From the IMG/VR virus record IMGVR_UViG_3300049215_000844: DNA of 64,000 nucleotides; one strand, 5' to 3'. How positions within the stretch are numbered: the stretch's first letter is position 1; every line of letters begins with the position of its first letter. The notes below the pieces were generated by a model that was not told where the DNA came from, searched no databases, and worked only from the letters and a program-made list of their open reading frames with translations. Made by a program: the position numbers and the translations under genes. The stretch is from an uncultured virus (IMG/VR IMGVR_UViG_3300049215_000844) (lineage: Duplodnaviria; Heunggongvirae; Uroviricota; Caudoviricetes). Shown one piece after another: positions 1 to 64,000 of the stretch.

Positions 1-774
1 ATGGCCCACTATCCGGAACTGCACGGCAAGGTCTGCCTGGTCACGGGCGGATCGAGCGGCATCGGCCTCGCGGCCGGGCAGGCGTTCGCGCGGCAGGGCG
101 CGAACGTGATCCTCGCCAGCCGCGACGAGCGGCGCGGCCGCGCCGCGCTCGGCTCCTTCCCCGAGGGCGCGCGGGTCTCCTGGATGCCGTGCGACGCGTC
201 GGACGGCCGCTCGGTGGAGGCGCTGATCGCGGCCATCTGCAGCGCGCATGGCGGGCTCGACTGCGCCTTCAACAACGGCGGCAGCGTCGCCGGAGAGGAC
301 ATCGCGCCGATCGGCGACATGAGCGAGGACAGCTGGCGCCGCACCATCGACGGCTACCTGACGTCGGTGTTCCTCTGCATGCGCCACCAGATCCCCGCGA
401 TGCTGAAGGCCGGCAGCGGCGTCATCGTCAACATGTCCTCGATCTACGGCCAGCGCGGCCACGCCATTCCCGGCGGCGGCGCCTACGCCGCGGCCAAGCA
501 CGGCGTGCTCGGCCTGACGCGCAGCGCGGCGTTGCAGTATGCCGCGCGCGGCCTGCGCATCACCGCGATCTCGCCGGGCTGGGTGGCGACGCCGCCGATC
601 GTCCGCTGGATGGAGGGCGACGCGGAATTCGCCCGCACGATCACCGGGCTGACGCCGCGCGGCCGCATCGCCACGCCCGAGGAGGTCGCCGATGCCGTGG
701 TCTTCCTGTGCTCCGACGGCGCCGCGGCGGTGATCGGCGCCTCGCTCGTGGTCGACGGCGGCGCGACGGCGTGA
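1..774 (+). CDS. SDR family NAD(P)-dependent oxidoreductase (host gene)
   Basis: TGGSSGIG Rossmann motif, NNGG, YAAAK catalytic YxxxK, C-terminal VDGG. Confidence 0.93.
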   Translation: MAHYPELHGKVCLVTGGSSGIGLAAGQAFARQGANVILASRDERRGRAALGSFPEGARVSWMPCDASDGRSVEALIAAICSAHGGLDCAFNNGGSVAGEDIAPIGDMSEDSWRRTIDGYLTSVFLCMRHQIPAMLKAGSGVIVNMSSIYGQRGHAIPGGGAYAAAKHGVLGLTRSAALQYAARGLRITAISPGWVATPPIVRWMEGDAEFARTITGLTPRGRIATPEEVADAVVFLCSDGAAAVIGASLVVDGGATA

Positions 775-878
775 AAATATTTTTTCCGCGGCCCGCGCGC
801 CAGGGGCGGCGGCGGCCGCCCTGCAGGGAAAATTGTTCAACGATTTCAAAGGCGGTTGCTGCGGCACCCCCCTCCGTG

Positions 879-936
879 TCGAACAGTTGGCTACCATAAT
901 AGGGTGAAGCGCCGGCGCGGGATTAGCTTCCGCGCC
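879..936 (+). promoter_or_regulatory. Conserved upstream motif TCGAACAGTTGGCTACCATAATAGGGT (879-905) plus putative -10 (TAGCTT 924-929) of the podoviral operon
   Basis: 26/27 identical copy at 13129-13155; both copies start 58 nt before an ATG. Confidence 0.7.
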
Positions 937-1161
937 ATGGGAATCTTCTCCGCACCTTCGACACCCTACGTTCCGCCGATCACGACGATCGCGGCGCCGC
1001 CGCCGGCACCGACGCCGGTCGACAAGGCGGCCGAGGACGCCGCCGCCCGCACCAGGGCCCAGCTCGCCGCCGCGGCGGGTTACGGCGCGACCAACCCGAC
1101 CGGCGGGCAGGGCGTGCCCGGCGCCGCCGGCACTTCCTACAAGACCCTGCTGGGAGCCTGA
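937..1161 (+). CDS. Small virion protein preceding the portal (Bbp22/T7 gp7.3-like position)
   Basis: Pro-rich N-terminus, C-terminal KTLLG motif typical of this gene slot. Confidence 0.65.
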   Translation: MGIFSAPSTPYVPPITTIAAPPPAPTPVDKAAEDAAARTRAQLAAAAGYGATNPTGGQGVPGAAGTSYKTLLGA

Positions 1162-1162
1162 C

Positions 1163-2926
1163 ATGGCCGACGCCCCCCACGCGCCGTCGCGCGGCGACGT
1201 TTACGATCCCGCGCTGCGCGCCTACTACGTGAACCGCCTGGCGGCGCTCGACCGCGAGCGCAGCTCCTACTGGCCGACCTGGAAGGACATCGCGCAACAC
1301 TTCGCGCCGCGGCGCGGCCGCTTCGTGACCGGCGCCGGCGACCAGTCGCGCCGCGGCAGCCGGCGCGACCAGCGCCTGATCGACAACACGCCGCTCATCG
1401 CCCAGCGCACCATGGCCTCGGGCATGATGGCCGGCATCTCCTCGCCGGCGCGGCCGTGGTTCCGCCTGCGGCTCGCCAACGATGCCGCCAACCGCGTGCC
1501 GGGCGTGAAGACCTGGCTCGACGAGGTGCAGAAGCGGCTGCTCCACGTCTTCGCGCGCTCCAATCTCTACAACTGCCTGCACACGCTCTACGGCGAGCTC
1601 GGCACCTTCGGCAGCGCCGTGCTGTGGGTCGACGAGGACCACGAGGACGTGGTGCGCGGCTACACCCTGACCGCCGGCGAGTACTGGCTCGCCTCGTCCA
1701 GCCGGCTGGCGGTCGACACGCTCTACCGCACCATGTGGTGGACGGCGCGCCAGATCGTCGACGCCTTCGGCCGCGACGCGGTGAGCCCCGCCGTGCTCGC
1801 CGCCCACGACAACGGCCAGCTCGACCTCGAGTTCGAGATCGTGCACGCGCTGGAGCCCAACCCCAATGCGGCGGCGCGCGATGCCGTGGCGCCGGGCGGC
1901 GCCGTCGACTGGAGCGGCCGGCTGGCCGCGCGCTTCGCGGTGCGCTCGGCGTGGTTCGAGCGCGGCCGGCAGGGCGAGGACGGCCGCGCCCTGCTGCGCG
2001 TCTCGGGCTACGAGGAATTCCCGGCCATGTGCCCGCGCTGGGAGGTCGCCGGTTCCGACAGCTACGGCTGGGGGCCGGGCTGGACGGCGCTGGGCGACAG
2101 CCAGCAGCTGCAGACCCAGCAGCGCCGCAAGCTGGAGGCCATCGACAGGATGGTGAAGCCGCCGATGGTCGGCCCGCCGTCGCTGCGCAACGAACCGGCC
2201 TCGCTGCTGCCCGGCGGCATCACCTACGTGGCCGATCCGTCGGGCCAGGGCTTCCGGCCGGCGATCGACGTGCGGCTCGATCTCGCGGCGCTCGGCGGCG
2301 ACATCCAGGAGACGCAGGGCCGCATCAAGAGCGCCTTCTACGCCGACCTCTTCCTCATGCTGGCCGAGAGCGACCGGCGCGAGATCACGGCGCGCGAGAT
2401 CGACGAGCGGCACGAGGAGAAGATGCTGATGCTGGGGCCGGTGCTCGAGCGCCTGCACGACGAGCTGCTCGATCCGCTGGTGACGCGCGTGTTCAACATC
2501 ATGGCGCGCCACGGGCTGATCCCGCCGCCGCCCCGGCTGGCCGACGGGCGCGGCCTCAACCTCGCAACCATGCAGGTCGAGTTCATCTCGATCCTGGCGC
2601 AGGCGCAGAAGGCGGTGAGCGCCGGCGCCATCGAGCGCTTCTGGCAGTTCGGCGCGCAGATCGGCGCCATCAAGCCCGAGGCGCTCGACCGGCTCGACGC
2701 CGACGGCACCATGGACGCCTACGCCGACATCACCGGCGTGCCGGGCCAGACCGTCGTGCCCCTGGCCGATGCCCGCAAGGTGCGCGACGCGCGCGCCCAG
2801 GCGGTCCAGGAGCAGAACCAGATGGCGGCCGCCGAGCGCATCGCCGCCATCGGCAAGACGGCGAGCGACATCGATGTCGGCGGCGGCGCGAACGCCGTCG
2901 GCGCGATGCTGGGGAGGTCGCCGTGA
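1163..2926 (+). CDS. Portal / head-to-tail connector (T7 gp8 / BPP-1 Bbp21 type)
   Basis: SSPARPWFRL, FGSAVLWVDED, YG.GPG..ALGD, ITAREIDERHEEKMLMLGPVLERLHDELLDPL. Confidence 0.92.
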   Translation: MADAPHAPSRGDVYDPALRAYYVNRLAALDRERSSYWPTWKDIAQHFAPRRGRFVTGAGDQSRRGSRRDQRLIDNTPLIAQRTMASGMMAGISSPARPWFRLRLANDAANRVPGVKTWLDEVQKRLLHVFARSNLYNCLHTLYGELGTFGSAVLWVDEDHEDVVRGYTLTAGEYWLASSSRLAVDTLYRTMWWTARQIVDAFGRDAVSPAVLAAHDNGQLDLEFEIVHALEPNPNAAARDAVAPGGAVDWSGRLAARFAVRSAWFERGRQGEDGRALLRVSGYEEFPAMCPRWEVAGSDSYGWGPGWTALGDSQQLQTQQRRKLEAIDRMVKPPMVGPPSLRNEPASLLPGGITYVADPSGQGFRPAIDVRLDLAALGGDIQETQGRIKSAFYADLFLMLAESDRREITAREIDERHEEKMLMLGPVLERLHDELLDPLVTRVFNIMARHGLIPPPPRLADGRGLNLATMQVEFISILAQAQKAVSAGAIERFWQFGAQIGAIKPEALDRLDADGTMDAYADITGVPGQTVVPLADARKVRDARAQAVQEQNQMAAAERIAAIGKTASDIDVGGGANAVGAMLGRSP

Positions 2927-2940
2927 GAAGCGCCGCGACG

Positions 2941-3204
2941 ACCCCCTCCGCCGCGATGACGCGGCACCTCCCCCCAGAGGGGGGAGGCGGGGCTCCTTCC
3001 TTGTTCCTCTCCCCAGAGGAGGGAGGCGGGGCTCCTTCCTTGTTCCTCTCCCCAGAGGAGGGAGGCGAGGCTCCTTCCTTGTTCCTCCCCTCAGAAGAGG
3101 GCGGCGAGGCTCCTTCATTGTTCCTCCCCCCGGAGGACGGAGGCGAGGCTCCATCCTTGTTCCTCCCCCGTCTCGGGGGAGGTGGCCCGCAGGGCCGGAG
3201 GGGG
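2941..3204. repeat. Five tandem 39-bp units (2965-3159) inside a pair of inverted CCTCCCCC/GGGGGAGG palindromic elements
   Basis: Unit TTCCTCTCCCCAGAGGAGGGAGGCGGGGCTCCTTCCTTG repeated head-to-tail with progressive degeneration; flanks CCCCCTCCG..CACCTCCCCC and GGGGGAGGTG..CGGAGGGGG. Confidence 0.9.
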
Positions 3205-3211
3205 CCGGGCC

Positions 3212-3547
3212 ATGGCTGACACCGGCGAACTGGGCAGCCAGCGCGGCGAGGAGCAGCGCAACAAGGCGATAAAGGCGCGCGCGCTGCAGGCCGACGACGC
3301 CTTCCGCTGGATCATGAACGACGAGCGCGGCCGCAAGGTCGTGTGGAGCCTGCTCGACCGCGCCGGCGTGTTCCGCAGCTCCATGGCGGCCACGCCCGAG
3401 CTCACCGCCTTCAACGAGGGCCGCCGCGACATGGGCCTCGCGCTGCTGGCCGACATCATGCGGCTGGCGCCCGAGCTCTACACCCGCATGGCCGCCGAGG
3501 CCGCCGTCAAACCCCGATCGAACGACAAGGACAACGAACATGGCTGA
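3212..3547 (+). CDS. Bbp19-like phage protein
   Basis: FRWIMNDERGRKVVWSLLDRAGVFRSS..TAFNEGRRDMGL signature; position after portal. Confidence 0.8.
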   Translation: MADTGELGSQRGEEQRNKAIKARALQADDAFRWIMNDERGRKVVWSLLDRAGVFRSSMAATPELTAFNEGRRDMGLALLADIMRLAPELYTRMAAEAAVKPRSNDKDNEHG

Positions 3548-4223
3548 GCAGACCGCGACGACTCCGACGAGCCGCATCCCGAACGCGACCCCGAACGCGA
3601 CCCCGACCGCCGCTGCGGCTGCGACCGCGACCGCCGAGGCCGCGGCGGCCAATCCCGAGCCGGCGCTGCTCGGCGGGCAACCGGCGAGCGGCGCATCGTC
3701 CGCCGATGCGGAAGGCGACGCCGCGCCCGCCGCGACGCCGGCGGCCTACGAGGCCTTCCGCCTGCCCGACGGCGTCGCGCTCGACGAGACCTCGCTGGCC
3801 GACGCCACGCAGCTCTTCCACGAGGCGCGGCTCGACCAGGCGACGGCGCAGAAATTCATCGACCTTGCCGTGTCGCGCGAACAGGCCGCCGCCCGCCGGG
3901 GCGTGCAGGCCTTCGTCGACCTGCAGAACAAATGGACCGGAGAGGTGAAGGCCGATCCCGAAATCGGCGGCGACAAGCTCACGGCCTCGCTGGCCGCGGC
4001 GGGCCGCGCGATCGATCGCCTGAACGTCGCCGGCCTTCGGGAGGCACTGCACCTGACGGGGGCGGGCAACAACCCCGCCATTGTCAGGGCGTTCGTGCGT
4101 CTCGGGCAGATGCTCTCGGAGGACAGGTTCGCGCCGGGCCGCAACGCCGCGCCGACCCCGCCGAGATCGCCGGCCGACGTCATCTACGACGGCAGCCCGC
4201 GCGGCACCGTCGGCAACCCCTGA
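3540..4223 (+). CDS. Capsid scaffolding/assembly protein
   Basis: Low-complexity N-terminus, ADPEIGG, TGAGNNPAIVRAFVRLGQMLSED; directly before capsid gene. Confidence 0.8.
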   Translation: MAEQTATTPTSRIPNATPNATPTAAAAATATAEAAAANPEPALLGGQPASGASSADAEGDAAPAATPAAYEAFRLPDGVALDETSLADATQLFHEARLDQATAQKFIDLAVSREQAAARRGVQAFVDLQNKWTGEVKADPEIGGDKLTASLAAAGRAIDRLNVAGLREALHLTGAGNNPAIVRAFVRLGQMLSEDRFAPGRNAAPTPPRSPADVIYDGSPRGTVGNP

Positions 4224-4250
4224 TCAACCAATCCCCAGGAGACCTGACAC

Positions 4251-5272
4251 ATGGCAACCCTCGCCTCTTCGGCCCTCACGCTCGCGGAGTGGGCCACCCG
4301 ACTGGAGCCCGGCGGCAAGCCCGCCGCGGTGATCGAACTGCTCGGCCAGACCAACGAGATGCTGGCCGACATGCTGTGGATGGAGTGCAACGACGGCGCG
4401 GGCCACCGCACCACCGTGCGCACCGGCCTGCCCGGCGCCACCTGGCGCCTGCTCAACTACGGCGTCGCCAAGTCCAAGAGCACGACCGCCAGGTGCGCGA
4501 CGCCACCGGCATGCTCGAGGCCTACAGCGACATCGACAAGGCGCTGGCCGACCTGAACGGCAACACCGCCGAGTTCCGCATGGGCGAGGACATGGCCTTC
4601 ATCGAGGCGATGAACCAGAACATGCAGGGCACCGTGGTCTACGGCAGCACCGCCGCCAACCCCGAGCGCTTCACCGGCCTCGGCCCGCGCTTCAGCTCGC
4701 TGTCGGCCAGCAACGGCGTCAACATCGTCGATGCCGGCGGCACCGGCTCGACCAACACGTCGATGTGGCTGGTCGGCTGGGGCCAGAACACCTGCCACGG
4801 CCTGTTCCCCAAGGGCAGCAAGGCCGGCCTGCAGGTGCGCGACCTCGGCGAGGTGCCGCTCTACGACACCAGCAGCAACATCTACCAGGGCTATCGCACG
4901 CACTTCAAATGGGACTGCGGGCTGTCGGTGCGCGACTGGCGCTTCGTGGTGCGCATCGCCAACATCAACGTGAGTTCGGGCGCGGTCACCGCGACCGGCC
5001 TCGTCAACTCGCTGATCGCGGCGGTCAACCGGCTGCCCTTCGTCAGCGCCGCCGGCAACAGCCCGCCGCCGGGCGGCACGCGGCCCGGCCAGGTCAACAC
5101 CGTGTTCTACTGCAACCGCACGGTGCGCGCCGCGCTCGACATCCAGGCGATGGCCAAGACCAACAACTTCCTCACCCTGGAGACGCGGGACAGCAAGCCC
5201 TACACGGCGTTCCGCGGCATCCCCATCCGCATCTGCGACCAGATCCTCAACAACGAGGCGCGCATCGTCTGA
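4251..5272 (+). pseudogene. Major capsid protein (BPP-1 Bbp17/epsilon15 gp7 type) split by a 1-nt frameshift near 4488-4491 (true lesion or sequencing error)
   Basis: ORF 4251-4556 gives the N-terminus (TLAEWA..HRTTVRTGLP..SKSTTA); the frame of 3932-5272 continues QVRDATGMLEAYS..FRGIPIRICDQILNNEARIV. Confidence 0.85.
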
Positions 5273-5301
5273 CGCCTTCAACCTTCAAGGAGAATTCGAC
5301 C

Positions 5302-5748
5302 ATGCTTCTCGACAAACAGAACCAGTTCTCGGACGCGCAGGCGGTCACCGACCACACCGCGGACACCCCGAGCAGCAACGTCATCGACCTCGGCATCGCC
5401 CGCGACGTGGGCGGCTCCGTGACGGCACAGCTCCACCTGCTGTGCGAGGTCAGCACCGCCTTCGCCTCGGGCGGCTCGGCGACCCTCCAGGTCAAGGTGC
5501 AGGGCAGCAACGACAACAGCTCGTTCGTCGACCTGTACGCCAGCCCGGCGGTCGCCGTGGCGAGCCTCGCGCAGGGCTACCGCTTCCTGCCGGGGCCGCT
5601 GATCGCGCGGCTCAACGACACGCTCTACCGCTATGTCCGCCTGGACTACGTGGTGGGCACCGCCGACATGACCGCGGGCCGGCTCACGGCGGCGCTGGTG
5701 CCGTCGCTCGTCGCCCTCGACACCTACGCGCGCGGCTACACCGCGTAG
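5302..5748 (+). CDS. Capsid cement protein (Bbp16-like)
   Basis: MLLDKQNQFSDAQAVT..SSNVIDLG..RYVRLDYVV; AAGGAG RBS; follows capsid gene. Confidence 0.8.
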   Translation: MLLDKQNQFSDAQAVTDHTADTPSSNVIDLGIARDVGGSVTAQLHLLCEVSTAFASGGSATLQVKVQGSNDNSSFVDLYASPAVAVASLAQGYRFLPGPLIARLNDTLYRYVRLDYVVGTADMTAGRLTAALVPSLVALDTYARGYTA

Positions 5749-5754
5749 TCCGCG

Positions 5755-5790
5755 ACGGGAGGCGGGGCAAACAAACCCGCCTCCCGTTTC
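5755..5790 (+). terminator. Hairpin after capsid/cement genes
   Basis: ACGGGAGGCGGG..CCCGCCTCCCGT stem followed by a short T run. Confidence 0.5.
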
Positions 5791-5815
5791 CCCTCCTTGC
5801 GCAGCGAGCGAAGCC

Positions 5816-6493
5816 ATGGCCACCGTGACCGACATCTGCAACGCCGCGATCTCCCACTGCGGCACGCGCAGCAAGATCAGCTCGATCGACGAGGGCAGCG
5901 CCGAAGCCGGCGCCTGCCTGACGCACTTCGCGCTGGTGCGCGACGCCACGCTGCGCGCCTTCGACTGGAACTTCGCGCGCCTCACCGTGGGCCTCGCCCG
6001 GCTGCAGGATCCGCCCGCCCGCTGGGCCTGCAAATACGCGCTGCCGACCGACTGCGTGCGCCTGCGCCGCCTCAACGACGTGCCGCTGCCGGCGCTGCCC
6101 GAGACGTTCTGCGAGCTGGCGGCCGACCGCGACGGCAGCGGCGCGTTCATCGGCGTGATCCTGACCGACGCCAGCCCGGTGAGCGCGATCTACACCGCGC
6201 GCGTCGAGGATCCCAACCGCTGGGACCACGGCTTCGTCGATGCCGTGACGTACGGCCTGGCGAGCCGCGTCTGCTTCGAGCTCACCGGCAAGGAGGAGCG
6301 CGCGAAGGAGCTGACGCAGCTGTGGCAGGCCATGCTGATGACGGCCGGCGCCGAGATGGCCAACGAAGGCTCCGCCTTCAGCCGGGCCTGGATGCCCGAG
6401 GCGCTGCAGGCGCGCGGCTTCGACGACGGGCTGACGGAGTTCGGCCAGGTCGCCGCGCCCTATCCGTGGCCGAACGGGCGGCCGTCGTCGTGA
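5816..6493 (+). CDS. Head-tail adaptor (tail tubular protein A-like)
   Basis: DICNAAISH, WNFAR, YALPTDCVRL, IYTARVED motifs. Confidence 0.8.
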   Translation: MATVTDICNAAISHCGTRSKISSIDEGSAEAGACLTHFALVRDATLRAFDWNFARLTVGLARLQDPPARWACKYALPTDCVRLRRLNDVPLPALPETFCELAADRDGSGAFIGVILTDASPVSAIYTARVEDPNRWDHGFVDAVTYGLASRVCFELTGKEERAKELTQLWQAMLMTAGAEMANEGSAFSRAWMPEALQARGFDDGLTEFGQVAAPYPWPNGRPSS

Positions 6494-6635
6494 GCGGGCC
6501 TCGAAACGAGAGCGGGAAGGGCGGAGGAGCCGGGATGCATGCCCTCGAAGGGCAAGGAGCAGGCGCTGCGCTTCGGCCTTCGGCCGACCGGCGCGACCGG
6601 ACGCGCCTGGCGCCACGCGCCTGCCGGAGCGTCGT

Positions 6636-8714
6636 ATGACGACGCTCCCGGTCATCCAGCCGTCCTTCGCGGCCGGCGAGCTGTCGCCGTTCCTCCATGG
6701 CCGCGTCGATTTCGCCAAGTTCCATGTCGGCGCGCGGACGATGCTCAATTTCTTCGTGCATCCGCACGGCGGCGCCTCGAACCGGCCGGGCACGATGTTC
6801 ATCGGCGAGGTCGCCGACAGCACGGTGCGCCATCGCCTGGTCCCGTTCCAGTTCCGCGCCTCGCCGGCGGGCCAGAACTACGCCCTGGTGTTCGGCGACC
6901 TCACGATGCAGATCGTGATGTTCGATGCCGAAGTTGGCGCGGCGGGCTTCGTCGAAAGCGCGCCCGGCGTGCGCTACACGCTCGCCACGCCCTATGCCGC
7001 GGCGGATCTCGCGCGGCTGAAGTTCGTGCAGTCGGCCGACACCATGACCGTCGTGCATCCGTCCCACGCGCCGCGCCAGCTGACGCGCACCGGCCACGCG
7101 GCGTGGACGCTCGCCACCGTCACCTTCGCGCCGTCCACCGGCGCACCGTCGGGCCTCGCCGCCGGCGCGCCCGGCACCTCGACCTATGTCGCGGTCACGG
7201 CGATCGCCGACGCCACGGGCGAGGAGAGCCTGCCCTGCGCCGGCGCCGGCTCGTCCTCGGCGTCGGACGCGTGGAGCTGGAGCGCCGTGGCGGGCTGCTC
7301 GACCTACAACGTCTACAAGCAGAAGGGCTCGATCTACGGCTTCGTCGCCCAGGTGCAGACCAACGGCTGGACCGACGCCAACATCGACCCCGACATCGGC
7401 AACACGCCGCCCGGCTCGCGCAACCCCTTCGCGGCGGGGGCGGGCTACTGGCCGTCCTGCACCACCTACTACCAGCAGCGCCAGGTGTTCGCGAACAGCA
7501 CGACCTACCCGCAGACGCTGTGGTTCTCCAACACCGGCGCCTTCAACAACATGAACGTGGCCGAGCCGACGCGCGACACCGACGCCATCACGCGCGCCCT
7601 GACCGGCCGGCAGGTCAACGCGGTGCGCCATCTGGTGGAGTGCGGCAGTTCGCTCCTGATCATGACCTCCGGCGCGGAGTGGCGCTGCTGGCCGGGCGCC
7701 GCCTCGAGCGCGCTGACGCCCGCCTCGTGCGTGACCCTGCCGCAGACCTCGCACGGCTGCTCCGACGTGCCGCCGATCTGGACCGAGAACGCGCTGCTGT
7801 TCGTCAAGGAGCGCGGCAACCGGGTGATCGAGCTGCGCTTCGACGTGCTGCAGGACCAGTGGCAGGCGTCCGACAGGAGCGTGCTCAGCCAGCACCTGGT
7901 CTACGACACGACGGGACAGTTCCAGATCGAGGAATGGGCGTGGGCCGAGGAGCCGTTCAAGATCGTCTGGGCGGTGCGCGACGACGGCCTGCTGCTGGGC
8001 TTCACCTACATGCGCGAGCACGACGTCTATGCCTGGCACCGGCATGCCACCGACGGCACCGTCGAGAGCGTCTGCGCCATCCCCGAGCCGGACGGCTCGG
8101 GCGGCCTGTTCGACGCGGTCTACCTGATCGTCAGGCGGACCGTCGACGGACGGGCCAGGCGCTATGTCGAGCGCATGGTGCCGCGCACCTGGGCCTCGCT
8201 GGCCGACATGTGGTTCGTCGATTGCGGCCTGATGTACAGCGGCGCCCCCGTGACCGAAGTGACGGGCCTCGATCACCTCGAGGGCAAGACCGTGGCCATC
8301 CTGGGCGACGGCTCGGTGGTGCCGAACCAGGTCGTGAGCGGCGGCGCGGTGACGCTCGACGGCAGCTACACGAAGGTGATCGTCGGGCTGCCCTACGAGG
8401 CCGACCTCGAGACGCTGAACCTCGAGCTGCCCGGCGCCGCCACCTCGCAGGGCCAGATGAAGAAGATCGCGCAATGCACGCTGCGCGTGAAGGACGCGCG
8501 CGGCGTGCGGGTCGGCCTCAACCAGGGCGCGGCGCAGGAGGTCAAGCAGCGGCGGAGCGAGTATCTCGGCGCGCCGATGCAGCTCTACGCCGGCGACTGG
8601 ACGGTGGTCGTTCCGACCGAATGGAACCGCGACGGCCGGCTGTTCGTGAAGCAGGCCTACCCCTTGCCGGTGACGATCCTCGATCTGATCCCCGAAGTGA
8701 ACATGGGCGGCTGA
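6636..8714 (+). CDS. Tail nozzle (tail tubular protein B-like)
   Basis: QPSFAAGELSP, QSADTM..HP, YQQR, AWHRHATDG, FVDCG, GLDHLEGKTV. Confidence 0.88.
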   Translation: MTTLPVIQPSFAAGELSPFLHGRVDFAKFHVGARTMLNFFVHPHGGASNRPGTMFIGEVADSTVRHRLVPFQFRASPAGQNYALVFGDLTMQIVMFDAEVGAAGFVESAPGVRYTLATPYAAADLARLKFVQSADTMTVVHPSHAPRQLTRTGHAAWTLATVTFAPSTGAPSGLAAGAPGTSTYVAVTAIADATGEESLPCAGAGSSSASDAWSWSAVAGCSTYNVYKQKGSIYGFVAQVQTNGWTDANIDPDIGNTPPGSRNPFAAGAGYWPSCTTYYQQRQVFANSTTYPQTLWFSNTGAFNNMNVAEPTRDTDAITRALTGRQVNAVRHLVECGSSLLIMTSGAEWRCWPGAASSALTPASCVTLPQTSHGCSDVPPIWTENALLFVKERGNRVIELRFDVLQDQWQASDRSVLSQHLVYDTTGQFQIEEWAWAEEPFKIVWAVRDDGLLLGFTYMREHDVYAWHRHATDGTVESVCAIPEPDGSGGLFDAVYLIVRRTVDGRARRYVERMVPRTWASLADMWFVDCGLMYSGAPVTEVTGLDHLEGKTVAILGDGSVVPNQVVSGGAVTLDGSYTKVIVGLPYEADLETLNLELPGAATSQGQMKKIAQCTLRVKDARGVRVGLNQGAAQEVKQRRSEYLGAPMQLYAGDWTVVVPTEWNRDGRLFVKQAYPLPVTILDLIPEVNMGG

Positions 8715-9184
8715 TGATCCGGATCGTTCCCGCCACGCCGGCGCATGCCGCTTCCATCGAGCTGCGGCCGGGCGATGCGCGCGAGATCGCGGCGCACGGC
8801 ATCGACCCGGCGACGGCGCTGCGCACCAGCCTCGCACGCTCGCTGTGGGCCGACGCCTATCTGGCCGACGGCCCCGCCGGAGCGGAAGTGGCGGCCATCC
8901 TGGGCTGCGGCATGAGCTGCCTGCTGGGCGGCCATCACACGCCGTGGCTGATCACCGGCACGCCGGTCGACCGCCACCGCAAGGATTTCCTGCGCCTGAC
9001 GCGGGCGCGCATCGGCGAGATGCGCCGGCGCTATCCGCTTATGGTCAACTACATCCACGCCGACTACGCCGAGAGCGTGCGCTGGGCGCGCTGGCTCGGC
9101 TTCGAGGTCGCGCCGCCCGAGCCGATGGGGCCGCTCGGCGAGAAGTTCGTCCGCATCACGATGGAGACACAGCATGGGCGTTGA
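8714..9184 (+). CDS. T7 gp13-like internal virion protein (GNAT-like fold)
   Basis: LRPGDAREI..NYIHADYAESVRWARWLGF; start overlaps the nozzle stop codon. Confidence 0.7.
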   Translation: MIRIVPATPAHAASIELRPGDAREIAAHGIDPATALRTSLARSLWADAYLADGPAGAEVAAILGCGMSCLLGGHHTPWLITGTPVDRHRKDFLRLTRARIGEMRRRYPLMVNYIHADYAESVRWARWLGFEVAPPEPMGPLGEKFVRITMETQHGR

Positions 9185-9746
9185 GACCGCCGCTCTCATC
9201 TCGATCGCCTCGACGGCGCTGACCACCGGCCTCGGCATCGCGGGCCAGGCGCAGAAGGCGGCCGCCGAGGCCGGCCAGGCGGGCTACCAGGCCCAGGTGG
9301 CGCGCAACAACCAGGCGCTGGCCGAGATCAACGCGCGCAACGCCGAGGCGCAGGGCCAGGCCGACGCCGGCCGGAGACAGCTCGAGGTGGCGCAGACCGA
9401 GGCCAAGCAAAGGGCCGTGCTGGCGGCGATGGGCGGCGACGTCAACCGCGACAGCAACCTCGACCTGCTGGCCGACACCGCGCGCGCCGGCGCGACCGAC
9501 GTCGCCACGCTGCGCAGCAACGCGGCCTGGAAGGCCTACGGCTATCGCGTGCAGGGGCTGGGCTACGGCGCGGCGGCCGACAGCCAGCGCCTCGCCGCGG
9601 CCAACGCCACGGCCGCGCTGCCCTTCGGCATCGGTTCCTCGCTGCTCACCGGCGCGTCGAGCATCGCGGGCAAGTGGAAGGATGCGTTTGGGTCGCCGGG
9701 CGGCTCATCCGGCGAACTACTTAACTACGGAGCCGCTGCGCCATGA
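9174..9746 (+). CDS. Internal virion (ejection) protein, T7 gp14-like slot
   Basis: Ala/Gln/Gly-rich helical protein, QAQVARNN, synteny. Confidence 0.7.
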   Translation: MGVETAALISIASTALTTGLGIAGQAQKAAAEAGQAGYQAQVARNNQALAEINARNAEAQGQADAGRRQLEVAQTEAKQRAVLAAMGGDVNRDSNLDLLADTARAGATDVATLRSNAAWKAYGYRVQGLGYGAAADSQRLAAANATAALPFGIGSSLLTGASSIAGKWKDAFGSPGGSSGELLNYGAAAP

Positions 9747-9748
9747 TG

Positions 9749-10051
9749 TCATCTAAGCATTCGCAGCCATACGGCGCAGTCGTTGTCGTATCCAGCCCAA
9801 CGCAGACCAAGCGTGTTTCCTTTGGAATCGACGTGCGCTTCGATTCTGCAGTCTCGATTTGGCGGCGTGTTTTCCCAAACGAGAATTGTCCCGCCATCGG
9901 CCCCGACTTTGCGCGTAGGCACACCCCATCGCTGCACGATGAGTTCTGCAGGCTTCCCCTGATACTGAGGCACGACTTGTTCGGCATCCGTTTTGGCCGT
10001 CTCGCATCCCGCCAATGCCAGCGTGAGGAGCACTAGAAATGGCCTTCGCAT
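9749..10051 (-). CDS. Small lipoprotein inserted antisense in the virion operon
   Basis: MRRPFLVLLTLALAGC lipobox signal; visibly lower GC. Confidence 0.6.
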   Translation of the reverse strand: MRRPFLVLLTLALAGCETAKTDAEQVVPQYQGKPAELIVQRWGVPTRKVGADGGTILVWENTPPNRDCRIEAHVDSKGNTLGLRWAGYDNDCAVWLRMLR

Positions 10052-11646
10052 TTCCCGACTATCGAATCCCGCAGGTGAGTCCGCAAGCGGCGGCCGTCCC
10101 GAAGCTCGACATCGCCGCGCCCGCCCTGGCCTTCGGCGGCAATATCGGCACCGAGCTGCAGCAGGCCGGCCAGGCGACACAGAAGGCGGTCGATGGCCTG
10201 CTCGAGGTCGCGCGCCGCGGGCAGACGCCGGCCGACGAGACGCGCGTCGAGCAGGAGGTGAACGCCTTCATGGCTGCCGGCCAGCAGGCCCTCTATTTCG
10301 GCGACAAGGCGTTCATGCACCTGAAGGGCCAGCAGGCCATCGATGCGGCACCGGCGCTGCTCGCCCGCTTCGACGAGCTGCGCCGGCAGGCGCTCGGCCG
10401 CATGGCCAACGACAACCAGCGTCGCCTGCTCTCGCAACGACTCGACGCGCAATACAAAGAGTTGCAATCACACATCAACGGCCGGCTCGGCACCGAGGTC
10501 CAGCGCGAGAAGGTCGCCACCGCCGACCAGCGCGCGCAGCTCAACATCCGCGAAAGCCGGCAGGGCTGGGCCGATCCCGGGCGCGTCGACGGGCTGGCCC
10601 AGGCGCAGGCCGGCGTCGCGACGGAGCAGGCGCAGCTCAAGTTCGGCGCCGCGCCCGACAGCGATGTCGCCCGCAGCCTGGCGGAAGGGGCGCGGGCCGA
10701 AGTGTACCGGGCGGCCCTCGGCGGCATGCTGGAGGCCGGCCGGCCGCAGCTCGCGCTCGGCCTGTGGGACCGAGTCAAGGACACGCCGGGATTCAAGGGC
10801 GACGACGCGACGGCCGCCCTGATGCATGGCGTCGGCGACCGGATCGTGGCCGGCGCGGCCATCGACGAGGAACTCGCCAGGATCGGGTCCGCGCCGCTCG
10901 GCGACAGCTTCAGGACCGACCTCGATGCCCGCCATGCCCGGCTGGTGCAGGCGATGGAGAATCGCAACGATCTCGATCCTGCGCAACGCAACGCGGCGCT
11001 CACCCGGCTCGACAGGATGCATGTCGAGGCCGTGAGCCGGCACGAAGTCGCGCTGAGGAGCCTGGTCGACGAGGCCGATGCGGCGCGCCGTGGCTTCGCC
11101 CTCGATCCGGCGAGCCTGCCGCCCGACGCGCTGGCCGGCTTCGCCGCGCGGGCGGCGGCGCTGGGCGAGCCGGAGCTGGCGGCGCGATACCGCGCGCTGG
11201 CGGGCGGGCAGGGCACGCTCGCCGACACGATCCAGTCGCCGCCCGCCGACCAGCAGCGGCAGATCGCCCGGATCGAGGCGGCGGGCGCGGACGATCCGAA
11301 CGCGGCGCTGGTCGGTGCGCTGAAGGAGATCGTCGGCCATCAGCAGGCGGCCTTCGCGCACGACGCGCTCCTGGCCGGATCGCGCCTCTATGCCGCCGAT
11401 CTCGGACCGCTGCCGCCGATCGACGACCTGGCGGCGCGCGCCGCCTATGCCGCGCATGTCAGCGCCCGGCGCGGCGGCATCGATGTCCTGCCGTTCACGC
11501 AGGCGGAGATCGCAGGCCTGCGCCAGCGGCTCGACACGGCGCCTCCCGCCGAACGGGAGCGCATCGTGCGCGCGCTGGCGGTGCTGCCGGCCGCGCCGGC
11601 GGCGACATCGCCGGCGCCCGAAGGGCAGGGCGCTACCCTCGGGTGA
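10039..11646 (+). CDS. Internal virion (ejection) protein, possibly C-terminally truncated
   Basis: N-terminal PDYRIPQVSP, LKGQQAID; helical; synteny after the small internal protein. Confidence 0.6.
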   Translation: MAFAFPDYRIPQVSPQAAAVPKLDIAAPALAFGGNIGTELQQAGQATQKAVDGLLEVARRGQTPADETRVEQEVNAFMAAGQQALYFGDKAFMHLKGQQAIDAAPALLARFDELRRQALGRMANDNQRRLLSQRLDAQYKELQSHINGRLGTEVQREKVATADQRAQLNIRESRQGWADPGRVDGLAQAQAGVATEQAQLKFGAAPDSDVARSLAEGARAEVYRAALGGMLEAGRPQLALGLWDRVKDTPGFKGDDATAALMHGVGDRIVAGAAIDEELARIGSAPLGDSFRTDLDARHARLVQAMENRNDLDPAQRNAALTRLDRMHVEAVSRHEVALRSLVDEADAARRGFALDPASLPPDALAGFAARAAALGEPELAARYRALAGGQGTLADTIQSPPADQQRQIARIEAAGADDPNAALVGALKEIVGHQQAAFAHDALLAGSRLYAADLGPLPPIDDLAARAAYAAHVSARRGGIDVLPFTQAEIAGLRQRLDTAPPAERERIVRALAVLPAAPAATSPAPEGQGATLG

Positions 11647-11694
11647 TCGGCGGCGGCCTCGGCGGACTCCGGGACGCTTTCCTCCGGGCCGCCC

Positions 11695-12357
11695 TCAGGC
11701 GCGTCTCTCGAAGAAGACGAACCGGCCGCCGCCCGTCGTCCGCGGATTTTCGTAGCGCGGTCTGCCCCAGGTCATGAAGACCTCCGGGGCCCGATAGCCC
11801 AGCCTTTCGATCCTGCCGGCCAGTTCGTCCCACAGATCGGGGACGGCGCGGGGGCGGACGAAGCGCACCAGGTCCATGACGATGCCGCCGTAGCCCGCGC
11901 AGCCGGCGACGATCTCGGCCTCCCGCGCGTCGGTCTCGGTGCGCATGAAATTGCAGAAGACGAGCACCGTGTCGCGGTCCGGCACGAGCTGCGGGTCCGG
12001 GAACAGCGCCTGCAGCGTCGTCAGGGGATAGTCGTTGTCCAGCGTCGCGTACAGCTCCCGCATGGCGGCGATCACCAGTCGGTCCTGCTCGACGGCCACC
12101 GCGTTCATCCCGTTGGCGGCCAGCAGCAGCGCCAGCTGGCCGATGCCCGCTCCGACGTCGAGGTAGCGGCGGTAGCGCCTGCGCGCCGCCAGGAACTCCA
12201 CGATCGGCTGCTCGTAGTTGTTGAAGCCGACCCCGCGCTGCGCGAACCCCTCATAGTAATTCTTGAGTCCGCCCGGGCCGGCCCCCATCGCGGCGATGCG
12301 CGAGCGCAGGAAGTCGACGATCGGCCCGTTCAGCCGATCCGCCGTTACCGCGAGCAT
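11695..12357 (-). CDS. Class I SAM-dependent methyltransferase, copy 1 (220 aa)
   Basis: YLDVGAGIG motif I; paralog of the adjacent gene. Confidence 0.75.
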   Translation of the reverse strand: MLAVTADRLNGPIVDFLRSRIAAMGAGPGGLKNYYEGFAQRGVGFNNYEQPIVEFLAARRRYRRYLDVGAGIGQLALLLAANGMNAVAVEQDRLVIAAMRELYATLDNDYPLTTLQALFPDPQLVPDRDTVLVFCNFMRTETDAREAEIVAGCAGYGGIVMDLVRFVRPRAVPDLWDELAGRIERLGYRAPEVFMTWGRPRYENPRTTGGGRFVFFERRA

Positions 12358-12382
12358 GGCAGCGGACCCAGGTTGCGCATTC

Positions 12383-13045
12383 TCAGGCGCGGCTCTCGAA
12401 GAAGGCATAGCGGCCGCCCAACGATTCGCGCGGCTTGTCGTAGCGCGGCTTGCCCCAGCTCTTGAAAATCTCCGGCGGCCGGTAGCCGAGGCCTTCGATC
12501 CTGCCGGACAGTTCGTCCCACAATTCGGGCACCGCGCGGGCGCGGACGAAGCGCACCAGGTCCATGACGATGCCGCCGTAGCCGGCGCAACCGGCAACGA
12601 CCTCGGCTTCCCGCTCGTCGGTCTCGGTGCGGATGAAATTGGAGAAGACGAGGATCGTGTCCCGGTCCGGCGCCAACTGGGGATCCGGAAACAGCGCCTG
12701 CAGCGACGTCAGGGGATAGTCCCTGCCCAGCGTCGAGAACAGGTCCTGCATGGCGGCGACCACGCGCCGGTTCTGGTCGACGCCCACCGCCGTCATCCCG
12801 TTGGCCGCCAGCAGCAGCGCGATCTGGCCGATGCCCGCGCCGATGTCCAGGTAGCGGCCGTAGCGCCGTCGCGCCGCCAGGAACTCCGCGATCGGCTGCT
12901 CGTAGCCGCTGAAGCCGATGCCGCGCCTGGCGAAGCCCTCGTAATAGGTCTCGAGCCCCGCCGGACCGGCTCCCATGGCATCGATGCGGGCGCGCAGGAA
13001 GTCGACGATCGGTCCGTTCAGTTGATCGGACGTTACGGTGAGCAT
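12383..13045 (-). CDS. Class I SAM-dependent methyltransferase, copy 2 (220 aa)
   Basis: YLDIGAGIG motif I; same length and colinear with copy 1. Confidence 0.75.
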   Translation of the reverse strand: MLTVTSDQLNGPIVDFLRARIDAMGAGPAGLETYYEGFARRGIGFSGYEQPIAEFLAARRRYGRYLDIGAGIGQIALLLAANGMTAVGVDQNRRVVAAMQDLFSTLGRDYPLTSLQALFPDPQLAPDRDTILVFSNFIRTETDEREAEVVAGCAGYGGIVMDLVRFVRARAVPELWDELSGRIEGLGYRPPEIFKSWGKPRYDKPRESLGGRYAFFESRA

Positions 13046-13128
13046 GGCGGCTGGCTCTAGCACACGCCCGGCGCGGCGTCGATTGCCGTTGCGAATGCGA
13101 TGCAACCGAAGGTTTAGACCCCGGATTT

Positions 13129-13186
13129 TCGAACAGTTGGCGACCATAATAGGGTCGGGCGGGAAGCCGGCCCTATACCCTGCGGG
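13129..13186 (+). promoter_or_regulatory. Second copy of the conserved motif TCGAACAGTTGGCGACCATAATAGGGT with putative -10 (TATACC 13174-13179)
   Basis: Matches 879-905 at 26/27 positions; precedes the tailspike-lysis unit. Confidence 0.7.
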
Positions 13187-13315
13187 ATGAAGAACCTCCC
13201 GCTCCGCCCCATCCCGCGCCGCCCCAGCCCGCGCCGCCCCATTCCGCTCTGCCCCAGCCCGCGCCGCCACCGCCTGCGGCGCGCCGCCGCCCTCCGTCAG
13301 GGAGGGCTCGCATGA
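13187..13315 (+). CDS. Putative 42-aa Arg/Pro-rich leader peptide coupled (ATGA) to the tailspike gene
   Basis: MKNLPLRPIPRRPSPRRPIPLCPSPRR..GGLA; contains four 15-bp tandem units (13206-13265). Confidence 0.35.
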   Translation: MKNLPLRPIPRRPSPRRPIPLCPSPRRHRLRRAAALRQGGLA

Positions 13316-16089
13316 CCGTGTCGAGCACCTCCTCGCGCGTCGTCTATTCGGGCGACGGCGCGACCACGGCCTGGCCGTTCGCCTTCAGGATCGACGCCGC
13401 CGCCGACATCGTCGTCGTCCTGACCGATGCCGACGGGATCGACCACACGCTCGCCTACGGCAGCCAGTACGCCGTCGCGGGCTTCGGTTCGGAGGCCGGC
13501 GGCACGGTGACCTGTCCGCTTTCGGGCGCGCCCAACGCTGCCGGCACACGGCTCACGATCTACCGCGACGTGGCGGCGACGCAGCCGGCCGCGCTCTCCA
13601 ACCAGGGCGCGATGTGGCCCGGCGTGATCGAGGCGGCGCTCGACCGGCTCACCTTCATCGCCCAGAAACTGGCCGACGGGCTGTCGCGCTCGCTGTCGGT
13701 GGCGCCGACCGACCTGCCGGCGCTCGACGCGCTGCCCAACGGCACGGCGCGCGCCAACAAGGTGCTGGCCTTCGATGCCGCCGGCCAGCCCAACCTGATC
13801 CCGCAGGCCGCGGTGGCCGGCGATGCCGGCGGCACCACGGTGCTGGCGGCCGGCAGCACGGTCGCCCGCCCGCTGGCCGAGCGTTTCGGCGAGGTGCTGA
13901 ACGTCAGGGATTTCGGCGCCGCCGGCGACGGCGGCAGCGACGACACCGCGGCGATCAACGCGGCGCTGGCGATCGGCGGCGCGGTCGTGTTCCCGCCCGG
14001 CACCTACCTGGTGGGCAACCTCGCCTGCACGGTGTCCGGCAGCACGCTGCATTTCATGCCGGGCGCGGAGCTGGTCGACCGGGCCGGCACGACCGGCGCG
14101 CTGCTCTCGACCACGGGCGACGACATCGGCATCCTGGGCCTCAGCGCCACGGTCACGCGGTCGCCGGCGCTGCTCTACACCGTGCTGATGCACGGCAACC
14201 GCAGCATCTTCCAGCGCGGCCGCCTGACTGGCGCGATCGTCAACCCGAACCTGCCGAACAGCTATCCGGCGCCGTCGCGCCACCTCGAGATCCGCGGCGC
14301 CTCGCCGACCCAGTACGCCGACTGCCTGATCGACGACGTGATCGTCACGGGCGGCCAGTCGGGCCTGCGCATCGAGGGCGGCGTGCGGCTCACGATGCGC
14401 GACGTCAAGGCGCTGTGGTGCGCCTGGCACGGCTGCGTGCTGGGCGACGGCCTGCCGGTCAGCCGCACCACGGTGTCGAACTTCCTCGCCGTCGGCTGCG
14501 GGCTGTACGGCCTCACGCTGGGCGCCCTGACCTCGGGCGCGTCGGTCTCTCCCTATCCCTACCGGGACGTCGTGCTCGACGGCTTGATGGCGGTCGGCTG
14601 CGGCTGGAACGCCTACCTCTCGGGCAACGACGCGGCCGTCGGCGCCGGCAAGTACGGCTTCGACATCACGAGCTCGGGGGTCAACAGCGTGGTGGTGCGC
14701 GCCCACGCCTTCCATTGCTGCGAGGGCGGCCTGGAGGCCAAGGGTGCGGTGCCCTCCATCACGATCACGCCGGCCGGCTATCACAACGTCGACATCGAGC
14801 TCGACGAATTCAGCTCGCGCAACTCGGGCGCGGGACTGATCGTCGTCAACAACGAGGCGGCCACCCTTCCGTCGAGCTACCAGTCGTCGATCCGCGCCGT
14901 GGCCAACACGACCTACGTGCAGGCGCCGGCCTGGACCGCCGCGATGCCCTATCAGCCGTTCGACATCGTCGCCTCGGACGGCAGCCAGTGGCTCTGCCTC
15001 GGCAAGCCGGGCGACGGCAGCGGAGCCGGCGCCGGCCCGACCGCCCCGGCCTCCGGCGCCACGGTGCGGCTGCAGACGAACGCCGCCACGTCGAGCGGCG
15101 CGGTCCTGCATTTCGCCTCGACCGCGGGCATCGGCGACGGCATGACCATCTTCGCCGGCCCCCGGCTGGCGGACGGCGCCACGGTGATCGGTCACGACGG
15201 CACGACCGTCATCGCCAGCAGCAACGTCGCGGGCGCCGGCATCGCCGCCAATGCGTGGGTGATCTGCGCCACCGTCAGGAACGACGGCGTCCTGAACTGG
15301 CTCTGCATCGGCAGCGATCCCGGATATCCCTCGGACAGCCGGATCGGCGTCAAGATCACGTCGTCGGCCAACGTCATCCTGACCCTGGCCAGCCTCGGCA
15401 ACTACTGGGGGCTGGTGCCCAGCATGGCCGATTCGTCGGACAACACGATCTCCAACCTGTCGGTGGGAGGCGTCATCAAGGACGCCGCCTACGGCGTGGA
15501 GACCGACGGCACCGGCACCATCAGCGGCATGACGCTGCACGACATGGACATCGAGGCGCGCTATCCGCTCTATGTCGGCAAGGCGGGCTGCACCGAATCG
15601 ATCCGCGCGGTGTCGAGCCGGCTGCGCGCGAACGCCGCGTCGGGCGCCGCGCAGGCGATCAGCAGCAGGGGCGGCACCCTCACGCTGGCGCTCGAGAACG
15701 TGCGTGTCTCGGCCGCCACCCAGGCCGTCTACCTGTCGTCGGCCGGCACCCACACCATCACGGCGGACAACGTCTCGTTCGCCACGGATGCGGGCTCGGG
15801 GCTGCCGCTGCAGCTCGACGGCACGACGACGATGAAGTTCGGCGCGGGCTGCGCGATCGACAACGGCAACCCGGCTTCCTATCCGGGCTACCGCTCGCTG
15901 GCCGGCGCGCTCACCGTGCAGGGCCGCGCGCTGCGCGTCGACCAGACCGCGGCGCCCTCGACCGGCACGCGCGGCAATGTCGGCGAGGTCGTCGAGCCGT
16001 CCGGCCCCGGCTCGGCCGACCGCCATGTCTGCACCGCCGCGGATTTCGCAACGCCGACCTTCACCTGGAAATCGGTCGGCCTGTCCTAG
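13312..16089 (+). CDS. Tail fibre/tailspike with T7-type anchor and beta-helix (pectate lyase-like) domain
   Basis: YSGDGATTAWPFAF anchor, EAALDRLTFIAQ, LNVRDFGAAGDGGSDDTAAINAAL, VVFPPGTYLV. Confidence 0.85.
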   Translation: MTVSSTSSRVVYSGDGATTAWPFAFRIDAAADIVVVLTDADGIDHTLAYGSQYAVAGFGSEAGGTVTCPLSGAPNAAGTRLTIYRDVAATQPAALSNQGAMWPGVIEAALDRLTFIAQKLADGLSRSLSVAPTDLPALDALPNGTARANKVLAFDAAGQPNLIPQAAVAGDAGGTTVLAAGSTVARPLAERFGEVLNVRDFGAAGDGGSDDTAAINAALAIGGAVVFPPGTYLVGNLACTVSGSTLHFMPGAELVDRAGTTGALLSTTGDDIGILGLSATVTRSPALLYTVLMHGNRSIFQRGRLTGAIVNPNLPNSYPAPSRHLEIRGASPTQYADCLIDDVIVTGGQSGLRIEGGVRLTMRDVKALWCAWHGCVLGDGLPVSRTTVSNFLAVGCGLYGLTLGALTSGASVSPYPYRDVVLDGLMAVGCGWNAYLSGNDAAVGAGKYGFDITSSGVNSVVVRAHAFHCCEGGLEAKGAVPSITITPAGYHNVDIELDEFSSRNSGAGLIVVNNEAATLPSSYQSSIRAVANTTYVQAPAWTAAMPYQPFDIVASDGSQWLCLGKPGDGSGAGAGPTAPASGATVRLQTNAATSSGAVLHFASTAGIGDGMTIFAGPRLADGATVIGHDGTTVIASSNVAGAGIAANAWVICATVRNDGVLNWLCIGSDPGYPSDSRIGVKITSSANVILTLASLGNYWGLVPSMADSSDNTISNLSVGGVIKDAAYGVETDGTGTISGMTLHDMDIEARYPLYVGKAGCTESIRAVSSRLRANAASGAAQAISSRGGTLTLALENVRVSAATQAVYLSSAGTHTITADNVSFATDAGSGLPLQLDGTTTMKFGAGCAIDNGNPASYPGYRSLAGALTVQGRALRVDQTAAPSTGTRGNVGEVVEPSGPGSADRHVCTAADFATPTFTWKSVGLS

Positions 16090-16102
16090 AGGAGCAAACG
16101 CC

Positions 16103-16681
16103 ATGGATTACCCTGTTTCCGGCAAGGCACCCGACGTCGCCGGCGCGACGGTCCCGCACGTCCTGAGCGGCGGCCTGGCGGTCCCGGTCGGCGCGGCCTC
16201 GCCGCTGATCACCGCGCCCAACAGCCTGATCGTGCGGGGCACGCAGGCCTTCTCCGGCACGTCCTACGCCGCGGGCAAGTGCATCGGCGGCAAGATCGCC
16301 ATCGCCACCGGGCTCAAGGCGGGGACGGCGCTCTATATCGGCAGCCTCGATCGCTTCGGGGTCGCCTTCCTGGGGACCAACGTGACGGCCTCGCAAAGCC
16401 TGGGCTGCGCGATCTTCGAGCAGGACCCCTCCGGCTCGACCCTGGCGGACGGAAGCACGGCCGGCGTCGCCGCCGCCGACATCCCCAAGCGCGCCTACGG
16501 CGCCTCGGCGGCCGTCACCGACATCAAGGACGGCATCGCTTTCTATGCCTTCAACCTGCCGCCGCGCCTGACGGTCGACGCCGCCGGCGCGATCTACGTC
16601 GCGATCGTCAACGCCTCGGCGGCGGCCATGACCTTCGCCGCCGGCGACACGCTCTACTGGCGGCTGATGCTCGGCTACTGA
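16103..16681 (+). CDS. Hypothetical beta-rich protein (tail-associated?)
   Basis: GAGGAG RBS, in operon between tailspike and holin. Confidence 0.55.
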   Translation: MDYPVSGKAPDVAGATVPHVLSGGLAVPVGAASPLITAPNSLIVRGTQAFSGTSYAAGKCIGGKIAIATGLKAGTALYIGSLDRFGVAFLGTNVTASQSLGCAIFEQDPSGSTLADGSTAGVAAADIPKRAYGASAAVTDIKDGIAFYAFNLPPRLTVDAAGAIYVAIVNASAAAMTFAAGDTLYWRLMLGY

Positions 16682-16696
16682 TCCGGAGGACCGACC

Positions 16697-17029
16697 ATGC
16701 GGCTCGACGACTGGAGCGCGGCGGTCGCGCTCTACATGCCCCCGGCGGCGCTCGGCACGCTGCTCGGCTTCGCCTACGCGCGCGAGATGACGTCGCGCCA
16801 GAAGATCATCTACGGCCTGACGGCGGCGCCGCTCGCGGCGTACGGCGCGGCGGCCACCAAGGAGATCTTCCATTTCGGCGACTGGACGCTCGGCCTGCTG
16901 GCGATCCTCTACGCCGTCGCCGGCATGGACGCGATCGGCGGCCTCGTGATGTTCGGGCGGAAGTTCCGCGACGACCCGATCGGCACGATCCGCAGCGTGC
17001 TGGCGCTGTGGCGGGGGACGTCGTCGTGA
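16697..17029 (+). CDS. Putative holin
   Basis: Small protein with about three hydrophobic segments directly upstream of the lysozyme. Confidence 0.6.
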   Translation: MRLDDWSAAVALYMPPAALGTLLGFAYAREMTSRQKIIYGLTAAPLAAYGAAATKEIFHFGDWTLGLLAILYAVAGMDAIGGLVMFGRKFRDDPIGTIRSVLALWRGTSS

Positions 17030-17102
17030 CCTTCGAATTCGTCCTCGCGGCGGCGCTGCTCGCCGCCTATCTCGCGGTGAAGCACCGGCGATGGAGAGCC
17101 CG

Positions 17103-17543
17103 ATGCAAGTGAGCGGACGCGGCCTGGCGCTGACCATGGCGAGCGAGGGGCTGCGCACGGAAGCCTATCGCGACGGGGCCGGCGTGCCGACCATCGGCTA
17201 CGGGCACACGGCGGGCGTCCGTCTGGGCGACACCTGCACGCCGGAGCAGGCGGCCGACTGGCTGCGCGCCGACCTCGGCATTGCCGAGGCCGCCGTCGAC
17301 CGGCTGGTCCGGGCGCCGATCGGGCAGCACCATTTCGACGCGCTGGCCGATTTCGCCTTCAATCTCGGCGCGGCCAACCTCGGCGGCTCGACCCTGCTGC
17401 GCAGGCTGAACGCCGGCGACCTGGCGGGAGCGGCAGCGGAATTCCCGCGCTGGGTGCATGATGCGCTGGGCCGTGTCGAGCCCGGCCTGGTGACGCGCCG
17501 CAACCGCGAGAGGCAACTGTTCGAGACAGGAGACTGGTCATGA
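17103..17543 (+). CDS. Phage lysozyme (GH24 endolysin)
   Basis: EGLRTEAYRDGAGVPTIGYGHT (E-D-T triad), FDALADFAFNLG, GLVTRRNRERQLF. Confidence 0.93.
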   Translation: MQVSGRGLALTMASEGLRTEAYRDGAGVPTIGYGHTAGVRLGDTCTPEQAADWLRADLGIAEAAVDRLVRAPIGQHHFDALADFAFNLGAANLGGSTLLRRLNAGDLAGAAAEFPRWVHDALGRVEPGLVTRRNRERQLFETGDWS

Positions 17544-17686
17544 AGGACCTACTGATCTTCCTTGCCGGCATCGCCGTCGCCGTGGGGCTGCTGGTCACGC
17601 CGCTCCGGCGCCAGGCGTTCAAGGCGCTGGCGTGGGCGTGGGGCGGGACGGTCGAGCCCGTGCTGAAGTGGCTGTTCCGGCGATGA
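17540..17686 (+). CDS. Small membrane protein in lysis cassette
   Basis: ATGA-coupled; MKDLLIFLAGIAVAVGLLV hydrophobic segment. Confidence 0.5.
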   Translation: MKDLLIFLAGIAVAVGLLVTPLRRQAFKALAWAWGGTVEPVLKWLFRR

Positions 17687-17696
17687 GGGCGCGCAA

Positions 17697-18053
17697 GTGA
17701 ATCCGCTGGCGCTCCTCAGGCTTTCGCCGCTCGGGCTGGCGCCGTGGGCGATCGCGGCGCTGGCCGTGGTGGCGGGCGGCGCCGGCACGCTGTGGTATCG
17801 CGGCGCCTATCACGCGCTCGAGGCGAGCATCGCCCGGGCCGTCGCCGAACAGCAGGAGAAGGACCGCGCGCTCGGCGAACGGCTCCTCGCGGAGCAGCGC
17901 GCCAGCCTGAACGCGCTGCACGACAAGACCCTGGCCTCTCTCAAGGTGGTTTCCGATGCGCCCGTTACGTCCACTTGCGGCCCTGTGCAGCGCGACGCTT
18001 CTCGCGGCGTGCGCGCCATCCTTGGTGGCGGTGCCGCGCCATCCCGACCCTGA
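17697..18053 (+). CDS. Inner-membrane spanin (Rz-like)
   Basis: N-terminal TM helix, coiled-coil, late Cys; overlapped by a lipoprotein gene. Confidence 0.7.
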   Translation: MNPLALLRLSPLGLAPWAIAALAVVAGGAGTLWYRGAYHALEASIARAVAEQQEKDRALGERLLAEQRASLNALHDKTLASLKVVSDAPVTSTCGPVQRDASRGVRAILGGGAAPSRP

Positions 18054-18207
18054 CCTGCTCGCGGCCTGCGTCGATCCCGTGCTGGTCGCCGACCCTGACG
18101 GGGCGAGCGACAACGAGATCGCCGGCGAGCGCATCCGCGTCGCCGAGGCCTACATGGCCTGCAAGCAGCGGCACGCCGCGCTCGCCCGCTGGGTGAAGGG
18201 CGGGTAG
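17956..18207 (+). CDS. Outer-membrane spanin lipoprotein (Rz1-like)
   Basis: Lipobox LLAAC, P.PDLLAAC..P..CKQRHAAL; overlaps the 3' end of the Rz-like gene. Confidence 0.75.
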   Translation: MRPLRPLAALCSATLLAACAPSLVAVPRHPDPDLLAACVDPVLVADPDGASDNEIAGERIRVAEAYMACKQRHAALARWVKGG

Positions 18208-18259
18208 CTCGCGCCAGCCTGCCGTTCGGACGCGCAGCAGGGCGCGGCCGGGCGGCCGC

Positions 18260-19603
18260 TCAGTGCGACAGCCGGATCACGATCGCCGGCGTGCCGGCGG
18301 CGCCGTTGTGGGTGAGGCGCACGCGCATGGTCGGTCCGGCTCCGGCGAAGGCCGCGATGTTCCAGCGATAGTGATAGGCCTCGCCGGCATTGGTCGTGAC
18401 GCGATAGGGGCTGCCGGCGTCGCCGTTGTTGCCGGAAAAATCCGGGCTGTAGAAGATCATCCAGCCCCGGCTGGCGTCGTAGTAGGGGAAGGAGCGGCCA
18501 TCGCGATAGGTGAACTGCGCGCCCTTGTTGGCCAGCGGGCCGGCCAGGCGATGGCCGTTCACCGTCACGTCGAGCGCGAAGGTCGCGCCGGCGAGCTTGT
18601 CGTATTGCAGGCGCGCCTGCAGATCGAGGATGGCGCTGACCGGCAGCACGCCTTCCCAGGTCTGGCCCTGCTGCAGCACGATCTCGCCGGGGATCGCGCT
18701 CAGCGCGTCGTGCTTGTCGGGGCCGGGCGGCTTGGGTGGCTGTGGCGGCGGTTGCGGCGGCGGCTGCGGCGGCTGCGGCGGCACGACGTTGCCGTCCGGC
18801 CTGACGCTCGCGGCGGCGGGAACGACGGTGAGCGTCGCGCTGCCGCCCGTCATCTGCGGCCGGTTGAGGATGCGCGCCGTGAGCGTGACCTGCCCGGCGG
18901 CGAGTGCCGACATCGAGTCGGTCGTCCTGTTGCCGCCATAGTAGCGGTCCGACAGCTGGCTCGTCGGGCCGGTCGGGAAGACCGACGGGTTGGACGATTC
19001 GAGGCGGTAGCTGGCCACGCCGGCGCCCGTGGCGGTCGGGTCGGCCGTCGGGCGCCCGGTGCCGTCGAGCACCTGGTAGTGCACCGCGGGACCCTTCTCG
19101 CCCGCCACCACCACCGGCGGCAGGAGCAGCACGGCGACGCTTCGCGCCGGCGCCCAGGTCTGGTTGCCGTGCGGCGTGGGCACCATGTCGGTGACGGTGG
19201 CCGAGACGCTGCCGATGCCGGGCGCCGTCGCCGTGATGGTGGCGCCGGACGGCGCATCGACGCGCGCGGCGACGATCGAGCCCATCGCCCAGGTGTCGCC
19301 CTTGAAGTCGCCGTAGGGTGGATTGAAGGTCAGGTGCGCGTCGCCGTAGATGCGGACGTTGGCCGGCGCCGAAGAGCTCAGCGTGACCGTGATCCTGGCG
19401 GTCGGGTGCGCGGGCCTGCCCTGCGCGTCCAGCAACTGCACGACCACCGGTACGCTGAAGTCGGGATGGGCGATCAGCTTCTGCGGCATGAAGATGGCGA
19501 GCCGCGCCGGGCCCTGCGCCGCGACGGGTCCGGCCGTGGCGCACGACAGGAACAGGGCCAGCAGGGCCAGGAGCCATCGGTGGGGCGGGCAGGACAGCGG
19601 CAT
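18260..19603 (-). CDS. Secreted beta-rich protein with Pro/Gln linker
   Basis: Signal peptide (RWLLALLALFLSCATAGPVAA), PPQP repeats between two domains. Confidence 0.65.
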   Translation of the reverse strand: MPLSCPPHRWLLALLALFLSCATAGPVAAQGPARLAIFMPQKLIAHPDFSVPVVVQLLDAQGRPAHPTARITVTLSSSAPANVRIYGDAHLTFNPPYGDFKGDTWAMGSIVAARVDAPSGATITATAPGIGSVSATVTDMVPTPHGNQTWAPARSVAVLLLPPVVVAGEKGPAVHYQVLDGTGRPTADPTATGAGVASYRLESSNPSVFPTGPTSQLSDRYYGGNRTTDSMSALAAGQVTLTARILNRPQMTGGSATLTVVPAAASVRPDGNVVPPQPPQPPPQPPPQPPKPPGPDKHDALSAIPGEIVLQQGQTWEGVLPVSAILDLQARLQYDKLAGATFALDVTVNGHRLAGPLANKGAQFTYRDGRSFPYYDASRGWMIFYSPDFSGNNGDAGSPYRVTTNAGEAYHYRWNIAAFAGAGPTMRVRLTHNGAAGTPAIVIRLSH

Positions 19604-19781
19604 CGAACGTCTCCGGCAGGGCAATGGCCTGCCCGGCCAGATTGGCCCAACGCGGCGTCGGGGCAGTTGACCCAGATCAATCGGGGTCGCGCCGCGGCAC
19701 CGCCCCTCCGGTTCGACCGGACGGCGGTCGCAGGCTATAGGGCACGCGCTATAAGGATCGCGGCGACGAGGGGGAGCGACC

Positions 19782-21092
19782 ATGTACTGGCGTCAGCGAT
19801 ATGCCGTGGCGAGCTATGCCCGCAGCTCGGTCTGGCTCGTTCCGTTCGCCGCCTTCGCCGCGTCGTTCGCCATCATCCGGCTGCTCGGCCTGCTCGACAG
19901 CGACATGCGATGGACCTGGTCGTGGCGGCTCGAGGTGCCGGTCGTGCAGAACGTGCTGGAGGGCTTCGTGGCCGCGATGCTCTCCTTCATCGTCTTCACG
20001 TCGAGTTCGCTGCTGGTGGCGATCCAGATCGCCAGCGCGCAGCTCACGCCGCGCATCATCGCCACGGCGCTGCTGCGCGACAACACGATCCGCGGCATCA
20101 TCGCGCTGTTCGTGCTCACCCTGGCGTTCAATCTCGGCGTCCTGGCGCGCGCCCAATCCGTCGTGCCCTATCTGCTCTTCACCTTCGCCGTCGGCTTCAC
20201 GATCGCCTCGGTGACGGCCTTCCTCTACCTGATCGACTACGCGGCGCGCCTGCTGCGCCCGGTCACGATCGTCTGGCGACTGGGCGACGCCGGCCTGAAG
20301 GTGGTCGACGAAATCTACCCGTCGCGCGTCGAGGGCGGTCCCAGCAACGCCCCGGCCATGCCGGTCCTGCTGGCGCCGGCGCGCGAGGTCGGGCACGCCG
20401 GCAGGTCGGGCATCGTCCTGGCCTGCGATATCGAGGCGCTGCGCGAGGAGGCGAGCCGCACCGGCGGGGTCGTCGAGTTCGCCTGTCGCGTCGGCGACTT
20501 CGTGGCGACCGGGGAGACGATATTCCGCCTGCACGGCGCCGCGGCCGGCGCCGACATCGACCGGCTGCGCGGCAGCGTCGCGCTCGGCCGCGAGCGCACC
20601 ATCGAGCAGGACGTGACGTTCGCCTTCCGCGTGATCGTCGACATCGCGGTGAAGGCGCTGTCGCGCGCCATCAACGATCCGACGACCGCCGTGCTCGCCA
20701 TCGACCAGCTGCATCGCCTGCTGAGGAGCGTCGGGCGCCGCCACCTGCACGACGACATCATCCCCAACGCGCGGGGCGCCGCGGGCGTCGTCTTCAGGAC
20801 GCCCGACTGGAAGGACTTCGTGGAGCTGTCGTGCCGCGAGATCAGGCTCTACGGCGTCGAGAACTTCCAGGTGGCGCGCCGGCTGCGCGCGATGCTGGAG
20901 AACCTGCTGCGGACCCTGCCGGAACGCCGGGCGCCCGCCCTGCAGCGCGAGCTCGACCTGCTCGACAGGGCGATCGACCTGACCCACGCCCAGCCCGAGG
21001 ACCGCGCTTTGTGCCGGGTGCCCGACCTGCAGGGTCTGGGTTCGTCGCCGCACAGGGATGATCGCGACGCCGGCGCCCTGCCTGCCGCCTGA
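19782..21092 (+). CDS. DUF2254 family membrane protein
   Basis: QIASAQLTPR, ERTIEQD..F..IVDIAVKALS.AINDPTTA. Confidence 0.88.
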   Translation: MYWRQRYAVASYARSSVWLVPFAAFAASFAIIRLLGLLDSDMRWTWSWRLEVPVVQNVLEGFVAAMLSFIVFTSSSLLVAIQIASAQLTPRIIATALLRDNTIRGIIALFVLTLAFNLGVLARAQSVVPYLLFTFAVGFTIASVTAFLYLIDYAARLLRPVTIVWRLGDAGLKVVDEIYPSRVEGGPSNAPAMPVLLAPAREVGHAGRSGIVLACDIEALREEASRTGGVVEFACRVGDFVATGETIFRLHGAAAGADIDRLRGSVALGRERTIEQDVTFAFRVIVDIAVKALSRAINDPTTAVLAIDQLHRLLRSVGRRHLHDDIIPNARGAAGVVFRTPDWKDFVELSCREIRLYGVENFQVARRLRAMLENLLRTLPERRAPALQRELDLLDRAIDLTHAQPEDRALCRVPDLQGLGSSPHRDDRDAGALPAA

Positions 21093-21260
21093 GCCGCGCC
21101 CCGGACGATGGGCGCCGGCATTCCGCCGCGCCGCGCCGGCCGCAACCTTGACCGCGCCGGCGGCCGGCCATAGCCTTTCTGGCGTCCGTCGCGGCTTGTC
21201 GACGGAGGCGCTCGCATCGGCGGGCCCAGGCGCTCCTGCATCGCGGTGTCGAAGGTCCCC

Positions 21261-21827
21261 ATGCCGCTTTTCAAGAAATTCATGCTTCTGTCGGCGGCGG
21301 CGGAGGAACTGTGCCGGCTGGCGCTGATCTTCCCGCGGCGGCTGCGCGACCGGCTGGCGCCCTTCGGCCTCGCTTCGGCCGACGGGTTCGACGCGGAATG
21401 CATCGCCCTGGTCTATTCCCTGGTCGCGATCGAGATCGAGAGAAGCGACTTCGGGCAGGCGATCCGCAAGAGGTTGCGCGACGAGTTCGCGCGCATCTTC
21501 CCCGACAAGGTGCTGCGCAAGCGGCGGATCGGCATGTACGAAATCCTCGCGCCGCTGGCCGCCGTCGCCGCCAACCGGAAGATGCGCGAGCTGCAGATGA
21601 CCTCGCGCGAGGACCTCGAGCTGCTCGATCTCGGCGACTTCGTGCAGCGGCGCCTTCGCACCTATCGCTGGCAATCGCTCGAGTCCATCGTCGACCAGGT
21701 CGGGGACTATCTGGAGGCGCGCTCCACGTTCGACCTGAAGTTCTCGCTCGCCGTGTTCATCGCCGACAGCCGGGCCGAGATCCACGACCACCTGCACGGG
21801 CTCCATCGCACCGCCGAGCTGGGATAG
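21261..21827 (+). CDS. Hypothetical protein
   Basis: Host-like codon usage, no recognised motif. Confidence 0.6.
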   Translation: MPLFKKFMLLSAAAEELCRLALIFPRRLRDRLAPFGLASADGFDAECIALVYSLVAIEIERSDFGQAIRKRLRDEFARIFPDKVLRKRRIGMYEILAPLAAVAANRKMRELQMTSREDLELLDLGDFVQRRLRTYRWQSLESIVDQVGDYLEARSTFDLKFSLAVFIADSRAEIHDHLHGLHRTAELG

Positions 21828-21870
21828 CCGGCGGCGTTCGCCGCGCCCGGCGCCGGGGCGGCACCGGCGC

Positions 21871-22518
21871 TCAGCCGGCAAGCCGGTCGAGGCTGTCGCG
21901 GCTGAGAAGCTCGAAGCGCTGCCGCGTGCGGTCGAGGACATGCACCTCGCCGGTCGCGATGTCGAACCACCAGCCGGCGAGGGCGAGGGTCCCGCTGTCG
22001 AGCCGTCGGCGGACCTGCGGGTAGGTCGCGAGGTGGCGGAGCTGCAACAGCACGTTGGCGCGCGACACCTCGTCGGCCGAGGCGCCGCCCTCCGCTCCGG
22101 CTCCGGCCAGCGCGACGGCGGGGCGGGCGTGATCGAGCCACGCGCGGAGGTTGGGGGCATCGTCGAGCGGCGCCGCCGCGGTCACGGCGCGCATGGCGCC
22201 GCAGTTGGAGTGGCCGCAGACGACGATGTTGCTGACCTCGAGGACGCTGACCGCGTACTCGATGGCGCTCGCCTCGGAGAGATCGCCGGACGACGTGCCG
22301 TCGGCCTGCGCCGGCGGCACCAGGTTCCCGACATTGCGCATGGTGAAGAGCTCGCCGGGCTCCGAGGAGGTCAGCAGGCTCGGCACCACGCGGCTGTCGG
22401 AGCAGGCGATGAAGAAGGTCGTCGGCTCCTGCCGCTCGCCGAGCTCGCGGAACCGGTCGCGGTAGGAGTGCAGGTTCTGCTCGCGAAATTCGAGCAGCCC
22501 CAGGAGAAGCTCACGCAT
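21871..22518 (-). CDS. Beta-class carbonic anhydrase
   Basis: CSDSR, RNVGN, IEYAV, CGHSNCGAM zinc ligands. Confidence 0.95.
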   Translation of the reverse strand: MRELLLGLLEFREQNLHSYRDRFRELGERQEPTTFFIACSDSRVVPSLLTSSEPGELFTMRNVGNLVPPAQADGTSSGDLSEASAIEYAVSVLEVSNIVVCGHSNCGAMRAVTAAAPLDDAPNLRAWLDHARPAVALAGAGAEGGASADEVSRANVLLQLRHLATYPQVRRRLDSGTLALAGWWFDIATGEVHVLDRTRQRFELLSRDSLDRLAG

Positions 22519-22763
22519 CGGCACGGACGGTCACCTCGCGGGTCGGCTTTTGCCGAGAAACGATATTGCAACTCTTGGATCGCACATTCGCGACTATTGC
22601 GTGGCAGAAGATGCAGGCAAATCCGTCATAGGGCCAATATCACGTTCAGCTTGTGCTTGGTGCAGGAAGCCTCCAGGCCTGCCGCTACTCGGACGTTTCC
22701 GACCGGTTGCGGACGCACTACTGATTAGGCTTCGGTTGATTCAGAAAGCTGAAAGCCATCTCT

Positions 22764-23120
22764 TCAACTCGGAGCTTTCGCCAAGCCCTGGGCGCGCTCA
22801 AACATATCGCGCAGTAAGAGATTCCCGAAGCGCGGTGTATCGTGTAGCTCGTGTCCTGGCCGCTTGTTGTCGCCGTAGTAGGTGAAGGTGCCTGTCTCAC
22901 TGTCCAGGCTGTCCGGCCAGTCCTGATCTTTGAGTGTAGAAGTTAGGACCGCAAGTTTGGGCGCGTCCTTTGTGCCGATGTAGCGAAAGCCCCCCCGGTT
23001 GCTCACTCCAACAAGATGCGGGAGGGGGTCATCGGAAGCATTGCCCACCCGACCTCCTTGATAGACACGATCAACCATCAAGTCGGCTTTTTTGAGCTCA
23101 GATTCTTGAACTGGGTCCAT
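22764..23120 (-). pseudogene. N-terminal fragment of an AspBHI/MspJI-family modification-dependent endonuclease
   Basis: ADLMVDRVYQGG..DDPL..VSNRGGFRY..WPD..G.FTYYGDNKRPG.ELH.T..GN; stops at 118 aa with no nuclease domain. Confidence 0.7.
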
Positions 23121-23532
23121 TTTTGGTGGCCTTTTTTAAGACGGCCTTAATGATCGTCGCCGCGACCTTCGACGCGTCGTTGCGAATCTCGTGTTCCCAA
23201 AACCTTAGCACAGACCAGCCTTCAGCGCGTAGGAGTAGCACGACGGCACGGTCGCGGTTTACGTTTGCGCCGATTTTCCGCTGCCAAAACACGCGATTTG
23301 TCCTAGGCCGCATGCTGTGCTGCGGACATCCGTGCCAAAAGCACCCGTCGACGAACACCGCCACTCTTGTTTTTGGAAAGGCTATGTCAGGCTTTCCAGG
23401 GGCTTTGTAGTGAAGGCGGTAGCGAAGTTTCGCCGCCCATAGTTCTTTGCGTAGAAGGAGTTCAGGGCCAGTGTTCCTACCGCGTATGCGAGACATGCAG
23501 TGACTTCGTTGCTGCGGCGTCAATACGTCCAT
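23098..23532 (-). CDS. vsr: Very short patch repair endonuclease
   Basis: MDVLTPQQRS..MSRIR..NT.PE, PGKPDI, FVDGCFWHGC, WEHE. Confidence 0.95.
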   Translation of the reverse strand: MDVLTPQQRSHCMSRIRGRNTGPELLLRKELWAAKLRYRLHYKAPGKPDIAFPKTRVAVFVDGCFWHGCPQHSMRPRTNRVFWQRKIGANVNRDRAVVLLLRAEGWSVLRFWEHEIRNDASKVAATIIKAVLKKATKNGPSSRI

Positions 23533-23606
23533 TTGGGCTCCACATTTTGCGCCTGGCAGGCCATATCCCGACCTGGTAGCCTGGTCCCGGCGCAACGGGA
23601 GGGGCT

Positions 23607-24557
23607 GTGATTCGAACACTCGATATATTCTGCGGAGGCGGAGGCAGTAGCTACGGCGCTCGGCAGGGCGGGGCTAAGATTGTTTGTGGGGTTGATCTCA
23701 GTCCCATTGCCACGGCTACGTTTGCCGACAATTTCGAGGACGCAGAGGCAGTCACCGGTCATTTGGAGCAGATTAACCTTAGAAAATTCCGAGACAAGAT
23801 CGGGGATATTGATCTGCTTCTGGCTTCTCCGGAGTGTACGAACCATACCTGTGCTAAGGGCTCGAAGCCGCGCTCGGAAGAGAGCCGTGCAACTGCACTT
23901 CAGACACTGCGGTTTGCCCGAGCATTCTTGCCGCGCTGGCTGATTCTCGAGAATGTGGTCCACATGCGACCCTGGTCGAGGTACGTCGAACTCAAAGAAA
24001 GCCTCGTCGAGCTTGGGTACAATCTTCGCGAGTGCGTATTCGACGCTGCAGACTTTGGCGTGCCTCAGAGTCGTAAGCGGTTGTTTATCGTGTGCGACAG
24101 GGAAGCCGAGGTGCCTGCAATTGAGCCTCCCGTGCGCCGAAAGCGACGTATGGTGAGTGATATCCTCGATGAAGTTGGTATCTGGCCCACCACGGCGCTC
24201 TATTCACCCAAGCGCGCCAAGCCTACGTTAGAGCGCGCGGCAAGAGGATTTGCTGAACTGGGACAGGATGCCAGTTTCCTTTTGGTTTACTATGGAACCG
24301 ATGGCTGCGGCGGCTGGCAGAGGCTTGATCGTCCGCTTAGAACAATAACTACCGTGGACCGATTTGCGTTGGTGGAACCTAGTGGAGCTGGGCATCAAAT
24401 GCGCATGTTACAGGTCTCTGAACTGAGGCGGGCGATGGGACTCAAGAAAGACTATCTGATGAATCATGGAACTAGGCGGGAGAAAATCAAACTGCTTGGC
24501 AATGCTGTCTGTCCCCCTGTCATGCAGTTTGTAGTCAAGCAACTTAAGGCGGCATAG
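23607..24557 (+). CDS. DNA (cytosine-5) methyltransferase
   Basis: DIFCGGGG, SPEC, ENV, GVPQSRKR, GNAV. Confidence 0.93.
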   Translation: MIRTLDIFCGGGGSSYGARQGGAKIVCGVDLSPIATATFADNFEDAEAVTGHLEQINLRKFRDKIGDIDLLLASPECTNHTCAKGSKPRSEESRATALQTLRFARAFLPRWLILENVVHMRPWSRYVELKESLVELGYNLRECVFDAADFGVPQSRKRLFIVCDREAEVPAIEPPVRRKRRMVSDILDEVGIWPTTALYSPKRAKPTLERAARGFAELGQDASFLLVYYGTDGCGGWQRLDRPLRTITTVDRFALVEPSGAGHQMRMLQVSELRRAMGLKKDYLMNHGTRREKIKLLGNAVCPPVMQFVVKQLKAA

Positions 24558-24559
24558 CA

Positions 24560-26668
24560 ATGGCAACCGCCACGAGAGTAGCGGAGCACGACGAGAACAA
24601 TGACCTTGTTTTCAAGGTCAAACCGCGTCTGCTTACGCTGCTCGGCGACCAACTGATTCGCGATGCAAGCTTGGCGGTTTTTGAACTGGTGAAGAATGCA
24701 TATGACGCTGATGCAACAAGCTGCAAGGTAATGTTGAACCACATCGGTAGTCCTGATGACGCGCGCATAGTTATTACGGACGACGGCGTCGGAATGGATA
24801 AGAACACGCTCCGGGACGTGTGGATGGTCATTGCCACTGATTTCCGGGCGCTTCAAAGAAAAGAGGATACGCGCTCTCGGAAATTCCACCGCTTCCCCCT
24901 GGGGGAAAAAGGTCTCGGGCGTTTGTCGATTCACAAGCTCGGGCGCTCGATCAGGCTCATCACTCGCGTGCGCGGTGGTGACGAACTGATGCTGCGTTTC
25001 GACTTGGATGCAATTGAGACTGCTGATGACCTGGATAAGGCGGTAGTGAAGTTGGAGAGGCGAGAGCCCAAGACGTTTCCAGGAAGCAAGCACGGGACAC
25101 GATTTGTAGTCAGTCATCTTCGCGAAGAGTGGACGCGCGGAGAAGTCCGCAAGCTGCATCGGGCAGTAAATAGTCTTTGCTCACCTTTTAAGGGGCCCGC
25201 CGACTTTCAGGTAAGTCTGACGGCGCCAGGCTATGAGAACTGGCTTACAGGCATGTTTACTTCTGAGGACGCAAGTGAATGCGCCCTCTATCACGTGAAA
25301 GGGGCATTCGAAGGCGAGTCGGCAGAATTTGACTACACCTTCAAGCCCCCACCTGGTTATTCGAAAGTGCTCCGGGGCCGCTCGCGAAGTGTACCGGATG
25401 TAAAGCTTGAAAAACGTGCTGAATCCGGGCGCAAAATGCTTCCGATCGACCTGCATGACTACAAGATCGGAAAAGTAGAGTTCGATTTCTTAATGTTTGA
25501 CCGCGATCCTCTGGTTCTGAAATCGGTCACCGACGATGTCAGGGGATTGAAAGAATACCTTGATGAAAACGGCGGTATCCGAATTTATCGGGATGGCATC
25601 CGAGTCTATGACTTTGGTGAACCAGGTAACGACTGGCTAAATTTGGACATTCGTAGGGTAAATACCCCGACGGCGCGCACCAGCAATAATCAAATACTTG
25701 GCGTACTGCGCCTGAGAGCGACCGCAAGTAGCGATCTGCGCGAAAAAACAAACCGAGAGGGTTTCATCGAGAACGCTGCATTCGCGGATTTTCGAGCCTC
25801 CGTTATCAGCGTCCTAACGCAAGTGGAAGCTGAAAAAACAAAGGATCAGCGGCGCGTGCGTGAAGCGCTTGGAAGAGGGACAGGAAAGCGAGTTTTCGAA
25901 AAGCTCGGAGAGTTGCGCGATGTGCTTGAAGAAAAAGGCGTCTTGAAGGAAGTCGAATCGACACTCAAGGCAGCAGAAAAAGAGCTGGAGATTTACCGTG
26001 ACCAGCTACTCCATGCGGCCGTGCCAGGTCTCACGTTGGGCATAATGCTGCACGGCGTCGAAAAGATCGTTGATGAATTGCGTGCGGCTTCAGCTCGAAG
26101 CGTCGATCCTGAACGGATCAGGGGGCTAGTTGATCGGCTGTACCGCGCGATGCGGCCAGTGACCAATCTACTGAAGAATCCAAATCCAGGAAAAACATCG
26201 GCTGGCGCCTTAATCAAGGAAGCGATTTTCAGTGTAGAAATTAGGCTGAAGCGCCACGGCATTACATTGATCAATGGAATGGACCGAGGCACACGCGATT
26301 TCCCCGTGCAGGGATCGAAGCAGATGCTCATCGCATCCATAACAAACCTCATCGACAACAGCATTCATTGGCTTGAGGCCAAAAGCCCGAAGCAGAAGCT
26401 TCTCTACATTGGCACGAGCCGCGAACTTGAGGATGGGCCAGCGATTATCGTTGCTGACAACGGCCCTGGATTCGGTTCGGATGACCCTGAAGATCTAACT
26501 AGTCCGTTCTTCACTCGACGGACGGGTGGCATGGGGCTCGGACTCTACGTTGTAAGCGAGGTCATGCGTGTCAACAAAGGCCGGGTGCTTTTCCCGGATG
26601 ACGGGGACATTGAATTGCCTAAAGGAATTGATGGTGCGGTGGTCGCGCTTCAATTCCTCGCCGATTGA
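24560..26668 (+). CDS. MORC-type GHKL ATPase fused to a C-terminal histidine-kinase module
   Basis: N-term ELVKNAYDA, DDGVGM, GEKGLGR; C-term H box (IMLHG), NLIDNS, DNGPG, PFFT, GMGLGL. Confidence 0.85.
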   Translation: MATATRVAEHDENNDLVFKVKPRLLTLLGDQLIRDASLAVFELVKNAYDADATSCKVMLNHIGSPDDARIVITDDGVGMDKNTLRDVWMVIATDFRALQRKEDTRSRKFHRFPLGEKGLGRLSIHKLGRSIRLITRVRGGDELMLRFDLDAIETADDLDKAVVKLERREPKTFPGSKHGTRFVVSHLREEWTRGEVRKLHRAVNSLCSPFKGPADFQVSLTAPGYENWLTGMFTSEDASECALYHVKGAFEGESAEFDYTFKPPPGYSKVLRGRSRSVPDVKLEKRAESGRKMLPIDLHDYKIGKVEFDFLMFDRDPLVLKSVTDDVRGLKEYLDENGGIRIYRDGIRVYDFGEPGNDWLNLDIRRVNTPTARTSNNQILGVLRLRATASSDLREKTNREGFIENAAFADFRASVISVLTQVEAEKTKDQRRVREALGRGTGKRVFEKLGELRDVLEEKGVLKEVESTLKAAEKELEIYRDQLLHAAVPGLTLGIMLHGVEKIVDELRAASARSVDPERIRGLVDRLYRAMRPVTNLLKNPNPGKTSAGALIKEAIFSVEIRLKRHGITLINGMDRGTRDFPVQGSKQMLIASITNLIDNSIHWLEAKSPKQKLLYIGTSRELEDGPAIIVADNGPGFGSDDPEDLTSPFFTRRTGGMGLGLYVVSEVMRVNKGRVLFPDDGDIELPKGIDGAVVALQFLAD

Positions 26669-26690
26669 GGATCGTTTGGCGAGCGGCACC

Positions 26691-28058
26691 ATGATTTCAC
26701 AATTGGCCTCCCCATCTGTTTGCGTTGTCGATGACGAGCCTACTGACTACGAACCGATCCTTAGAGCACTCAATGAGCTTTACATCAGCTGTATTCATAT
26801 CCCCGGCAACGACGTTAGTAAGCTTCCGCCTCAACCGTTCAAACGGGTTCAGCTTGTATTCCTAGACCTCCATCTAACGAATAGCGTAGGAAAGAATGCC
26901 GCTTCCCACACCGCCAACGTCTTCACGAAGATCGTCTCTCCTGAGACCGCTCCAATCGTCGTGGTTATCTGGAGTAAGTATGCGCAGGACCCTGCTGCGG
27001 GCGAGCCAGCCGACTCAGGCGAGACTGAGGCAACACTATTTAAGCGAACGCTGCTTGAGGCTGAACCAAGGTATACGGGCCGGTTGATCTTTATCGAAAT
27101 GGTCAAACCCCAACAGGATTCTAGGCCTGAAGACTGGACTGGAGCATTGAAGCAGGAAATCGACCGCGTGCTTCAGAACCAAGTGGCGGTCGAGGTCTTG
27201 TGGACATGGGATTCAATGGTTCGCGATGCAGCGATGGGGGTAGGAGAGGAGCTTACCGCGATTGCTGCCGCCTCGGCTCGCGAGCTCGGGATTGAACTAA
27301 AGGACGGCCTGAAAGACTCGATGATGCGCCTCGCCAAAGCCCAAGGTGAAGGTGATCTATCTGGCGCAACGGCATCAGGGCACTTGGTAACTGCCCTTAC
27401 GCAATTGGTCATAGACCAGCTGGATCATATGGACGTTCAGGCGTTGTCAAATCATGGTAGTTGGCTGTCGGCCGCCGCCGTGAACGCCCCTGCTGACGGC
27501 TTTTATGCCCGAATGAACGGCCTCCTTTTGACAGGAGCCGCCTCGTCAGCGACGGCACCTTTTTTCCCGGGTACCGTATACCGGGTGACAGAGGCAGCAA
27601 AATTTGGCGCCGCATTCGGTAAAGATCTCGCCTCGTTGCTAACATCTTGTACGAAGCTGCGGGCAACGCAGCAGCAGAAGTTGTCAGATTGGAATAGCGC
27701 CGCGCAGGCAGTCCTGGTTGAAATATCACCAGCTTGCGATGTGGCACAGCACAAGAGGATAAACTCTTTGCTCATCGCGGGAGTTGTCGTCCCCGTCGCT
27801 CTTGAGGAGCACCGACAAGGAACGGGAGAGGCGTTCACCCGGCTTCCAGCACTCCACCTCCGATGGCGTGCCCCTAGTTTTCCTGAGCAGGATGCCGCAC
27901 TAGTATTCTGCCATCGGTACCGGATCACGTTGCCGCTTTCACCGCTGCCCGATTGGATTGAGCCGTGGTTTAGACTGCGTGATATGCCGACAGTCGCTCT
28001 CGGAGCAGCTCATGCCAGTCACGCTGCTCGAATAGGGTATGTCTTGATGCAGGACTAG
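26691..28058 (+). CDS. Receiver-domain protein with uncharacterised C-terminal domain
   Basis: VCVVDDE, LVFLDLHL, VVIWS; C-terminal VEISPACD.AQ. Confidence 0.75.
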   Translation: MISQLASPSVCVVDDEPTDYEPILRALNELYISCIHIPGNDVSKLPPQPFKRVQLVFLDLHLTNSVGKNAASHTANVFTKIVSPETAPIVVVIWSKYAQDPAAGEPADSGETEATLFKRTLLEAEPRYTGRLIFIEMVKPQQDSRPEDWTGALKQEIDRVLQNQVAVEVLWTWDSMVRDAAMGVGEELTAIAAASARELGIELKDGLKDSMMRLAKAQGEGDLSGATASGHLVTALTQLVIDQLDHMDVQALSNHGSWLSAAAVNAPADGFYARMNGLLLTGAASSATAPFFPGTVYRVTEAAKFGAAFGKDLASLLTSCTKLRATQQQKLSDWNSAAQAVLVEISPACDVAQHKRINSLLIAGVVVPVALEEHRQGTGEAFTRLPALHLRWRAPSFPEQDAALVFCHRYRITLPLSPLPDWIEPWFRLRDMPTVALGAAHASHAARIGYVLMQD

Positions 28059-28146
28059 GGTTGGTCTTTCCCTGGATTTTCTGACGACGAAAGTTTCGAC
28101 TTGGATGTTCGCGCCACGGCCCGAAGTGTTCGAAATTCGACTGGCC

Positions 28147-28165
28147 GTGTCCCCAGTGTGTCCCC
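28147..28165. repeat. GTGTCCCC direct repeat next to the tRNA end; possible integrase arm-type sites
   Basis: GTGTCCCCAGTGTGTCCCC about 50 bp from the att core. Confidence 0.4.
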
Positions 28166-28212
28166 GTACTCGACGTGTCCACATGTGGGTCTTGCTAAGT
28201 TGTTGGGAAATC

Positions 28213-28259
28213 TGGCGGACCCGGCGAGATTCGAACTCACGACCTCTGCCTTCGGAGGG
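28213..28259 (-). tRNA. 3' half only of tRNA-Arg(CCG); att-site duplication
   Basis: Minus strand CCCTCCGAAGGCAGAGGTCGTGAGTTCGAATCTCGCCGGGTCCGCCA has the anticodon loop, T-loop GTTCGAAT and CCA; no D-arm or 5' acceptor strand follows. Confidence 0.88.
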
Positions 28260-28408
28260 GAACGGGCCTTAGTGGCCTATCTCCTTGGTACATCTTATTT
28301 ATGAGCGAACGCCCGTTCGTTGCCGTGTCAGCAGCGTGTCACCCCAAATTGACAGCGGCAGTGGTGCGGAGCATCGATAGAAGTCCCTCTATCGAGAGAA
28401 AGCAAACA

Positions 28409-28618
28409 ATGACCGAGGAAGATCAAGTCGAGTACTGCGAGCGCACCGGCTGCGGCGGCACCTTGAAGGTCGTGTCGGCTGACCCGGGTTACGAACGCGG
28501 CCGTCGAGAGCCTACCTACACGAGATACGATGTCCGGTGCTCCAAATGCGGTCAACGGCCGTTCTTCGGGCAAGGCAGGAAGACGATCGACGCCTTCCTT
28601 GGTCGGGCTCGCGGCTAG
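28409..28618 (+). CDS. Small zinc-ribbon-like protein
   Basis: CERTGC..CSKC. Confidence 0.5.
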   Translation: MTEEDQVEYCERTGCGGTLKVVSADPGYERGRREPTYTRYDVRCSKCGQRPFFGQGRKTIDAFLGRARG

Positions 28619-29091
28619 TCGGGTTCGTGGATCTTGTCTTGGATCTTCTTTCTTGCCTTGTTGAACGCCTTGTCGGTGGTCGGTGGCGACTGGCGCACCA
28701 GGTCATTGTAGCGATCGTCGAGATTCTTTACGGCGATCGTGAAGGCTTCGTCGGGCATTCCAAGTGAGAAGGTGTCGCGCAAGGTTCTGGCCTCATGCTT
28801 TAGGATGGTGAACGCCTTGCCGGCTCGGAGGTGCGCGTTGGCCTCAGCCATCGGATCGAGCACATTTGTTAGACTCGAGAACACGGCGGAAAGGGCCGTC
28901 AGCCAGGCGCCGTATAGTGGCAAGCAGCCGATCGCCGTCAGAGCGCCCAGGATGGCGGCGATTGCCGGCGGCCCGATCTGCAGCCCCTTGCCGAGGCGCC
29001 GCTGGGTGGCACAGATCTGATGGTGGATCTCGGCGTTATAGGTCGAGTACTGCTCGACGTGCGAGCATTCGGCCAGCAGCTTCTCCCTCAT
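28615..29091 (-). CDS. SLATT-domain two-TM effector
   Basis: Two hydrophobic helices then LDP..A..HLRAG..F..L; ATGA-coupled to the nucleotidyltransferase. Confidence 0.75.
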   Translation of the reverse strand: MREKLLAECSHVEQYSTYNAEIHHQICATQRRLGKGLQIGPPAIAAILGALTAIGCLPLYGAWLTALSAVFSSLTNVLDPMAEANAHLRAGKAFTILKHEARTLRDTFSLGMPDEAFTIAVKNLDDRYNDLVRQSPPTTDKAFNKARKKIQDKIHEPD

Positions 29092-30014
29092 GATAGCGGC
29101 AGCTGATCGTTGAAGATTGTTTTCCAGATGAGGTGCTTGTCGGCGTCAGTCTTGGCCTCGATGGCCGCCTTCACCTGCTTCTCGATCCATGGCGCCTTGT
29201 TAAGGAATTCCTGTTTGGCGGTCGGATCTATCCGGAACGTTGGCGACAGGCTCCCAGGGATGCCCCAGGTCTTGTCGAGCTGCTCGCGAATGACATAGAG
29301 GACGTTGGCCACGAGCAGATGATAGGTCGTCGTCCAGCCTTTGGCATCGAATTGGCCCATGAGGTCCGGGATCAGCCGCGTCGCGATCACCTCGAGGTGA
29401 TAGGACTTCATGAGGGGGAAGTGCTCGCGCTTGGCCGCCTTCAACATCTTCACCGTCGGAATCAGCATGCCGCCGCAGTCAGCGTTCGTCCGGGTGATGA
29501 ACTCGGCTTCAAAGTCATAGTCGGCGAGTTGCCATCCTGTGCGTGACGGCACCCAGTAGGCGCGGCCTTTCGGCGTGTGCTCGGGGCCGCCATAGGGGCC
29601 CTTGCCGATGTTGTCGATCCACGCAGGCACCAGTTCGATCTTGACGCCGTTCTCGTATTCCACGGTTACGGTCGGACTATCGATGTCGGGGTTCTTCTTC
29701 GAGTAGCGATCTGCCATGGTGACCGCAGAGTGAAGATTATCGAGCGCTTTTTCCTTCGAGATGCCCTGGCCGTCCGGTACCCAGCGATCAAATTCGCCGA
29801 AGACGACAAGCATATCGATGTCGAACGTCGTGCCTGGTGGCGGCTGGATGCGGGTCTTCCGGCCAACCGAGCCAATCAGCTTGATGTTCTTCACGCCAGG
29901 GTGGTTGTTGTCGACGACGCTGCGCATGGCGTTTTGCATGCGCGCGATGGTCTTTTGGAACGTATCGGAGAGCTCGAGGTTGGACTTCAGCTTGAGAAAC
30001 GTGTCTTCGATCAT
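29088..30014 (-). CDS. SMODS / cGAS-DncV-like nucleotidyltransferase (CD-NTase)
   Basis: LIGSVGRKTRI..DIDMLVVF, IELVPA, TVKMLK, KSYHLEVI. Confidence 0.85.
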   Translation of the reverse strand: MIEDTFLKLKSNLELSDTFQKTIARMQNAMRSVVDNNHPGVKNIKLIGSVGRKTRIQPPPGTTFDIDMLVVFGEFDRWVPDGQGISKEKALDNLHSAVTMADRYSKKNPDIDSPTVTVEYENGVKIELVPAWIDNIGKGPYGGPEHTPKGRAYWVPSRTGWQLADYDFEAEFITRTNADCGGMLIPTVKMLKAAKREHFPLMKSYHLEVIATRLIPDLMGQFDAKGWTTTYHLLVANVLYVIREQLDKTWGIPGSLSPTFRIDPTAKQEFLNKAPWIEKQVKAAIEAKTDADKHLIWKTIFNDQLPLS

Positions 30015-30186
30015 CGCAGTGCCCTCTCGTTGCCGGCACTGCCTCCCCTCGCTGCCCAGCTGACGGCTGGCATATAGCGAAGGTCTGTCGCAGTTGACAA
30101 TGGGGAATTCTGCCTTTGTACGCTGTGGATCGTGTGGATAGCCGGCGAGTTTACGATTCAACCGTGACGTCGCCGGATAGCCCACG

Positions 30187-30375
30187 CTACAACCAGCTCA
30201 ATAGTGCCAGAATCACCAATATAACAATGGCGCCTACGCCGTGGCTGACCATCCGGCCGACCTTGCGCTCGCGGCCACTCCGGGTCAGTGGCATTCCGAT
30301 GCGACGCGAGATTCGTGCTTTGGCGGCCGAGATACCGACCGCCCGCTTCCAGGAGAAAGAGAGGCCGTAGGGCAT
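30187..30375 (-). CDS. Small basic membrane-anchored hypothetical protein
   Basis: FSWKRAVGISAAK..IGMPLTRSGRERKVGR plus C-terminal TM helix. Confidence 0.65.
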   Translation of the reverse strand: MPYGLSFSWKRAVGISAAKARISRRIGMPLTRSGRERKVGRMVSHGVGAIVILVILALLSWL

Positions 30376-30385
30376 AAGCTGTTCC

Positions 30386-30634
30386 TCAATTGGGCTCGCC
30401 GTCGACAGCGTAGGCGATTGGCAGGTCAGTCTGTCGCTTTTTCACACCGTCAATGACCGCCTGTAGATTGCGGATGGTCTCCCTGCTTTTGGCGATCTCG
30501 GCGTCGGTGACATCCTGCACGTTTGTACCGGAGGGACCGCTGAACAGTTTCATCGATCCATTTTCCATTGGCTCGATGTAGCGCCGCTCCTTCTCGATCT
30601 CCTGCTCGAGGGACCGGATAAATTGCTCCCACAT
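30386..30634 (-). CDS. Hypothetical coiled-coil protein
   Basis: GAAGGAG RBS, charged helical sequence. Confidence 0.55.
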   Translation of the reverse strand: MWEQFIRSLEQEIEKERRYIEPMENGSMKLFSGPSGTNVQDVTDAEIAKSRETIRNLQAVIDGVKKRQTDLPIAYAVDGEPN

Positions 30635-30667
30635 CAGGCGCTCTCCTTCTTCTTGCAGATCGATCAA

Positions 30668-31027
30668 CTAACGGCGCTTGGCATCGTACCGATCAAGCGT
30701 CACGCGCTCGAGGCAGATCTCGAACTGCGATCCTCGGGCATAGGCCGCGTCTTTGTCTCCCATGGTCAGACCCGAGATGATGCAGTCGGCTACCTTGCGG
30801 CAGAACTGCTCGTCGCTGCGGCGCCGGTCGAGGGCGAGGTCGATCGAGAAGAATTCGGTTTTTGCGCGCTCGGCAAAAGTCGCTTCCCGTTCGTCGAGCT
30901 CCCGGTAGGCCTCGCGGACGCAGGCGTGCGCCTCCGGGGGTGCCTTGTCGTTGATCGGATAAGGATATCGGGCGTCCGCCGGCGCCGCGGCCAGCAGGAC
31001 CAAGACCATGACCGCCGCGCGTCTCAC
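30668..31027 (-). CDS. Secreted hypothetical protein
   Basis: Signal peptide, four Cys. Confidence 0.55.
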   Translation of the reverse strand: MRRAAVMVLVLLAAAPADARYPYPINDKAPPEAHACVREAYRELDEREATFAERAKTEFFSIDLALDRRRSDEQFCRKVADCIISGLTMGDKDAAYARGSQFEICLERVTLDRYDAKRR

Positions 31028-32331
31028 GCGCTCTCCTTTTTCGCCGGCGCGCCGATCGGCAGCTGGTCGACCACGGCGCGCCGCACCTCCGGTACGTCAT
31101 GGGCGTAGGCCATGAAGCTCTCGACCTCGAGCCATCCGCCCTGGTCCATGCCGACCCGGAGTGGCGCGCCCATGGCCATCATGGTGGTGGCGAGCAGGTG
31201 GCGGAACCAATGCTGGGTGACCTGGCGCATCAGCTTGCGATCGGCCCAGGCCTGGCCGATTGCCGCGCGGGCCTCCTCGAGGCGGCCTTGGCGCCTGAGC
31301 TCGAGTGCCTGGGTCACCGCCTGGCGCCGGCGAACGGCGTTCGCCCGCCGCTTGGCCGCCCCGAACGCCGTTCGGTTGTGGCCGCTGAGCTCGTTCTCGG
31401 TCTTGTAGGGCTTGCCGCTTCGCGTCAGGAACAATGGCCCCTCGCGGTCCCACAGCCGGCCGCGCTTCTTCAGGTACTCGCGCAGCGCCTCGCCGGCGCG
31501 CGGGTGCAGGCTGGCCGTCACCGGCTCGCCGGTCTTGGTCTTGCCGAAGGTGATCTGCTCGCGGCCGGGCGCCAGCACGGCGTCGGCCAGACGCACCCTG
31601 AGAACCGCCGACACGCGCTGGCCAGTGCTCCATTGCGTCCACAGCTGCGGTCGCAGGTGCCAGCCGGCGTTCTCAATCAGCAGCAGGATGAGCTCGGGGC
31701 GCCAGTCGGCGACGTGGCGGCGCTGGCGGTGGCGCGGCTTGCGCGCCTGGGCGTTGCGCTCGAAATGCGGCAGCTTCTCGTTCTCGATCCACTGGCGCGG
31801 CTTCCTGGCACACCAGTTCAGGAACGAGAAGACGGTGTTGAGGTAGCGTTCGCGCGTCGCCGGCGAGCGGCCCTCACAGCGCGCCTCGACCAGGCTGGCC
31901 CATTCCTCGGCCGAGATCTCGTTGACCAGGCGCACCCTGAAACGGCGGACGATCTCCTGGGCGAAGGACACCTCGCGCCAGCTTGCCTTGCGGCCGGGCG
32001 CGCGCGGTCTCCTGAGCCACGCCTCTATCGCGAGGGAAAGGGCACGACTGGGCCGGATGCCGTGGATGACCTGGTTGCGGATCTCGAGCGCCCAGGTGTC
32101 GCGCAGCGTCTCGGCGGCGGTGAGCGTGTCGGGGCCGGCCGGAAGGCCAGTACCCTTTCGCACGCGGACGCTGCGTCGGCCGCCGTCGAGCCCGCGAAGG
32201 GCAACGGTGCCGTGGACGTGCCAGAATCCGTCGCGTTCGACGACCTTGAGGCCTGCCGCCGACCTCTTGCCTGCTCCGCGTCCTGGGCGGCGATCGCCGC
32301 GGCCAGCGCCCGGTATTCCTCTTCGCTCCAT
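31024..32331 (-). CDS. int: Tyrosine recombinase / integrase (start uncertain)
   Basis: TGQR, KTK, HWFRH, GGW, YAH catalytic set; SPATRERY. Confidence 0.92.
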   Translation of the reverse strand: MERRGIPGAGRGDRRPGRGAGKRSAAGLKVVERDGFWHVHGTVALRGLDGGRRSVRVRKGTGLPAGPDTLTAAETLRDTWALEIRNQVIHGIRPSRALSLAIEAWLRRPRAPGRKASWREVSFAQEIVRRFRVRLVNEISAEEWASLVEARCEGRSPATRERYLNTVFSFLNWCARKPRQWIENEKLPHFERNAQARKPRHRQRRHVADWRPELILLLIENAGWHLRPQLWTQWSTGQRVSAVLRVRLADAVLAPGREQITFGKTKTGEPVTASLHPRAGEALREYLKKRGRLWDREGPLFLTRSGKPYKTENELSGHNRTAFGAAKRRANAVRRRQAVTQALELRRQGRLEEARAAIGQAWADRKLMRQVTQHWFRHLLATTMMAMGAPLRVGMDQGGWLEVESFMAYAHDVPEVRRAVVDQLPIGAPAKKESA

Positions 32332-32486
32332 CGCTTCGACCTGCCGATATAGTGATGATGCTGCAGTCGCTGCCTGTCGGCCGGCCGCCGGTCATCCTCG
32401 GTGAGGCGAGATTGCAGCCAGCGCACCGACTTGCCAAGCCGGCTGGCGATTTCGGTCAGGGTCTGGTGATCGCCGCCGGCGGTCAT
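32025..32486 (-). CDS. Excisionase-like HTH protein overlapping int
   Basis: TLTEIASRLGKSVRWL HTH, IGRSKRW wing. Confidence 0.65.
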   Translation of the reverse strand: MTAGGDHQTLTEIASRLGKSVRWLQSRLTEDDRRPADRQRLQHHHYIGRSKRWSEEEYRALAAAIAAQDAEQARGRRQASRSSNATDSGTSTAPLPFAGSTAADAASACERVLAFRPAPTRSPPPRRCATPGRSRSATRSSTASGPVVPFPSR

Positions 32487-32550
32487 CCCGGCTCCCGAAC
32501 GGCGTTCAGCACGGGGAGCGGGTGAGGGCAATTCAGGTTCTTGGGCTGTC

Positions 32551-32766
32551 TCACAGCAGCCCCGCCTTCTTCGCCAGCCACTCCGGCACGGTGAGCTCCC
32601 AGCCGCGACCCTTCACCTCGAGCTCGCCCTGGGACTTCGGGATCCAGACCTCGCGCGTGCCGTCGAACACCAGCCAGGCGCCGGTCGTCTCGCGCCGCAG
32701 CTCGACCGCAACCTTCGTCTTGCCGGCGCGCTCCTCGTCCTCGTCGAAGACTTCGATGCGGCGCAT
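32551..32766 (-). CDS. Small phage hypothetical protein
   Basis: ET..AWLV.DG...VWIPKSQ..VPEWLA...GL. Confidence 0.65.
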   Translation of the reverse strand: MRRIEVFDEDEERAGKTKVAVELRRETTGAWLVFDGTREVWIPKSQGELEVKGRGWELTVPEWLAKKAGLL

Positions 32767-32767
32767 G

Positions 32768-33031
32768 TCATCTCTGCTTTTTGCGGAGAGGCTCGAGCTC
32801 CATCGCGACACCGGCAGGGATGATGACGTCTTCGATGAAGTGTTGTCCCTCGACGATGATCTCGGCGACCAGCGGGTCTAGCTCGTCCTGCTTGTTGCCG
32901 ATCAGAAAGGCAGTTGCGAGCATGCCGCCATAAAACGCCCAGCGTAGCGCCTCGCGCTCCTCGGCCGTCGCCTGCGGCCGCACGACCTTAGCGGCGAACT
33001 CCCTCCACTCTTGGGCGATACGATCGAGCAT
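32768..33031 (-). CDS. Phage hypothetical protein
   Basis: AFYGG motif; coupled in the leftward operon. Confidence 0.6.
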   Translation of the reverse strand: MLDRIAQEWREFAAKVVRPQATAEEREALRWAFYGGMLATAFLIGNKQDELDPLVAEIIVEGQHFIEDVIIPAGVAMELEPLRKKQR

Positions 33032-33300
33032 CAGTGCGCCTCCTTCTTCGCTTGCGGCGTGGGATCGAACATCCCGTCGTCGATTGCCATGAGGATCTGA
33101 TCGCCAAGCCGGTGCATGGCCGCCGCGAATTCCGGCGTGCAGGCCGCCGAATCCACGCCGATCCTGTCGGCGTAGAAGGAGATCAGGACGGCACCGGTCA
33201 GACCATGGCGCACGCGCAGGTCCCTTAAAGCCAGCGTGAGCGGATGATCGCGGTCTTCCTTGTAGGAGGGCCGGTGGGTCAGCGGTTTGATACCCATCAC
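33031..33300 (-). CDS. Phage hypothetical protein
   Basis: Coupled ORF in the leftward operon. Confidence 0.5.
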   Translation of the reverse strand: MMGIKPLTHRPSYKEDRDHPLTLALRDLRVRHGLTGAVLISFYADRIGVDSAACTPEFAAAMHRLGDQILMAIDDGMFDPTPQAKKEAH

Positions 33301-34424
33301 ACCCTCATCGCCATGACGATCTGCAGCCGGTCCTTGTTGGCGGGATCGGTGAAGGCGATCGGCGCACCGGCATCAGCGTAGCGCACCCGCACCGTATTTC
33401 CGCCGAGGGCGCCAAGCGCGTTCGCCAGGTATTTGGCGTTGATGCCGATCGGCACCTTGGTCGTGGTCGAGGCCTCGACCTCGTCGGTGATCTCGCCGGC
33501 GTCCGGGTTGCGGCCGAGGATCTGCACCAGGCCCTTGTCGGGGCTGAGCTTGATGGCGTGCGTCTTGTCGCTGGTGATCGCCTCGCAGCGCTTGGCCGCG
33601 AGCGTGAGCTCGGCGCGGCCGACGTCGAAGCCTTCGGCAACGTCGGGCGGCGGGATGACGCGCTCGTAGTCGGGGAACGTGCCGTCGACCAGCTTCGTCG
33701 AGAACGCCACGCCGTCGATCTCGGCGCGGACCAGGATCGGGCTGACCTGGAGGACGAGTTCGCCGTCCTCGATCGCGGTGGCGAGCGCCACCAGCTCAGG
33801 GATGGATCGGCTCGGCAGGATCACGCCCGGCAGATTGTCCGGCACCTTCTTCACCGCCAGGACGTCGCGCGCCAGGCAATGGCCGTTGGTGGCGACCAGG
33901 ACGATCTCGCCACCCTCACCGGAACTGGCACCGCGGCCGTGCAGGTAGATGCCGTTCAGGTAGTAGCGCGTCGACTCGTTCGATTGCGCGTGGGCAACCG
34001 AGTCGACCGCAGCGGCGAATGCCTTGCCGTCGACCACCAGCTCGACGCCCTCGGCCTCCTTGGCCGGCGGGAAGTCGGCGGCGGGCAAGGTGGCGAACGA
34101 GGCGCGGGCCCGCCCGGCACGCAGCACGATCGGGCCGCCCTCCTTGGCGTGCTCGACCTCGACCTGGCTGCCGTCGGCGGCGCCGGCCACGAAGTCGGCC
34201 ATGGCGCGGGCATTGGCCGTGACCGTGCCGGCGGCGGCCACCTGGGCTTCGACCTCGACCTGCACCCAGCGGTCCAGGTCGGTGGCCGCGAGCGACAGCT
34301 TGCCGTTCTTGCGCGCCGTGATCAGCACGTTGGTCAGGATCGGGATGGTGGCCTTGCGGTCGGCGATGCGCTGGGCGCGCTGCAGGGCCTTGAGGAGCTG
34401 ATCGCGCTCGGCGACGAACTTCAT
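33297..34424 (-). CDS. dnaN: Phage-encoded DNA polymerase III beta sliding clamp
   Basis: TIPILTNV, ATDLD, TRYYLNGIYL, VATNGH, KLVDGTFPDYERVIP, NAKYL, VMAMRV. Confidence 0.93.
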   Translation of the reverse strand: MKFVAERDQLLKALQRAQRIADRKATIPILTNVLITARKNGKLSLAATDLDRWVQVEVEAQVAAAGTVTANARAMADFVAGAADGSQVEVEHAKEGGPIVLRAGRARASFATLPAADFPPAKEAEGVELVVDGKAFAAAVDSVAHAQSNESTRYYLNGIYLHGRGASSGEGGEIVLVATNGHCLARDVLAVKKVPDNLPGVILPSRSIPELVALATAIEDGELVLQVSPILVRAEIDGVAFSTKLVDGTFPDYERVIPPPDVAEGFDVGRAELTLAAKRCEAITSDKTHAIKLSPDKGLVQILGRNPDAGEITDEVEASTTTKVPIGINAKYLANALGALGGNTVRVRYADAGAPIAFTDPANKDRLQIVMAMRV

Positions 34425-34711
34425 TGCTTGAACTCCGAATATTGTTGGCGGCGGTAGCGCTCGATGAGCGCGATGGCATGCTCGAAACGGCCGTCCTGTA
34501 CGTGCAGGCGGCATTCGTCGCGCACCCAAAGAGTAAGGTCGCGCTCGTCGAACGGGCCGCCGCACCAGTCGGGGCGCCAGCGCTCGAGTTCTTCGATCGC
34601 GTCGGCGGCATGACGTCGCCGCAGCGCCGATAAGGTTCCGTCGAGGCGTTCGCCCTCGTCGACCAGGCTGAGGTCTATGCCTCTCAGCCGTGCTTCGGTG
34701 GGGGGGCTCAT
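34421..34711 (-). CDS. Phage hypothetical protein
   Basis: ATGA-coupled to the clamp gene. Confidence 0.5.
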   Translation of the reverse strand: MSPPTEARLRGIDLSLVDEGERLDGTLSALRRRHAADAIEELERWRPDWCGGPFDERDLTLWVRDECRLHVQDGRFEHAIALIERYRRQQYSEFKQ

Positions 34712-34935
34712 TCGCTGATCGCCTCCAGGCGCTGACCGGCATCGACAATCCGGGCGATGTCGCCGCTCTCGGCAGCCCGCTCGGCGCCGTCGAGCGCCGT
34801 GTCCATCGCCAGGAGCACCGGGCCGATATTGAGACCGCGCCGGCCGTGCTGGCCGGCATGGCGTTCGCGCAGCATGGCGACGCGCCGGACCTGGCGTACC
34901 AGGCCGCCCATGAGTTCAGCCGCCTTGACGGCCAT
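34708..34935 (-). CDS. Phage hypothetical protein
   Basis: AGGAGGAG RBS; coupled. Confidence 0.55.
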   Translation of the reverse strand: MAVKAAELMGGLVRQVRRVAMLRERHAGQHGRRGLNIGPVLLAMDTALDGAERAAESGDIARIVDAGQRLEAISE

Positions 34936-35206
34936 GTTCGTTCTCCTCCTTGCGGATGACATGGGCGAGCAACCCGCGCTGCAGCACCGCCGATTCGTCC
35001 AGCAGCTCGACGACGGCGCGCAGGGCGTGACGTTCGACGATGAGGCGGCGGATCGTGTCGACCGGCGTATCGGGCATGGCGGGATCGAATCGCCGCCATG
35101 CCGGCAGCGCGGTGTGCGCGATCCAGGCCGACAGGCGCGAAATCTCAGCGTCGGTCAGCGGCTCGATCGGCGCCGCGGCGAGCGTCGGCAGGGTCGAGCC
35201 GGGCAT
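34916..35206 (-). CDS. Phage hypothetical protein
   Basis: TGATG-coupled ORF MPGSTL.. Confidence 0.45.
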   Translation of the reverse strand: MPGSTLPTLAAAPIEPLTDAEISRLSAWIAHTALPAWRRFDPAMPDTPVDTIRRLIVERHALRAVVELLDESAVLQRGLLAHVIRKEENEHGRQGG

Positions 35207-35703
35207 CAGCGCGCCAGTTCTGCCGGGGACGCCGGCGCCGGCAGGTCGGCTGCCGCCTGGTCGAGCGGCACGCCGAGCAGGAGCTCGCGCAGCTGGCGCA
35301 GGCGCTCGTCGACGCCGGCCGCGCGGCCGACGCCTTCCAGTGGCGCGTGACCGGTGAGGGCGAGCACCAGGGCGTGGAATTCGGCGTGGAGATCGCCGCG
35401 GCAGGCATCGCCGCGGAAGATCTCGCGCAGGGCATGGACGGTGCGCTCCTGGTGATTCTTGGCGGCGACGGCCAGGCTGTAGGTGTTGGCACTCACCATC
35501 TCGCGACTTTGGGCGAAGCCTCTGGCGACCAGGATGAGCCCCTTGTCGTGAAAGGCCTCGACCACGGCGCTGGCGAACGCCGTTCGCCATTCGGCATAGG
35601 TCGTGGTCCTGTCCCGGCTGGCGCGGATGGCGGCGTCGACGACCGCCTCGAGCGCCTCGGGCACCGGCAGCATCTCGCCGGCGGCGGTGGTCACGTGGTT
35701 CAT
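35206..35703 (-). CDS. Phage hypothetical protein
   Basis: Coupled ORF in the leftward operon. Confidence 0.5.
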   Translation of the reverse strand: MNHVTTAAGEMLPVPEALEAVVDAAIRASRDRTTTYAEWRTAFASAVVEAFHDKGLILVARGFAQSREMVSANTYSLAVAAKNHQERTVHALREIFRGDACRGDLHAEFHALVLALTGHAPLEGVGRAAGVDERLRQLRELLLGVPLDQAAADLPAPASPAELAR

Positions 35704-36020
35704 GGCAGGTCCGCTCCCATGCGATGCAGGCCGGCGATCGCCAACGCCTTGCGCCAGTGCGTGGCGATCTCTGCCTCGTCAAAGCCGCCCGCGACGAGGT
35801 CCTCGTGCGTGAAGTTGCCCACGGCGCTGACACGGCGGATCATCACGTCGGCCATGCGCAGCCGCTTCGAGCGGGCGCCCTCGGGGGCCGGCCTGAGCAA
35901 GGAAGCCAGCGTCTGCACGCGGCCCGTGGCACGATCGACGACCGGCGTCGGCACCAGGCCGTCGCCGCCCGGCGCATAAGCCGACAGATAGTCGGCGGCG
36001 GTGGGGAAGGAGTTAGCCAT
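35700..36020 (-). CDS. Phage hypothetical protein
   Basis: Coupled ORF downstream of parB. Confidence 0.5.
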   Translation of the reverse strand: MANSFPTAADYLSAYAPGGDGLVPTPVVDRATGRVQTLASLLRPAPEGARSKRLRMADVMIRRVSAVGNFTHEDLVAGGFDEAEIATHWRKALAIAGLHRMGADLP

Positions 36021-37611
36021 GCTTCCTGGTCTTCGCCTTCGCCTTGACCTTGGCGACGGCCTTCGCCGTTTTTGCCGGCGCCTTCACCGTCCCCGGGACA
36101 TCCGGGACCTTGACGCCGAGCGTCGCCGCGATCGCGCGCACGACCGGCGGGCATTCCTCCCATCTCTCGAGCTCCTCCCAGGTCGGCAGATCGGATGTCC
36201 ACAGCGCCGCCAGCGTCTGTTCGACCTGGGCGATCGGCTGCCTGGCGATCGCTTCCCAGAGTTTGGCTTCCTTGGCCTCGTTCCCGCCGACATTCACGAA
36301 GGGGCGCAGCGCCGGCGGCGCGGCGGCCTTCATTTCCGTGGGTGAGGGAGTATCGATCGCGTAGACGTCGGCGAAGGCCATGAAGAGAGCCAGACGGCAG
36401 TCAAAGCCCTTCGCCCTGGCGGCTGCTTTCCGGAGTTCTGCATTGAAGGCTTCTCGCGCCTTCTTGTGCTCCCTGGGCTCGTCGCTGCGCGATGCGCGTG
36501 GCGACGACCGGGAAGAAGAGCTTTCCCGCCTCTGCGAGCGGCTGCGCTCCGCCGCCTGCAGGGCCTGGATCGAGCAGACACCCAGTGCCTTGCGAATCTC
36601 GCCGTTGGCGGCGATCCAGACGATGGCGCTGCATTTGTCCTTCGGCACCAGATACTTCGCTGGCACGTCGCCGGCGCGCTGGCTGCGGGTGACGCGGGTG
36701 TAGTCGCCGGGATACTGCGTGTCGGCCCAATGCCACTTCTCGGCGTCCGCAGGCTCGACCAGCTCGGCCTTCGGCCAGTCCTTGCGGACCTCTTTGAGCT
36801 TCTTCTCGGCGGCGGCCCGCTGCAGCTTGCGGAACTGCTCGATGTCGGCAAAGAAGCGCTTCTTCTTGCCATCCTCGATGAAGTCGCCCTGATAGAGCGA
36901 CAGATCGAACTTGGCGGCGGTGACCGGAATGCAGCGCTCGAAGCCGACACGCCGGATCTCGTCGGCGCCGCGGCGGATGGCCCAGTCGTCTACCTCCGTC
37001 TGAACGCCAGGCGGGAAAACGGCGAGCGTGCGCGCCTGCTCGAAAGACAGCGCGCCATCGGACATTGCCTTCCTGAACGGGGCGGCGAGATTGGTGGCGA
37101 TCGAAATGCGCTGGGCGACGTAGCGGTCACTCTTGCCAATCAGCCGGCCGATCGCGGCGGCGGTCCATTTCTTCGGCTCGGCCTTCTGAAGGGCGGCATA
37201 GTAGTTGGCCTCCTCCATCGGCGTCAGGTCCTTGCGCTGGCCGTTCTCGACGAGCTGCGCGACGCGCGCCTCGTCGTCCGAGACGCCCTTGCGAACGATG
37301 ACCGGCACCTCGCCCAGCTTGGCGATCTTCGCCGCGCGCCAGCGGCGTTCGCCACCCATGATCTCGAGATGGCTGCCGACCTGCCGGACCAGGATGGGCT
37401 GCAGCAGACCGACCTGCTTGTAGGTGTCGGCCAGCTCCTCGAGTTCGGCCTTGACGAAGGAATCCTCGCCGCGCGGGTTGAACGGCGAGGGCCTGAGCTT
37501 GTCGATCGGCGCCACCTCGAATGCCGCTTCCTTAGTGGCGATCGGCAGTGGCCCGAGCGGCAGCCCGGGCGCCGCGACCTGTTCGCTGGCTGGATGCGTG
37601 ACTGAAGGCAT
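36013..37611 (-). CDS. ParB/RepB/Spo0J family protein with long C-terminal extension
   Basis: SPFNPR, GLLQPILVR, GGERRWRAA, VENGQRKDLTPMEEA, HTH (AAAIGRLIGKSDRYVAQR). Confidence 0.9.
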   Translation of the reverse strand: MPSVTHPASEQVAAPGLPLGPLPIATKEAAFEVAPIDKLRPSPFNPRGEDSFVKAELEELADTYKQVGLLQPILVRQVGSHLEIMGGERRWRAAKIAKLGEVPVIVRKGVSDDEARVAQLVENGQRKDLTPMEEANYYAALQKAEPKKWTAAAIGRLIGKSDRYVAQRISIATNLAAPFRKAMSDGALSFEQARTLAVFPPGVQTEVDDWAIRRGADEIRRVGFERCIPVTAAKFDLSLYQGDFIEDGKKKRFFADIEQFRKLQRAAAEKKLKEVRKDWPKAELVEPADAEKWHWADTQYPGDYTRVTRSQRAGDVPAKYLVPKDKCSAIVWIAANGEIRKALGVCSIQALQAAERSRSQRRESSSSRSSPRASRSDEPREHKKAREAFNAELRKAAARAKGFDCRLALFMAFADVYAIDTPSPTEMKAAAPPALRPFVNVGGNEAKEAKLWEAIARQPIAQVEQTLAALWTSDLPTWEELERWEECPPVVRAIAATLGVKVPDVPGTVKAPAKTAKAVAKVKAKAKTRKHG

Positions 37612-37645
37612 GTGTTTTCCCCTAGCTAGGTCCTGTCGTTGAAAG

Positions 37646-37918
37646 TCAGTCCGCCGGCGCGGTGTGCTGGGCGTGAAGGAAGGCCGGATAGGGTCCGGCG
37701 GGCGTCGCCGGCGCGGCGATCAGCGGCAGCGCGCTCACCGCCTTCTTGATCTCGGCGAGGTGCCAGCCGACGCCGCGCAGCTCGTGCGGCCAGCACCAGG
37801 CGGTGGCTTTGGTCGGCGCCCCCGTGCGGTCGAGATGGATGATCCGCACGCGGCCGTCGGCGCTGCGCGCGTTGAGGCCGACGTCATTGCCGGCGAGGGT
37901 GAGGGGCCGGGCGCTCAT
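37646..37918 (-). CDS. Phage hypothetical protein
   Basis: ORF in the leftward early operon. Confidence 0.45.
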   Translation of the reverse strand: MSARPLTLAGNDVGLNARSADGRVRIIHLDRTGAPTKATAWCWPHELRGVGWHLAEIKKAVSALPLIAAPATPAGPYPAFLHAQHTAPAD

Positions 37919-38086
37919 CCGAGGATCTCGGCGAGCAGGCCGGTGACGACGAGCAGGGCGAGGACGACGCCGCCGATATCGAGCAGGAGGTCCATCAGCG
38001 CGTCGCCAGCCAGAGGGTCAAGGCGTCGACACCGACTGCGGTGGCGGCCACGGCGAGCATGAGCAGCGCGATCTGCTGGCCGAGGG

Positions 38087-38344
38087 TCATCGGTCGCCCC
38101 CGAGTTTGGAAGCGACGGCGAGGACCAGACCACCGGTATCGTGCTCGACCTTGCCCAGCGCCTGCAGCGCGGCGTCGAGCGTGGTGCCGGGCTCGAGGCA
38201 AAGGGCGATCGTGCTCTCGGCGTTCTGGAAGCGCCGGCGCAGCTCACGCAACGCGTCGCGCTCGATGAAGGTCAATGGCCGGTCGGGCCCGGCGGCAAGG
38301 CCCGAACGCCGTTCGGGCAGGGGGAGAGTGAAGCTGTCGGGCAT
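38087..38344 (-). CDS. First gene of the leftward early operon, hypothetical
   Basis: GGAG RBS just downstream of the operator pair. Confidence 0.5.
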   Translation of the reverse strand: MPDSFTLPLPERRSGLAAGPDRPLTFIERDALRELRRRFQNAESTIALCLEPGTTLDAALQALGKVEHDTGGLVLAVASKLGGDR

Positions 38345-38368
38345 GAGCGCTCCGCGGTGATGCCCGAA

Positions 38369-38419
38369 TTTGCACTACATACAAACAACAGTCCAGTGCA
38401 AGTTTGCATATAGCGCAAA
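38369..38419. promoter_or_regulatory. Left operator pair (OL-like), TTTGCA-N5-TGCAAA type
   Basis: TTTGCACTACATACAAA (38369) and TTTGCATATAGCGCAAA (38403). Confidence 0.7.
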
Positions 38420-38518
38420 TCCGCAAAAACCGTCGCTAGGCGGCTTGTATTTGGTGCCGTGACAGGAACTTGGCGCTGGCTTTTAATCGGCCTTGGAAAT
38501 GCAACCGGTGAGGTAGCG

Positions 38519-38848
38519 GTGCGCAGGGCAATCTTAGGACTGATGCTGGCGACGACACCTCTGTCGGCCGCCTTGGCGGAAATGCCGAACTACGATGTCG
38601 ACGCATACTGCAAACGCGTGGCGGACCTAGCTGGCTCGTCGCAGCAAATGCTGAAGCTCTGCATCGCCCAGGAGCAGCGCTCCTACGACCATTTGAAGCC
38701 GGATTGGGACCGCTTGCCGTCGACGATGCGCAGCTACTGCGACCGCGTCGCCAATGCCGCGGGGCAGTCGTTTCACATGCTGGAGCTCTGCATCGCCCAG
38801 GAGCAGGCCGCCAAGCGCGACAACGATGGGACCAAATTCAAACGTTGA
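38519..38848 (+). CDS. Secreted Cys-paired helical protein
   Basis: Signal peptide; internal repeat YC.RVA..AG.S..ML.LCIAQEQ twice. Confidence 0.65.
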   Translation: MRRAILGLMLATTPLSAALAEMPNYDVDAYCKRVADLAGSSQQMLKLCIAQEQRSYDHLKPDWDRLPSTMRSYCDRVANAAGQSFHMLELCIAQEQAAKRDNDGTKFKR

Positions 38849-38867
38849 AAAGCGAGGGGAGGGAGCA

Positions 38868-39113
38868 ATGAAATTCTTCTGGTTGGTCACGGCGCTGGCG
38901 GCGTGCCTTGCGGGGGCAACCTTGGCCGCCACGCTGGCGACATCGAGCGGTGCACCGCAGCAGGCCGCGGGCGCGGCGATCGCGCTCGCCATCGCGGTGA
39001 TTCCCTACGTCTTCACCAGGACGGTCGAGGGCTGGCAGGAAGCGGACTGGCGGCGCCAAATGCTCGACGAAGCCAAACGCGCCGCCAAGCCGGCAGCTCC
39101 GCCGGCGCCCTGA
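38868..39113 (+). CDS. Small two-TM membrane protein
   Basis: GAPQQAAGAAIALAIAVIPYV. Confidence 0.65.
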   Translation: MKFFWLVTALAACLAGATLAATLATSSGAPQQAAGAAIALAIAVIPYVFTRTVEGWQEADWRRQMLDEAKRAAKPAAPPAP

Positions 39114-39156
39114 GCTCTCGCGTGCACGCCTAGCTTCGATCTGCCGACGCGATGCT

Positions 39157-39591
39157 CTACTCCTCGTCTGCCTGCGTCCGCAAGAGCAGCACTTCCCCCG
39201 CGGCGTAGACCATGGCCGCTGCCCGCCGGTCATCGAGATCGAAATGGAGGTTGCGGTCGCGCTTCGTGCTTAACGACCAGAATGTGCCGTCGATGTAGTA
39301 GCCGCCGCAACCGGCGATCCGTGACCAGGCGTACCGCACGGGGCGATTGCCGCCGATGAAGGCCACGCCGGCATCGCCGAGCACGAGCACGCCCCGGCCC
39401 AGCGGCTTATCGCGATCGGTGCCGATATCGAGGCCCTGCGCCGAGGCCCAGGCATGTACGATGGGACCGGCCTGGCCGCCATAGCCAAGCGGTGGATCGG
39501 TCCTCGGCAACGGCTCGTCACCGAAGACTAACGCCTCTACCTCGCGCACGAGACGGCGATGCCACCACCAGCGCAACCGACTCAGCGTCAC
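39157..39591 (-). CDS. Hypothetical protein coupled downstream of the repressor
   Basis: GTGA overlap with the repressor stop. Confidence 0.45.
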   Translation of the reverse strand: MTLSRLRWWWHRRLVREVEALVFGDEPLPRTDPPLGYGGQAGPIVHAWASAQGLDIGTDRDKPLGRGVLVLGDAGVAFIGGNRPVRYAWSRIAGCGGYYIDGTFWSLSTKRDRNLHFDLDDRRAAAMVYAAGEVLLLRTQADEE

Positions 39592-40265
39592 ACCAGCGTG
39601 CGATGGTGCTCAACCGCAACGCCGACGATGCGGCCGCCCTTCGCGGTGCTGATCGACATTACCGGCCAGTCGGGATTGAGTGGCACCAGCTCGATGATCG
39701 GCCGGCCGCGGCCGTCGCGGCCCTTCTCGCGGTAGCGCTTGAAGGTCGCCGCGTTGTCCTCGTCGACGCGCGCCACCACGAAGCGGCCGGGCTGCGGTGC
39801 CAGGTCGGGATCGACGATGATAATGTCGCCGTCGTGGAAATCCGGCTCCATCGAGGCGCCCTCAATGCGCAGGGCGAAGGCACGTGGGCCGATGTCGCGG
39901 ACGACTGGGATCCAGCTCTCCGCATCGCCCTTTTCGTACGGATCGGTGATTTCGGTCCAGTGGCCGGCCGCCACCTTGTCGATCAGCGGCACCGCGTAGG
40001 CCGGCGGGCGTCTTTCCCTTTCCTCGTCACGGCCTCCGCGTCGTGCTTGTGCGCCGCCTAGCAGATCGCCGGCCGAGCGGCCGTAAAGTCGGCCGAGCTG
40101 CTGCAGGCGGGTGCGGGTGATTTCGCTCTTGCCGCGCTCGAGGCGGCTGAGCTGCCCGGGCGACAGGTCGATGCCTATCTTGGCCAGCCGGTTAGACACC
40201 TCCTCGAGGGTCAGTTCGGCGTCCTCGCGCGCAGCGCGAAGGTTAGTAAGGGGTTTCAAGACCAT
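39588..40265 (-). CDS. CI-like repressor (HTH + S24 peptidase)
   Basis: LSRLERG HTH, VAAG cleavage site, FALRIEGASMEP, ATFKRY, LNPDW. Confidence 0.92.
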   Translation of the reverse strand: MVLKPLTNLRAAREDAELTLEEVSNRLAKIGIDLSPGQLSRLERGKSEITRTRLQQLGRLYGRSAGDLLGGAQARRGGRDEERERRPPAYAVPLIDKVAAGHWTEITDPYEKGDAESWIPVVRDIGPRAFALRIEGASMEPDFHDGDIIIVDPDLAPQPGRFVVARVDEDNAATFKRYREKGRDGRGRPIIELVPLNPDWPVMSISTAKGGRIVGVAVEHHRTLV

Positions 40266-40272
40266 GGACGGC

Positions 40273-40351
40273 TGATTTTTGCAGATAGTGCAAAAATCAC
40301 CACGGCATGGGGTGCAAAACCTCTTGCACCGGAATTTGTACTTGATGCAAA
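40273..40351. promoter_or_regulatory. Right operator region (OR-like)
   Basis: TGATTTTTGCA-GATAG-TGCAAAAATCA perfect arms (40273-40299); TTTGTACTTGATGCAAA (40335-40351). Confidence 0.75.
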
Positions 40352-40364
40352 CTCCCGCGCTACG

Positions 40365-40601
40365 ATGCCCAGCCTTCCCACCTATCTCACCGAGCGAAAC
40401 GAAGCCCAGACGGCCTTTGCCGCACGTGCCGGTCTTTCCGACGCGACCCTCTCGCGGGTGCTGAAAGGCAAAATCCCACCCAGCGCCGACGTTGTGGAAA
40501 AGGTCCGACTGGCGACTCAAGGCGAGGTGACAGCCAACGACCTTTACGATGCCTGGCGGGCCGCACGCGATCCCAGCGCAGGGGAAGAGGCGGCGGCATG
40601 A
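40365..40601 (+). CDS. Cro-like HTH regulator
   Basis: QTAFAARAGLSDATLSRVLKG..ATQGEVTANDL; divergent from CI. Confidence 0.85.
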   Translation: MPSLPTYLTERNEAQTAFAARAGLSDATLSRVLKGKIPPSADVVEKVRLATQGEVTANDLYDAWRAARDPSAGEEAAA

Positions 40602-41023
40602 AGCAGGCCCGCACCATGCGCTCGACACTTGCCGAACTGGCAACGCCGGAAGGCCGCCGGGCCTGGGCGATTGCCGGGGCGACCGGGCGGTCGGCGGAGG
40701 ATCGGGCGCGTTCGCTCATTGCGGGGGAGGTAGTCGGTCGACCCGTCGGCGTCTCCCGGAATGACCAGCCGTCTTTCCGGGCCGCGCTTCACGGCACGAG
40801 CGGGCTGACCTCCATCAGGGGCTGGCGATGAACCGCCGCTGGCTGCTTGCGTTGCTCGGTCTTGCGCCATTGCTGCCCGCTGCGAGTCGAATGGCCGCGA
40901 TGGCGCGCGGCGAACAGTCGGCCGCCCTGCCGCCGTCCTTGAACGTCGAGCGGAAGCTCGAGGCCCGCGACCTGGTATCGCTGTCTCGGTTGCCGCCGCA
41001 GATCAGCGTGGATGAGGACGAAG

Positions 41024-41257
41024 TTACGAATCGAGCTTTGCAGGCCTCGGTTCGGCGATTCCTAAGAGATCTTTCGCCAAATCTTTTGCCATGTCGGCCG
41101 ACAGCCCGAGCAACACCGTTGTGCCACCTTTCGTGCCTTCGGCCTTTATCGCCGCCAGCGGCTTGTGACGGAGGCGAATCGTGACCTTGCCGCCGGGATC
41201 CCGCTCGACGATCTCCCAGTGCACCGGGACTTCGAGATCGAACAGCTTCATTGCCAT
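41024..41257 (-). CDS. Small antisense hypothetical protein
   Basis: AAGGAG RBS, protein-like composition. Confidence 0.5.
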   Translation of the reverse strand: MAMKLFDLEVPVHWEIVERDPGGKVTIRLRHKPLAAIKAEGTKGGTTVLLGLSADMAKDLAKDLLGIAEPRPAKLDS

Positions 41258-41371
41258 GGAGTTCTCCTTGGGTTGTTTGGCAACTCCCATGGTGAGGTAT
41301 GTCCGAAGGGGAAAAATATCCCCCTTCGGACCTCTGCCTGTGAATCGTTCGGGTGCCCAATGACGGCGATC

Positions 41372-41668
41372 TCAGCTGCGTTGCAATCTCTCGTGTTCCC
41401 GCTCTTCGGTCTTGCCGCAAGCGGGATTGTCACACTTCAACGTGTCGACGTTCACGCCGACCTCACCGAAGGTGCGGTGGGGTTTCGAGTCGACGAGGTC
41501 GAGCTTGCCGGTTCGACAGTATCGGCAGGTCGGCCGCTCGTCGGCCGGCGCCGCACCGGCCATGCCGAGGCGCTCCTCGAGGGCCTTCACCCGCCTGGGC
41601 AGCGTGATCAGCTCGCGCCACACCGGAATCCTGTTCAACAGCTCGTTCAACTCCCCGAGGACCGACAT
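41372..41668 (-). CDS. Small antisense zinc-ribbon protein
   Basis: GGAGG RBS; CRYC..CDNPAC. Confidence 0.6.
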   Translation of the reverse strand: MSVLGELNELLNRIPVWRELITLPRRVKALEERLGMAGAAPADERPTCRYCRTGKLDLVDSKPHRTFGEVGVNVDTLKCDNPACGKTEEREHERLQRS

Positions 41669-41901
41669 GGGCGATCTTCCTCCGCGCGATACATGGGTGA
41701 TGCTGGAGCGCAGTCTGACACGCTGGCGTCCGCAAATCGACGTGATCGGGGTGCGCGCCGCTCCGGACGGCAAGGTCCTGCGCATCTGCCTGGGCGGCCT
41801 GGAACGGGAAATCGAAATCACGGCCCAGCAGGCCGCGCACCTGGCCGGCCTTCTCCTGAAAAGCTGACGGCGGCATACGTTGTCGAGAGCGAGGTGCAGG
41901 G

Positions 41902-42384
41902 ATGACCCGCCCCGCTTTCAAGCCGGTGAAGCCCCGGCAGTACGATTCACCCAAGGCCTGCATCGCCGAGCTGTTCGCCGAGCGCGGCGGCGTCGAAAAC
42001 GTGATGGTCCTGCTCGGCCTCGGCCGCACAACGACTTACGCCTTCGCCGATCCACGCGAAGCCGAGGAGATTTCGTTCGCCCGTGTCGCGGCGCTCACCG
42101 TCCCCGATGCGCCGGCGGCAGCTGAATACCTGGCACGCCGGGCCGGCGGGGTCTTTCTGCCGGTCATCCCGGAGGAAGCCGATCTCGCCGCGCTCTGCGC
42201 CGACGACATGCGTGCCCACGGCGAGGCGCTGGCCGGTGTCGTCGCCACGCTCAGTGCGCCGGCGACCGGCGAGCAGCTGCAGGGTGAGCTCGCCAAGATC
42301 GATTCAGCCCTGCGAACGCTCGCCGGCCTGCGCGCCGTCGCGTCGCACGCGCTGAAGCCCAAGGTGCCATCGAGCGGCAAGTGA
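41902..42384 (+). CDS. CII-like phage regulatory protein
   Basis: Position downstream of cro; GGVE..LGLGRTTTY..ADP HTH-like, LARRAGGVFLP. Confidence 0.55.
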   Translation: MTRPAFKPVKPRQYDSPKACIAELFAERGGVENVMVLLGLGRTTTYAFADPREAEEISFARVAALTVPDAPAAAEYLARRAGGVFLPVIPEEADLAALCADDMRAHGEALAGVVATLSAPATGEQLQGELAKIDSALRTLAGLRAVASHALKPKVPSSGK

Positions 42385-42974
42385 ACGATCGAGAGGGGAG
42401 AGCAATGAATTTTTGGCGCAAGTGCCTCCATCGATGGGCCGGAACACTGCCAACCCGGATCATTTACGCCGAGCATTCTGAATTCGATGCCCGACGCAGT
42501 CCTCTATTTGAGCGCGGACATGTATTCACCATGACGCTGCCAGTCATTGGCGAAGTGACGCTCTACCTCCACCACTATCTGCGTGCAGACCCTGATCGGG
42601 GTATGCACGATCATCCGTGGCCGTGGGCGATCGCATTGCCACTGGCGGGGGGATATCTCGAGCAGCGCCTAACCGGCATGCACATGGGGCATGTTGGGCA
42701 CGTCGAGCGGCGGAGGTGGCCGTTCTTGCCATATCGCCTGACTGGCTTCGATTTTCACCGTGTGCTCGTCGAGACGGGTGACACGAGTTGGTCATTATTC
42801 TTCACGGGCCGCAATGGCTTCAAACCTTGGGGATTCCTGCGCCCGTTGGCGACTACAACGACTGACGATCGTCCAGGCGTCTATTACGACATGTGGGAAA
42901 GTGACGAAGGTAGTCACACCGCATGGTGGTGCGACGCCCCACGCGGCCGGGAGCTCGAGCGTGCCGGACCATGA
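42381..42974 (+). CDS. Cupin/double-stranded beta-helix-like phage protein
   Basis: LHH..DPDR..HDHPW, GGY.E, FHRV, WSLFFTG, WGF. Confidence 0.65.
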   Translation: MNDREGRAMNFWRKCLHRWAGTLPTRIIYAEHSEFDARRSPLFERGHVFTMTLPVIGEVTLYLHHYLRADPDRGMHDHPWPWAIALPLAGGYLEQRLTGMHMGHVGHVERRRWPFLPYRLTGFDFHRVLVETGDTSWSLFFTGRNGFKPWGFLRPLATTTTDDRPGVYYDMWESDEGSHTAWWCDAPRGRELERAGP

Positions 42975-43339
42975 CTGTTTCACGCGAAACATTGGCGCAA
43001 TCGGCGAGTGTGAAGGCGCGCTCGTATCAGTCGCCACACCGTCAGAGCCGGTCCGACCGGACGAAAGCGGCGATCCTCGAGACGGCGCTGTCGTTCGTAA
43101 GTGAGGGATATTTCCGCCCGGAGGCGCGCGAGATCGCGGCGCGGGCGGCATCGCTTGGCAAATACCGGTTCCATTGCTCGGCCGTGACCCGGCATTTCGG
43201 CTCGCTGCAGCTGCTCTATCGCGTCATCGCGCGCCAGCATTGGGTCGAGGTCATTCGGGGCGCCGGCATCGTCCTGGGCTGCCCCAACGAGCGCGACCTT
43301 GCCTGGCTGATCATGGTCGGCCGCAAGAGGGAGCCATGA
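42971..43339 (+). CDS. Hypothetical HTH-like protein
   Basis: ATGA-coupled; AREIAARA..AVTRHFGS resembles a TetR-type HTH. Confidence 0.5.
   Translation: MTVSRETLAQSASVKARSYQSPHRQSRSDRTKAAILETALSFVSEGYFRPEAREIAARAASLGKYRFHCSAVTRHFGSLQLLYRVIARQHWVEVIRGAGIVLGCPNERDLAWLIMVGRKREP
42976..42991. promoter_or_regulatory. parS-like site TGTTTCACGCGAAACA
   Basis: 15/16 match to the chromosomal parS consensus TGTTTCACGTGAAACA. Confidence 0.5.
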
Positions 43340-43752
43340 TCGGCATGTATGAACCGATCATCGTCACCACCCTGCGGCGCTACCACGGTCGCGGCGCGTC
43401 GAATCGGCTGCTGACGCGCCTGGCCGGGGGGCCTCGCGACTGGCGGCTGCTGAACGAATCCTGGAACATCGACGGGCGCCTGGCGCACGTGGCCCCGGAG
43501 TTGCCGCCGGCGGATCGCGACGGCGACGCCGTCCTGAAGCTGAGCGCTGCGGAGCGGCGTCTTGCCATCCTGCAGATCGCCGATGAAACCGCGGCCCGGC
43601 GCGCCGAATTCCCCAAGGCCGTCAAGCTCGCCGACTATTTCGGCGTGTCGCGCCAGTCGATCGAATTCGACCTGCAGGATCTGACGCGGCGTGGCGCACT
43701 GGCGTGGCATCTCGGCCGGCCGGTCGTCGAGGATGGCTCCCGTGCGCGATAG
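43336..43752 (+). CDS. Winged-HTH protein
   Basis: LADYFGVSRQSIEFDLQDL. Confidence 0.6.
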   Translation: MIGMYEPIIVTTLRRYHGRGASNRLLTRLAGGPRDWRLLNESWNIDGRLAHVAPELPPADRDGDAVLKLSAAERRLAILQIADETAARRAEFPKAVKLADYFGVSRQSIEFDLQDLTRRGALAWHLGRPVVEDGSRAR

Positions 43753-44845
43753 GTTCGCCGCCGCCTTCGACCGCGAGGCCTGGGCCAGGCGCAAGAACGC
43801 CGTGCTCGAGCGTGTGTCTCTTTACGACGCGGTGACGGCCAAGGTGGCGCTGAAGCATGCCGGCGGCGCCGAGTACAAGGGCCTTTGCCCCTTCCACAAC
43901 GAGAAGACGCCGTCTTTCACGGTGAACACCAGGAAGGGCTTCTTCCATTGCTTCGGCTGCGGTCATCACGGCAGCAACGCCATCGACTTCGTCATCGCGC
44001 TCAACTTTCCCGGCATGAGCGATGCCTTCCAGCAGGCGGTCGAGCTGCTCGAGCGCGAGAACGGCCTGCACCATTTCAAGGCCTCGGCGCCCCCGCCGCC
44101 GCGGCCCAAGGTCGAGCAGCGCGAGGATCTCGACAAGGCGGCCGCCGTGCGGCGCCTCTGGGAGGAGGCCAAACCGCTGACGGCCGGCGACCCGGTCGAC
44201 CGCTACCTGCGCGGCCGCTGCCTGCGGCCGCCCGGCGAATGGCTGACCGGGAGCCGTGACAATGCCGGCTGGCCGGAGACGCTGCGCTTCGCGGCGCGCT
44301 GCTGGCACGGAATCGAGAAGCGGCACCTGCCGGCGATGATCGCGGCGATGCGCCGGCCCGATGGCAAGCTGACGGCGGTGCACCGCACCTACCTCGCGGT
44401 CTCCGGCACTGCGGTGACCAAGGCCGGCACCGAGCGCGACAAGGCGATGTTCGGCAGTCCGCTCGGCACGTGGATGCTGCTCGGCCCGGTCGACGACCAC
44501 ATGGTGGGCGGCGAGGGCATCGAGACGACGCTTGCCGCCATGCAGCTGTTCGGCCGCTCCGGCCTGGCCTTCGGCAGCCGCGCCGGCATGGCCAAGACCG
44601 AGCTTCCCTTCGCCTGCAGCGATTTCATCTATGCGGCCGACCGCAACAAGCCGCATCTGGTTGCGGAGCGCAGCCGGGTCGGCGAGCGCGCCGCCTTCGC
44701 CGGCGCCAAGGCGCACGGCGTTGGCCGCACGGTGCGGGTCAAGGTGCCGGCGTTGCCCGGCGACGGCCTCGGCGACTTCAACGACATGCTGAAGCTGCGC
44801 GTCGCCGCGTCCGAACGCCGTTCGGGGCAGGGGATGGCGGCATGA
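43733..44845 (+). CDS. DNA primase (CHC2 zinc finger + Toprim)
   Basis: GLCPFHNEKTPSF..FHCFGCG, AVHRTYL, GEGIET, GDFND. Confidence 0.9.
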   Translation: MAPVRDRFAAAFDREAWARRKNAVLERVSLYDAVTAKVALKHAGGAEYKGLCPFHNEKTPSFTVNTRKGFFHCFGCGHHGSNAIDFVIALNFPGMSDAFQQAVELLERENGLHHFKASAPPPPRPKVEQREDLDKAAAVRRLWEEAKPLTAGDPVDRYLRGRCLRPPGEWLTGSRDNAGWPETLRFAARCWHGIEKRHLPAMIAAMRRPDGKLTAVHRTYLAVSGTAVTKAGTERDKAMFGSPLGTWMLLGPVDDHMVGGEGIETTLAAMQLFGRSGLAFGSRAGMAKTELPFACSDFIYAADRNKPHLVAERSRVGERAAFAGAKAHGVGRTVRVKVPALPGDGLGDFNDMLKLRVAASERRSGQGMAA

Positions 44846-44910
44846 AGGACCTGTTCGGAAACAGCGCGCCCGAAGGAAGGAGAACATCATGACGGTCATC
44901 ACACTCGAGC

Positions 44911-44924
44911 GGGGGGGGGGGGGG
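44911..44924 (+). repeat. G14 homopolymer upstream of the ATPase gene
   Basis: 14 consecutive G. Confidence 0.85.
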
Positions 44925-46258
44925 TGACCATGACTGACCGCTTCTCGGCTTATGAAAGTGGTCAGCGGCGGTTCGCGCGCGCACAACCCGTTGCGGACTA
45001 TCGCCACGGCACCGTTCACGTGCCGAGTCGTGCCGCCGCCGCCACGCCGACGCCGGCCGTCGTCCGGCCGCCCGATCCGCCGGGCTTGATCCTGGGTGAG
45101 CTCGAGGGCAACGCCGGCGCCGTGGCGATCGACCTCGCCAAGCTGCTCGACGGCCGCCTGATGATCCAGGGCGTGAGCGGCGCCGGCAAATCGTGGACGC
45201 TGCGCCGACTGGTCGAGCAGGCCTGCGGCAACGTGCAGGTCCTGGTCGTCGACCCCGAGGGCGAGTTCGATACACTCGCGCGCGAGCTCGACATCCTGCA
45301 CGTCGCCGGTCACCAGCTCGACACCGTGGCACTGGGTCGGCTGGCGGCGCGCTGCCGCGAGCACCGCACATCGCTGGTGCTCGACCTCAGCGACTGCGAC
45401 CGCGAGCAGCAGATGATCGCGATTGCGCCCTTCATTGAGGCTCTGGTGGAGGCACCCCGCCAGCACTGGCATCCCTGCCTGGTGGCGATCGACGAGGCGC
45501 ATCTGTTCGCGCCGTTCGGCGGCCACACCACGGCCGCGACGTCGGTGCGTAAGGCGGCGATCGGCGCGGTCGTCGACCTGATGGGCCGCGGCCGAAAGCG
45601 CGGCCTGGTTGGCGTGCTGGCCACACAACGCCTGGCGCGGCTGGCCAAGTCGGTCACGTCCGAGGTCTCGAACTTCCTGATCGGCCTCAACACCCAGGAT
45701 CTCGATATCAAGCGCGCGGCCGACCAGATCGGCTGGGAGGCGCGCCGCGCCTTCGATCGATTGCCGCTGCTGCAGCCGGGCGAGTTCATCGCCGTCGGCC
45801 GTGCCTTCTCGCGCCAGCCCTCGAAGCTGAAAGTCGGCGCCATCCGCAGCGAGCATAAGGGTGCGACGCCGGCGATCGCGCCGCCCACGGCCGTTCAGCC
45901 GGCCGAAGCGAGCCGGCTCCTGGGCATCGACGAGCTGATCGCTGATGCCCAAGCCGATGACGAGGATCGCGTGGACAGCGAGAGCGCGCTTGCCGTTGGG
46001 GCCCGCGGCGTGCGGGCGTTCATCCGAGACGCCGCGTTCGCCGCTTCGGGCAGGGTCTATGAGGCACTGGTGAAAATCGCGCCGGAAGGCGCGACGGCGA
46101 AGAGCCTGGCAAAACACCTCGGCCTCAAGAAGTGGGACGTCAATCACGCCGTGGCGTTGCTCGACCAGTACGGCGTGCTCGAGTTCGGCGAGCCGATCGA
46201 TGGCGAGCGCGCCGTGGCGATCGACCGCAACTTCCTCAACCCGCGGGGCGGCGCATGA
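44924..46258 (+). CDS. HerA/FtsK-like (DUF87-type) P-loop ATPase
   Basis: QGVSGAGKS, VDPEGEF, IDEAH, RGRKRG, ATQR. Confidence 0.85.
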   Translation: MTMTDRFSAYESGQRRFARAQPVADYRHGTVHVPSRAAAATPTPAVVRPPDPPGLILGELEGNAGAVAIDLAKLLDGRLMIQGVSGAGKSWTLRRLVEQACGNVQVLVVDPEGEFDTLARELDILHVAGHQLDTVALGRLAARCREHRTSLVLDLSDCDREQQMIAIAPFIEALVEAPRQHWHPCLVAIDEAHLFAPFGGHTTAATSVRKAAIGAVVDLMGRGRKRGLVGVLATQRLARLAKSVTSEVSNFLIGLNTQDLDIKRAADQIGWEARRAFDRLPLLQPGEFIAVGRAFSRQPSKLKVGAIRSEHKGATPAIAPPTAVQPAEASRLLGIDELIADAQADDEDRVDSESALAVGARGVRAFIRDAAFAASGRVYEALVKIAPEGATAKSLAKHLGLKKWDVNHAVALLDQYGVLEFGEPIDGERAVAIDRNFLNPRGGA

Positions 46259-47100
46259 GCAGCCTCGAGACCGTCAGCATGAAGAAAGGCCGCGCACACC
46301 TGCCGCGGCTCTCGGTGCCCTACGACCCGAACAAGCCCCGGCACGCGCGCTTCTGGTCCGATGCCGAGCTAGCGATCATGCGCCAGTACTTCCCGAAGGG
46401 GGGGGCATCGGCCGTCATGGCCAAGCTGCCGCAGCGGTCGCGCACGGCGATCTACGGCCTCGCCCACAAGCTCGGTCTGTCGGCGCCCGGCCACCGGCCG
46501 GGGACCAAGCACGCCCGTTACGAGCTGACCGCCGGGCTCGAGGCCCGCATACGCGAGACATGGCCATCGCTGGCAGCCAAGGGCGCCACGGCGAAGTTCG
46601 CCGAGCAGATCGACCGGCCGCGCTGGTGGCTGGAAAAACAGGCTGTCAAGCTCGGCCTCAGCACGCTGCAGCGCAAGGAGCCGCCCTGGACGCCGGCGGA
46701 AGACGCGCTGATGGCCAAGGTGCCGCTGCACGCACCCGCCAAGTGCAGCGAGATCTTCCGCGAACACGGCTTCTCGCGGACGCCGACAGCGATCGTCGTG
46801 CGGTCCAAGAGACTCGGCCTGAAGCGGCGCTACAAGGAGACGCTGAGCGGCACGTCGCTGGCGGTCATCCTTGGGGTCGACAACAAGACCACCACGCAAT
46901 GGTGCGTCGCGGGCCTTCTCAAGGCGACCAGGCGGCCCTCGCAACGCCTGCCGCAGCAGGGCGGTGCGCCGTGGTCGATCACACGCGCCGACGCGCGACA
47001 GTTCGTCATCGACAACATCGCCAGCATCGACATCCGCAAGGTCGACAAGGTGCTGTTCGTCGATCTGCTGGTGAATTTGGGCGAAGGGCCGGGGCCGTGA
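46255..47100 (+). CDS. Repeated-HTH/SANT-like DNA-binding phage protein
   Basis: WSDAE and WTPAED repeats ending in KLGL/RLGL. Confidence 0.6.
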   Translation: MSSLETVSMKKGRAHLPRLSVPYDPNKPRHARFWSDAELAIMRQYFPKGGASAVMAKLPQRSRTAIYGLAHKLGLSAPGHRPGTKHARYELTAGLEARIRETWPSLAAKGATAKFAEQIDRPRWWLEKQAVKLGLSTLQRKEPPWTPAEDALMAKVPLHAPAKCSEIFREHGFSRTPTAIVVRSKRLGLKRRYKETLSGTSLAVILGVDNKTTTQWCVAGLLKATRRPSQRLPQQGGAPWSITRADARQFVIDNIASIDIRKVDKVLFVDLLVNLGEGPGP

Positions 47101-47153
47101 CGCAAGGCTGACGGTCGAGGTGCGGTATTGCTGAGAGTGAGTTGCGGGGAGCA

Positions 47154-49046
47154 ATGGCAGAAGAAGAACAAAAAAAGCCGGACGATTTCGACGACTTCGC
47201 GCGCGATGCCGAGGACCCCTCGCCGCGCGACGACGGCGAGCCCGGGCCGCCCGACCGCTGGGAGATGCCGACCTGGTACAGCCGCGCCGACGGCGACTGG
47301 TGGGCGCTGATCGACGGCGTCTGGAAGCGCGACCCCTGTCCAGTGCGGCCACTCGGCAGCGTCGAGGGCCAGTACGTCTTCATCACCTCGTTCGGCGAGA
47401 TCCGCCGTTTCACCTCGGGCCAGCTGCACGGCCGCGGCGGCCTCGCCGACCTGTTCGGCGGCTCGGGCTGGTGGCAGGCGCGCCACTTCCGCAAGTTCAA
47501 CCGCGAGGACCGCGTGCTGACCGGCAGCGTGCAGGAGAAGTACTGCGCCGGCCGCCTGATCCGCTGGTGCCTCGAGGTCGGCGGCTACTACGACGAATCG
47601 CGGCCAGCGCACTCTATCGGCACGTGGCGCGACCAGGACGGCCGCCCGATCGTCCATGCCGGCGACCGCATCCTGCATGACGGGCGGGTGCACGATCCCG
47701 GCGCGCGCATCGACGACATCGTGTTCGTGATCGGGCCGCGGCGCGAGGCGCCGGCGCACGTCGTGAACGAGCGCGGCCTGGTGGAATGGCAGCCCGCGCC
47801 GCCGGCGGCAGGCCACATCGTCGGCGCCCATCTCGACCAATGGGCCTGGCTCAACGCCGAGTCGCGCGACCTGTTCCAAGGCTCGCTCCACTGCAACATG
47901 CTGGGCTCTTGGCTCTCCTGGTTGCCGCACATCTTCGTCGAGGCGCCCTACGGCTCAGGCAAGACGCTGCTGCTGCGCTACGCCCGCACCGTGCTGGGCG
48001 GCGCGAGCCACGATATCCAGCGCAACTACACGCGCGCGCACTTCGAGCAGAATTTCGAGGGCACGGCGATGTGCTTCCCGGTCGACGAGACTGAGAACGA
48101 CAGCGAGCCCGATCGCATTCGCAAGATCATCGAGTTCGTGCGCCTGTTGAGCGACGATGGCGCGACCGGCGGCCGCGGCACGTCGTCAGGCAAGGGACGG
48201 CGCATGGACGTGCACGGCGCCATGCTGATGGCGGCCACCATGACCGAAGAGTGGCTGCCGCAGGATCGCAGCCGCATCAGCCTGCTCGAGATCCTGTCGT
48301 TTCGCGATCGCAAGGAACGGCCCCCCGCACCCCCGGAGGAGATCGCGGCGATGTTCAAGGCGGCGGCCGAGATGTCGGTAGCGCTCCGGGCGCGCGCGCT
48401 CGCCACCACCGAGCTCTTTTCCAAGAACCTGCGGGTGGCGCGCGAGGCTATCCTGCGCCTGGGCGGCCTGCCGCGCGATGCCGACCAGCTCGGCCATCTC
48501 ATCGCTGGCTGGCGCACCATGACCAGCGACATCCCCTTCGACCCCGAGATTCATGAGGACTTCACGCGTTTCCGGCCGTTCATCGTTTCGCTGCAGCAGG
48601 CCGAGGACGGTGAGGACGAGCCGAACGAATTGTTGAACAGGTTGTTCGGCTCGGCACCGAGCGGCCTGTGGAAAGGCGGCGCGCATCCCACGATCGGCGA
48701 GATGGTGGCCCGCGCGCGCGATCCCGAAACCGGCGGCGAATGGCGCGCCGCGCTGCCGCGTTACGGGCTGCGGCTGGAGCGGCGCGGGAACGAGAGCTTC
48801 AGCGAGGCCTGGCTGCTGATTGCCCACCAGCATGAGGGCCTTGACGATCTCTTCAAGGGCAAGCCGCGCTACCAGGGCAAGAAGCGCGCGACAATCCTCA
48901 AGCAGCTCTGCACCGTCGACAGCCGCGGCGTTGAGTGGCGCGCCAAGCCGAGCGAGGGCGAGTCGACGCGGCTGCGCTTCGCTGGCCAGCAGTCGCGCTA
49001 CCTGATGATCCCGCCGGTCTTCCTGCCCGACATCGAGAAGGACTGA
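47154..49046 (+). CDS. Putative replicative helicase / primase-associated NTPase
   Basis: APYGSGKT Walker A, VDETE Walker B; in the replication module. Confidence 0.7.
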   Translation: MAEEEQKKPDDFDDFARDAEDPSPRDDGEPGPPDRWEMPTWYSRADGDWWALIDGVWKRDPCPVRPLGSVEGQYVFITSFGEIRRFTSGQLHGRGGLADLFGGSGWWQARHFRKFNREDRVLTGSVQEKYCAGRLIRWCLEVGGYYDESRPAHSIGTWRDQDGRPIVHAGDRILHDGRVHDPGARIDDIVFVIGPRREAPAHVVNERGLVEWQPAPPAAGHIVGAHLDQWAWLNAESRDLFQGSLHCNMLGSWLSWLPHIFVEAPYGSGKTLLLRYARTVLGGASHDIQRNYTRAHFEQNFEGTAMCFPVDETENDSEPDRIRKIIEFVRLLSDDGATGGRGTSSGKGRRMDVHGAMLMAATMTEEWLPQDRSRISLLEILSFRDRKERPPAPPEEIAAMFKAAAEMSVALRARALATTELFSKNLRVAREAILRLGGLPRDADQLGHLIAGWRTMTSDIPFDPEIHEDFTRFRPFIVSLQQAEDGEDEPNELLNRLFGSAPSGLWKGGAHPTIGEMVARARDPETGGEWRAALPRYGLRLERRGNESFSEAWLLIAHQHEGLDDLFKGKPRYQGKKRATILKQLCTVDSRGVEWRAKPSEGESTRLRFAGQQSRYLMIPPVFLPDIEKD

Positions 49047-49052
49047 CGAAAA

Positions 49053-49306
49053 TGTCCCGGCCGAGTCCCACAGGTGTCCCGCCCTTTGTCCCGCCCGAAA
49101 GCGCCGATGGCATCGGCATCCGAGGGCAAAACGGGACAACGGGACGCGAAAACAGAGGGGAGCCGTGCGCGCGCGTGCGCGCGCACGTGAGAAGGCTCTC
49201 TTTTTTCTGTCCCATCGTCCCATTTCTTCTTTCAGTGAGGAAAATCAAATGACTAAGGCGGGACAAACGGGTGGGACGGAGGTGGGACGCGATTTTGAAG
49301 CGTCCC
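49053..49306. promoter_or_regulatory. Candidate phage replication origin (GTCCC/GGGAC iterons)
   Basis: About 12 GTCCC/GGGAC copies in alternating blocks around a T-rich tract. Confidence 0.55.
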
Positions 49307-49905
49307 ATCTGGTCGAAGCGCCCACCAAGCCGTGGGTGCCGCGTTCCGACGGCATGACGGCGGTGTTGGTGACCGAGCGCAGCACGGTGTTCGACCGCAA
49401 GGCCGAAATGCCGGTTGACGGCGAGCCTGTGGTTGGCGCCCTGGGCCCAATGCCCACGGAATGGACACAAACGATGGTGGGCTGTCGGCTTCAGCACGTT
49501 CACACGCTTATGAGAAACAAGCTTCCTTGGCCGAAAATCCCGGCGCAATACCGCTCGTTTCTTGGAGAGATGCAGCCGCAGGAGGCGAGCCATGGCCGAT
49601 CGCGAGGCCTCACCACCGAGGAGGAATTGCGCATTGACTGGACGATGTCTCAGATTTTCACCTTCGACGCTGTTAACCGAGCAGTCCTGATGGGCGTGAT
49701 GGCTGGTCACTCGTTCGAGACGATCTCAGAGGTGACAATGGGCATTGAACGCCGCATCGGGGGCAAAGGCCTTAGCCGTTCAGCAGTGTTCAAGCGCTAT
49801 CGGCGAGTGACCGAGGCGCTCGCCGCACACTGGAACAGGCTCGGCGTCCCGATCGATGCTGGGGCTCAAGAGATATGGCTGAGTGCGTCGGCAAAGAAAA
49901 TTTAA
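49249..49905 (+). CDS. Putative late-gene regulator
   Basis: Last gene before the packaging region; C-terminal sigma-4-like HTH (SFETIS..LSRSAVFKRY). Confidence 0.5.
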   Translation: MTKAGQTGGTEVGRDFEASHLVEAPTKPWVPRSDGMTAVLVTERSTVFDRKAEMPVDGEPVVGALGPMPTEWTQTMVGCRLQHVHTLMRNKLPWPKIPAQYRSFLGEMQPQEASHGRSRGLTTEEELRIDWTMSQIFTFDAVNRAVLMGVMAGHSFETISEVTMGIERRIGGKGLSRSAVFKRYRRVTEALAAHWNRLGVPIDAGAQEIWLSASAKKI

Positions 49906-50007
49906 ATACCGGTAGACGCAGGAAACAGTTTTGAGGTAGTTTTTTGCTATCGTCGGCGCACATGCGTTAGGCGACCTTCCCAGACAATCTGACGGCCGGT
50001 TCGAGCG

Positions 50008-50595
50008 ATGAAGGTGCGTGTTCACACCGATGTCGATCGCTACACCGCTTGGCTGGGCGATGCCGAGAAACGGCAGGTGCCCTTTGCCCTGGCGCGGGCG
50101 TTGACCATGACGGCACGTGATGCCCAGGTCGACTACCGGGGCGAATTGCCGAAGCGCTTCACTCTCCGCAACAGCTGGACGTCACGCGGCATCCGCATCA
50201 CGCCAGCCACGAAGGCCAACCCGGAAGCGGTGGTGGGCTCGCTCGAGCCGTATATGGCCCGGCAGGAAGACGGCGGTACGAAAACGCCGAAGACCGCCCA
50301 TCGTGTCGCCGTCCCGAAGGTCAAGCCCAGCCGCATCATTCCGAAGAGCAAGCGCCCGCGCGCGCTGCTCGGCAAGCCTGGGGTCTTCGAGGTGACGACC
50401 GGCCGCTACGCCGGTGCGATCATGCAGCGCGATGGCAGGGCACGCACGCCCGTCACCATCCTCTATTGGCTGCGCCGCGGTGTGAACGTGAGGCCGCGTG
50501 CCGGCTTTGGCGCGACGACCGTCAAGAGTGTTGGTGAACACTTCGCGCCGAACATGGTGGAGGCTTTGAGCTCGGCCCTCGGTCATCGAGGTTGA
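50008..50595 (+). CDS. Phage protein of minor tail/neck type
   Basis: RQVPFALARALTMTARDAQ..FTLR..YMARQEDGG. Confidence 0.6.
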   Translation: MKVRVHTDVDRYTAWLGDAEKRQVPFALARALTMTARDAQVDYRGELPKRFTLRNSWTSRGIRITPATKANPEAVVGSLEPYMARQEDGGTKTPKTAHRVAVPKVKPSRIIPKSKRPRALLGKPGVFEVTTGRYAGAIMQRDGRARTPVTILYWLRRGVNVRPRAGFGATTVKSVGEHFAPNMVEALSSALGHRG

Positions 50596-50606
50596 TCGGC
50601 ACGTCG

Positions 50607-50740
50607 CGCGGGTCCTTCCTGCGGGGGGTGCCCACAACGGGTAACGCGCACCCTTGTTCATCGCTAGTAACCATCTGAAAAATTTGATGAAACGATCCTG
50701 TTTCCCGACGTTGGAAACGGAAACGTTTCGCGGAAACTCC
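50607..50740 (+). other. Lambda-like cos region
   Basis: cosQ-like GGGTCCT at 50610-50616, then GGAAAC/GTTTC repeats; upstream of a GpA-type terminase. Confidence 0.55.
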
Positions 50741-50877
50741 CGCAGGAAAGAGGCGGGAGCCGCAGCGCTGCAACGCTGCAAGCCGCGTGGAGTTAGCACG
50801 CACGACCGACACCGGCCGGTTATCGGCCGCCCCGCCACCCGTACACGGGCGGGAGAAGTTCCCACGGTCCGTGCGTC

Positions 50878-52128
50878 ATGGAAAGCGCCAGGCTTCGGCC
50901 GCCGTTCAGGACGGCACGCCTGCACCCGCGTCGGCAGATCGAGCGCATCGCGCGGTCTATCGAACGCTTCGGCTTCCTGGCGCCGATCGTGGTCAGTGCC
51001 GACGGCGAGATCATCGCCGGCGAGGCACGCTGGCTCGCCGCGCAGCAGCTCGGCCTGGTCGACGTGCCGGTGGTCGTCGCCGACCACCTGACACCTCGCC
51101 AGATCGAAGCCTACCGCATCGCCGACAACCGCTTGGCTGAAGACGGCGAGTGGGACGAGGCGATCCTGGCCGCAGTCTACCGCGACCTCGAGCTCGAGCT
51201 CGCGCCCGAGGACATCCGGGCGATCGGCTTCACGGCCACCGAGATCGACAACCTGCTTGCCTTCGGGTTGCCCGACCCTGCGGCGAATGAGGACCGCAAC
51301 CAGGTCGCCAAACCGCCGCCGGTCACGCGGTCCGGAGATCTCTGGCTGCTCGGCGCGCATCGCCTGCGTTGCGGCAGCTCGACCGACCGCGACGACGTCG
51401 AGCGGCTGCTCGCGGGCCGCCGGCCGCACCTGATGGTCACCGACCCGCCCTACGGCGTCGAATATGACCCCTCGTTCCGCAACGAGACGATCAACCGCGG
51501 CAAGGAATCGGCCCGCGTCGGTGAGGTCCTCAACGACGACCGCGCCGACTGGCGCGAGGCCTGGGAGCTTTTTCCGGGCGACGTCGCGTACATCTGGCAC
51601 GCGGCGACCAAGGCCTTCGAGGTCGAGGCCTCGCTGCGCGCCTCCGGCTTCGAGACGCGCGCCGTCATCATCTGGGCCAAGCCCAACTTCGCGATCGGCC
51701 GCGGCCACTACCACTGGCAGCACGAGCCGGCGCTCTACGCGGTGCGCAAGGGCGGCACGGGCCACTGGCAGGGCGCCCGCGACCAGGCGACGGTATGGAA
51801 CATTGTGCCGAGCGGCCTCGAGGACCTCGCGACTGTGCACGGCACGCAGAAGCCGGTCGAGTGCATGCGCCGGCCGATGCTCAACAATTCAGGTCGCGGC
51901 GAGCTGGTCTACGAGCCGTTCGGCGGTTCGGGTTCCAGCATCATCGCCGCCGAGACTGTCGAGCGCCGCTGCTGCGCCATGGAACTCAGCGAGGAATACT
52001 GCGACGTGATCGTGCGCCGATGGCAGGCCTTTACCGGCCGCGACGCGACGCTCGAGGCGAGCGGCGAGACCTTCAACCAGGTAGCCTCATGGCGTTCGTC
52101 GGCATTTCCGAGCTCGCCCGCCAGCTGA
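50878..52128 (+). CDS. ParB-N domain fused to an N6/N4 DNA methyltransferase
   Basis: SIERFGF..IIAG..ADNRLAE; TDPPY, HGTQKPV, EPFGGSGS. Confidence 0.9.
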   Translation: MESARLRPPFRTARLHPRRQIERIARSIERFGFLAPIVVSADGEIIAGEARWLAAQQLGLVDVPVVVADHLTPRQIEAYRIADNRLAEDGEWDEAILAAVYRDLELELAPEDIRAIGFTATEIDNLLAFGLPDPAANEDRNQVAKPPPVTRSGDLWLLGAHRLRCGSSTDRDDVERLLAGRRPHLMVTDPPYGVEYDPSFRNETINRGKESARVGEVLNDDRADWREAWELFPGDVAYIWHAATKAFEVEASLRASGFETRAVIIWAKPNFAIGRGHYHWQHEPALYAVRKGGTGHWQGARDQATVWNIVPSGLEDLATVHGTQKPVECMRRPMLNNSGRGELVYEPFGGSGSSIIAAETVERRCCAMELSEEYCDVIVRRWQAFTGRDATLEASGETFNQVASWRSSAFPSSPAS

Positions 52129-52748
52129 AGGTCGGCAAGGGCACGCTGAGCAAGCAGGCGGCGGCGGGAAAGCTCCCGATCGCCGACCGCGACGGCAACG
52201 GCCATCCGCTGTTCGACATCGAGGCCGTGCGCCAGGCACGCGAGCAGAATCTGAACCCGCTGATGAAGCGGACCAAGGAAATAACCCCGCCCGCCGCCGG
52301 GGCCGACGATGTGATGGTCGGGCCCGGCACTGCAGGGGACGGTCTCCCCGAACGCCGTTCGGTGGGTCCGCGCCCGCCCTCGGCGCTGGTCGAGCAGCAG
52401 AAACTCGAGAAGCAACTCAAGAACCGGCGCCTGTTCCGCCAGATCGGCGAGGACGAGGGCCTGTTCATCCTCCGCCGCGAGGCCGAGGAAACCAGCACCA
52501 CCATGGCGCGGCAGACCCGCGACGGCGTGACCGCCCAGCTCGCTGACTTCGCCAGCAAGCTTTACGCCTTCGTCGGCCAGCAGGCGCGCAGCGAGGCCGA
52601 GCTCAGGGTGTGGCTCGCCGAGCACGCCGGCGCCGCCTTCGATGAAGTCGAGAAGGCGATCGCGACCGAACAGGGCGATGAGTTTGACAATGATGGAAGC
52701 GAGTCACCCGACACCGGCGTCGAGCCTGGCACGGCTGCGGCCGCCTGA
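52089..52748 (+). CDS. Terminase small subunit (Nu1-like)
   Basis: N-terminal HTH (ISELARQLKVGKGTLSK), coiled-coil; overlaps terL. Confidence 0.75.
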   Translation: MAFVGISELARQLKVGKGTLSKQAAAGKLPIADRDGNGHPLFDIEAVRQAREQNLNPLMKRTKEITPPAAGADDVMVGPGTAGDGLPERRSVGPRPPSALVEQQKLEKQLKNRRLFRQIGEDEGLFILRREAEETSTTMARQTRDGVTAQLADFASKLYAFVGQQARSEAELRVWLAEHAGAAFDEVEKAIATEQGDEFDNDGSESPDTGVEPGTAAAA

Positions 52749-54735
52749 GCTGCGCAAGCTGCTGCCGGGATTGAGCTCGGCGCGCGTCACGGTGCGCAAC
52801 GCCTGGCGCCGCGGCCTGCGCCGCGATGCGCCGGCCAAGCCCTCGGAATGGGCCGAGAAGTATCGCGTCGTGGCCGAGGGCACCTCGAACCATCCCGGCA
52901 AGTGGCACAACAGCCGCACGCCGTTCCTGGTCGAAATTATGGACTGCATGGCGCCGACCCACTGGGCGCGACGCGTCACGTTCATGAAGAGCGCGCAGGT
53001 CTCGGGTTCGGAGGGCATCTCCAACATCCTGTGCTGGATCATCGACCAGGCGCCGGGCCCGGTGCTGGTCGTGCATCCGACGATCGAGGCCGCGCGCGAC
53101 TGGACGGTCGAGAAGTTCGAGCCGACGATCGAGGCGACGAAGCGAATCGGCCGCAAGATCCGCAACGTCGTCATCCGCGGGCGCGACGGCAGCACGCTGA
53201 AGCGCAAGCTCTTTCCGGGCGGCTCGGTCGTTCTTACCGGCGCCAATTCAGCGGCCGGCCTGCGCCAGAAGTCTGTGAAGACCGTCATCCTCGACGACAT
53301 GGACGAATTCCCGTCCGACGTCGGCGGCCAGGGCGATCCGGTGCGCATGGCGCGCGCGCGCAAGACCAGCTTCGAACGCTCCGGCCAGGACAAGGAGCTC
53401 GATGTCTCGACGCCGACCGTCAAATCGGTATCGCGCATCGCCAAGCAGTACGAAGCCGGCACGCAGGGCCGCTGGCACGTGCCGTGTCCTCACTGCGGCA
53501 GCGAGCAGGTCCTGAAGTGGGGTGGCAAGGACAAGCCCTTCGGCATCAAGTTCAACCCGGTCCCGCCGTACCACGCCCACTATGTCTGCGAGGCGAACGG
53601 CTGCGTCATCGAACATTGGCAGCTCGACGGCATGAACGCCCGCGGCCGCTGGATTCATGCCATGCCGTTGCCCGGCCGCGAGCCGAGCTATCACATCAGC
53701 GCGCTCAACAGCCCCTTCACCACCTGGGACCATATGGTCGGCAAGTGGATGGAGGCGCAGGGCAATCCGGCCGAGCTCAAGACCTTCATCAACCTCGAGC
53801 TCGGCGAACCGTGGGACGAGGCGGCCGATCGGCCGAAGGCGAAGGACCTGGTCGAGCGGCGCGAGACCTGGGAGCAGGGGACGTGCCCGGCCGGTGTGCT
53901 GATCTCCACGCTCGGCGCCGACGTCCAGGGCGACGGCATCTGGTACACGATCGTCGGATGGGGTCGCGACCGTCAGTCGTGGAACCTCGAGAAGGGGTTT
54001 CTCGCCGGCGATCCCGGCACGCTCAGCGCCGAATGCTGGCTGCGCCTGGCCGAGATTCAGAAAAAGACTTTCCGCGACCCGCTCGGCGTCGAGCATCCGA
54101 TCGATGCGTTCGCCATCGATGCCAACTACCAGACCGACGTCGTCGCCGAATGGTGCAAGAAGGCGCCAGGCCGCTATCCGGTGCGTGGCGAGGAGGGCTG
54201 GAAGATGCCGGCGTGGCTCGGCCGGCCGAGCGCGCGCGAATATTCCGAGCGCGGCAAGGCGCGCCGCCGGGGGCCCAAGACCTTCCCGGTCGGCACCTGG
54301 ACGCTGAAGCAGCGCTTCTACGCCCAGCTCAAGCTCGTGAAGGCGCCCGACGCGGTCGAATATCCGGCGGCCTACTGTCACTTCAGCCAGGACTGGACCG
54401 AGGACGACTTCACCCAGCTGCTGTCGGAGATCTTCGTAACGCGCCGCGACCGCAAGACCGGCAAGGTCCGTTCGGGCTGGCACGTCGTCGAGGACGACAA
54501 CCATCTGCTCGATGCCCGCATCTACGCCGAGGCGATCGCCGAGAAGGAAGGCCTCAGCAAGAAATCACCGGCGGAATGGGACTGGCTCGAACGCTACTGG
54601 CTGCGCAAGGCCTCCGAGCAGCGCACGCTGTTCGATGTGCCCGAGCAGCCGGATCCGGCGCCACCGCCGGCGATGCCGCTCGACGCCCCGAACGCCGTTC
54701 GGCCGCCGCGTCCGGTGTTCCGCATCGACCTCTAG
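52690..54735 (+). CDS. Terminase large subunit, lambda GpA family
   Basis: KSAQVSGSE, GANS, STPT, VPCPHCG, TFINLELGEPW, GADVQ, NHLLDARIYA. Confidence 0.95.
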   Translation: MMEASHPTPASSLARLRPPELRKLLPGLSSARVTVRNAWRRGLRRDAPAKPSEWAEKYRVVAEGTSNHPGKWHNSRTPFLVEIMDCMAPTHWARRVTFMKSAQVSGSEGISNILCWIIDQAPGPVLVVHPTIEAARDWTVEKFEPTIEATKRIGRKIRNVVIRGRDGSTLKRKLFPGGSVVLTGANSAAGLRQKSVKTVILDDMDEFPSDVGGQGDPVRMARARKTSFERSGQDKELDVSTPTVKSVSRIAKQYEAGTQGRWHVPCPHCGSEQVLKWGGKDKPFGIKFNPVPPYHAHYVCEANGCVIEHWQLDGMNARGRWIHAMPLPGREPSYHISALNSPFTTWDHMVGKWMEAQGNPAELKTFINLELGEPWDEAADRPKAKDLVERRETWEQGTCPAGVLISTLGADVQGDGIWYTIVGWGRDRQSWNLEKGFLAGDPGTLSAECWLRLAEIQKKTFRDPLGVEHPIDAFAIDANYQTDVVAEWCKKAPGRYPVRGEEGWKMPAWLGRPSAREYSERGKARRRGPKTFPVGTWTLKQRFYAQLKLVKAPDAVEYPAAYCHFSQDWTEDDFTQLLSEIFVTRRDRKTGKVRSGWHVVEDDNHLLDARIYAEAIAEKEGLSKKSPAEWDWLERYWLRKASEQRTLFDVPEQPDPAPPPAMPLDAPNAVRPPRPVFRIDL

Positions 54736-54744
54736 GAGCGAAGC

Positions 54745-54966
54745 ATGGCGACGACCGACCAGCTCACCGCCTGGCTGGCCGAAGCCGAGCAGGCCCTGCA
54801 CGAGCTCAACATCGGCCGCCGGGCTGTGTCGATCTCGAGCTCGAGCGGCAAATCGGTGAGCTTCACCGCGGCCGACGTCGGCAAGCTGCAGACCTACATC
54901 GACTCGCTGCGGCGCCAGCTCGGTATCAAGCCGACGGTGCTGCCACTCAGGTTCAGGATCGGGTGA
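54745..54966 (+). CDS. Head-tail joining protein gpW-like
   Basis: AEQALHELNIG..V..SVSFT..LQTYI. Confidence 0.8.
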   Translation: MATTDQLTAWLAEAEQALHELNIGRRAVSISSSSGKSVSFTAADVGKLQTYIDSLRRQLGIKPTVLPLRFRIG

Positions 54967-54970
54967 GACA

Positions 54971-56605
54971 ATGGGCGTTCCTTCGCTTGTCGCACCCGAC
55001 GGCACGCCACTGCGCGCGGTCGCGCCGGGCCTCGGCCGCCGCGCCGAACACTTCCGGGCGATCCAGCCCGCCTTCCGCGGCGCCGATCCGATCAGCCAGG
55101 AGCTCGGTGGCTGGCATCCGTCGCTGACGTCGCCCGCCGGCGAGACGTGGGGCGAGCGCGACCCTCTGGTCGCCCGCATCCAGGACATCACGCGCAACAA
55201 CGGCTTCGCCGCCGGCGCGCAGCAGACGCTCGTCGACTCGGTGATCGGCGCCAAATGGCGCCTGAGCGCCCGGCCGAATTGGCGATCGCTGGGGATCGAC
55301 TTCAAGGCGGCGCGCGCCTGGGCGACGATGGTGGCCGCCAAGTGGCGATCCTATGCCGAGGACCCCGGCTGCTGGATCGACGCCGAGCGACGCCAGCGCT
55401 TCGGCGGCCTGCTGGCGACGCAATTCAACACCTGGTTCCTCGCGGGCGAGCATCTGTCGATCGGCAAGTGGATCCCCGAGCGAATCGGCCCGGGCCGCGC
55501 GCGCTACGCCACCGCGGTGCAGCTGATCGACCCGGACCGCCTCAGCAACCCCTACATGGGGCCCGAGCTGCCGAACCGGCGCCAGGGCGTCGAGCTCGCC
55601 GAGTTCGGCGAGCCCGTCGGCTACCATATCCGCGATGCCCATCCGGGCGACTGGCCGCTCGCCGCGGCGTCGGTCACCTGGTCGTACATCCCCCGCGAGA
55701 CGGCATGGGGCCGTCCGGTCGGCATTCACGGCTTCGAGGTCAAGCGCGCCGGCCAGGTGCGCGGCAAACCCATGGCGGCGTCGATCGTCGAGGCGCTCCG
55801 CCTGCAGGACGTCGTGGAGCGTGGCACCGCGGCGCAATCGGTGCTGAACGCGCTCTACGCCACCACGCTCGAGACCGAGTATGGCGGCATGGATCCCGAG
55901 CTCGTCGAGCAGATCTTCGGCAAGGACCCGCAGACGCAGGCGATCCTGCCGCCCAACGTCGACATGACGTTCCGCGGCGTCAAGGTGCCGGTCATGCCGC
56001 CGGGCGTGCGGCTCAGTTTCAAGCAGCCGGCGAATCCGGCCGCCGCGCAGTTCGCGCAGTTCGAGGAATCGGTCCTGCGCCGCGTCGCGGCGGGCGTCGG
56101 GCTCAGCTACGAGCAGGTCAGCCGCGACTACACGCGCACGAATTACTCGAGCTCGCGCGCATCGTTCGCCGAAGCCTGGAAGTTCATGACTGGCCGCTCG
56201 TCCTTCATGGCGAACAGCTGCGCCGATATCTGGTACGCGATGTGGCTCGAGGAAGCGATCGACACCGGCGAGGTCGAGCTGCCCAAGGGCGCGCCCGATT
56301 TCTACGAGGCGCGCGCCGACTGGACTGCCTGCCGCTGGATCGGTCCGGGCAAGGGCTACGTCGACGAAAGCAAGGAAACCCAGGCTTCGGTCATGAAGGT
56401 CGATGCCAACCTGTCGACCCTCGAGGAAGAGGCGGCCGAGCAGGGCGGCGATTGGCTCGAGATCGCCGAGCAGCGTGCCTACGAGCATGGCGAGCTCAAG
56501 GAGCTCGGCCTCGAGAACGAGTCGGCCAAGGTCTATCTGGCCAACACGCAATCGATCACGAAGGAAGACCAAGGCCGCCAGCCGGCGCCGGCAGGGGGCG
56601 AATGA
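54971..56605 (+). CDS. Portal protein, lambda family
   Basis: RNNGFAAGA, LIDPDRLSNP, GQVRG, GLSYEQVSRDY..NYSSSR. Confidence 0.93.
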   Translation: MGVPSLVAPDGTPLRAVAPGLGRRAEHFRAIQPAFRGADPISQELGGWHPSLTSPAGETWGERDPLVARIQDITRNNGFAAGAQQTLVDSVIGAKWRLSARPNWRSLGIDFKAARAWATMVAAKWRSYAEDPGCWIDAERRQRFGGLLATQFNTWFLAGEHLSIGKWIPERIGPGRARYATAVQLIDPDRLSNPYMGPELPNRRQGVELAEFGEPVGYHIRDAHPGDWPLAAASVTWSYIPRETAWGRPVGIHGFEVKRAGQVRGKPMAASIVEALRLQDVVERGTAAQSVLNALYATTLETEYGGMDPELVEQIFGKDPQTQAILPPNVDMTFRGVKVPVMPPGVRLSFKQPANPAAAQFAQFEESVLRRVAAGVGLSYEQVSRDYTRTNYSSSRASFAEAWKFMTGRSSFMANSCADIWYAMWLEEAIDTGEVELPKGAPDFYEARADWTACRWIGPGKGYVDESKETQASVMKVDANLSTLEEEAAEQGGDWLEIAEQRAYEHGELKELGLENESAKVYLANTQSITKEDQGRQPAPAGGE

Positions 56606-57498
56606 TGCTCTATCCACACATTGCCGCGCGGGCTTTCATGAAGCCGCTGCTGCTCGAGCCGCGCGCCGGCCTGTCGTTTCTCACCACGCTGGCCGGCCTG
56701 CTGGCGCGTGCTGACTTGGCCGATCGGCGCCCGCGGCCGATGGCTTTCGACGATGACCGCGAGCCGCCGCCTCGCCTGGCCTCGCTGCCGCTCGGCTTGA
56801 CCAGGTGGGACGCCGGCAAGGCGTTTCCGCAGGTGGCCAACGTAGCGGTGATCGAGGTCGACGGCACGCTGGTGAACAAGAACGGCGCGCTGGGCCCTGA
56901 TTGCGGGATGACGGGCTACGACGGCATCCGCACGCAGTTCACCGCGGCATTGCAGGACCCAGCCGTGGCCGGCATCGCGTTCTACATCGAATCGCCTGGC
57001 GGCGAAGTGGCTGGCTGCTTCGACCTGGCCGAGTTCGTCCTCGAGGCACGCGGCACCAAGCCGGTGCTTGCTCTGGTCGACGGCATGGCCGCCTCGGCCG
57101 CCTATGCACTGGCTTCGGCCTGCGATCGCATCGCCTGCTCGTCGGTCGGCCTGGTCGGCTCGATCGGCGTGATCGTGGCGCACGCCGACTTCTCGAAAAT
57201 GCTCGAGAAGGACGGTGTCAACGTCAGCCTGATCTTCGCCGGCGCGCGCAAGGCGGACGGAAATCCCTTCAACCCGCTGCCGGCGGCGGTGCGCGCGTCC
57301 ATCCAGGCCGAGATCGACGCGGTGTGGGAGCAGTTCGCCGAGCTCGTCGCCCGCGGCCGCGGCCTGACCCCTCAGGCGGTGAAGAAGCTCGAGGCCGATT
57401 CCTTCCTCGCCGCCGAAGGGGCGAAGAAAGGCCTGGTCGACGTCGTCATGTCGCCGGCCGACGCACTGGCTCAGTTCATCAAAAACCTCTCGTCGTGA
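56602..57498 (+). CDS. S49 family head maturation protease (gpC-like)
   Basis: IESPGGEV, AASAAYALAS, VGSIGV, GARKADGNP. Confidence 0.92.
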   Translation: MMLYPHIAARAFMKPLLLEPRAGLSFLTTLAGLLARADLADRRPRPMAFDDDREPPPRLASLPLGLTRWDAGKAFPQVANVAVIEVDGTLVNKNGALGPDCGMTGYDGIRTQFTAALQDPAVAGIAFYIESPGGEVAGCFDLAEFVLEARGTKPVLALVDGMAASAAYALASACDRIACSSVGLVGSIGVIVAHADFSKMLEKDGVNVSLIFAGARKADGNPFNPLPAAVRASIQAEIDAVWEQFAELVARGRGLTPQAVKKLEADSFLAAEGAKKGLVDVVMSPADALAQFIKNLSS

Positions 57499-57512
57499 AT
57501 TGGAGGATTTCA

Positions 57513-58139
57513 ATGTCAAAAGCGACACTTCTGGGGACGACTGCTCTCGCTTTCCTCGGGCTCGGCAAGGCCGACAAGCAGGACGGTGACGGTGGCAAGC
57601 CCGGCCAGACCAACGTCAAGAACAAGGACAAGAAGCCCGGCAAATCGGATGGCGAGGACGAAGGCGAGAACGTCACCGGTGCCGAGGCGGCGCGCGCCGA
57701 TTCCTACGAGGACGGCGACGAGCCCGACGAGGACGACGAGCCCGAGGACGAGGACGACGACGACGACGAAACGGACGAGACGAAGCGCAAGAGCAAGGCG
57801 GCCGCCGCCCGCGCCCGCAACGCGCTGCGCCGTGCCGGCCATCGCCGCGGCGTCAAGGCCGAGCGCGCGCGCCTGGCGGCCGTCATGAACGGCCTCGAGC
57901 CCGGCAAGGTCGAGTTGGCGCTGCACCTGGCGCTCAACACCAACCTTCCGGTCGACCAGATCGCCGCGACCCTCAAGGCCGCGCCGGCCGGCAAGTCCGG
58001 CGGCCTCGCCGCTGCCATGGCGCGTGTCGAGGGCTCGACCAAGCCCGGCTTTGCCGGCGCCGGCGGGAGCAAGGGCCCGACGCTCAGCAGCCTCATGGCG
58101 GCCACGGTCGAGAAGATGGCGGGCAAGAAGAAGGGCTGA
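57513..58139 (+). CDS. Scaffold protein (Nu3-like), encoded as a separate gene
   Basis: Acidic linker, AERAR motif; between protease and decoration protein. Confidence 0.65.
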   Translation: MSKATLLGTTALAFLGLGKADKQDGDGGKPGQTNVKNKDKKPGKSDGEDEGENVTGAEAARADSYEDGDEPDEDDEPEDEDDDDDETDETKRKSKAAAARARNALRRAGHRRGVKAERARLAAVMNGLEPGKVELALHLALNTNLPVDQIAATLKAAPAGKSGGLAAAMARVEGSTKPGFAGAGGSKGPTLSSLMAATVEKMAGKKKG

Positions 58140-58204
58140 CGCTTCGGCCCTTCCTTCGCGGCTTCCCCGCGTAATTCGTTTTCAACCCCTAGTCGGAGAA
58201 TCCG

Positions 58205-58600
58205 ATGACGACCCTCACCGAAAAAAACTACGTTGCCGATCTCGTCAAGCGCGAGCCCGAGCAACTGATCTCGCGCAAGCTCGTGACGTTGGCGGCCGGC
58301 AGCGGCGTTCTGGCACGCGGCACGGTGCTTGGCACCATCACCGCCTCCGGCAAATTCAAGCCCTATGACCCGACGGCGGTTGACGGCAGCCAGCTCACCG
58401 CCGCCGGCGATCTCGCCATCCTGCTCGACGACGCCGTCGACACGACGGCCGACGTTGCCAATGCGCGGGTGATCTGGGCGCTCGGCGTTGTCGACTCTGC
58501 GTTCCTGCAATGGAGCGCGGGCGTCACGACGCAGAACCACAAGAACGCCGCCTACGCGGGCCTGGCGCTCACGCTGTTGTCGGTCCTCACGCCGGCCTAG
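58205..58600 (+). CDS. Head decoration protein D-like
   Basis: GTVLGTITASGKF.PYDP.A.DGSQ..AIL. Confidence 0.85.
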   Translation: MTTLTEKNYVADLVKREPEQLISRKLVTLAAGSGVLARGTVLGTITASGKFKPYDPTAVDGSQLTAAGDLAILLDDAVDTTADVANARVIWALGVVDSAFLQWSAGVTTQNHKNAAYAGLALTLLSVLTPA

Positions 58601-58685
58601 TCGCCGGCCTGGCCGTCGGCATCCACCCCGCCGCGCCGATGCAATGGCGCGGCGTTCTTTTTCCTCTCAAACCCGGAGCCACGCG

Positions 58686-59747
58686 ATGGAATCGGTTCTC
58701 AATGTCTTCAACCAGGACGCCTTCTCGGTCCTGGAGCTCTCGAAAGCAATCGACCTGGTCCCCATCAAGTGGGGCCGCATCGGCGAGCTCGACGTGTTCC
58801 CCGAACAGGGCGTCGAGACGACCGCGGTCATGGTCGAGTATCGCAACAACCAGCTGAACCTGCTGCCGACCAAACCGCGCGGGTCGCCCTCGAGCCTGGG
58901 CGGCGTCGGCCGGCGCTACGTCAAGAGCTTCACCATCCCGCACATCCCGCACGAGGACGTGGTGCGCGGCGACGAGATCCAGAACGTGCGCGCCTTCGGC
59001 CTGCCGGTCCGGATGGAGACGGTGATGAACGTGGTGAACCGCAAGCTGCTCACCATGGCGAACAAGCACGACATCACGCTCGAGCACCTGCGCGCCGGTG
59101 CCCTGCAGGGCATCATCTACGACGCCGACAACGCGACCGTGATCCTGAACCTCTTCACCGAGTTCGGCATCACTGCGCCGCTGGTGAATTTCAATTTCGC
59201 CGGTCCGCCGACGGACCTGCAGATGATCCAGAATTGCAACAAGATCAAGCGCTGGACCCAGGACCATCTGCTCGGCGACACCTTCGACCACGTCCACGCG
59301 CTCTGCTCGCCGTCCTTCTTCGACAACCTGATCGCCAACCCGACGGTGCTCGAGGCCTACAAGCTGTTCACGTCGCTGCAGGCGGTCAATCCGCTGCGCG
59401 ACGACGTGCGCCGCAAGTTCGTCTGGCAGGACATCGTCTGGGAAGAGTATCGCGCCTATGCCGGTTACGAGGCGGCCGACGGCACGGTGACGACCGAGAA
59501 TTTCATCGCCGACGGCGACTGCCGCTTCTTCCCGGTGGGCACGACCTTCTCGTTCGCGACCTACTTCGGGCCGCCGACCTTCCTCGAGGCCGTCAACGTG
59601 CCTGGCATGAAGCGCTATGCCAAGCAGGCGCCTGAGAAGTTCAACCGCTGGATCGACATCTACACCGAGTCGAACCCGTTGCCGATCTGCATGAAGCCGG
59701 CGCTGCTCATCCGCGGCACGGTGGGCACCGGCGCCACCAACATCTGA
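58686..59747 (+). CDS. Major capsid protein E family
   Basis: DAFS..LS.AI, IPH.D, TLEHLRAGALQG, ESNPLPIC. Confidence 0.92.
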   Translation: MESVLNVFNQDAFSVLELSKAIDLVPIKWGRIGELDVFPEQGVETTAVMVEYRNNQLNLLPTKPRGSPSSLGGVGRRYVKSFTIPHIPHEDVVRGDEIQNVRAFGLPVRMETVMNVVNRKLLTMANKHDITLEHLRAGALQGIIYDADNATVILNLFTEFGITAPLVNFNFAGPPTDLQMIQNCNKIKRWTQDHLLGDTFDHVHALCSPSFFDNLIANPTVLEAYKLFTSLQAVNPLRDDVRRKFVWQDIVWEEYRAYAGYEAADGTVTTENFIADGDCRFFPVGTTFSFATYFGPPTFLEAVNVPGMKRYAKQAPEKFNRWIDIYTESNPLPICMKPALLIRGTVGTGATNI

Positions 59748-59873
59748 GCGCTTCTTCGCTCACCTTTCCGGCAGGGGCCCGGCGGCGAACGCCGTTCGGG
59801 TCCCTCCCGATTCCCCATGCGGCGGCGCGCCCGTTGCCGTATCGGCAATCGTTCCACCTTAAGGAGAACCATC

Positions 59874-60056
59874 ATGCTGGTCCGTTTCAATCGCGAGTTC
59901 ACCAAGCGCCTCGACGTCAACAAGGCGAAGACCTGGCCGCAGGGCTGGTCGGGCGAGCTCGACGACAAGATCGCCGCCGAGGCGGTGAAGGCCGGCGTTG
60001 CGATCGACATGACACCGAAGCCCGAACCGAAGGTCGACGCCAAGCCCAAGGAGTAG
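59874..60056 (+). CDS. Small protein in the FI-like slot
   Basis: AAGGAG RBS; follows capsid gene. Confidence 0.55.
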   Translation: MLVRFNREFTKRLDVNKAKTWPQGWSGELDDKIAAEAVKAGVAIDMTPKPEPKVDAKPKE

Positions 60057-60059
60057 CGC

Positions 60060-60434
60060 GTGGCCGACACCACCTGGCGCGACCTGGCCAACCTGGTCGA
60101 CGGCGAGGTCGTGTCGGCCTTCGACGAGACGGGTGTCGAGCTGCAAAAGATGGCGAACGGCGTCGCGCAGGGGGCGCCGATTCCCTTGCCGTGCGAGTTC
60201 GAGCCCGCCTATGTCGACGAGCGCCTGGTGGACGGCCAGGTGGTGAGCACGACCCGGCCGGCGGCCTGGTTGCACAATGACGACCTCGCCAAGGCGGCCA
60301 CGACGGTCGCGGTCAATGATCGGCTGATCCTGACGATCGGCCCGAGCGCCGGAACCTATACCGTCGACTCGCTCGAGCCGAACAACGACCGCACCGGCGT
60401 CATGCTGCGGCTCAAGGTGTCCAAGACGTCGTAA
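60060..60434 (+). CDS. Head-tail joining protein (FII-like)
   Basis: Synteny; beta-rich. Confidence 0.6.
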   Translation: MADTTWRDLANLVDGEVVSAFDETGVELQKMANGVAQGAPIPLPCEFEPAYVDERLVDGQVVSTTRPAAWLHNDDLAKAATTVAVNDRLILTIGPSAGTYTVDSLEPNNDRTGVMLRLKVSKTS

Positions 60435-60455
60435 TCGCCGGACCAGGAGCGACCG

Positions 60456-61058
60456 ATGCCGCCACCGCCGCCCCTCTTTTACGGCGAGACGCTGGCGCAG
60501 GAGGCGATCACGCGAGTCCAGGCCGCGATCGCGGCCGCCCCGGCCGGGAGCGCCTTCGTCGGCCTCTATTTCATGCAGAACCGCTGGCAGGAAGTGCCCG
60601 ACGGCACCCTGAAAGCGCTCTCCATTCACTTCGCCGGCGAGCGCGGCGCCGGCATGAACCGGCACATCCCGCAGTTCGAGCTCACCAGCTCGCTGCACAT
60701 CAACGCCTACGCCGCGGTCGGCCGCGAGGACGGCGTCAATCCCGACGTCCTGTCGTCGCAAATCGCGCGCGCGGTGCTCGAGCTCTTGCTCGAGGACACG
60801 ACCTACCTGCAGCTCTTCGCCTGGGTCGAGGATTACGACTTCGAGAAGGCGGACGCCACGATCGGCAAGGACGCCACGCGCTACGACTCGGTGGTCTTCA
60901 CCATCAAGCTCGAGCTCAAGGGCGGCCAGACGATCTACGCGCCGGCCGTGCCGGCCGCGGCGACGCCGCTGCAGGTCGTCGACACGCAACTGACGCCGAC
61001 CATCGACGGCGAGGCGGCCGATATCATGGTCGAGCAGGAAATCGAGCTGCCGCAATAG
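60456..61058 (+). CDS. Putative tail terminator/completion protein
   Basis: Synteny before the DUF2635-like and sheath genes. Confidence 0.55.
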   Translation: MPPPPPLFYGETLAQEAITRVQAAIAAAPAGSAFVGLYFMQNRWQEVPDGTLKALSIHFAGERGAGMNRHIPQFELTSSLHINAYAAVGREDGVNPDVLSSQIARAVLELLLEDTTYLQLFAWVEDYDFEKADATIGKDATRYDSVVFTIKLELKGGQTIYAPAVPAAATPLQVVDTQLTPTIDGEAADIMVEQEIELPQ

Positions 61059-61068
61059 ACGAGGTCCC

Positions 61069-61302
61069 ATGCTCAAGAAGTATTTCACGCCCGGTACGAC
61101 GACGATCGACGGCAAGGTCGTGCCGCTGAAAATCCCGCACCCGCAAACCCGCAATATCGTGCCGGAAGAGGGCATGTGGGTCGCGGACAATCCGTACTGG
61201 CATCGCCTGGTGGCGAGCGGCGACGGCACCCTGGCCGACACAGCGCCGTCAGGCAGCGATGGCGCGATGGCGCCGGCGCCGGAAGGGCCCACCACCACCT
61301 GA
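61069..61302 (+). CDS. DUF2635 / Mu gp38-like protein
   Basis: P..G..V.DNPYWHRLV..GD. Confidence 0.75.
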   Translation: MLKKYFTPGTTTIDGKVVPLKIPHPQTRNIVPEEGMWVADNPYWHRLVASGDGTLADTAPSGSDGAMAPAPEGPTTT

Positions 61303-61349
61303 CGAGCGTGCCCGGCGCGCGCGGTTCAACCCCTTGAGAGGATTTCGCC

Positions 61350-62867
61350 ATGTTGGACATTCCCTTCAACCAGATCCCGAGCGCGCTGCGTCTGCCGGGG
61401 GCCTTCATCGAAATCGACGCCTCCAGGGCCGGCCGCTCGTTCGACCCGGGGCGGTGCCTCCTGATCGGCCAGGCCTCGGCGATCGCCTTGCCGGCGGTGG
61501 CGAACACGCCGCTGCCGATCGGCTCGAAGAACGACGCCGACGCCGCCTTCGGCGCGGGTTCGATCCTCTCGAACATGGTGGCCGCCTGGCGCGCGGCCGA
61601 CCCGTTCGGCCTCATCAATTGCCTGCCGATCGCCGACGCCGGCGGCGGCGTGGCCGCGACCGGCACCATCACCGTGACCGCCGCGGCGACCGGTCCGGGC
61701 TCCATCCCGATCTATGTCGGCGACACCAAGGTGCTGGTGGCGGTGGCCGGCACCGAGACGATCAACCAGACGGCGACGGCGATCGCGGCGGCGATCAACG
61801 CCAACCCCGACCTGCCGGTGACGGCGGCCGCGGTCAACGCGGTGGTGACGCTCACGGCGCGGAACAAGGGCACGCTGGGCAACGATATCCAGCTCGCGCT
61901 CGCCTATCTCGGCGCGCCGGCAGGCGAGGTCCTGCCGCCGACCTTCGCCGCGGCAATCGTCGCCATGGGCGGCGCCGTCGCCGGCGTCAACGACCCGGAT
62001 ATCACGGCCGCGCTCGCCAACCTGGGCGACACCACCTACGACTACATCGTCATGGCGTTCACCGACGCCACGAACATGACGGCCGCGGCCAACTTCATGA
62101 ACGCCGCGACCGAGGGGCGCTGGGCCTACGACAAGATGCTGTGGGGTCATGTCTTCACCGTCAAGCGCGCGACCTACGCCAACCTGGTGACCTACGGCCT
62201 CGGCCGCAACGATCCGCACATTTCGGTGCTCGGCGTCTACCAGACGCAGACCACGATTTGGAAATGGATCGCCGCCGCAGTCGGCGTCTCGGCCATCGCG
62301 CTGCGCAACGATCCGGCGCGCCCGGTCCAGGGCATCCAGATCCCCGGCGTCATGGCGCCGCCGATCGGCTCGGCGGGCCTGTTCACCAAGACCGAGCGGC
62401 AGGCGCTTCTCTGGTCCGGCATCTCGACCTACACGGTCGACCAGTACGGCAACTGCTACGTCGAGCGCCTGATTTCGACCTACCAGCTCAACCAGAACGA
62501 CATCCCGGACGACGCCTGGCTGTCGGTCGAGAAGAACTTCACGCTGATGGCGGTCAACCGCCGCCTGCGCGCCAACCTGCTGGCCGACTTCCCGCGCTAC
62601 AAGCTGGCGGCTGACGGCACGCGCATCGCGCCCGGCGCGGCCGTCACCACGCCCGGCAAGCTGCGCGGCTGGCTCGTCGCGCAACTGCGCATCATGGAAG
62701 AGCGTGACGGCTGGCTGCAGAACGTCGACGCCTTCAAGGACCAGGTGCTCGTCCAGATCAACGGCAATAACCCGGACCGGGTCGACATGCTGTTCCCTCC
62801 CTCGCTCATCGGCCAGCTCCGCACCTTCGCGGTGCTCAACCAGTTCCATATCTACCCGACACCGTAG
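61350..62867 (+). CDS. Tail sheath protein (Mu gpL type)
   Basis: FNQIPS.LRLPG.FIE.D, FGAGS.L, DPARP.Q, ERLISTYQ, KLA.DG. Confidence 0.93.
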   Translation: MLDIPFNQIPSALRLPGAFIEIDASRAGRSFDPGRCLLIGQASAIALPAVANTPLPIGSKNDADAAFGAGSILSNMVAAWRAADPFGLINCLPIADAGGGVAATGTITVTAAATGPGSIPIYVGDTKVLVAVAGTETINQTATAIAAAINANPDLPVTAAAVNAVVTLTARNKGTLGNDIQLALAYLGAPAGEVLPPTFAAAIVAMGGAVAGVNDPDITAALANLGDTTYDYIVMAFTDATNMTAAANFMNAATEGRWAYDKMLWGHVFTVKRATYANLVTYGLGRNDPHISVLGVYQTQTTIWKWIAAAVGVSAIALRNDPARPVQGIQIPGVMAPPIGSAGLFTKTERQALLWSGISTYTVDQYGNCYVERLISTYQLNQNDIPDDAWLSVEKNFTLMAVNRRLRANLLADFPRYKLAADGTRIAPGAAVTTPGKLRGWLVAQLRIMEERDGWLQNVDAFKDQVLVQINGNNPDRVDMLFPPSLIGQLRTFAVLNQFHIYPTP

Positions 62868-62985
62868 CCGCCGCCGGCGGCGGCCGAGGCGCAATCGGCC
62901 GCCTCCCCCGAACGCCGTTCGCCCGCCCTTACCCCCGGGCGGCGGCGTTCGGGGTTTCCATTCGTCTTTCCCAGGAGAGTGAACG

Positions 62986-63363
62986 ATGTCCACCACCAAG
63001 CCCATCGGCGGCTATGGCGACGTGAGCTACAACGGCAACGTGCTGCCGTTTCTCGGGTCGCTGACCTGGAATTTCCAGCAATTCAAGAGCACGGCCGTGG
63101 CGGGCCGCGACGGCCGCATTCACGGCAGCCGGCTCGAGCCCAGCGTGCCCTATATCGAGGGCGAGTTTTCCTTCGACGGCAGCTACACCACCGCCGCCCT
63201 CGAGGCGATCGCCGACGCCACCATCTCGGTGACGCTCGCCACCAAAATGCAGCTGGTGCTGCGCGGCGCCAAGGTCGCCGGCGAAATCGCCCCCGAGGGC
63301 GACGACGGCAAGGTCAAGCTGCGCTTCGAGGGCACCGGCGGCGACGAGCTCCAGCCCGCTTGA
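62986..63363 (+). CDS. Tail tube protein (Mu gpM type)
   Basis: G.DG..HG..P.VPYIE, LRFEG; follows sheath. Confidence 0.85.
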   Translation: MSTTKPIGGYGDVSYNGNVLPFLGSLTWNFQQFKSTAVAGRDGRIHGSRLEPSVPYIEGEFSFDGSYTTAALEAIADATISVTLATKMQLVLRGAKVAGEIAPEGDDGKVKLRFEGTGGDELQPA

Positions 63364-63392
63364 TCGCCTGAAACCCGCAAGAGAGAAGACGC

Positions 63393-63752
63393 ATGACCGA
63401 CTCGACGTCCGACAGGCCCGACGACCAGCGCGCCGCGGCCTTTGTCATTCCGCCGGAAATCACCGTGCCGCTGAAAGTGACGGTGAAGAAGGCCGGCGCC
63501 AATGGCGAGGAATACAGCGAGCTGCACTTCACGGCGCCGACCATCGGCCAGCTCAAACAGGTCGAGGCGCGCTCCAAGAGCCAGGGCGACGCTGCCGCCA
63601 ACATCCTGCTGTTGTCGCTTTGCAACGCCAGGACCGAGAAGCTCTCGCCCGTCGAGGTCGAGGCGATGAACGCCATCGACTTCCAGATTTGCATCGAGGC
63701 GCTGTCCCCTTTTTTGCTGCTCAAGCGGCGTTCGGCGGAGTCCAACGACTGA
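63393..63752 (+). CDS. Tail assembly chaperone; -1 frameshift extension to 63886
   Basis: Synteny; slippery CCCTTTTTTG at 63707-63716. Confidence 0.8.
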   Translation: MTDSTSDRPDDQRAAAFVIPPEITVPLKVTVKKAGANGEEYSELHFTAPTIGQLKQVEARSKSQGDAAANILLLSLCNARTEKLSPVEVEAMNAIDFQICIEALSPFLLLKRRSAESND

Positions 63753-63890
63753 CCGAGCTCGTCCACGAGCTCGCCTATGTCTGGCGCCAGCCAGTGCAGG
63801 TCGTCTGGGAGTGTCCCGTCGATCAATTCCAGGGCTGGTACGCCGACCTCGATCGCGTGATCGAGAAATACAAGCCCGGGGGCTGAGCCA

Positions 63891-64000
63891 ATGGCCGGTT
63901 ATTCCGTCTTCACCAAGATCGTGGGCGAAGACGGCCTGTCCGAAGTCTTTCGCAAGGTGTCGAACGCGGCGACCACTGCATTCAAGCCGGTGCAGGCCTT
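63891..64000 (+). CDS. Start of tape measure protein (truncated by the window)
   Basis: ATG after the chaperone pair, open to the window end. Confidence 0.65.
   Translation, partial: MAGYSVFTKIVGEDGLSEVFRKVSNAATTAFKPVQA

Follow-up and report, generated by a model that had tools for sequence, protein, structure and literature searches.

The phages closest to the locus described here are the BPP-1-like podoviruses (Rauchvirus, e.g. Caulobacter phage Jess A), with BPP-1 as the type of Rauchvirus, and Salmonella phage epsilon15. To these we add G139, an uncultured complete temperate phage of 44,677 bp (the IMG/VR record behind L085; CheckV 100%). Among resident phage-derived systems, PBSX is a myovirus system and lateral transduction by unexcised prophages is a property of siphovirus systems, both in Firmicutes. 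The gene transfer agents (GTAs, viriforms) treated by Kogay et al. (2022, PMC9662315) include RcGTA (type I), the Bartonella agent (type II) and the Brachyspira agent.

We analysed a 64,000-nucleotide stretch of DNA from an uncultured virus, hereafter the window. Positions 937-18207, whose first letter follows 936 nt of upstream sequence, hold BPP-1/epsilon15-type virion genes and a lysozyme/spanin cassette (Table 1). With a probability of about 0.65, this cluster is the late part of a prophage lineage that lacks an integrase, is fixed in the chromosome and has been inherited vertically, and the copy in the window is defective.

Table 1. Features in and beside the virion and lysis cluster of the window.
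Feature	Position	Strand	Evidence or remark
Short-chain dehydrogenase (SDR) gene	1-774	+	ORF directly upstream of cluster
Late-promoter-like motif, copy 1	879-936	+	before p831
p831, small protein preceding portal	937-1161	+	phrog_831, E 8e-12
Portal (head-to-tail connector)	1163-2926	+	PF12236, E 2e-152; phrog_332
39-nt x 5.2 tandem repeat	2967-3169		between portal and Bbp19; G/C hairpin in each unit
Bbp19-like protein	3212-3547	+	PF25181, E 9e-17; phrog_528
Scaffold/protease-like protein	3540-4223	+	phrog_458, E 2e-47
Major capsid protein gene (GP7 family), split	4251-5272	+	PF20911
Bbp16-like capsid accessory protein	5302-5748	+	PF21190, E 7e-19
Tail protein A	5816-6493	+	phrog_394, E 3.5e-44
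Tail protein B	6636-8714	+	phrog_376, E 2e-198
Internal virion protein	8714-9184	+	phrog_308, E 2e-29
Internal virion protein, T7 gp14-like	9174-9746	+	phrog_418, E 9e-25; PF24072, E 4e-7
Lipoprotein gene, inserted	9749-10051	-	ORF; weak phrog_3716 match
Shortened internal (ejection) protein, 535 aa	10039-11646	+	phrog_1044/10475, N-terminal part only
Two tandem methyltransferase-like paralogues	11695-12357, 12383-13045	-	weak Methyltransf_23/25 matches below Pfam cut-off
Late-promoter-like motif, copy 2	13129-13186	+	before fibre gene
42-codon ORF	13187-13315	+	mostly 15-nt repeat; stop overlaps fibre ATG (ATGA)
Tail fibre/tailspike	13312-16089	+	phrog_1640, E 2e-33 (N-terminus); PF12708, E 3e-12
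Conserved protein after fibre gene, no family	16103-16681	+	N-terminus shared with G002, G005, G079, G058
Holin candidate	16697-17029	+	position, hydrophobic stretches, weak homologues
Endolysin (phage lysozyme)	17091-17543	+	PF00959, E 1e-41; phrog_7, E 2e-60
Spanin pair	17697-18207	+	putative Rz-like 17697-18053, overlapping Rz1-like 17956-18207

Gene content and boundaries

Genes were called with a purpose-made GC3 filter. PHROG families matched 16 and Pfam families 11 of the 22 proteins scanned, and these matches bore out the BPP-1/epsilon15-type structural genes named in a preliminary description of this DNA. The portal was 41-44% identical to the portals of a Caulobacter Rauchvirus, a Cobetia phage and epsilon15, and p831 is conserved upstream of the portal in relatives as well. 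The fibre joins a conserved N-terminal adaptor to a pectate-lyase-type beta-helix. The PHROG and Pfam scans of 937-18207 gave no tail tube or tape-measure family, and a search for tRNA genes found none.

The complete holin-endolysin-spanin cassette described earlier stands in part. The lysozyme and the Rz1-like lipoprotein (phrog_456, E 4e-6; PF23793 below cut-off) have family matches, whereas the holin and the Rz-like protein, which matched no PHROG or Pfam family, are candidates called with the help of hydrophobic stretches judged by eye. The holin candidate shares 29-41% identity with ORFs that occupy the corresponding place in G001, G004, G079 and G139, and the Rz-like protein has homologues in G002, G079 and G058.

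At its left edge the cluster follows an SDR gene with its stop at 774, and at its right edge Rz1 faces a convergent 507-aa ORF ending at 18260, both as first reported. The SDR gene had been called a host gene, but it could belong to the cargo of the element and be no plain host flank: the nearest homologue seen, at 66.5% identity, sits in the related element of G104/L005, with the terminase on one side and the portal on the other, and its best match in the other five genomes reached only 57%. The cluster is indeed as GC-rich as its surroundings, with 0.685-0.747 per kb, where the first 1 kb, most of it SDR gene, has 0.713 and the right side 0.706-0.722, and both its GC and its third-position GC are fully host-like.

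A split capsid gene and a reduced ejection module

One nucleotide is deleted from the major capsid gene at about 4489/4490, leaving 4251-4493 in frame 0 and 4490-5272 in frame 2, and the PF20911 match is divided accordingly (positions 2-63 in one frame, 63-313 in the other). The site reads gcc-ag, where relatives read through in one frame, and no slippery heptamer was seen there. The deletion is real, as Logan contigs of runs X1, X3/X4 and X5 (three samples) run across this site and have 0 gaps there. The frameshifted form was the sole one seen in X1, the source sample (depth 23), and in X3/X4 a second variant (depth 10.7 of 16.8) carries one more G after 4489, which restores the frame. The best capsid ORF of the window spans 77% of the gene length; in each of the 13 other chromosomal copies one ORF covers at least 96%. 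The 8 further reference late genes in the comparison were all as complete as in the other chromosomal copies.

The 535-aa ejection protein aligns to residues 5-293, 434-558 and 614-765 of a 1017-aa protein of G139, and the other two of the three large internal proteins of that phage (845 and 842 aa) are unmatched in the window; large ejection proteins have also been lost in G001, G002 and G005. The place of the missing genes is occupied by the methyltransferase-like paralogues, which are 84% identical to each other over 300 nt and have no homologue in the related loci L001-L014 or the G001-G005 regions. The lipoprotein encoded farther left has a signal peptide and a LAGC lipobox (read by eye), and G139 has no gap at this position. 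Three minus-strand genes thus lie inside what had been described as an operon. The capsid deletion, these opposite-strand genes and the two absent ejection proteins had all escaped the preliminary description.

Because the capsid gene is split and the ejection module reduced, the window copy should not make infectious or DNA-delivering particles, and we infer that particle function has been lost. A recent inactivation would agree with the open reading frames that the lysis genes and most structural genes retain.

Late-promoter-like motif and repeats

The motif before p831 consists of an upstream box, GTTGGCTACCATAATAGGG, followed by a -10-like box and, about 10 nt on, the p831 ATG, which is a leaderless layout. 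An exact 24-mer of the motif occurs twice in the window against 0 expected, and an nhmmer profile built from relatives matches 887-939. G139 bears the same motif before p831 and before the fibre gene, and G002 has five copies. In relatives, host two-component genes are inserted between units, each of which retains the motif, a putative late promoter.

The 39-nt repeat has a fold z-score of just -1.35. It lies where portal and Bbp19 are 285 nt apart, so translational coupling is not kept across it, contrary to what had been claimed for the repeats. A second repeat (15 nt x 4.8, 13197-13268) fills most of the 42-codon ORF, which may be a mere by-product of it.

Packaging and control genes in relatives

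No terminase, integrase, repressor or replication gene lies inside 937-18207, as had been stated. The terminase, repressor, replication initiator and kinase of the family have no relative anywhere in the window (E<=1e-3), nor have the helicase, the integrase and the two unmatched internal proteins of G139 (E<=1e-5). For the family the statement fails: of the 10 chromosomal relatives for which the sequence extends far enough, 9 (G001, G002, G003, G004, G005, G104, L010, L011 and G079; the exception is G070) have a large terminase no more than 18 kb away from the portal, with host-like cargo between. This terminase is of a single type (phrog_2/phrog_5902), 72-90% identical among copies. Upstream of their virion genes the relatives carry this terminase, a CI/S24-type repressor (found in G003, G004, G005, G104 and G079) and a replication-initiator-like gene. 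Since the relatives retain this block, it probably also lies left of position 1 in the source genome, and the absence of a packaging gene is probably an effect of the window edge; an exact-pattern scan of metagenome contigs for the DNA left of position 1 gave no match. A tyrosine integrase was found within about 40 kb of the orthologous clusters in none of 5 genomes, and a helicase in none of the 17 chromosomal sequences examined.

Inheritance, selection and decay

The lineage resides in Reyranella/"Enhydrobacter" genomes (soil alphaproteobacteria). The element of G003 and G005 occupies the same chromosomal locus by outside flanks on both sides, and that of G079, G058 and G052 by one shared neighbour gene; the 'flank' genes shared by G001 and G056 are cargo inside the element. 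The window locus, in contrast, is not syntenic with those of G001, G003 and G004, its flanks are common to none of the relatives examined, and its DUF2254 neighbour is 64-69% identical to orthologues sited elsewhere. Vertical descent therefore applies to the lineage and is not shown for the window copy.

In trees of 13 genomes, RpoB and portal both gave {G001,G056}, {G003,G005,G025} and {G052,G058,G079,G084} with SH-aLRT of at least 99, the three clades having been named after the identity tables had been seen. Deeper nodes conflict (the portal tree joins G004 with G082, the RpoB tree places G070 with clade A), and an all-pairs Mantel test was non-significant (Spearman 0.18, p=0.13). Structural genes of the lineage had dN/dS of about 0.1-0.35, by a plain Nei-Gojobori estimate at a background GC of 65-71%: 0.10 for portal, 0.16 for capsid and 0.12 for tail B between G001 and G056, and 0.18 for capsid and 0.25 for portal between G079 and G058, where dS resembles that of a flank gene. 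Between the window and its nearest relatives the portal gave 0.26-0.35, above the values within other clades.

Structural genes are intact in nearly all copies, and clade C preserves a rearranged, non-phage gene order throughout. Decay is clear in some relatives: G003 (structural genes lost, terminase in three frames), G070 (rearranged) and G052 (broken portal). A portal at least 69% identical occurs in only 21 of 138 genomes of the order, although RpoB identity is 93-96% for most genomes, so the element is far from universal. The comparisons of locus, trees and dN/dS that the preliminary description had called for thus uphold a vertically inherited element without integrase for the lineage; the capsid frameshift and the ejection loss speak against its being a working domesticated one in the window.

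Interpretation of the locus

The ancestor of the fixed prophage lineage would have been a temperate BPP-1/epsilon15-like podovirus, of which 937-18207 would be the virion and lysis part, handed down vertically in Reyranella-group Alphaproteobacteria. Host-like cargo would have entered at boundaries between transcription units, each headed by the conserved late-promoter-like motif with a leaderless start. The relatives' element would add repressor, replication-initiator-like gene, large terminase and often a Ser/Thr kinase, up to about 17 kb from the portal there and presumably left of position 1 here. In the window copy a single shortened protein is what is left of the ejection module, and opposite-strand genes have taken part of its place.

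The family may plausibly have a GTA-like role, the defining trait of which would be the packaging of host DNA. As an account of the locus, we consider it unlikely that the lineage is a genuinely domesticated particle system of the GTA or PBSX kind, or serves 'lateral' packaging in situ. On this account the host would keep the lineage because induced cells package and release chromosomal DNA, and the window copy would either still work, its capsid frame being rescued in some way, or have broken very recently. The lack of nearby integrase and of helicase, the locus shared by related species, the clades common with RpoB and the purifying dN/dS with dS like that of host flanks would all agree with this account, as would the intact structural genes, the retained order of clade C and the two-component genes between motif-headed units. 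RcGTA delivers DNA into the periplasm only, and the loss of ejection proteins in G001, G002 and G005 would fit such delivery. Against it stand the broken capsid gene without slippery heptamer, the copies decaying or rearranged (G003, G070, G052), the restriction to a minority of genomes, and the retained phage-type repressor and replication-initiator-like gene, which point to phage-style and not host-style control. With its capsid gene broken, the window copy can be no more than a member, disabled not long ago, of a family that is possibly GTA-like.

It is distinctly improbable that the cluster is an ordinary defective prophage, left by a fairly recent independent lysogeny whose left half was deleted or rearranged away and whose remainder is in neutral decay. 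A complete integrase-bearing phage exists in the family, so some copies could be independent lysogenisations, and in the IMG/VR contigs whose GC is nearest to that of the window the terminase still lies 0.6 kb from p831 (L073: portal 80% identity, GC 0.70). The unshared flanks, the frameshift, the truncated ejection module, the foreign genes inside and the raised portal dN/dS argue in the same direction. However, composition is fully host-like, the reference late genes other than capsid are complete, the break immediately before the late promoter falls where cargo enters in vertically inherited relatives, and the nearest SDR homologue lies inside a relative's element.

An active temperate phage with an unrecognised recombinase or excision-free replication, the capsid frameshift being a minority allele, is scarcely credible: both motifs and the lysis cassette are intact and an intact-frame variant co-occurs in one community, but genes for a recombinase, replication or a terminase are absent from the cluster and from the DNA next to it in the window, the source sample holds the frameshifted form alone and two large internal proteins are missing.

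Comparison with known systems

The fixed prophage lineage that we favour resembles G139, which has the same late gene order from p831 to holin; 14 late proteins of G139 have a counterpart in the window (29-84% identity, with 61% for portal, 81-84% for capsid and 58% for tail B). Unlike the window, G139 has a terminase directly before p831, a DnaB-type helicase, tyrosine integrase, Erf, NinB, HNH and CI/S24 repressor, and all three large internal proteins in place of a shortened first one only. Rauchvirus and epsilon15 share the Head-tail_con, GP7 capsid, Bbp19 and Bbp16 Pfam families, portals of 41-43% identity and the order terminase, small protein, portal, rest; they differ in being complete viruses and in their terminase (phrog_979, against phrog_5902 in the window's family).

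At the level of the lineage, GTAs as treated by Kogay et al. are alike in vertical transmission of phage-derived particle genes, absence of an integrase and purifying selection. The window lineage differs from them in its podovirus-type module, its retained phage-type repressor, its patchy presence in the host group and the broken copy in the window. PBSX-type defective prophages and lateral transduction likewise involve a resident, non-leaving phage under SOS-type repressor control that could package host DNA in situ.

Gene content of the cluster and its surroundings

ORFs were chosen by a simple rule on third-position GC (GC3) and then scanned against PHROGs and Pfam. In the podovirus-type cluster (window 937-18207), 16 of the 22 proteins had a PHROG match and 11 had a Pfam match. 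With a Head-tail_con portal, a GP7-type capsid, Bbp19 and Bbp16, the cluster is by content a member of the BPP-1/epsilon15-type virion family (see the table). The nearest cultured phages by portal were a Cobetia phage (44%), Caulobacter Rauchvirus phages (43%) and epsilon15 (41%). G+C is about 71% in the window and host-like throughout the cluster. The preliminary description, structural genes of this type plus a lysis cassette at host-like GC, was thus right in outline, judged by the PHROG and Pfam scans and by GC. Not described there are three genes inside the cluster, a lipoprotein gene and two methyltransferase-like paralogues, which run on the opposite strand.

The cluster starts 163 nt after the end of an SDR gene, and a convergent 507-aa ORF ends 53 nt past it. 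A 15-nt repeat (13197-13268) builds a 42-codon ORF with a stop that overlaps the ATG of the fibre gene, and a 39-nt repeat (2967-3169) lies between the portal and Bbp19 genes, which are 285 nt apart. We also observed a perfect 22-nt inverted repeat with one arm inside the portal gene (1981-2002) and the other (18229-18250) within the 53 nt that separate Rz1 from the convergent ORF; it may be due to chance, a terminator or a recombination scar.

In window 1-22 kb no integrase, repressor, replication or terminase gene is contiguous with the virion genes, and the cluster is not a complete prophage there. Across the whole window nothing resembled the terminase, repressor, replication initiator or kinase of the family (described below) at E<=1e-3, nor the helicase or integrase of the complete phage relative at E<=1e-5, and no tRNA gene was found. 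A Logan contig on window 1-3011 reaches only about 100 nt further and gave no upstream sequence, and an exact 40-nt pattern from the left end of the window had 0 matches in metagenome contigs.

A separate, apparently complete myovirus-type prophage occupies 31024-64000. It is unrelated to the podovirus-type cluster and explains none of its genes. Beside its integrase, the SMODS/SLATT_4 pair of the low-GC island looks like a CBASS-like defence pair.

Features of the window and of related chromosomal loci (L, locus; G, genome; C, contig)
Feature	Position	Strand	Match or remark
p831 small protein	first gene of cluster	+	phrog_831
Portal, Head-tail_con family	after p831	+	PF12236, E 2e-152
Bbp19-like protein	after portal	+	PF25181, E 9e-17
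Scaffold/protease-like protein	after Bbp19-like	+	phrog_458
Major capsid, GP7-type	4251-4493 and 4490-5272	+	PF20911, E 1.6e-100 and 2.6e-24, two pieces
Bbp16-like protein	after capsid	+	PF21190, E 7e-19
Two tail proteins	after Bbp16-like	+	phrog_394, phrog_376
Internal virion proteins	after tail proteins	+	phrog_308; phrog_418/PF24072, T7 gp14-like
Internal protein, 535 aa	after T7 gp14-like	+	
Fibre, 925 aa, pectate-lyase-type domain	after 535-aa protein	+	
Conserved 192-aa protein	after fibre	+	
110-aa membrane protein, holin candidate	after 192-aa protein	+	
Lysozyme	after holin candidate	+	PF00959, E 1e-41
Rz/Rz1-like overlapping pair	cluster end	+	
Lipoprotein gene	9749-10051	opposite	
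Two tandem methyltransferase-like paralogues	11695-13045	opposite	
Host-type genes DUF2254, carbonic anhydrase	downstream of cluster		
Low-GC island	22600-31000		GC 0.51-0.60 vs about 0.70
Vsr endonuclease	23098-23619		low-GC island
SMODS nucleotidyltransferase adjoining SLATT_4 effector	28615-30185		low-GC island
Myovirus-type prophage integrase	31024-32331	minus	
Myovirus-type prophage S24/HTH repressor	39588-40643		
Myovirus-type prophage gpA terminase	52642-54735		
Myovirus-type prophage, further genes			DNA polymerase III beta-like, ParB, primase, HerA-like ATPase, ParB-methylase
Myovirus-type prophage virion genes			gpW, lambda-type portal, capsid E, sheath, tube, chaperone
Ser/Thr kinase with peptidoglycan-binding domain	L007 2377-4557; L005 7109-9556; L010 5212-8790; L008 271-2460		
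PAS histidine kinases, hybrid kinases, response regulator	L001 14988-18236; L037 1200-8202 (G002)		inserted portal/Bbp19 and Bbp16/tail A
Compact lineage	G127:C1 about 959.8-978.6 kb (L059/L060); also G126, G129, G027		two small proteins, terminase, p831, portal, capsid, lysozyme, tail, fibre, internal proteins

A broken capsid gene and a reduced ejection module

The first piece of the capsid gene covers PF20911 positions 2-63 in one frame and the second covers positions 63-313 in another. The window DNA reads ...ACC GCC AGG... at the break, where the relatives go on in frame. Logan contigs of metagenome runs X1 (depth 23; possibly the window's own sample and hence not independent) and X3/X4 and X5, which are other samples, span the frameshift site with no gap. 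A second variant, which co-occurs in X3/X4 at depth 10.7 of 16.8, carries one more G after 4489 and thereby restores the frame. Since gap-free contigs of several samples agree and an in-frame variant exists beside them, the frameshift is no assembly slip. At least 96% of the capsid gene lies in one ORF in 13 of 13 other chromosomal copies, and the best ORF of the window holds 77%. Rescue of the gene by programmed frameshifting was judged unlikely, as no slippery X XXY YYZ heptamer was seen in the sequence by eye.

Along window 4383-4546, another moss sample (X3/X4) contains a related strain or variant with many substitutions and an intact capsid frame.

The three internal proteins of the complete relative have 1017, 845 and 842 aa. 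Of these, only the first is matched, in parts, by the 535-aa protein of the window; no counterpart of the 845-aa and 842-aa proteins was found in the window. The large ejection proteins thus total ~2,700 aa in the phage, some 1,200 aa (judged by spacing) in the chromosomal carrier G104 and 535 aa in the window, and none was found at that place in G001, G002 and G005. With its capsid gene frameshifted, its ejection module cut back and terminase, integrase and replication genes missing from the window, the window copy is by its state a defective (cryptic) prophage. Because the capsid frameshift is real, this copy should be inactive.

Complete phages and the terminase of the chromosomal relatives

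IMG/VR held 37 related loci. In L073, L075 and L084/L085 the same terminase type lies directly before p831; the portal of L073 (GC 0.70) is 80% identical to that of the window. L085 belongs to record G139, a complete temperate phage of 44,677 bp (CheckV 100%). It encodes a DnaB-type helicase, the terminase, the full late region with three large internal proteins, a tyrosine integrase, Erf, NinB, HNH and a CI/S24 repressor. As complete temperate relatives with these genes exist, the chromosomal elements are best seen as reduced derivatives of such a phage.

A portal search found 14 loci in genomes of Reyranella and "Enhydrobacter aerosaccus" (67-82% identity). Just upstream of p831 and the portal these loci have host-like genes (amidohydrolase, TauD, kinases, AMP-binding enzymes), and no Pfam terminase was found directly upstream. 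Whole-genome searches with a phage terminase found one type (about 490 aa; phrog_2, phrog_5902) in 5 of 5 genomes, 72-90% mutually identical, on the same strand and 3.7-17.3 kb upstream of the portal. Among relatives with enough sequence on the relevant side, 9 of 10 (G001, G002, G003, G004, G005, G104, L010, L011 and G079) have a terminase near the portal, the exception being the rearranged G070. The lack of a packaging gene, put forward for this cluster, is therefore not borne out by its relatives, most of which have the large terminase within 18 kb of the portal, set apart by host-like genes.

Further upstream, the relatives carry a CI/S24-type repressor on the opposite strand (G003, G004, G005, G104 and G079) and a replication-initiator-like gene. 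A Ser/Thr kinase with a peptidoglycan-binding domain (phrog_2361; 48-63% identity) lies near the terminase in at least four genomes. No tyrosine integrase was found within about 40 kb of the element in 5 of 5 genomes, and a helicase like that of the complete phage was absent from all 17 chromosomal sequences searched.

A conserved domain of ~80 aa was observed just before the terminase in G139 (L085/L114 4052-4360), G004, G005, G104, G079, L010 and G003. It is threefold in G104 and had no PHROG match in G139. It may represent a small terminase or a different DNA-binding protein.

Between terminase and portal, G104 carries an SDR gene with 66.5% identity to that of the window. The SDR gene upstream of the window's cluster, taken for a host gene before, may thus be cargo, with a terminase further left. 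For annotation this is a warning: a 'terminase-less' cluster at the edge of a window may have its terminase several kb off behind cargo.

A late-promoter-like motif

A 24-mer occurs twice in the window, at 882-905 (before p831) and 13132-13155 (before the fibre gene), vs 0 expected. When it was sought in relatives with up to 6 mismatches, only one weak site was found. Aligning the regions upstream of start codons in relatives gave a motif with an upstream box around GACC-NN-AAT, a spacer of ~21 nt and a TATNNT-like box. The start codon follows this box after 7-9 nt, which implies leaderless transcripts. The profile matches before the p831, Bbp19, tail and fibre genes and, in G003 and G005, also directly before the terminase.

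G002 has five copies, four of which head cluster blocks (p831, Bbp19, tail A and fibre). Two of these come after inserted histidine-kinase/response-regulator genes, and each phage block after such an insertion opens with a copy. The motif probably acts as a shared late promoter. The complete phage G139 has it before p831 and before the fibre gene, so the two copies of the window are ancestral; for the same reason the duplicated promoter was rejected as a mark of domestication.

Shared loci, gene trees and selection

In G003 and G005 the element is flanked on either side by common host genes (83-97% identity); in G003 everything after the portal is gone and the terminase is in three frames. G079 (C100, 10-33 kb), G058 (C42) and G052 (C40) share the neighbour gene beyond the lysis end and an inversion by which the fibre-lysis block diverges from p831-portal, a non-phage order. 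The terminase of G079 is on the other strand, after the internal proteins, and the genes are open in G079 and G058. The cluster thus keeps its locus in these two groups; the flanks of the window copy match no relative examined.

RpoB and portal trees of 13 genomes both give {G001,G056}, {G003,G005,G025} and {G052,G058,G079,G084} with SH-aLRT of at least 99, for clades named after the identity tables had been seen. Deeper nodes disagree, and a Mantel test of RpoB vs portal over all 78 pairs of alignment-based identities was not significant (p=0.13). Agreement of the gene tree with the species tree is therefore confined to shallow clades.

The dN/dS values (Nei-Gojobori, rough in GC-rich DNA) were 0.10 (portal; dS 0.55), 0.16 (capsid) and 0.12 (tail B) for G001 vs G056, whose common neighbours are cargo inside the element and not outside flanks. 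For G079 vs G058 they were 0.18 (capsid) and 0.25 (portal), with dS of 0.2-0.3 for both and 0.30 for the flank gene. Capsid values in relatives ranged from 0.03 to 0.18. The window gave 0.26-0.35 for the portal (vs G002 or L073) and 0.24 for tail B (vs G002). Many relatives are metagenome bins, and some of their frameshifts may be errors. Selection on structural genes, which the proposal of a domesticated system had implied, is thus seen in the relatives, with their intact capsid genes; in the window the capsid gene is frameshifted.

A second, compact lineage

Of 138 genomes from the order to which G001 belongs, 66 have the family portal. In 21 of these it is at least 69% identical to that of the window, and the remaining portals fall in tiers near 50% and at 42-47%. 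RpoB identity to G001 is 93-96% for most genomes of the order, whichever tier they carry, so the tiers are distinct lineages in one host group, none of them universal. In the 42-47% tier the genes form a compact cluster of ~19 kb, spanning terminase to internal protein, that occupies one locus in G126, G127 and G129. In these three species both its dN/dS (0.03-0.15) and its dS match the host flanks, and a PHROG scan of its ORFs found no integrase, repressor or replication family. It may be a cleaner GTA-like case than the lineage of the window.

Discussion

The best-supported reading is that a temperate BPP-1-like phage was fixed in the chromosome and then vertically inherited under continued selection. 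Upon fixation, integrase and helicase would have been lost and the repressor kept. Selection would have continued on terminase, head, tail and lysis genes, cargo would have entered where transcription units adjoin, and the large ejection proteins would have been shed stepwise. The window copy has the capsid frameshift in addition.

The lineage could benefit its host, as a GTA-like system, a PBSX-like particle or a device that packages chromosomal DNA in situ. Some function is favoured by the selection data, but decayed copies, patchy distribution and a phage-type repressor speak against a tightly integrated host system. In a GTA all particle genes should be intact under purifying selection, and the window copy has its capsid frameshift. 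A GTA would also load its particles with host DNA and no more than a portion of its own genes, and a few cells would produce them under the control of the host. A stronger version sees in the Reyranella-group elements an independent exaptation of podovirus genes as a GTA-like device or one for packaging in situ ('lateral transduction'), with units scattered among host genes under the joint control of a single leaderless late promoter and maintained by selection over tens of millions of years, the member in the window having been knocked out only recently. We consider this rather unlikely.

Even if it is only a 'grounded' prophage, the fixed phage displays the stepwise dismantling of a temperate podovirus in a chromosome: cargo at promoter-bearing junctions, ejection genes lost first, blocks inverted and finally, in the window, a capsid frameshift. 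The hypothesis of a host function is testable, since G001, which has an intact copy, is a culture-collection isolate.

None of the listed papers on Reyranella and prophages dealt with such an element, and among the titles listed for GTA and podovirus there was no BPP-1-like GTA. To our knowledge, the known GTAs arose only a few times. Loss of integrase and helicase, host genes between operons, co-divergence and selected virion genes make the lineage a concrete candidate for another independent domestication of the GTA type. RcGTA is siphovirus-like, with a head-tail cluster of that type, whereas window 937-18207 has podovirus-type families only and matched no tail-tube or tape-measure family; the window cluster is not an RcGTA-type cluster. 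The viriform proposal names as genetically defined the alphaproteobacterial GTAs of types I and II and that of spirochetes, and packaging of host DNA is the defining GTA feature (PMC9662315). Of the features named there, the present lineage shares those visible in sequence data: vertical transmission and an evolution linked to that of the host (PMC9662315).
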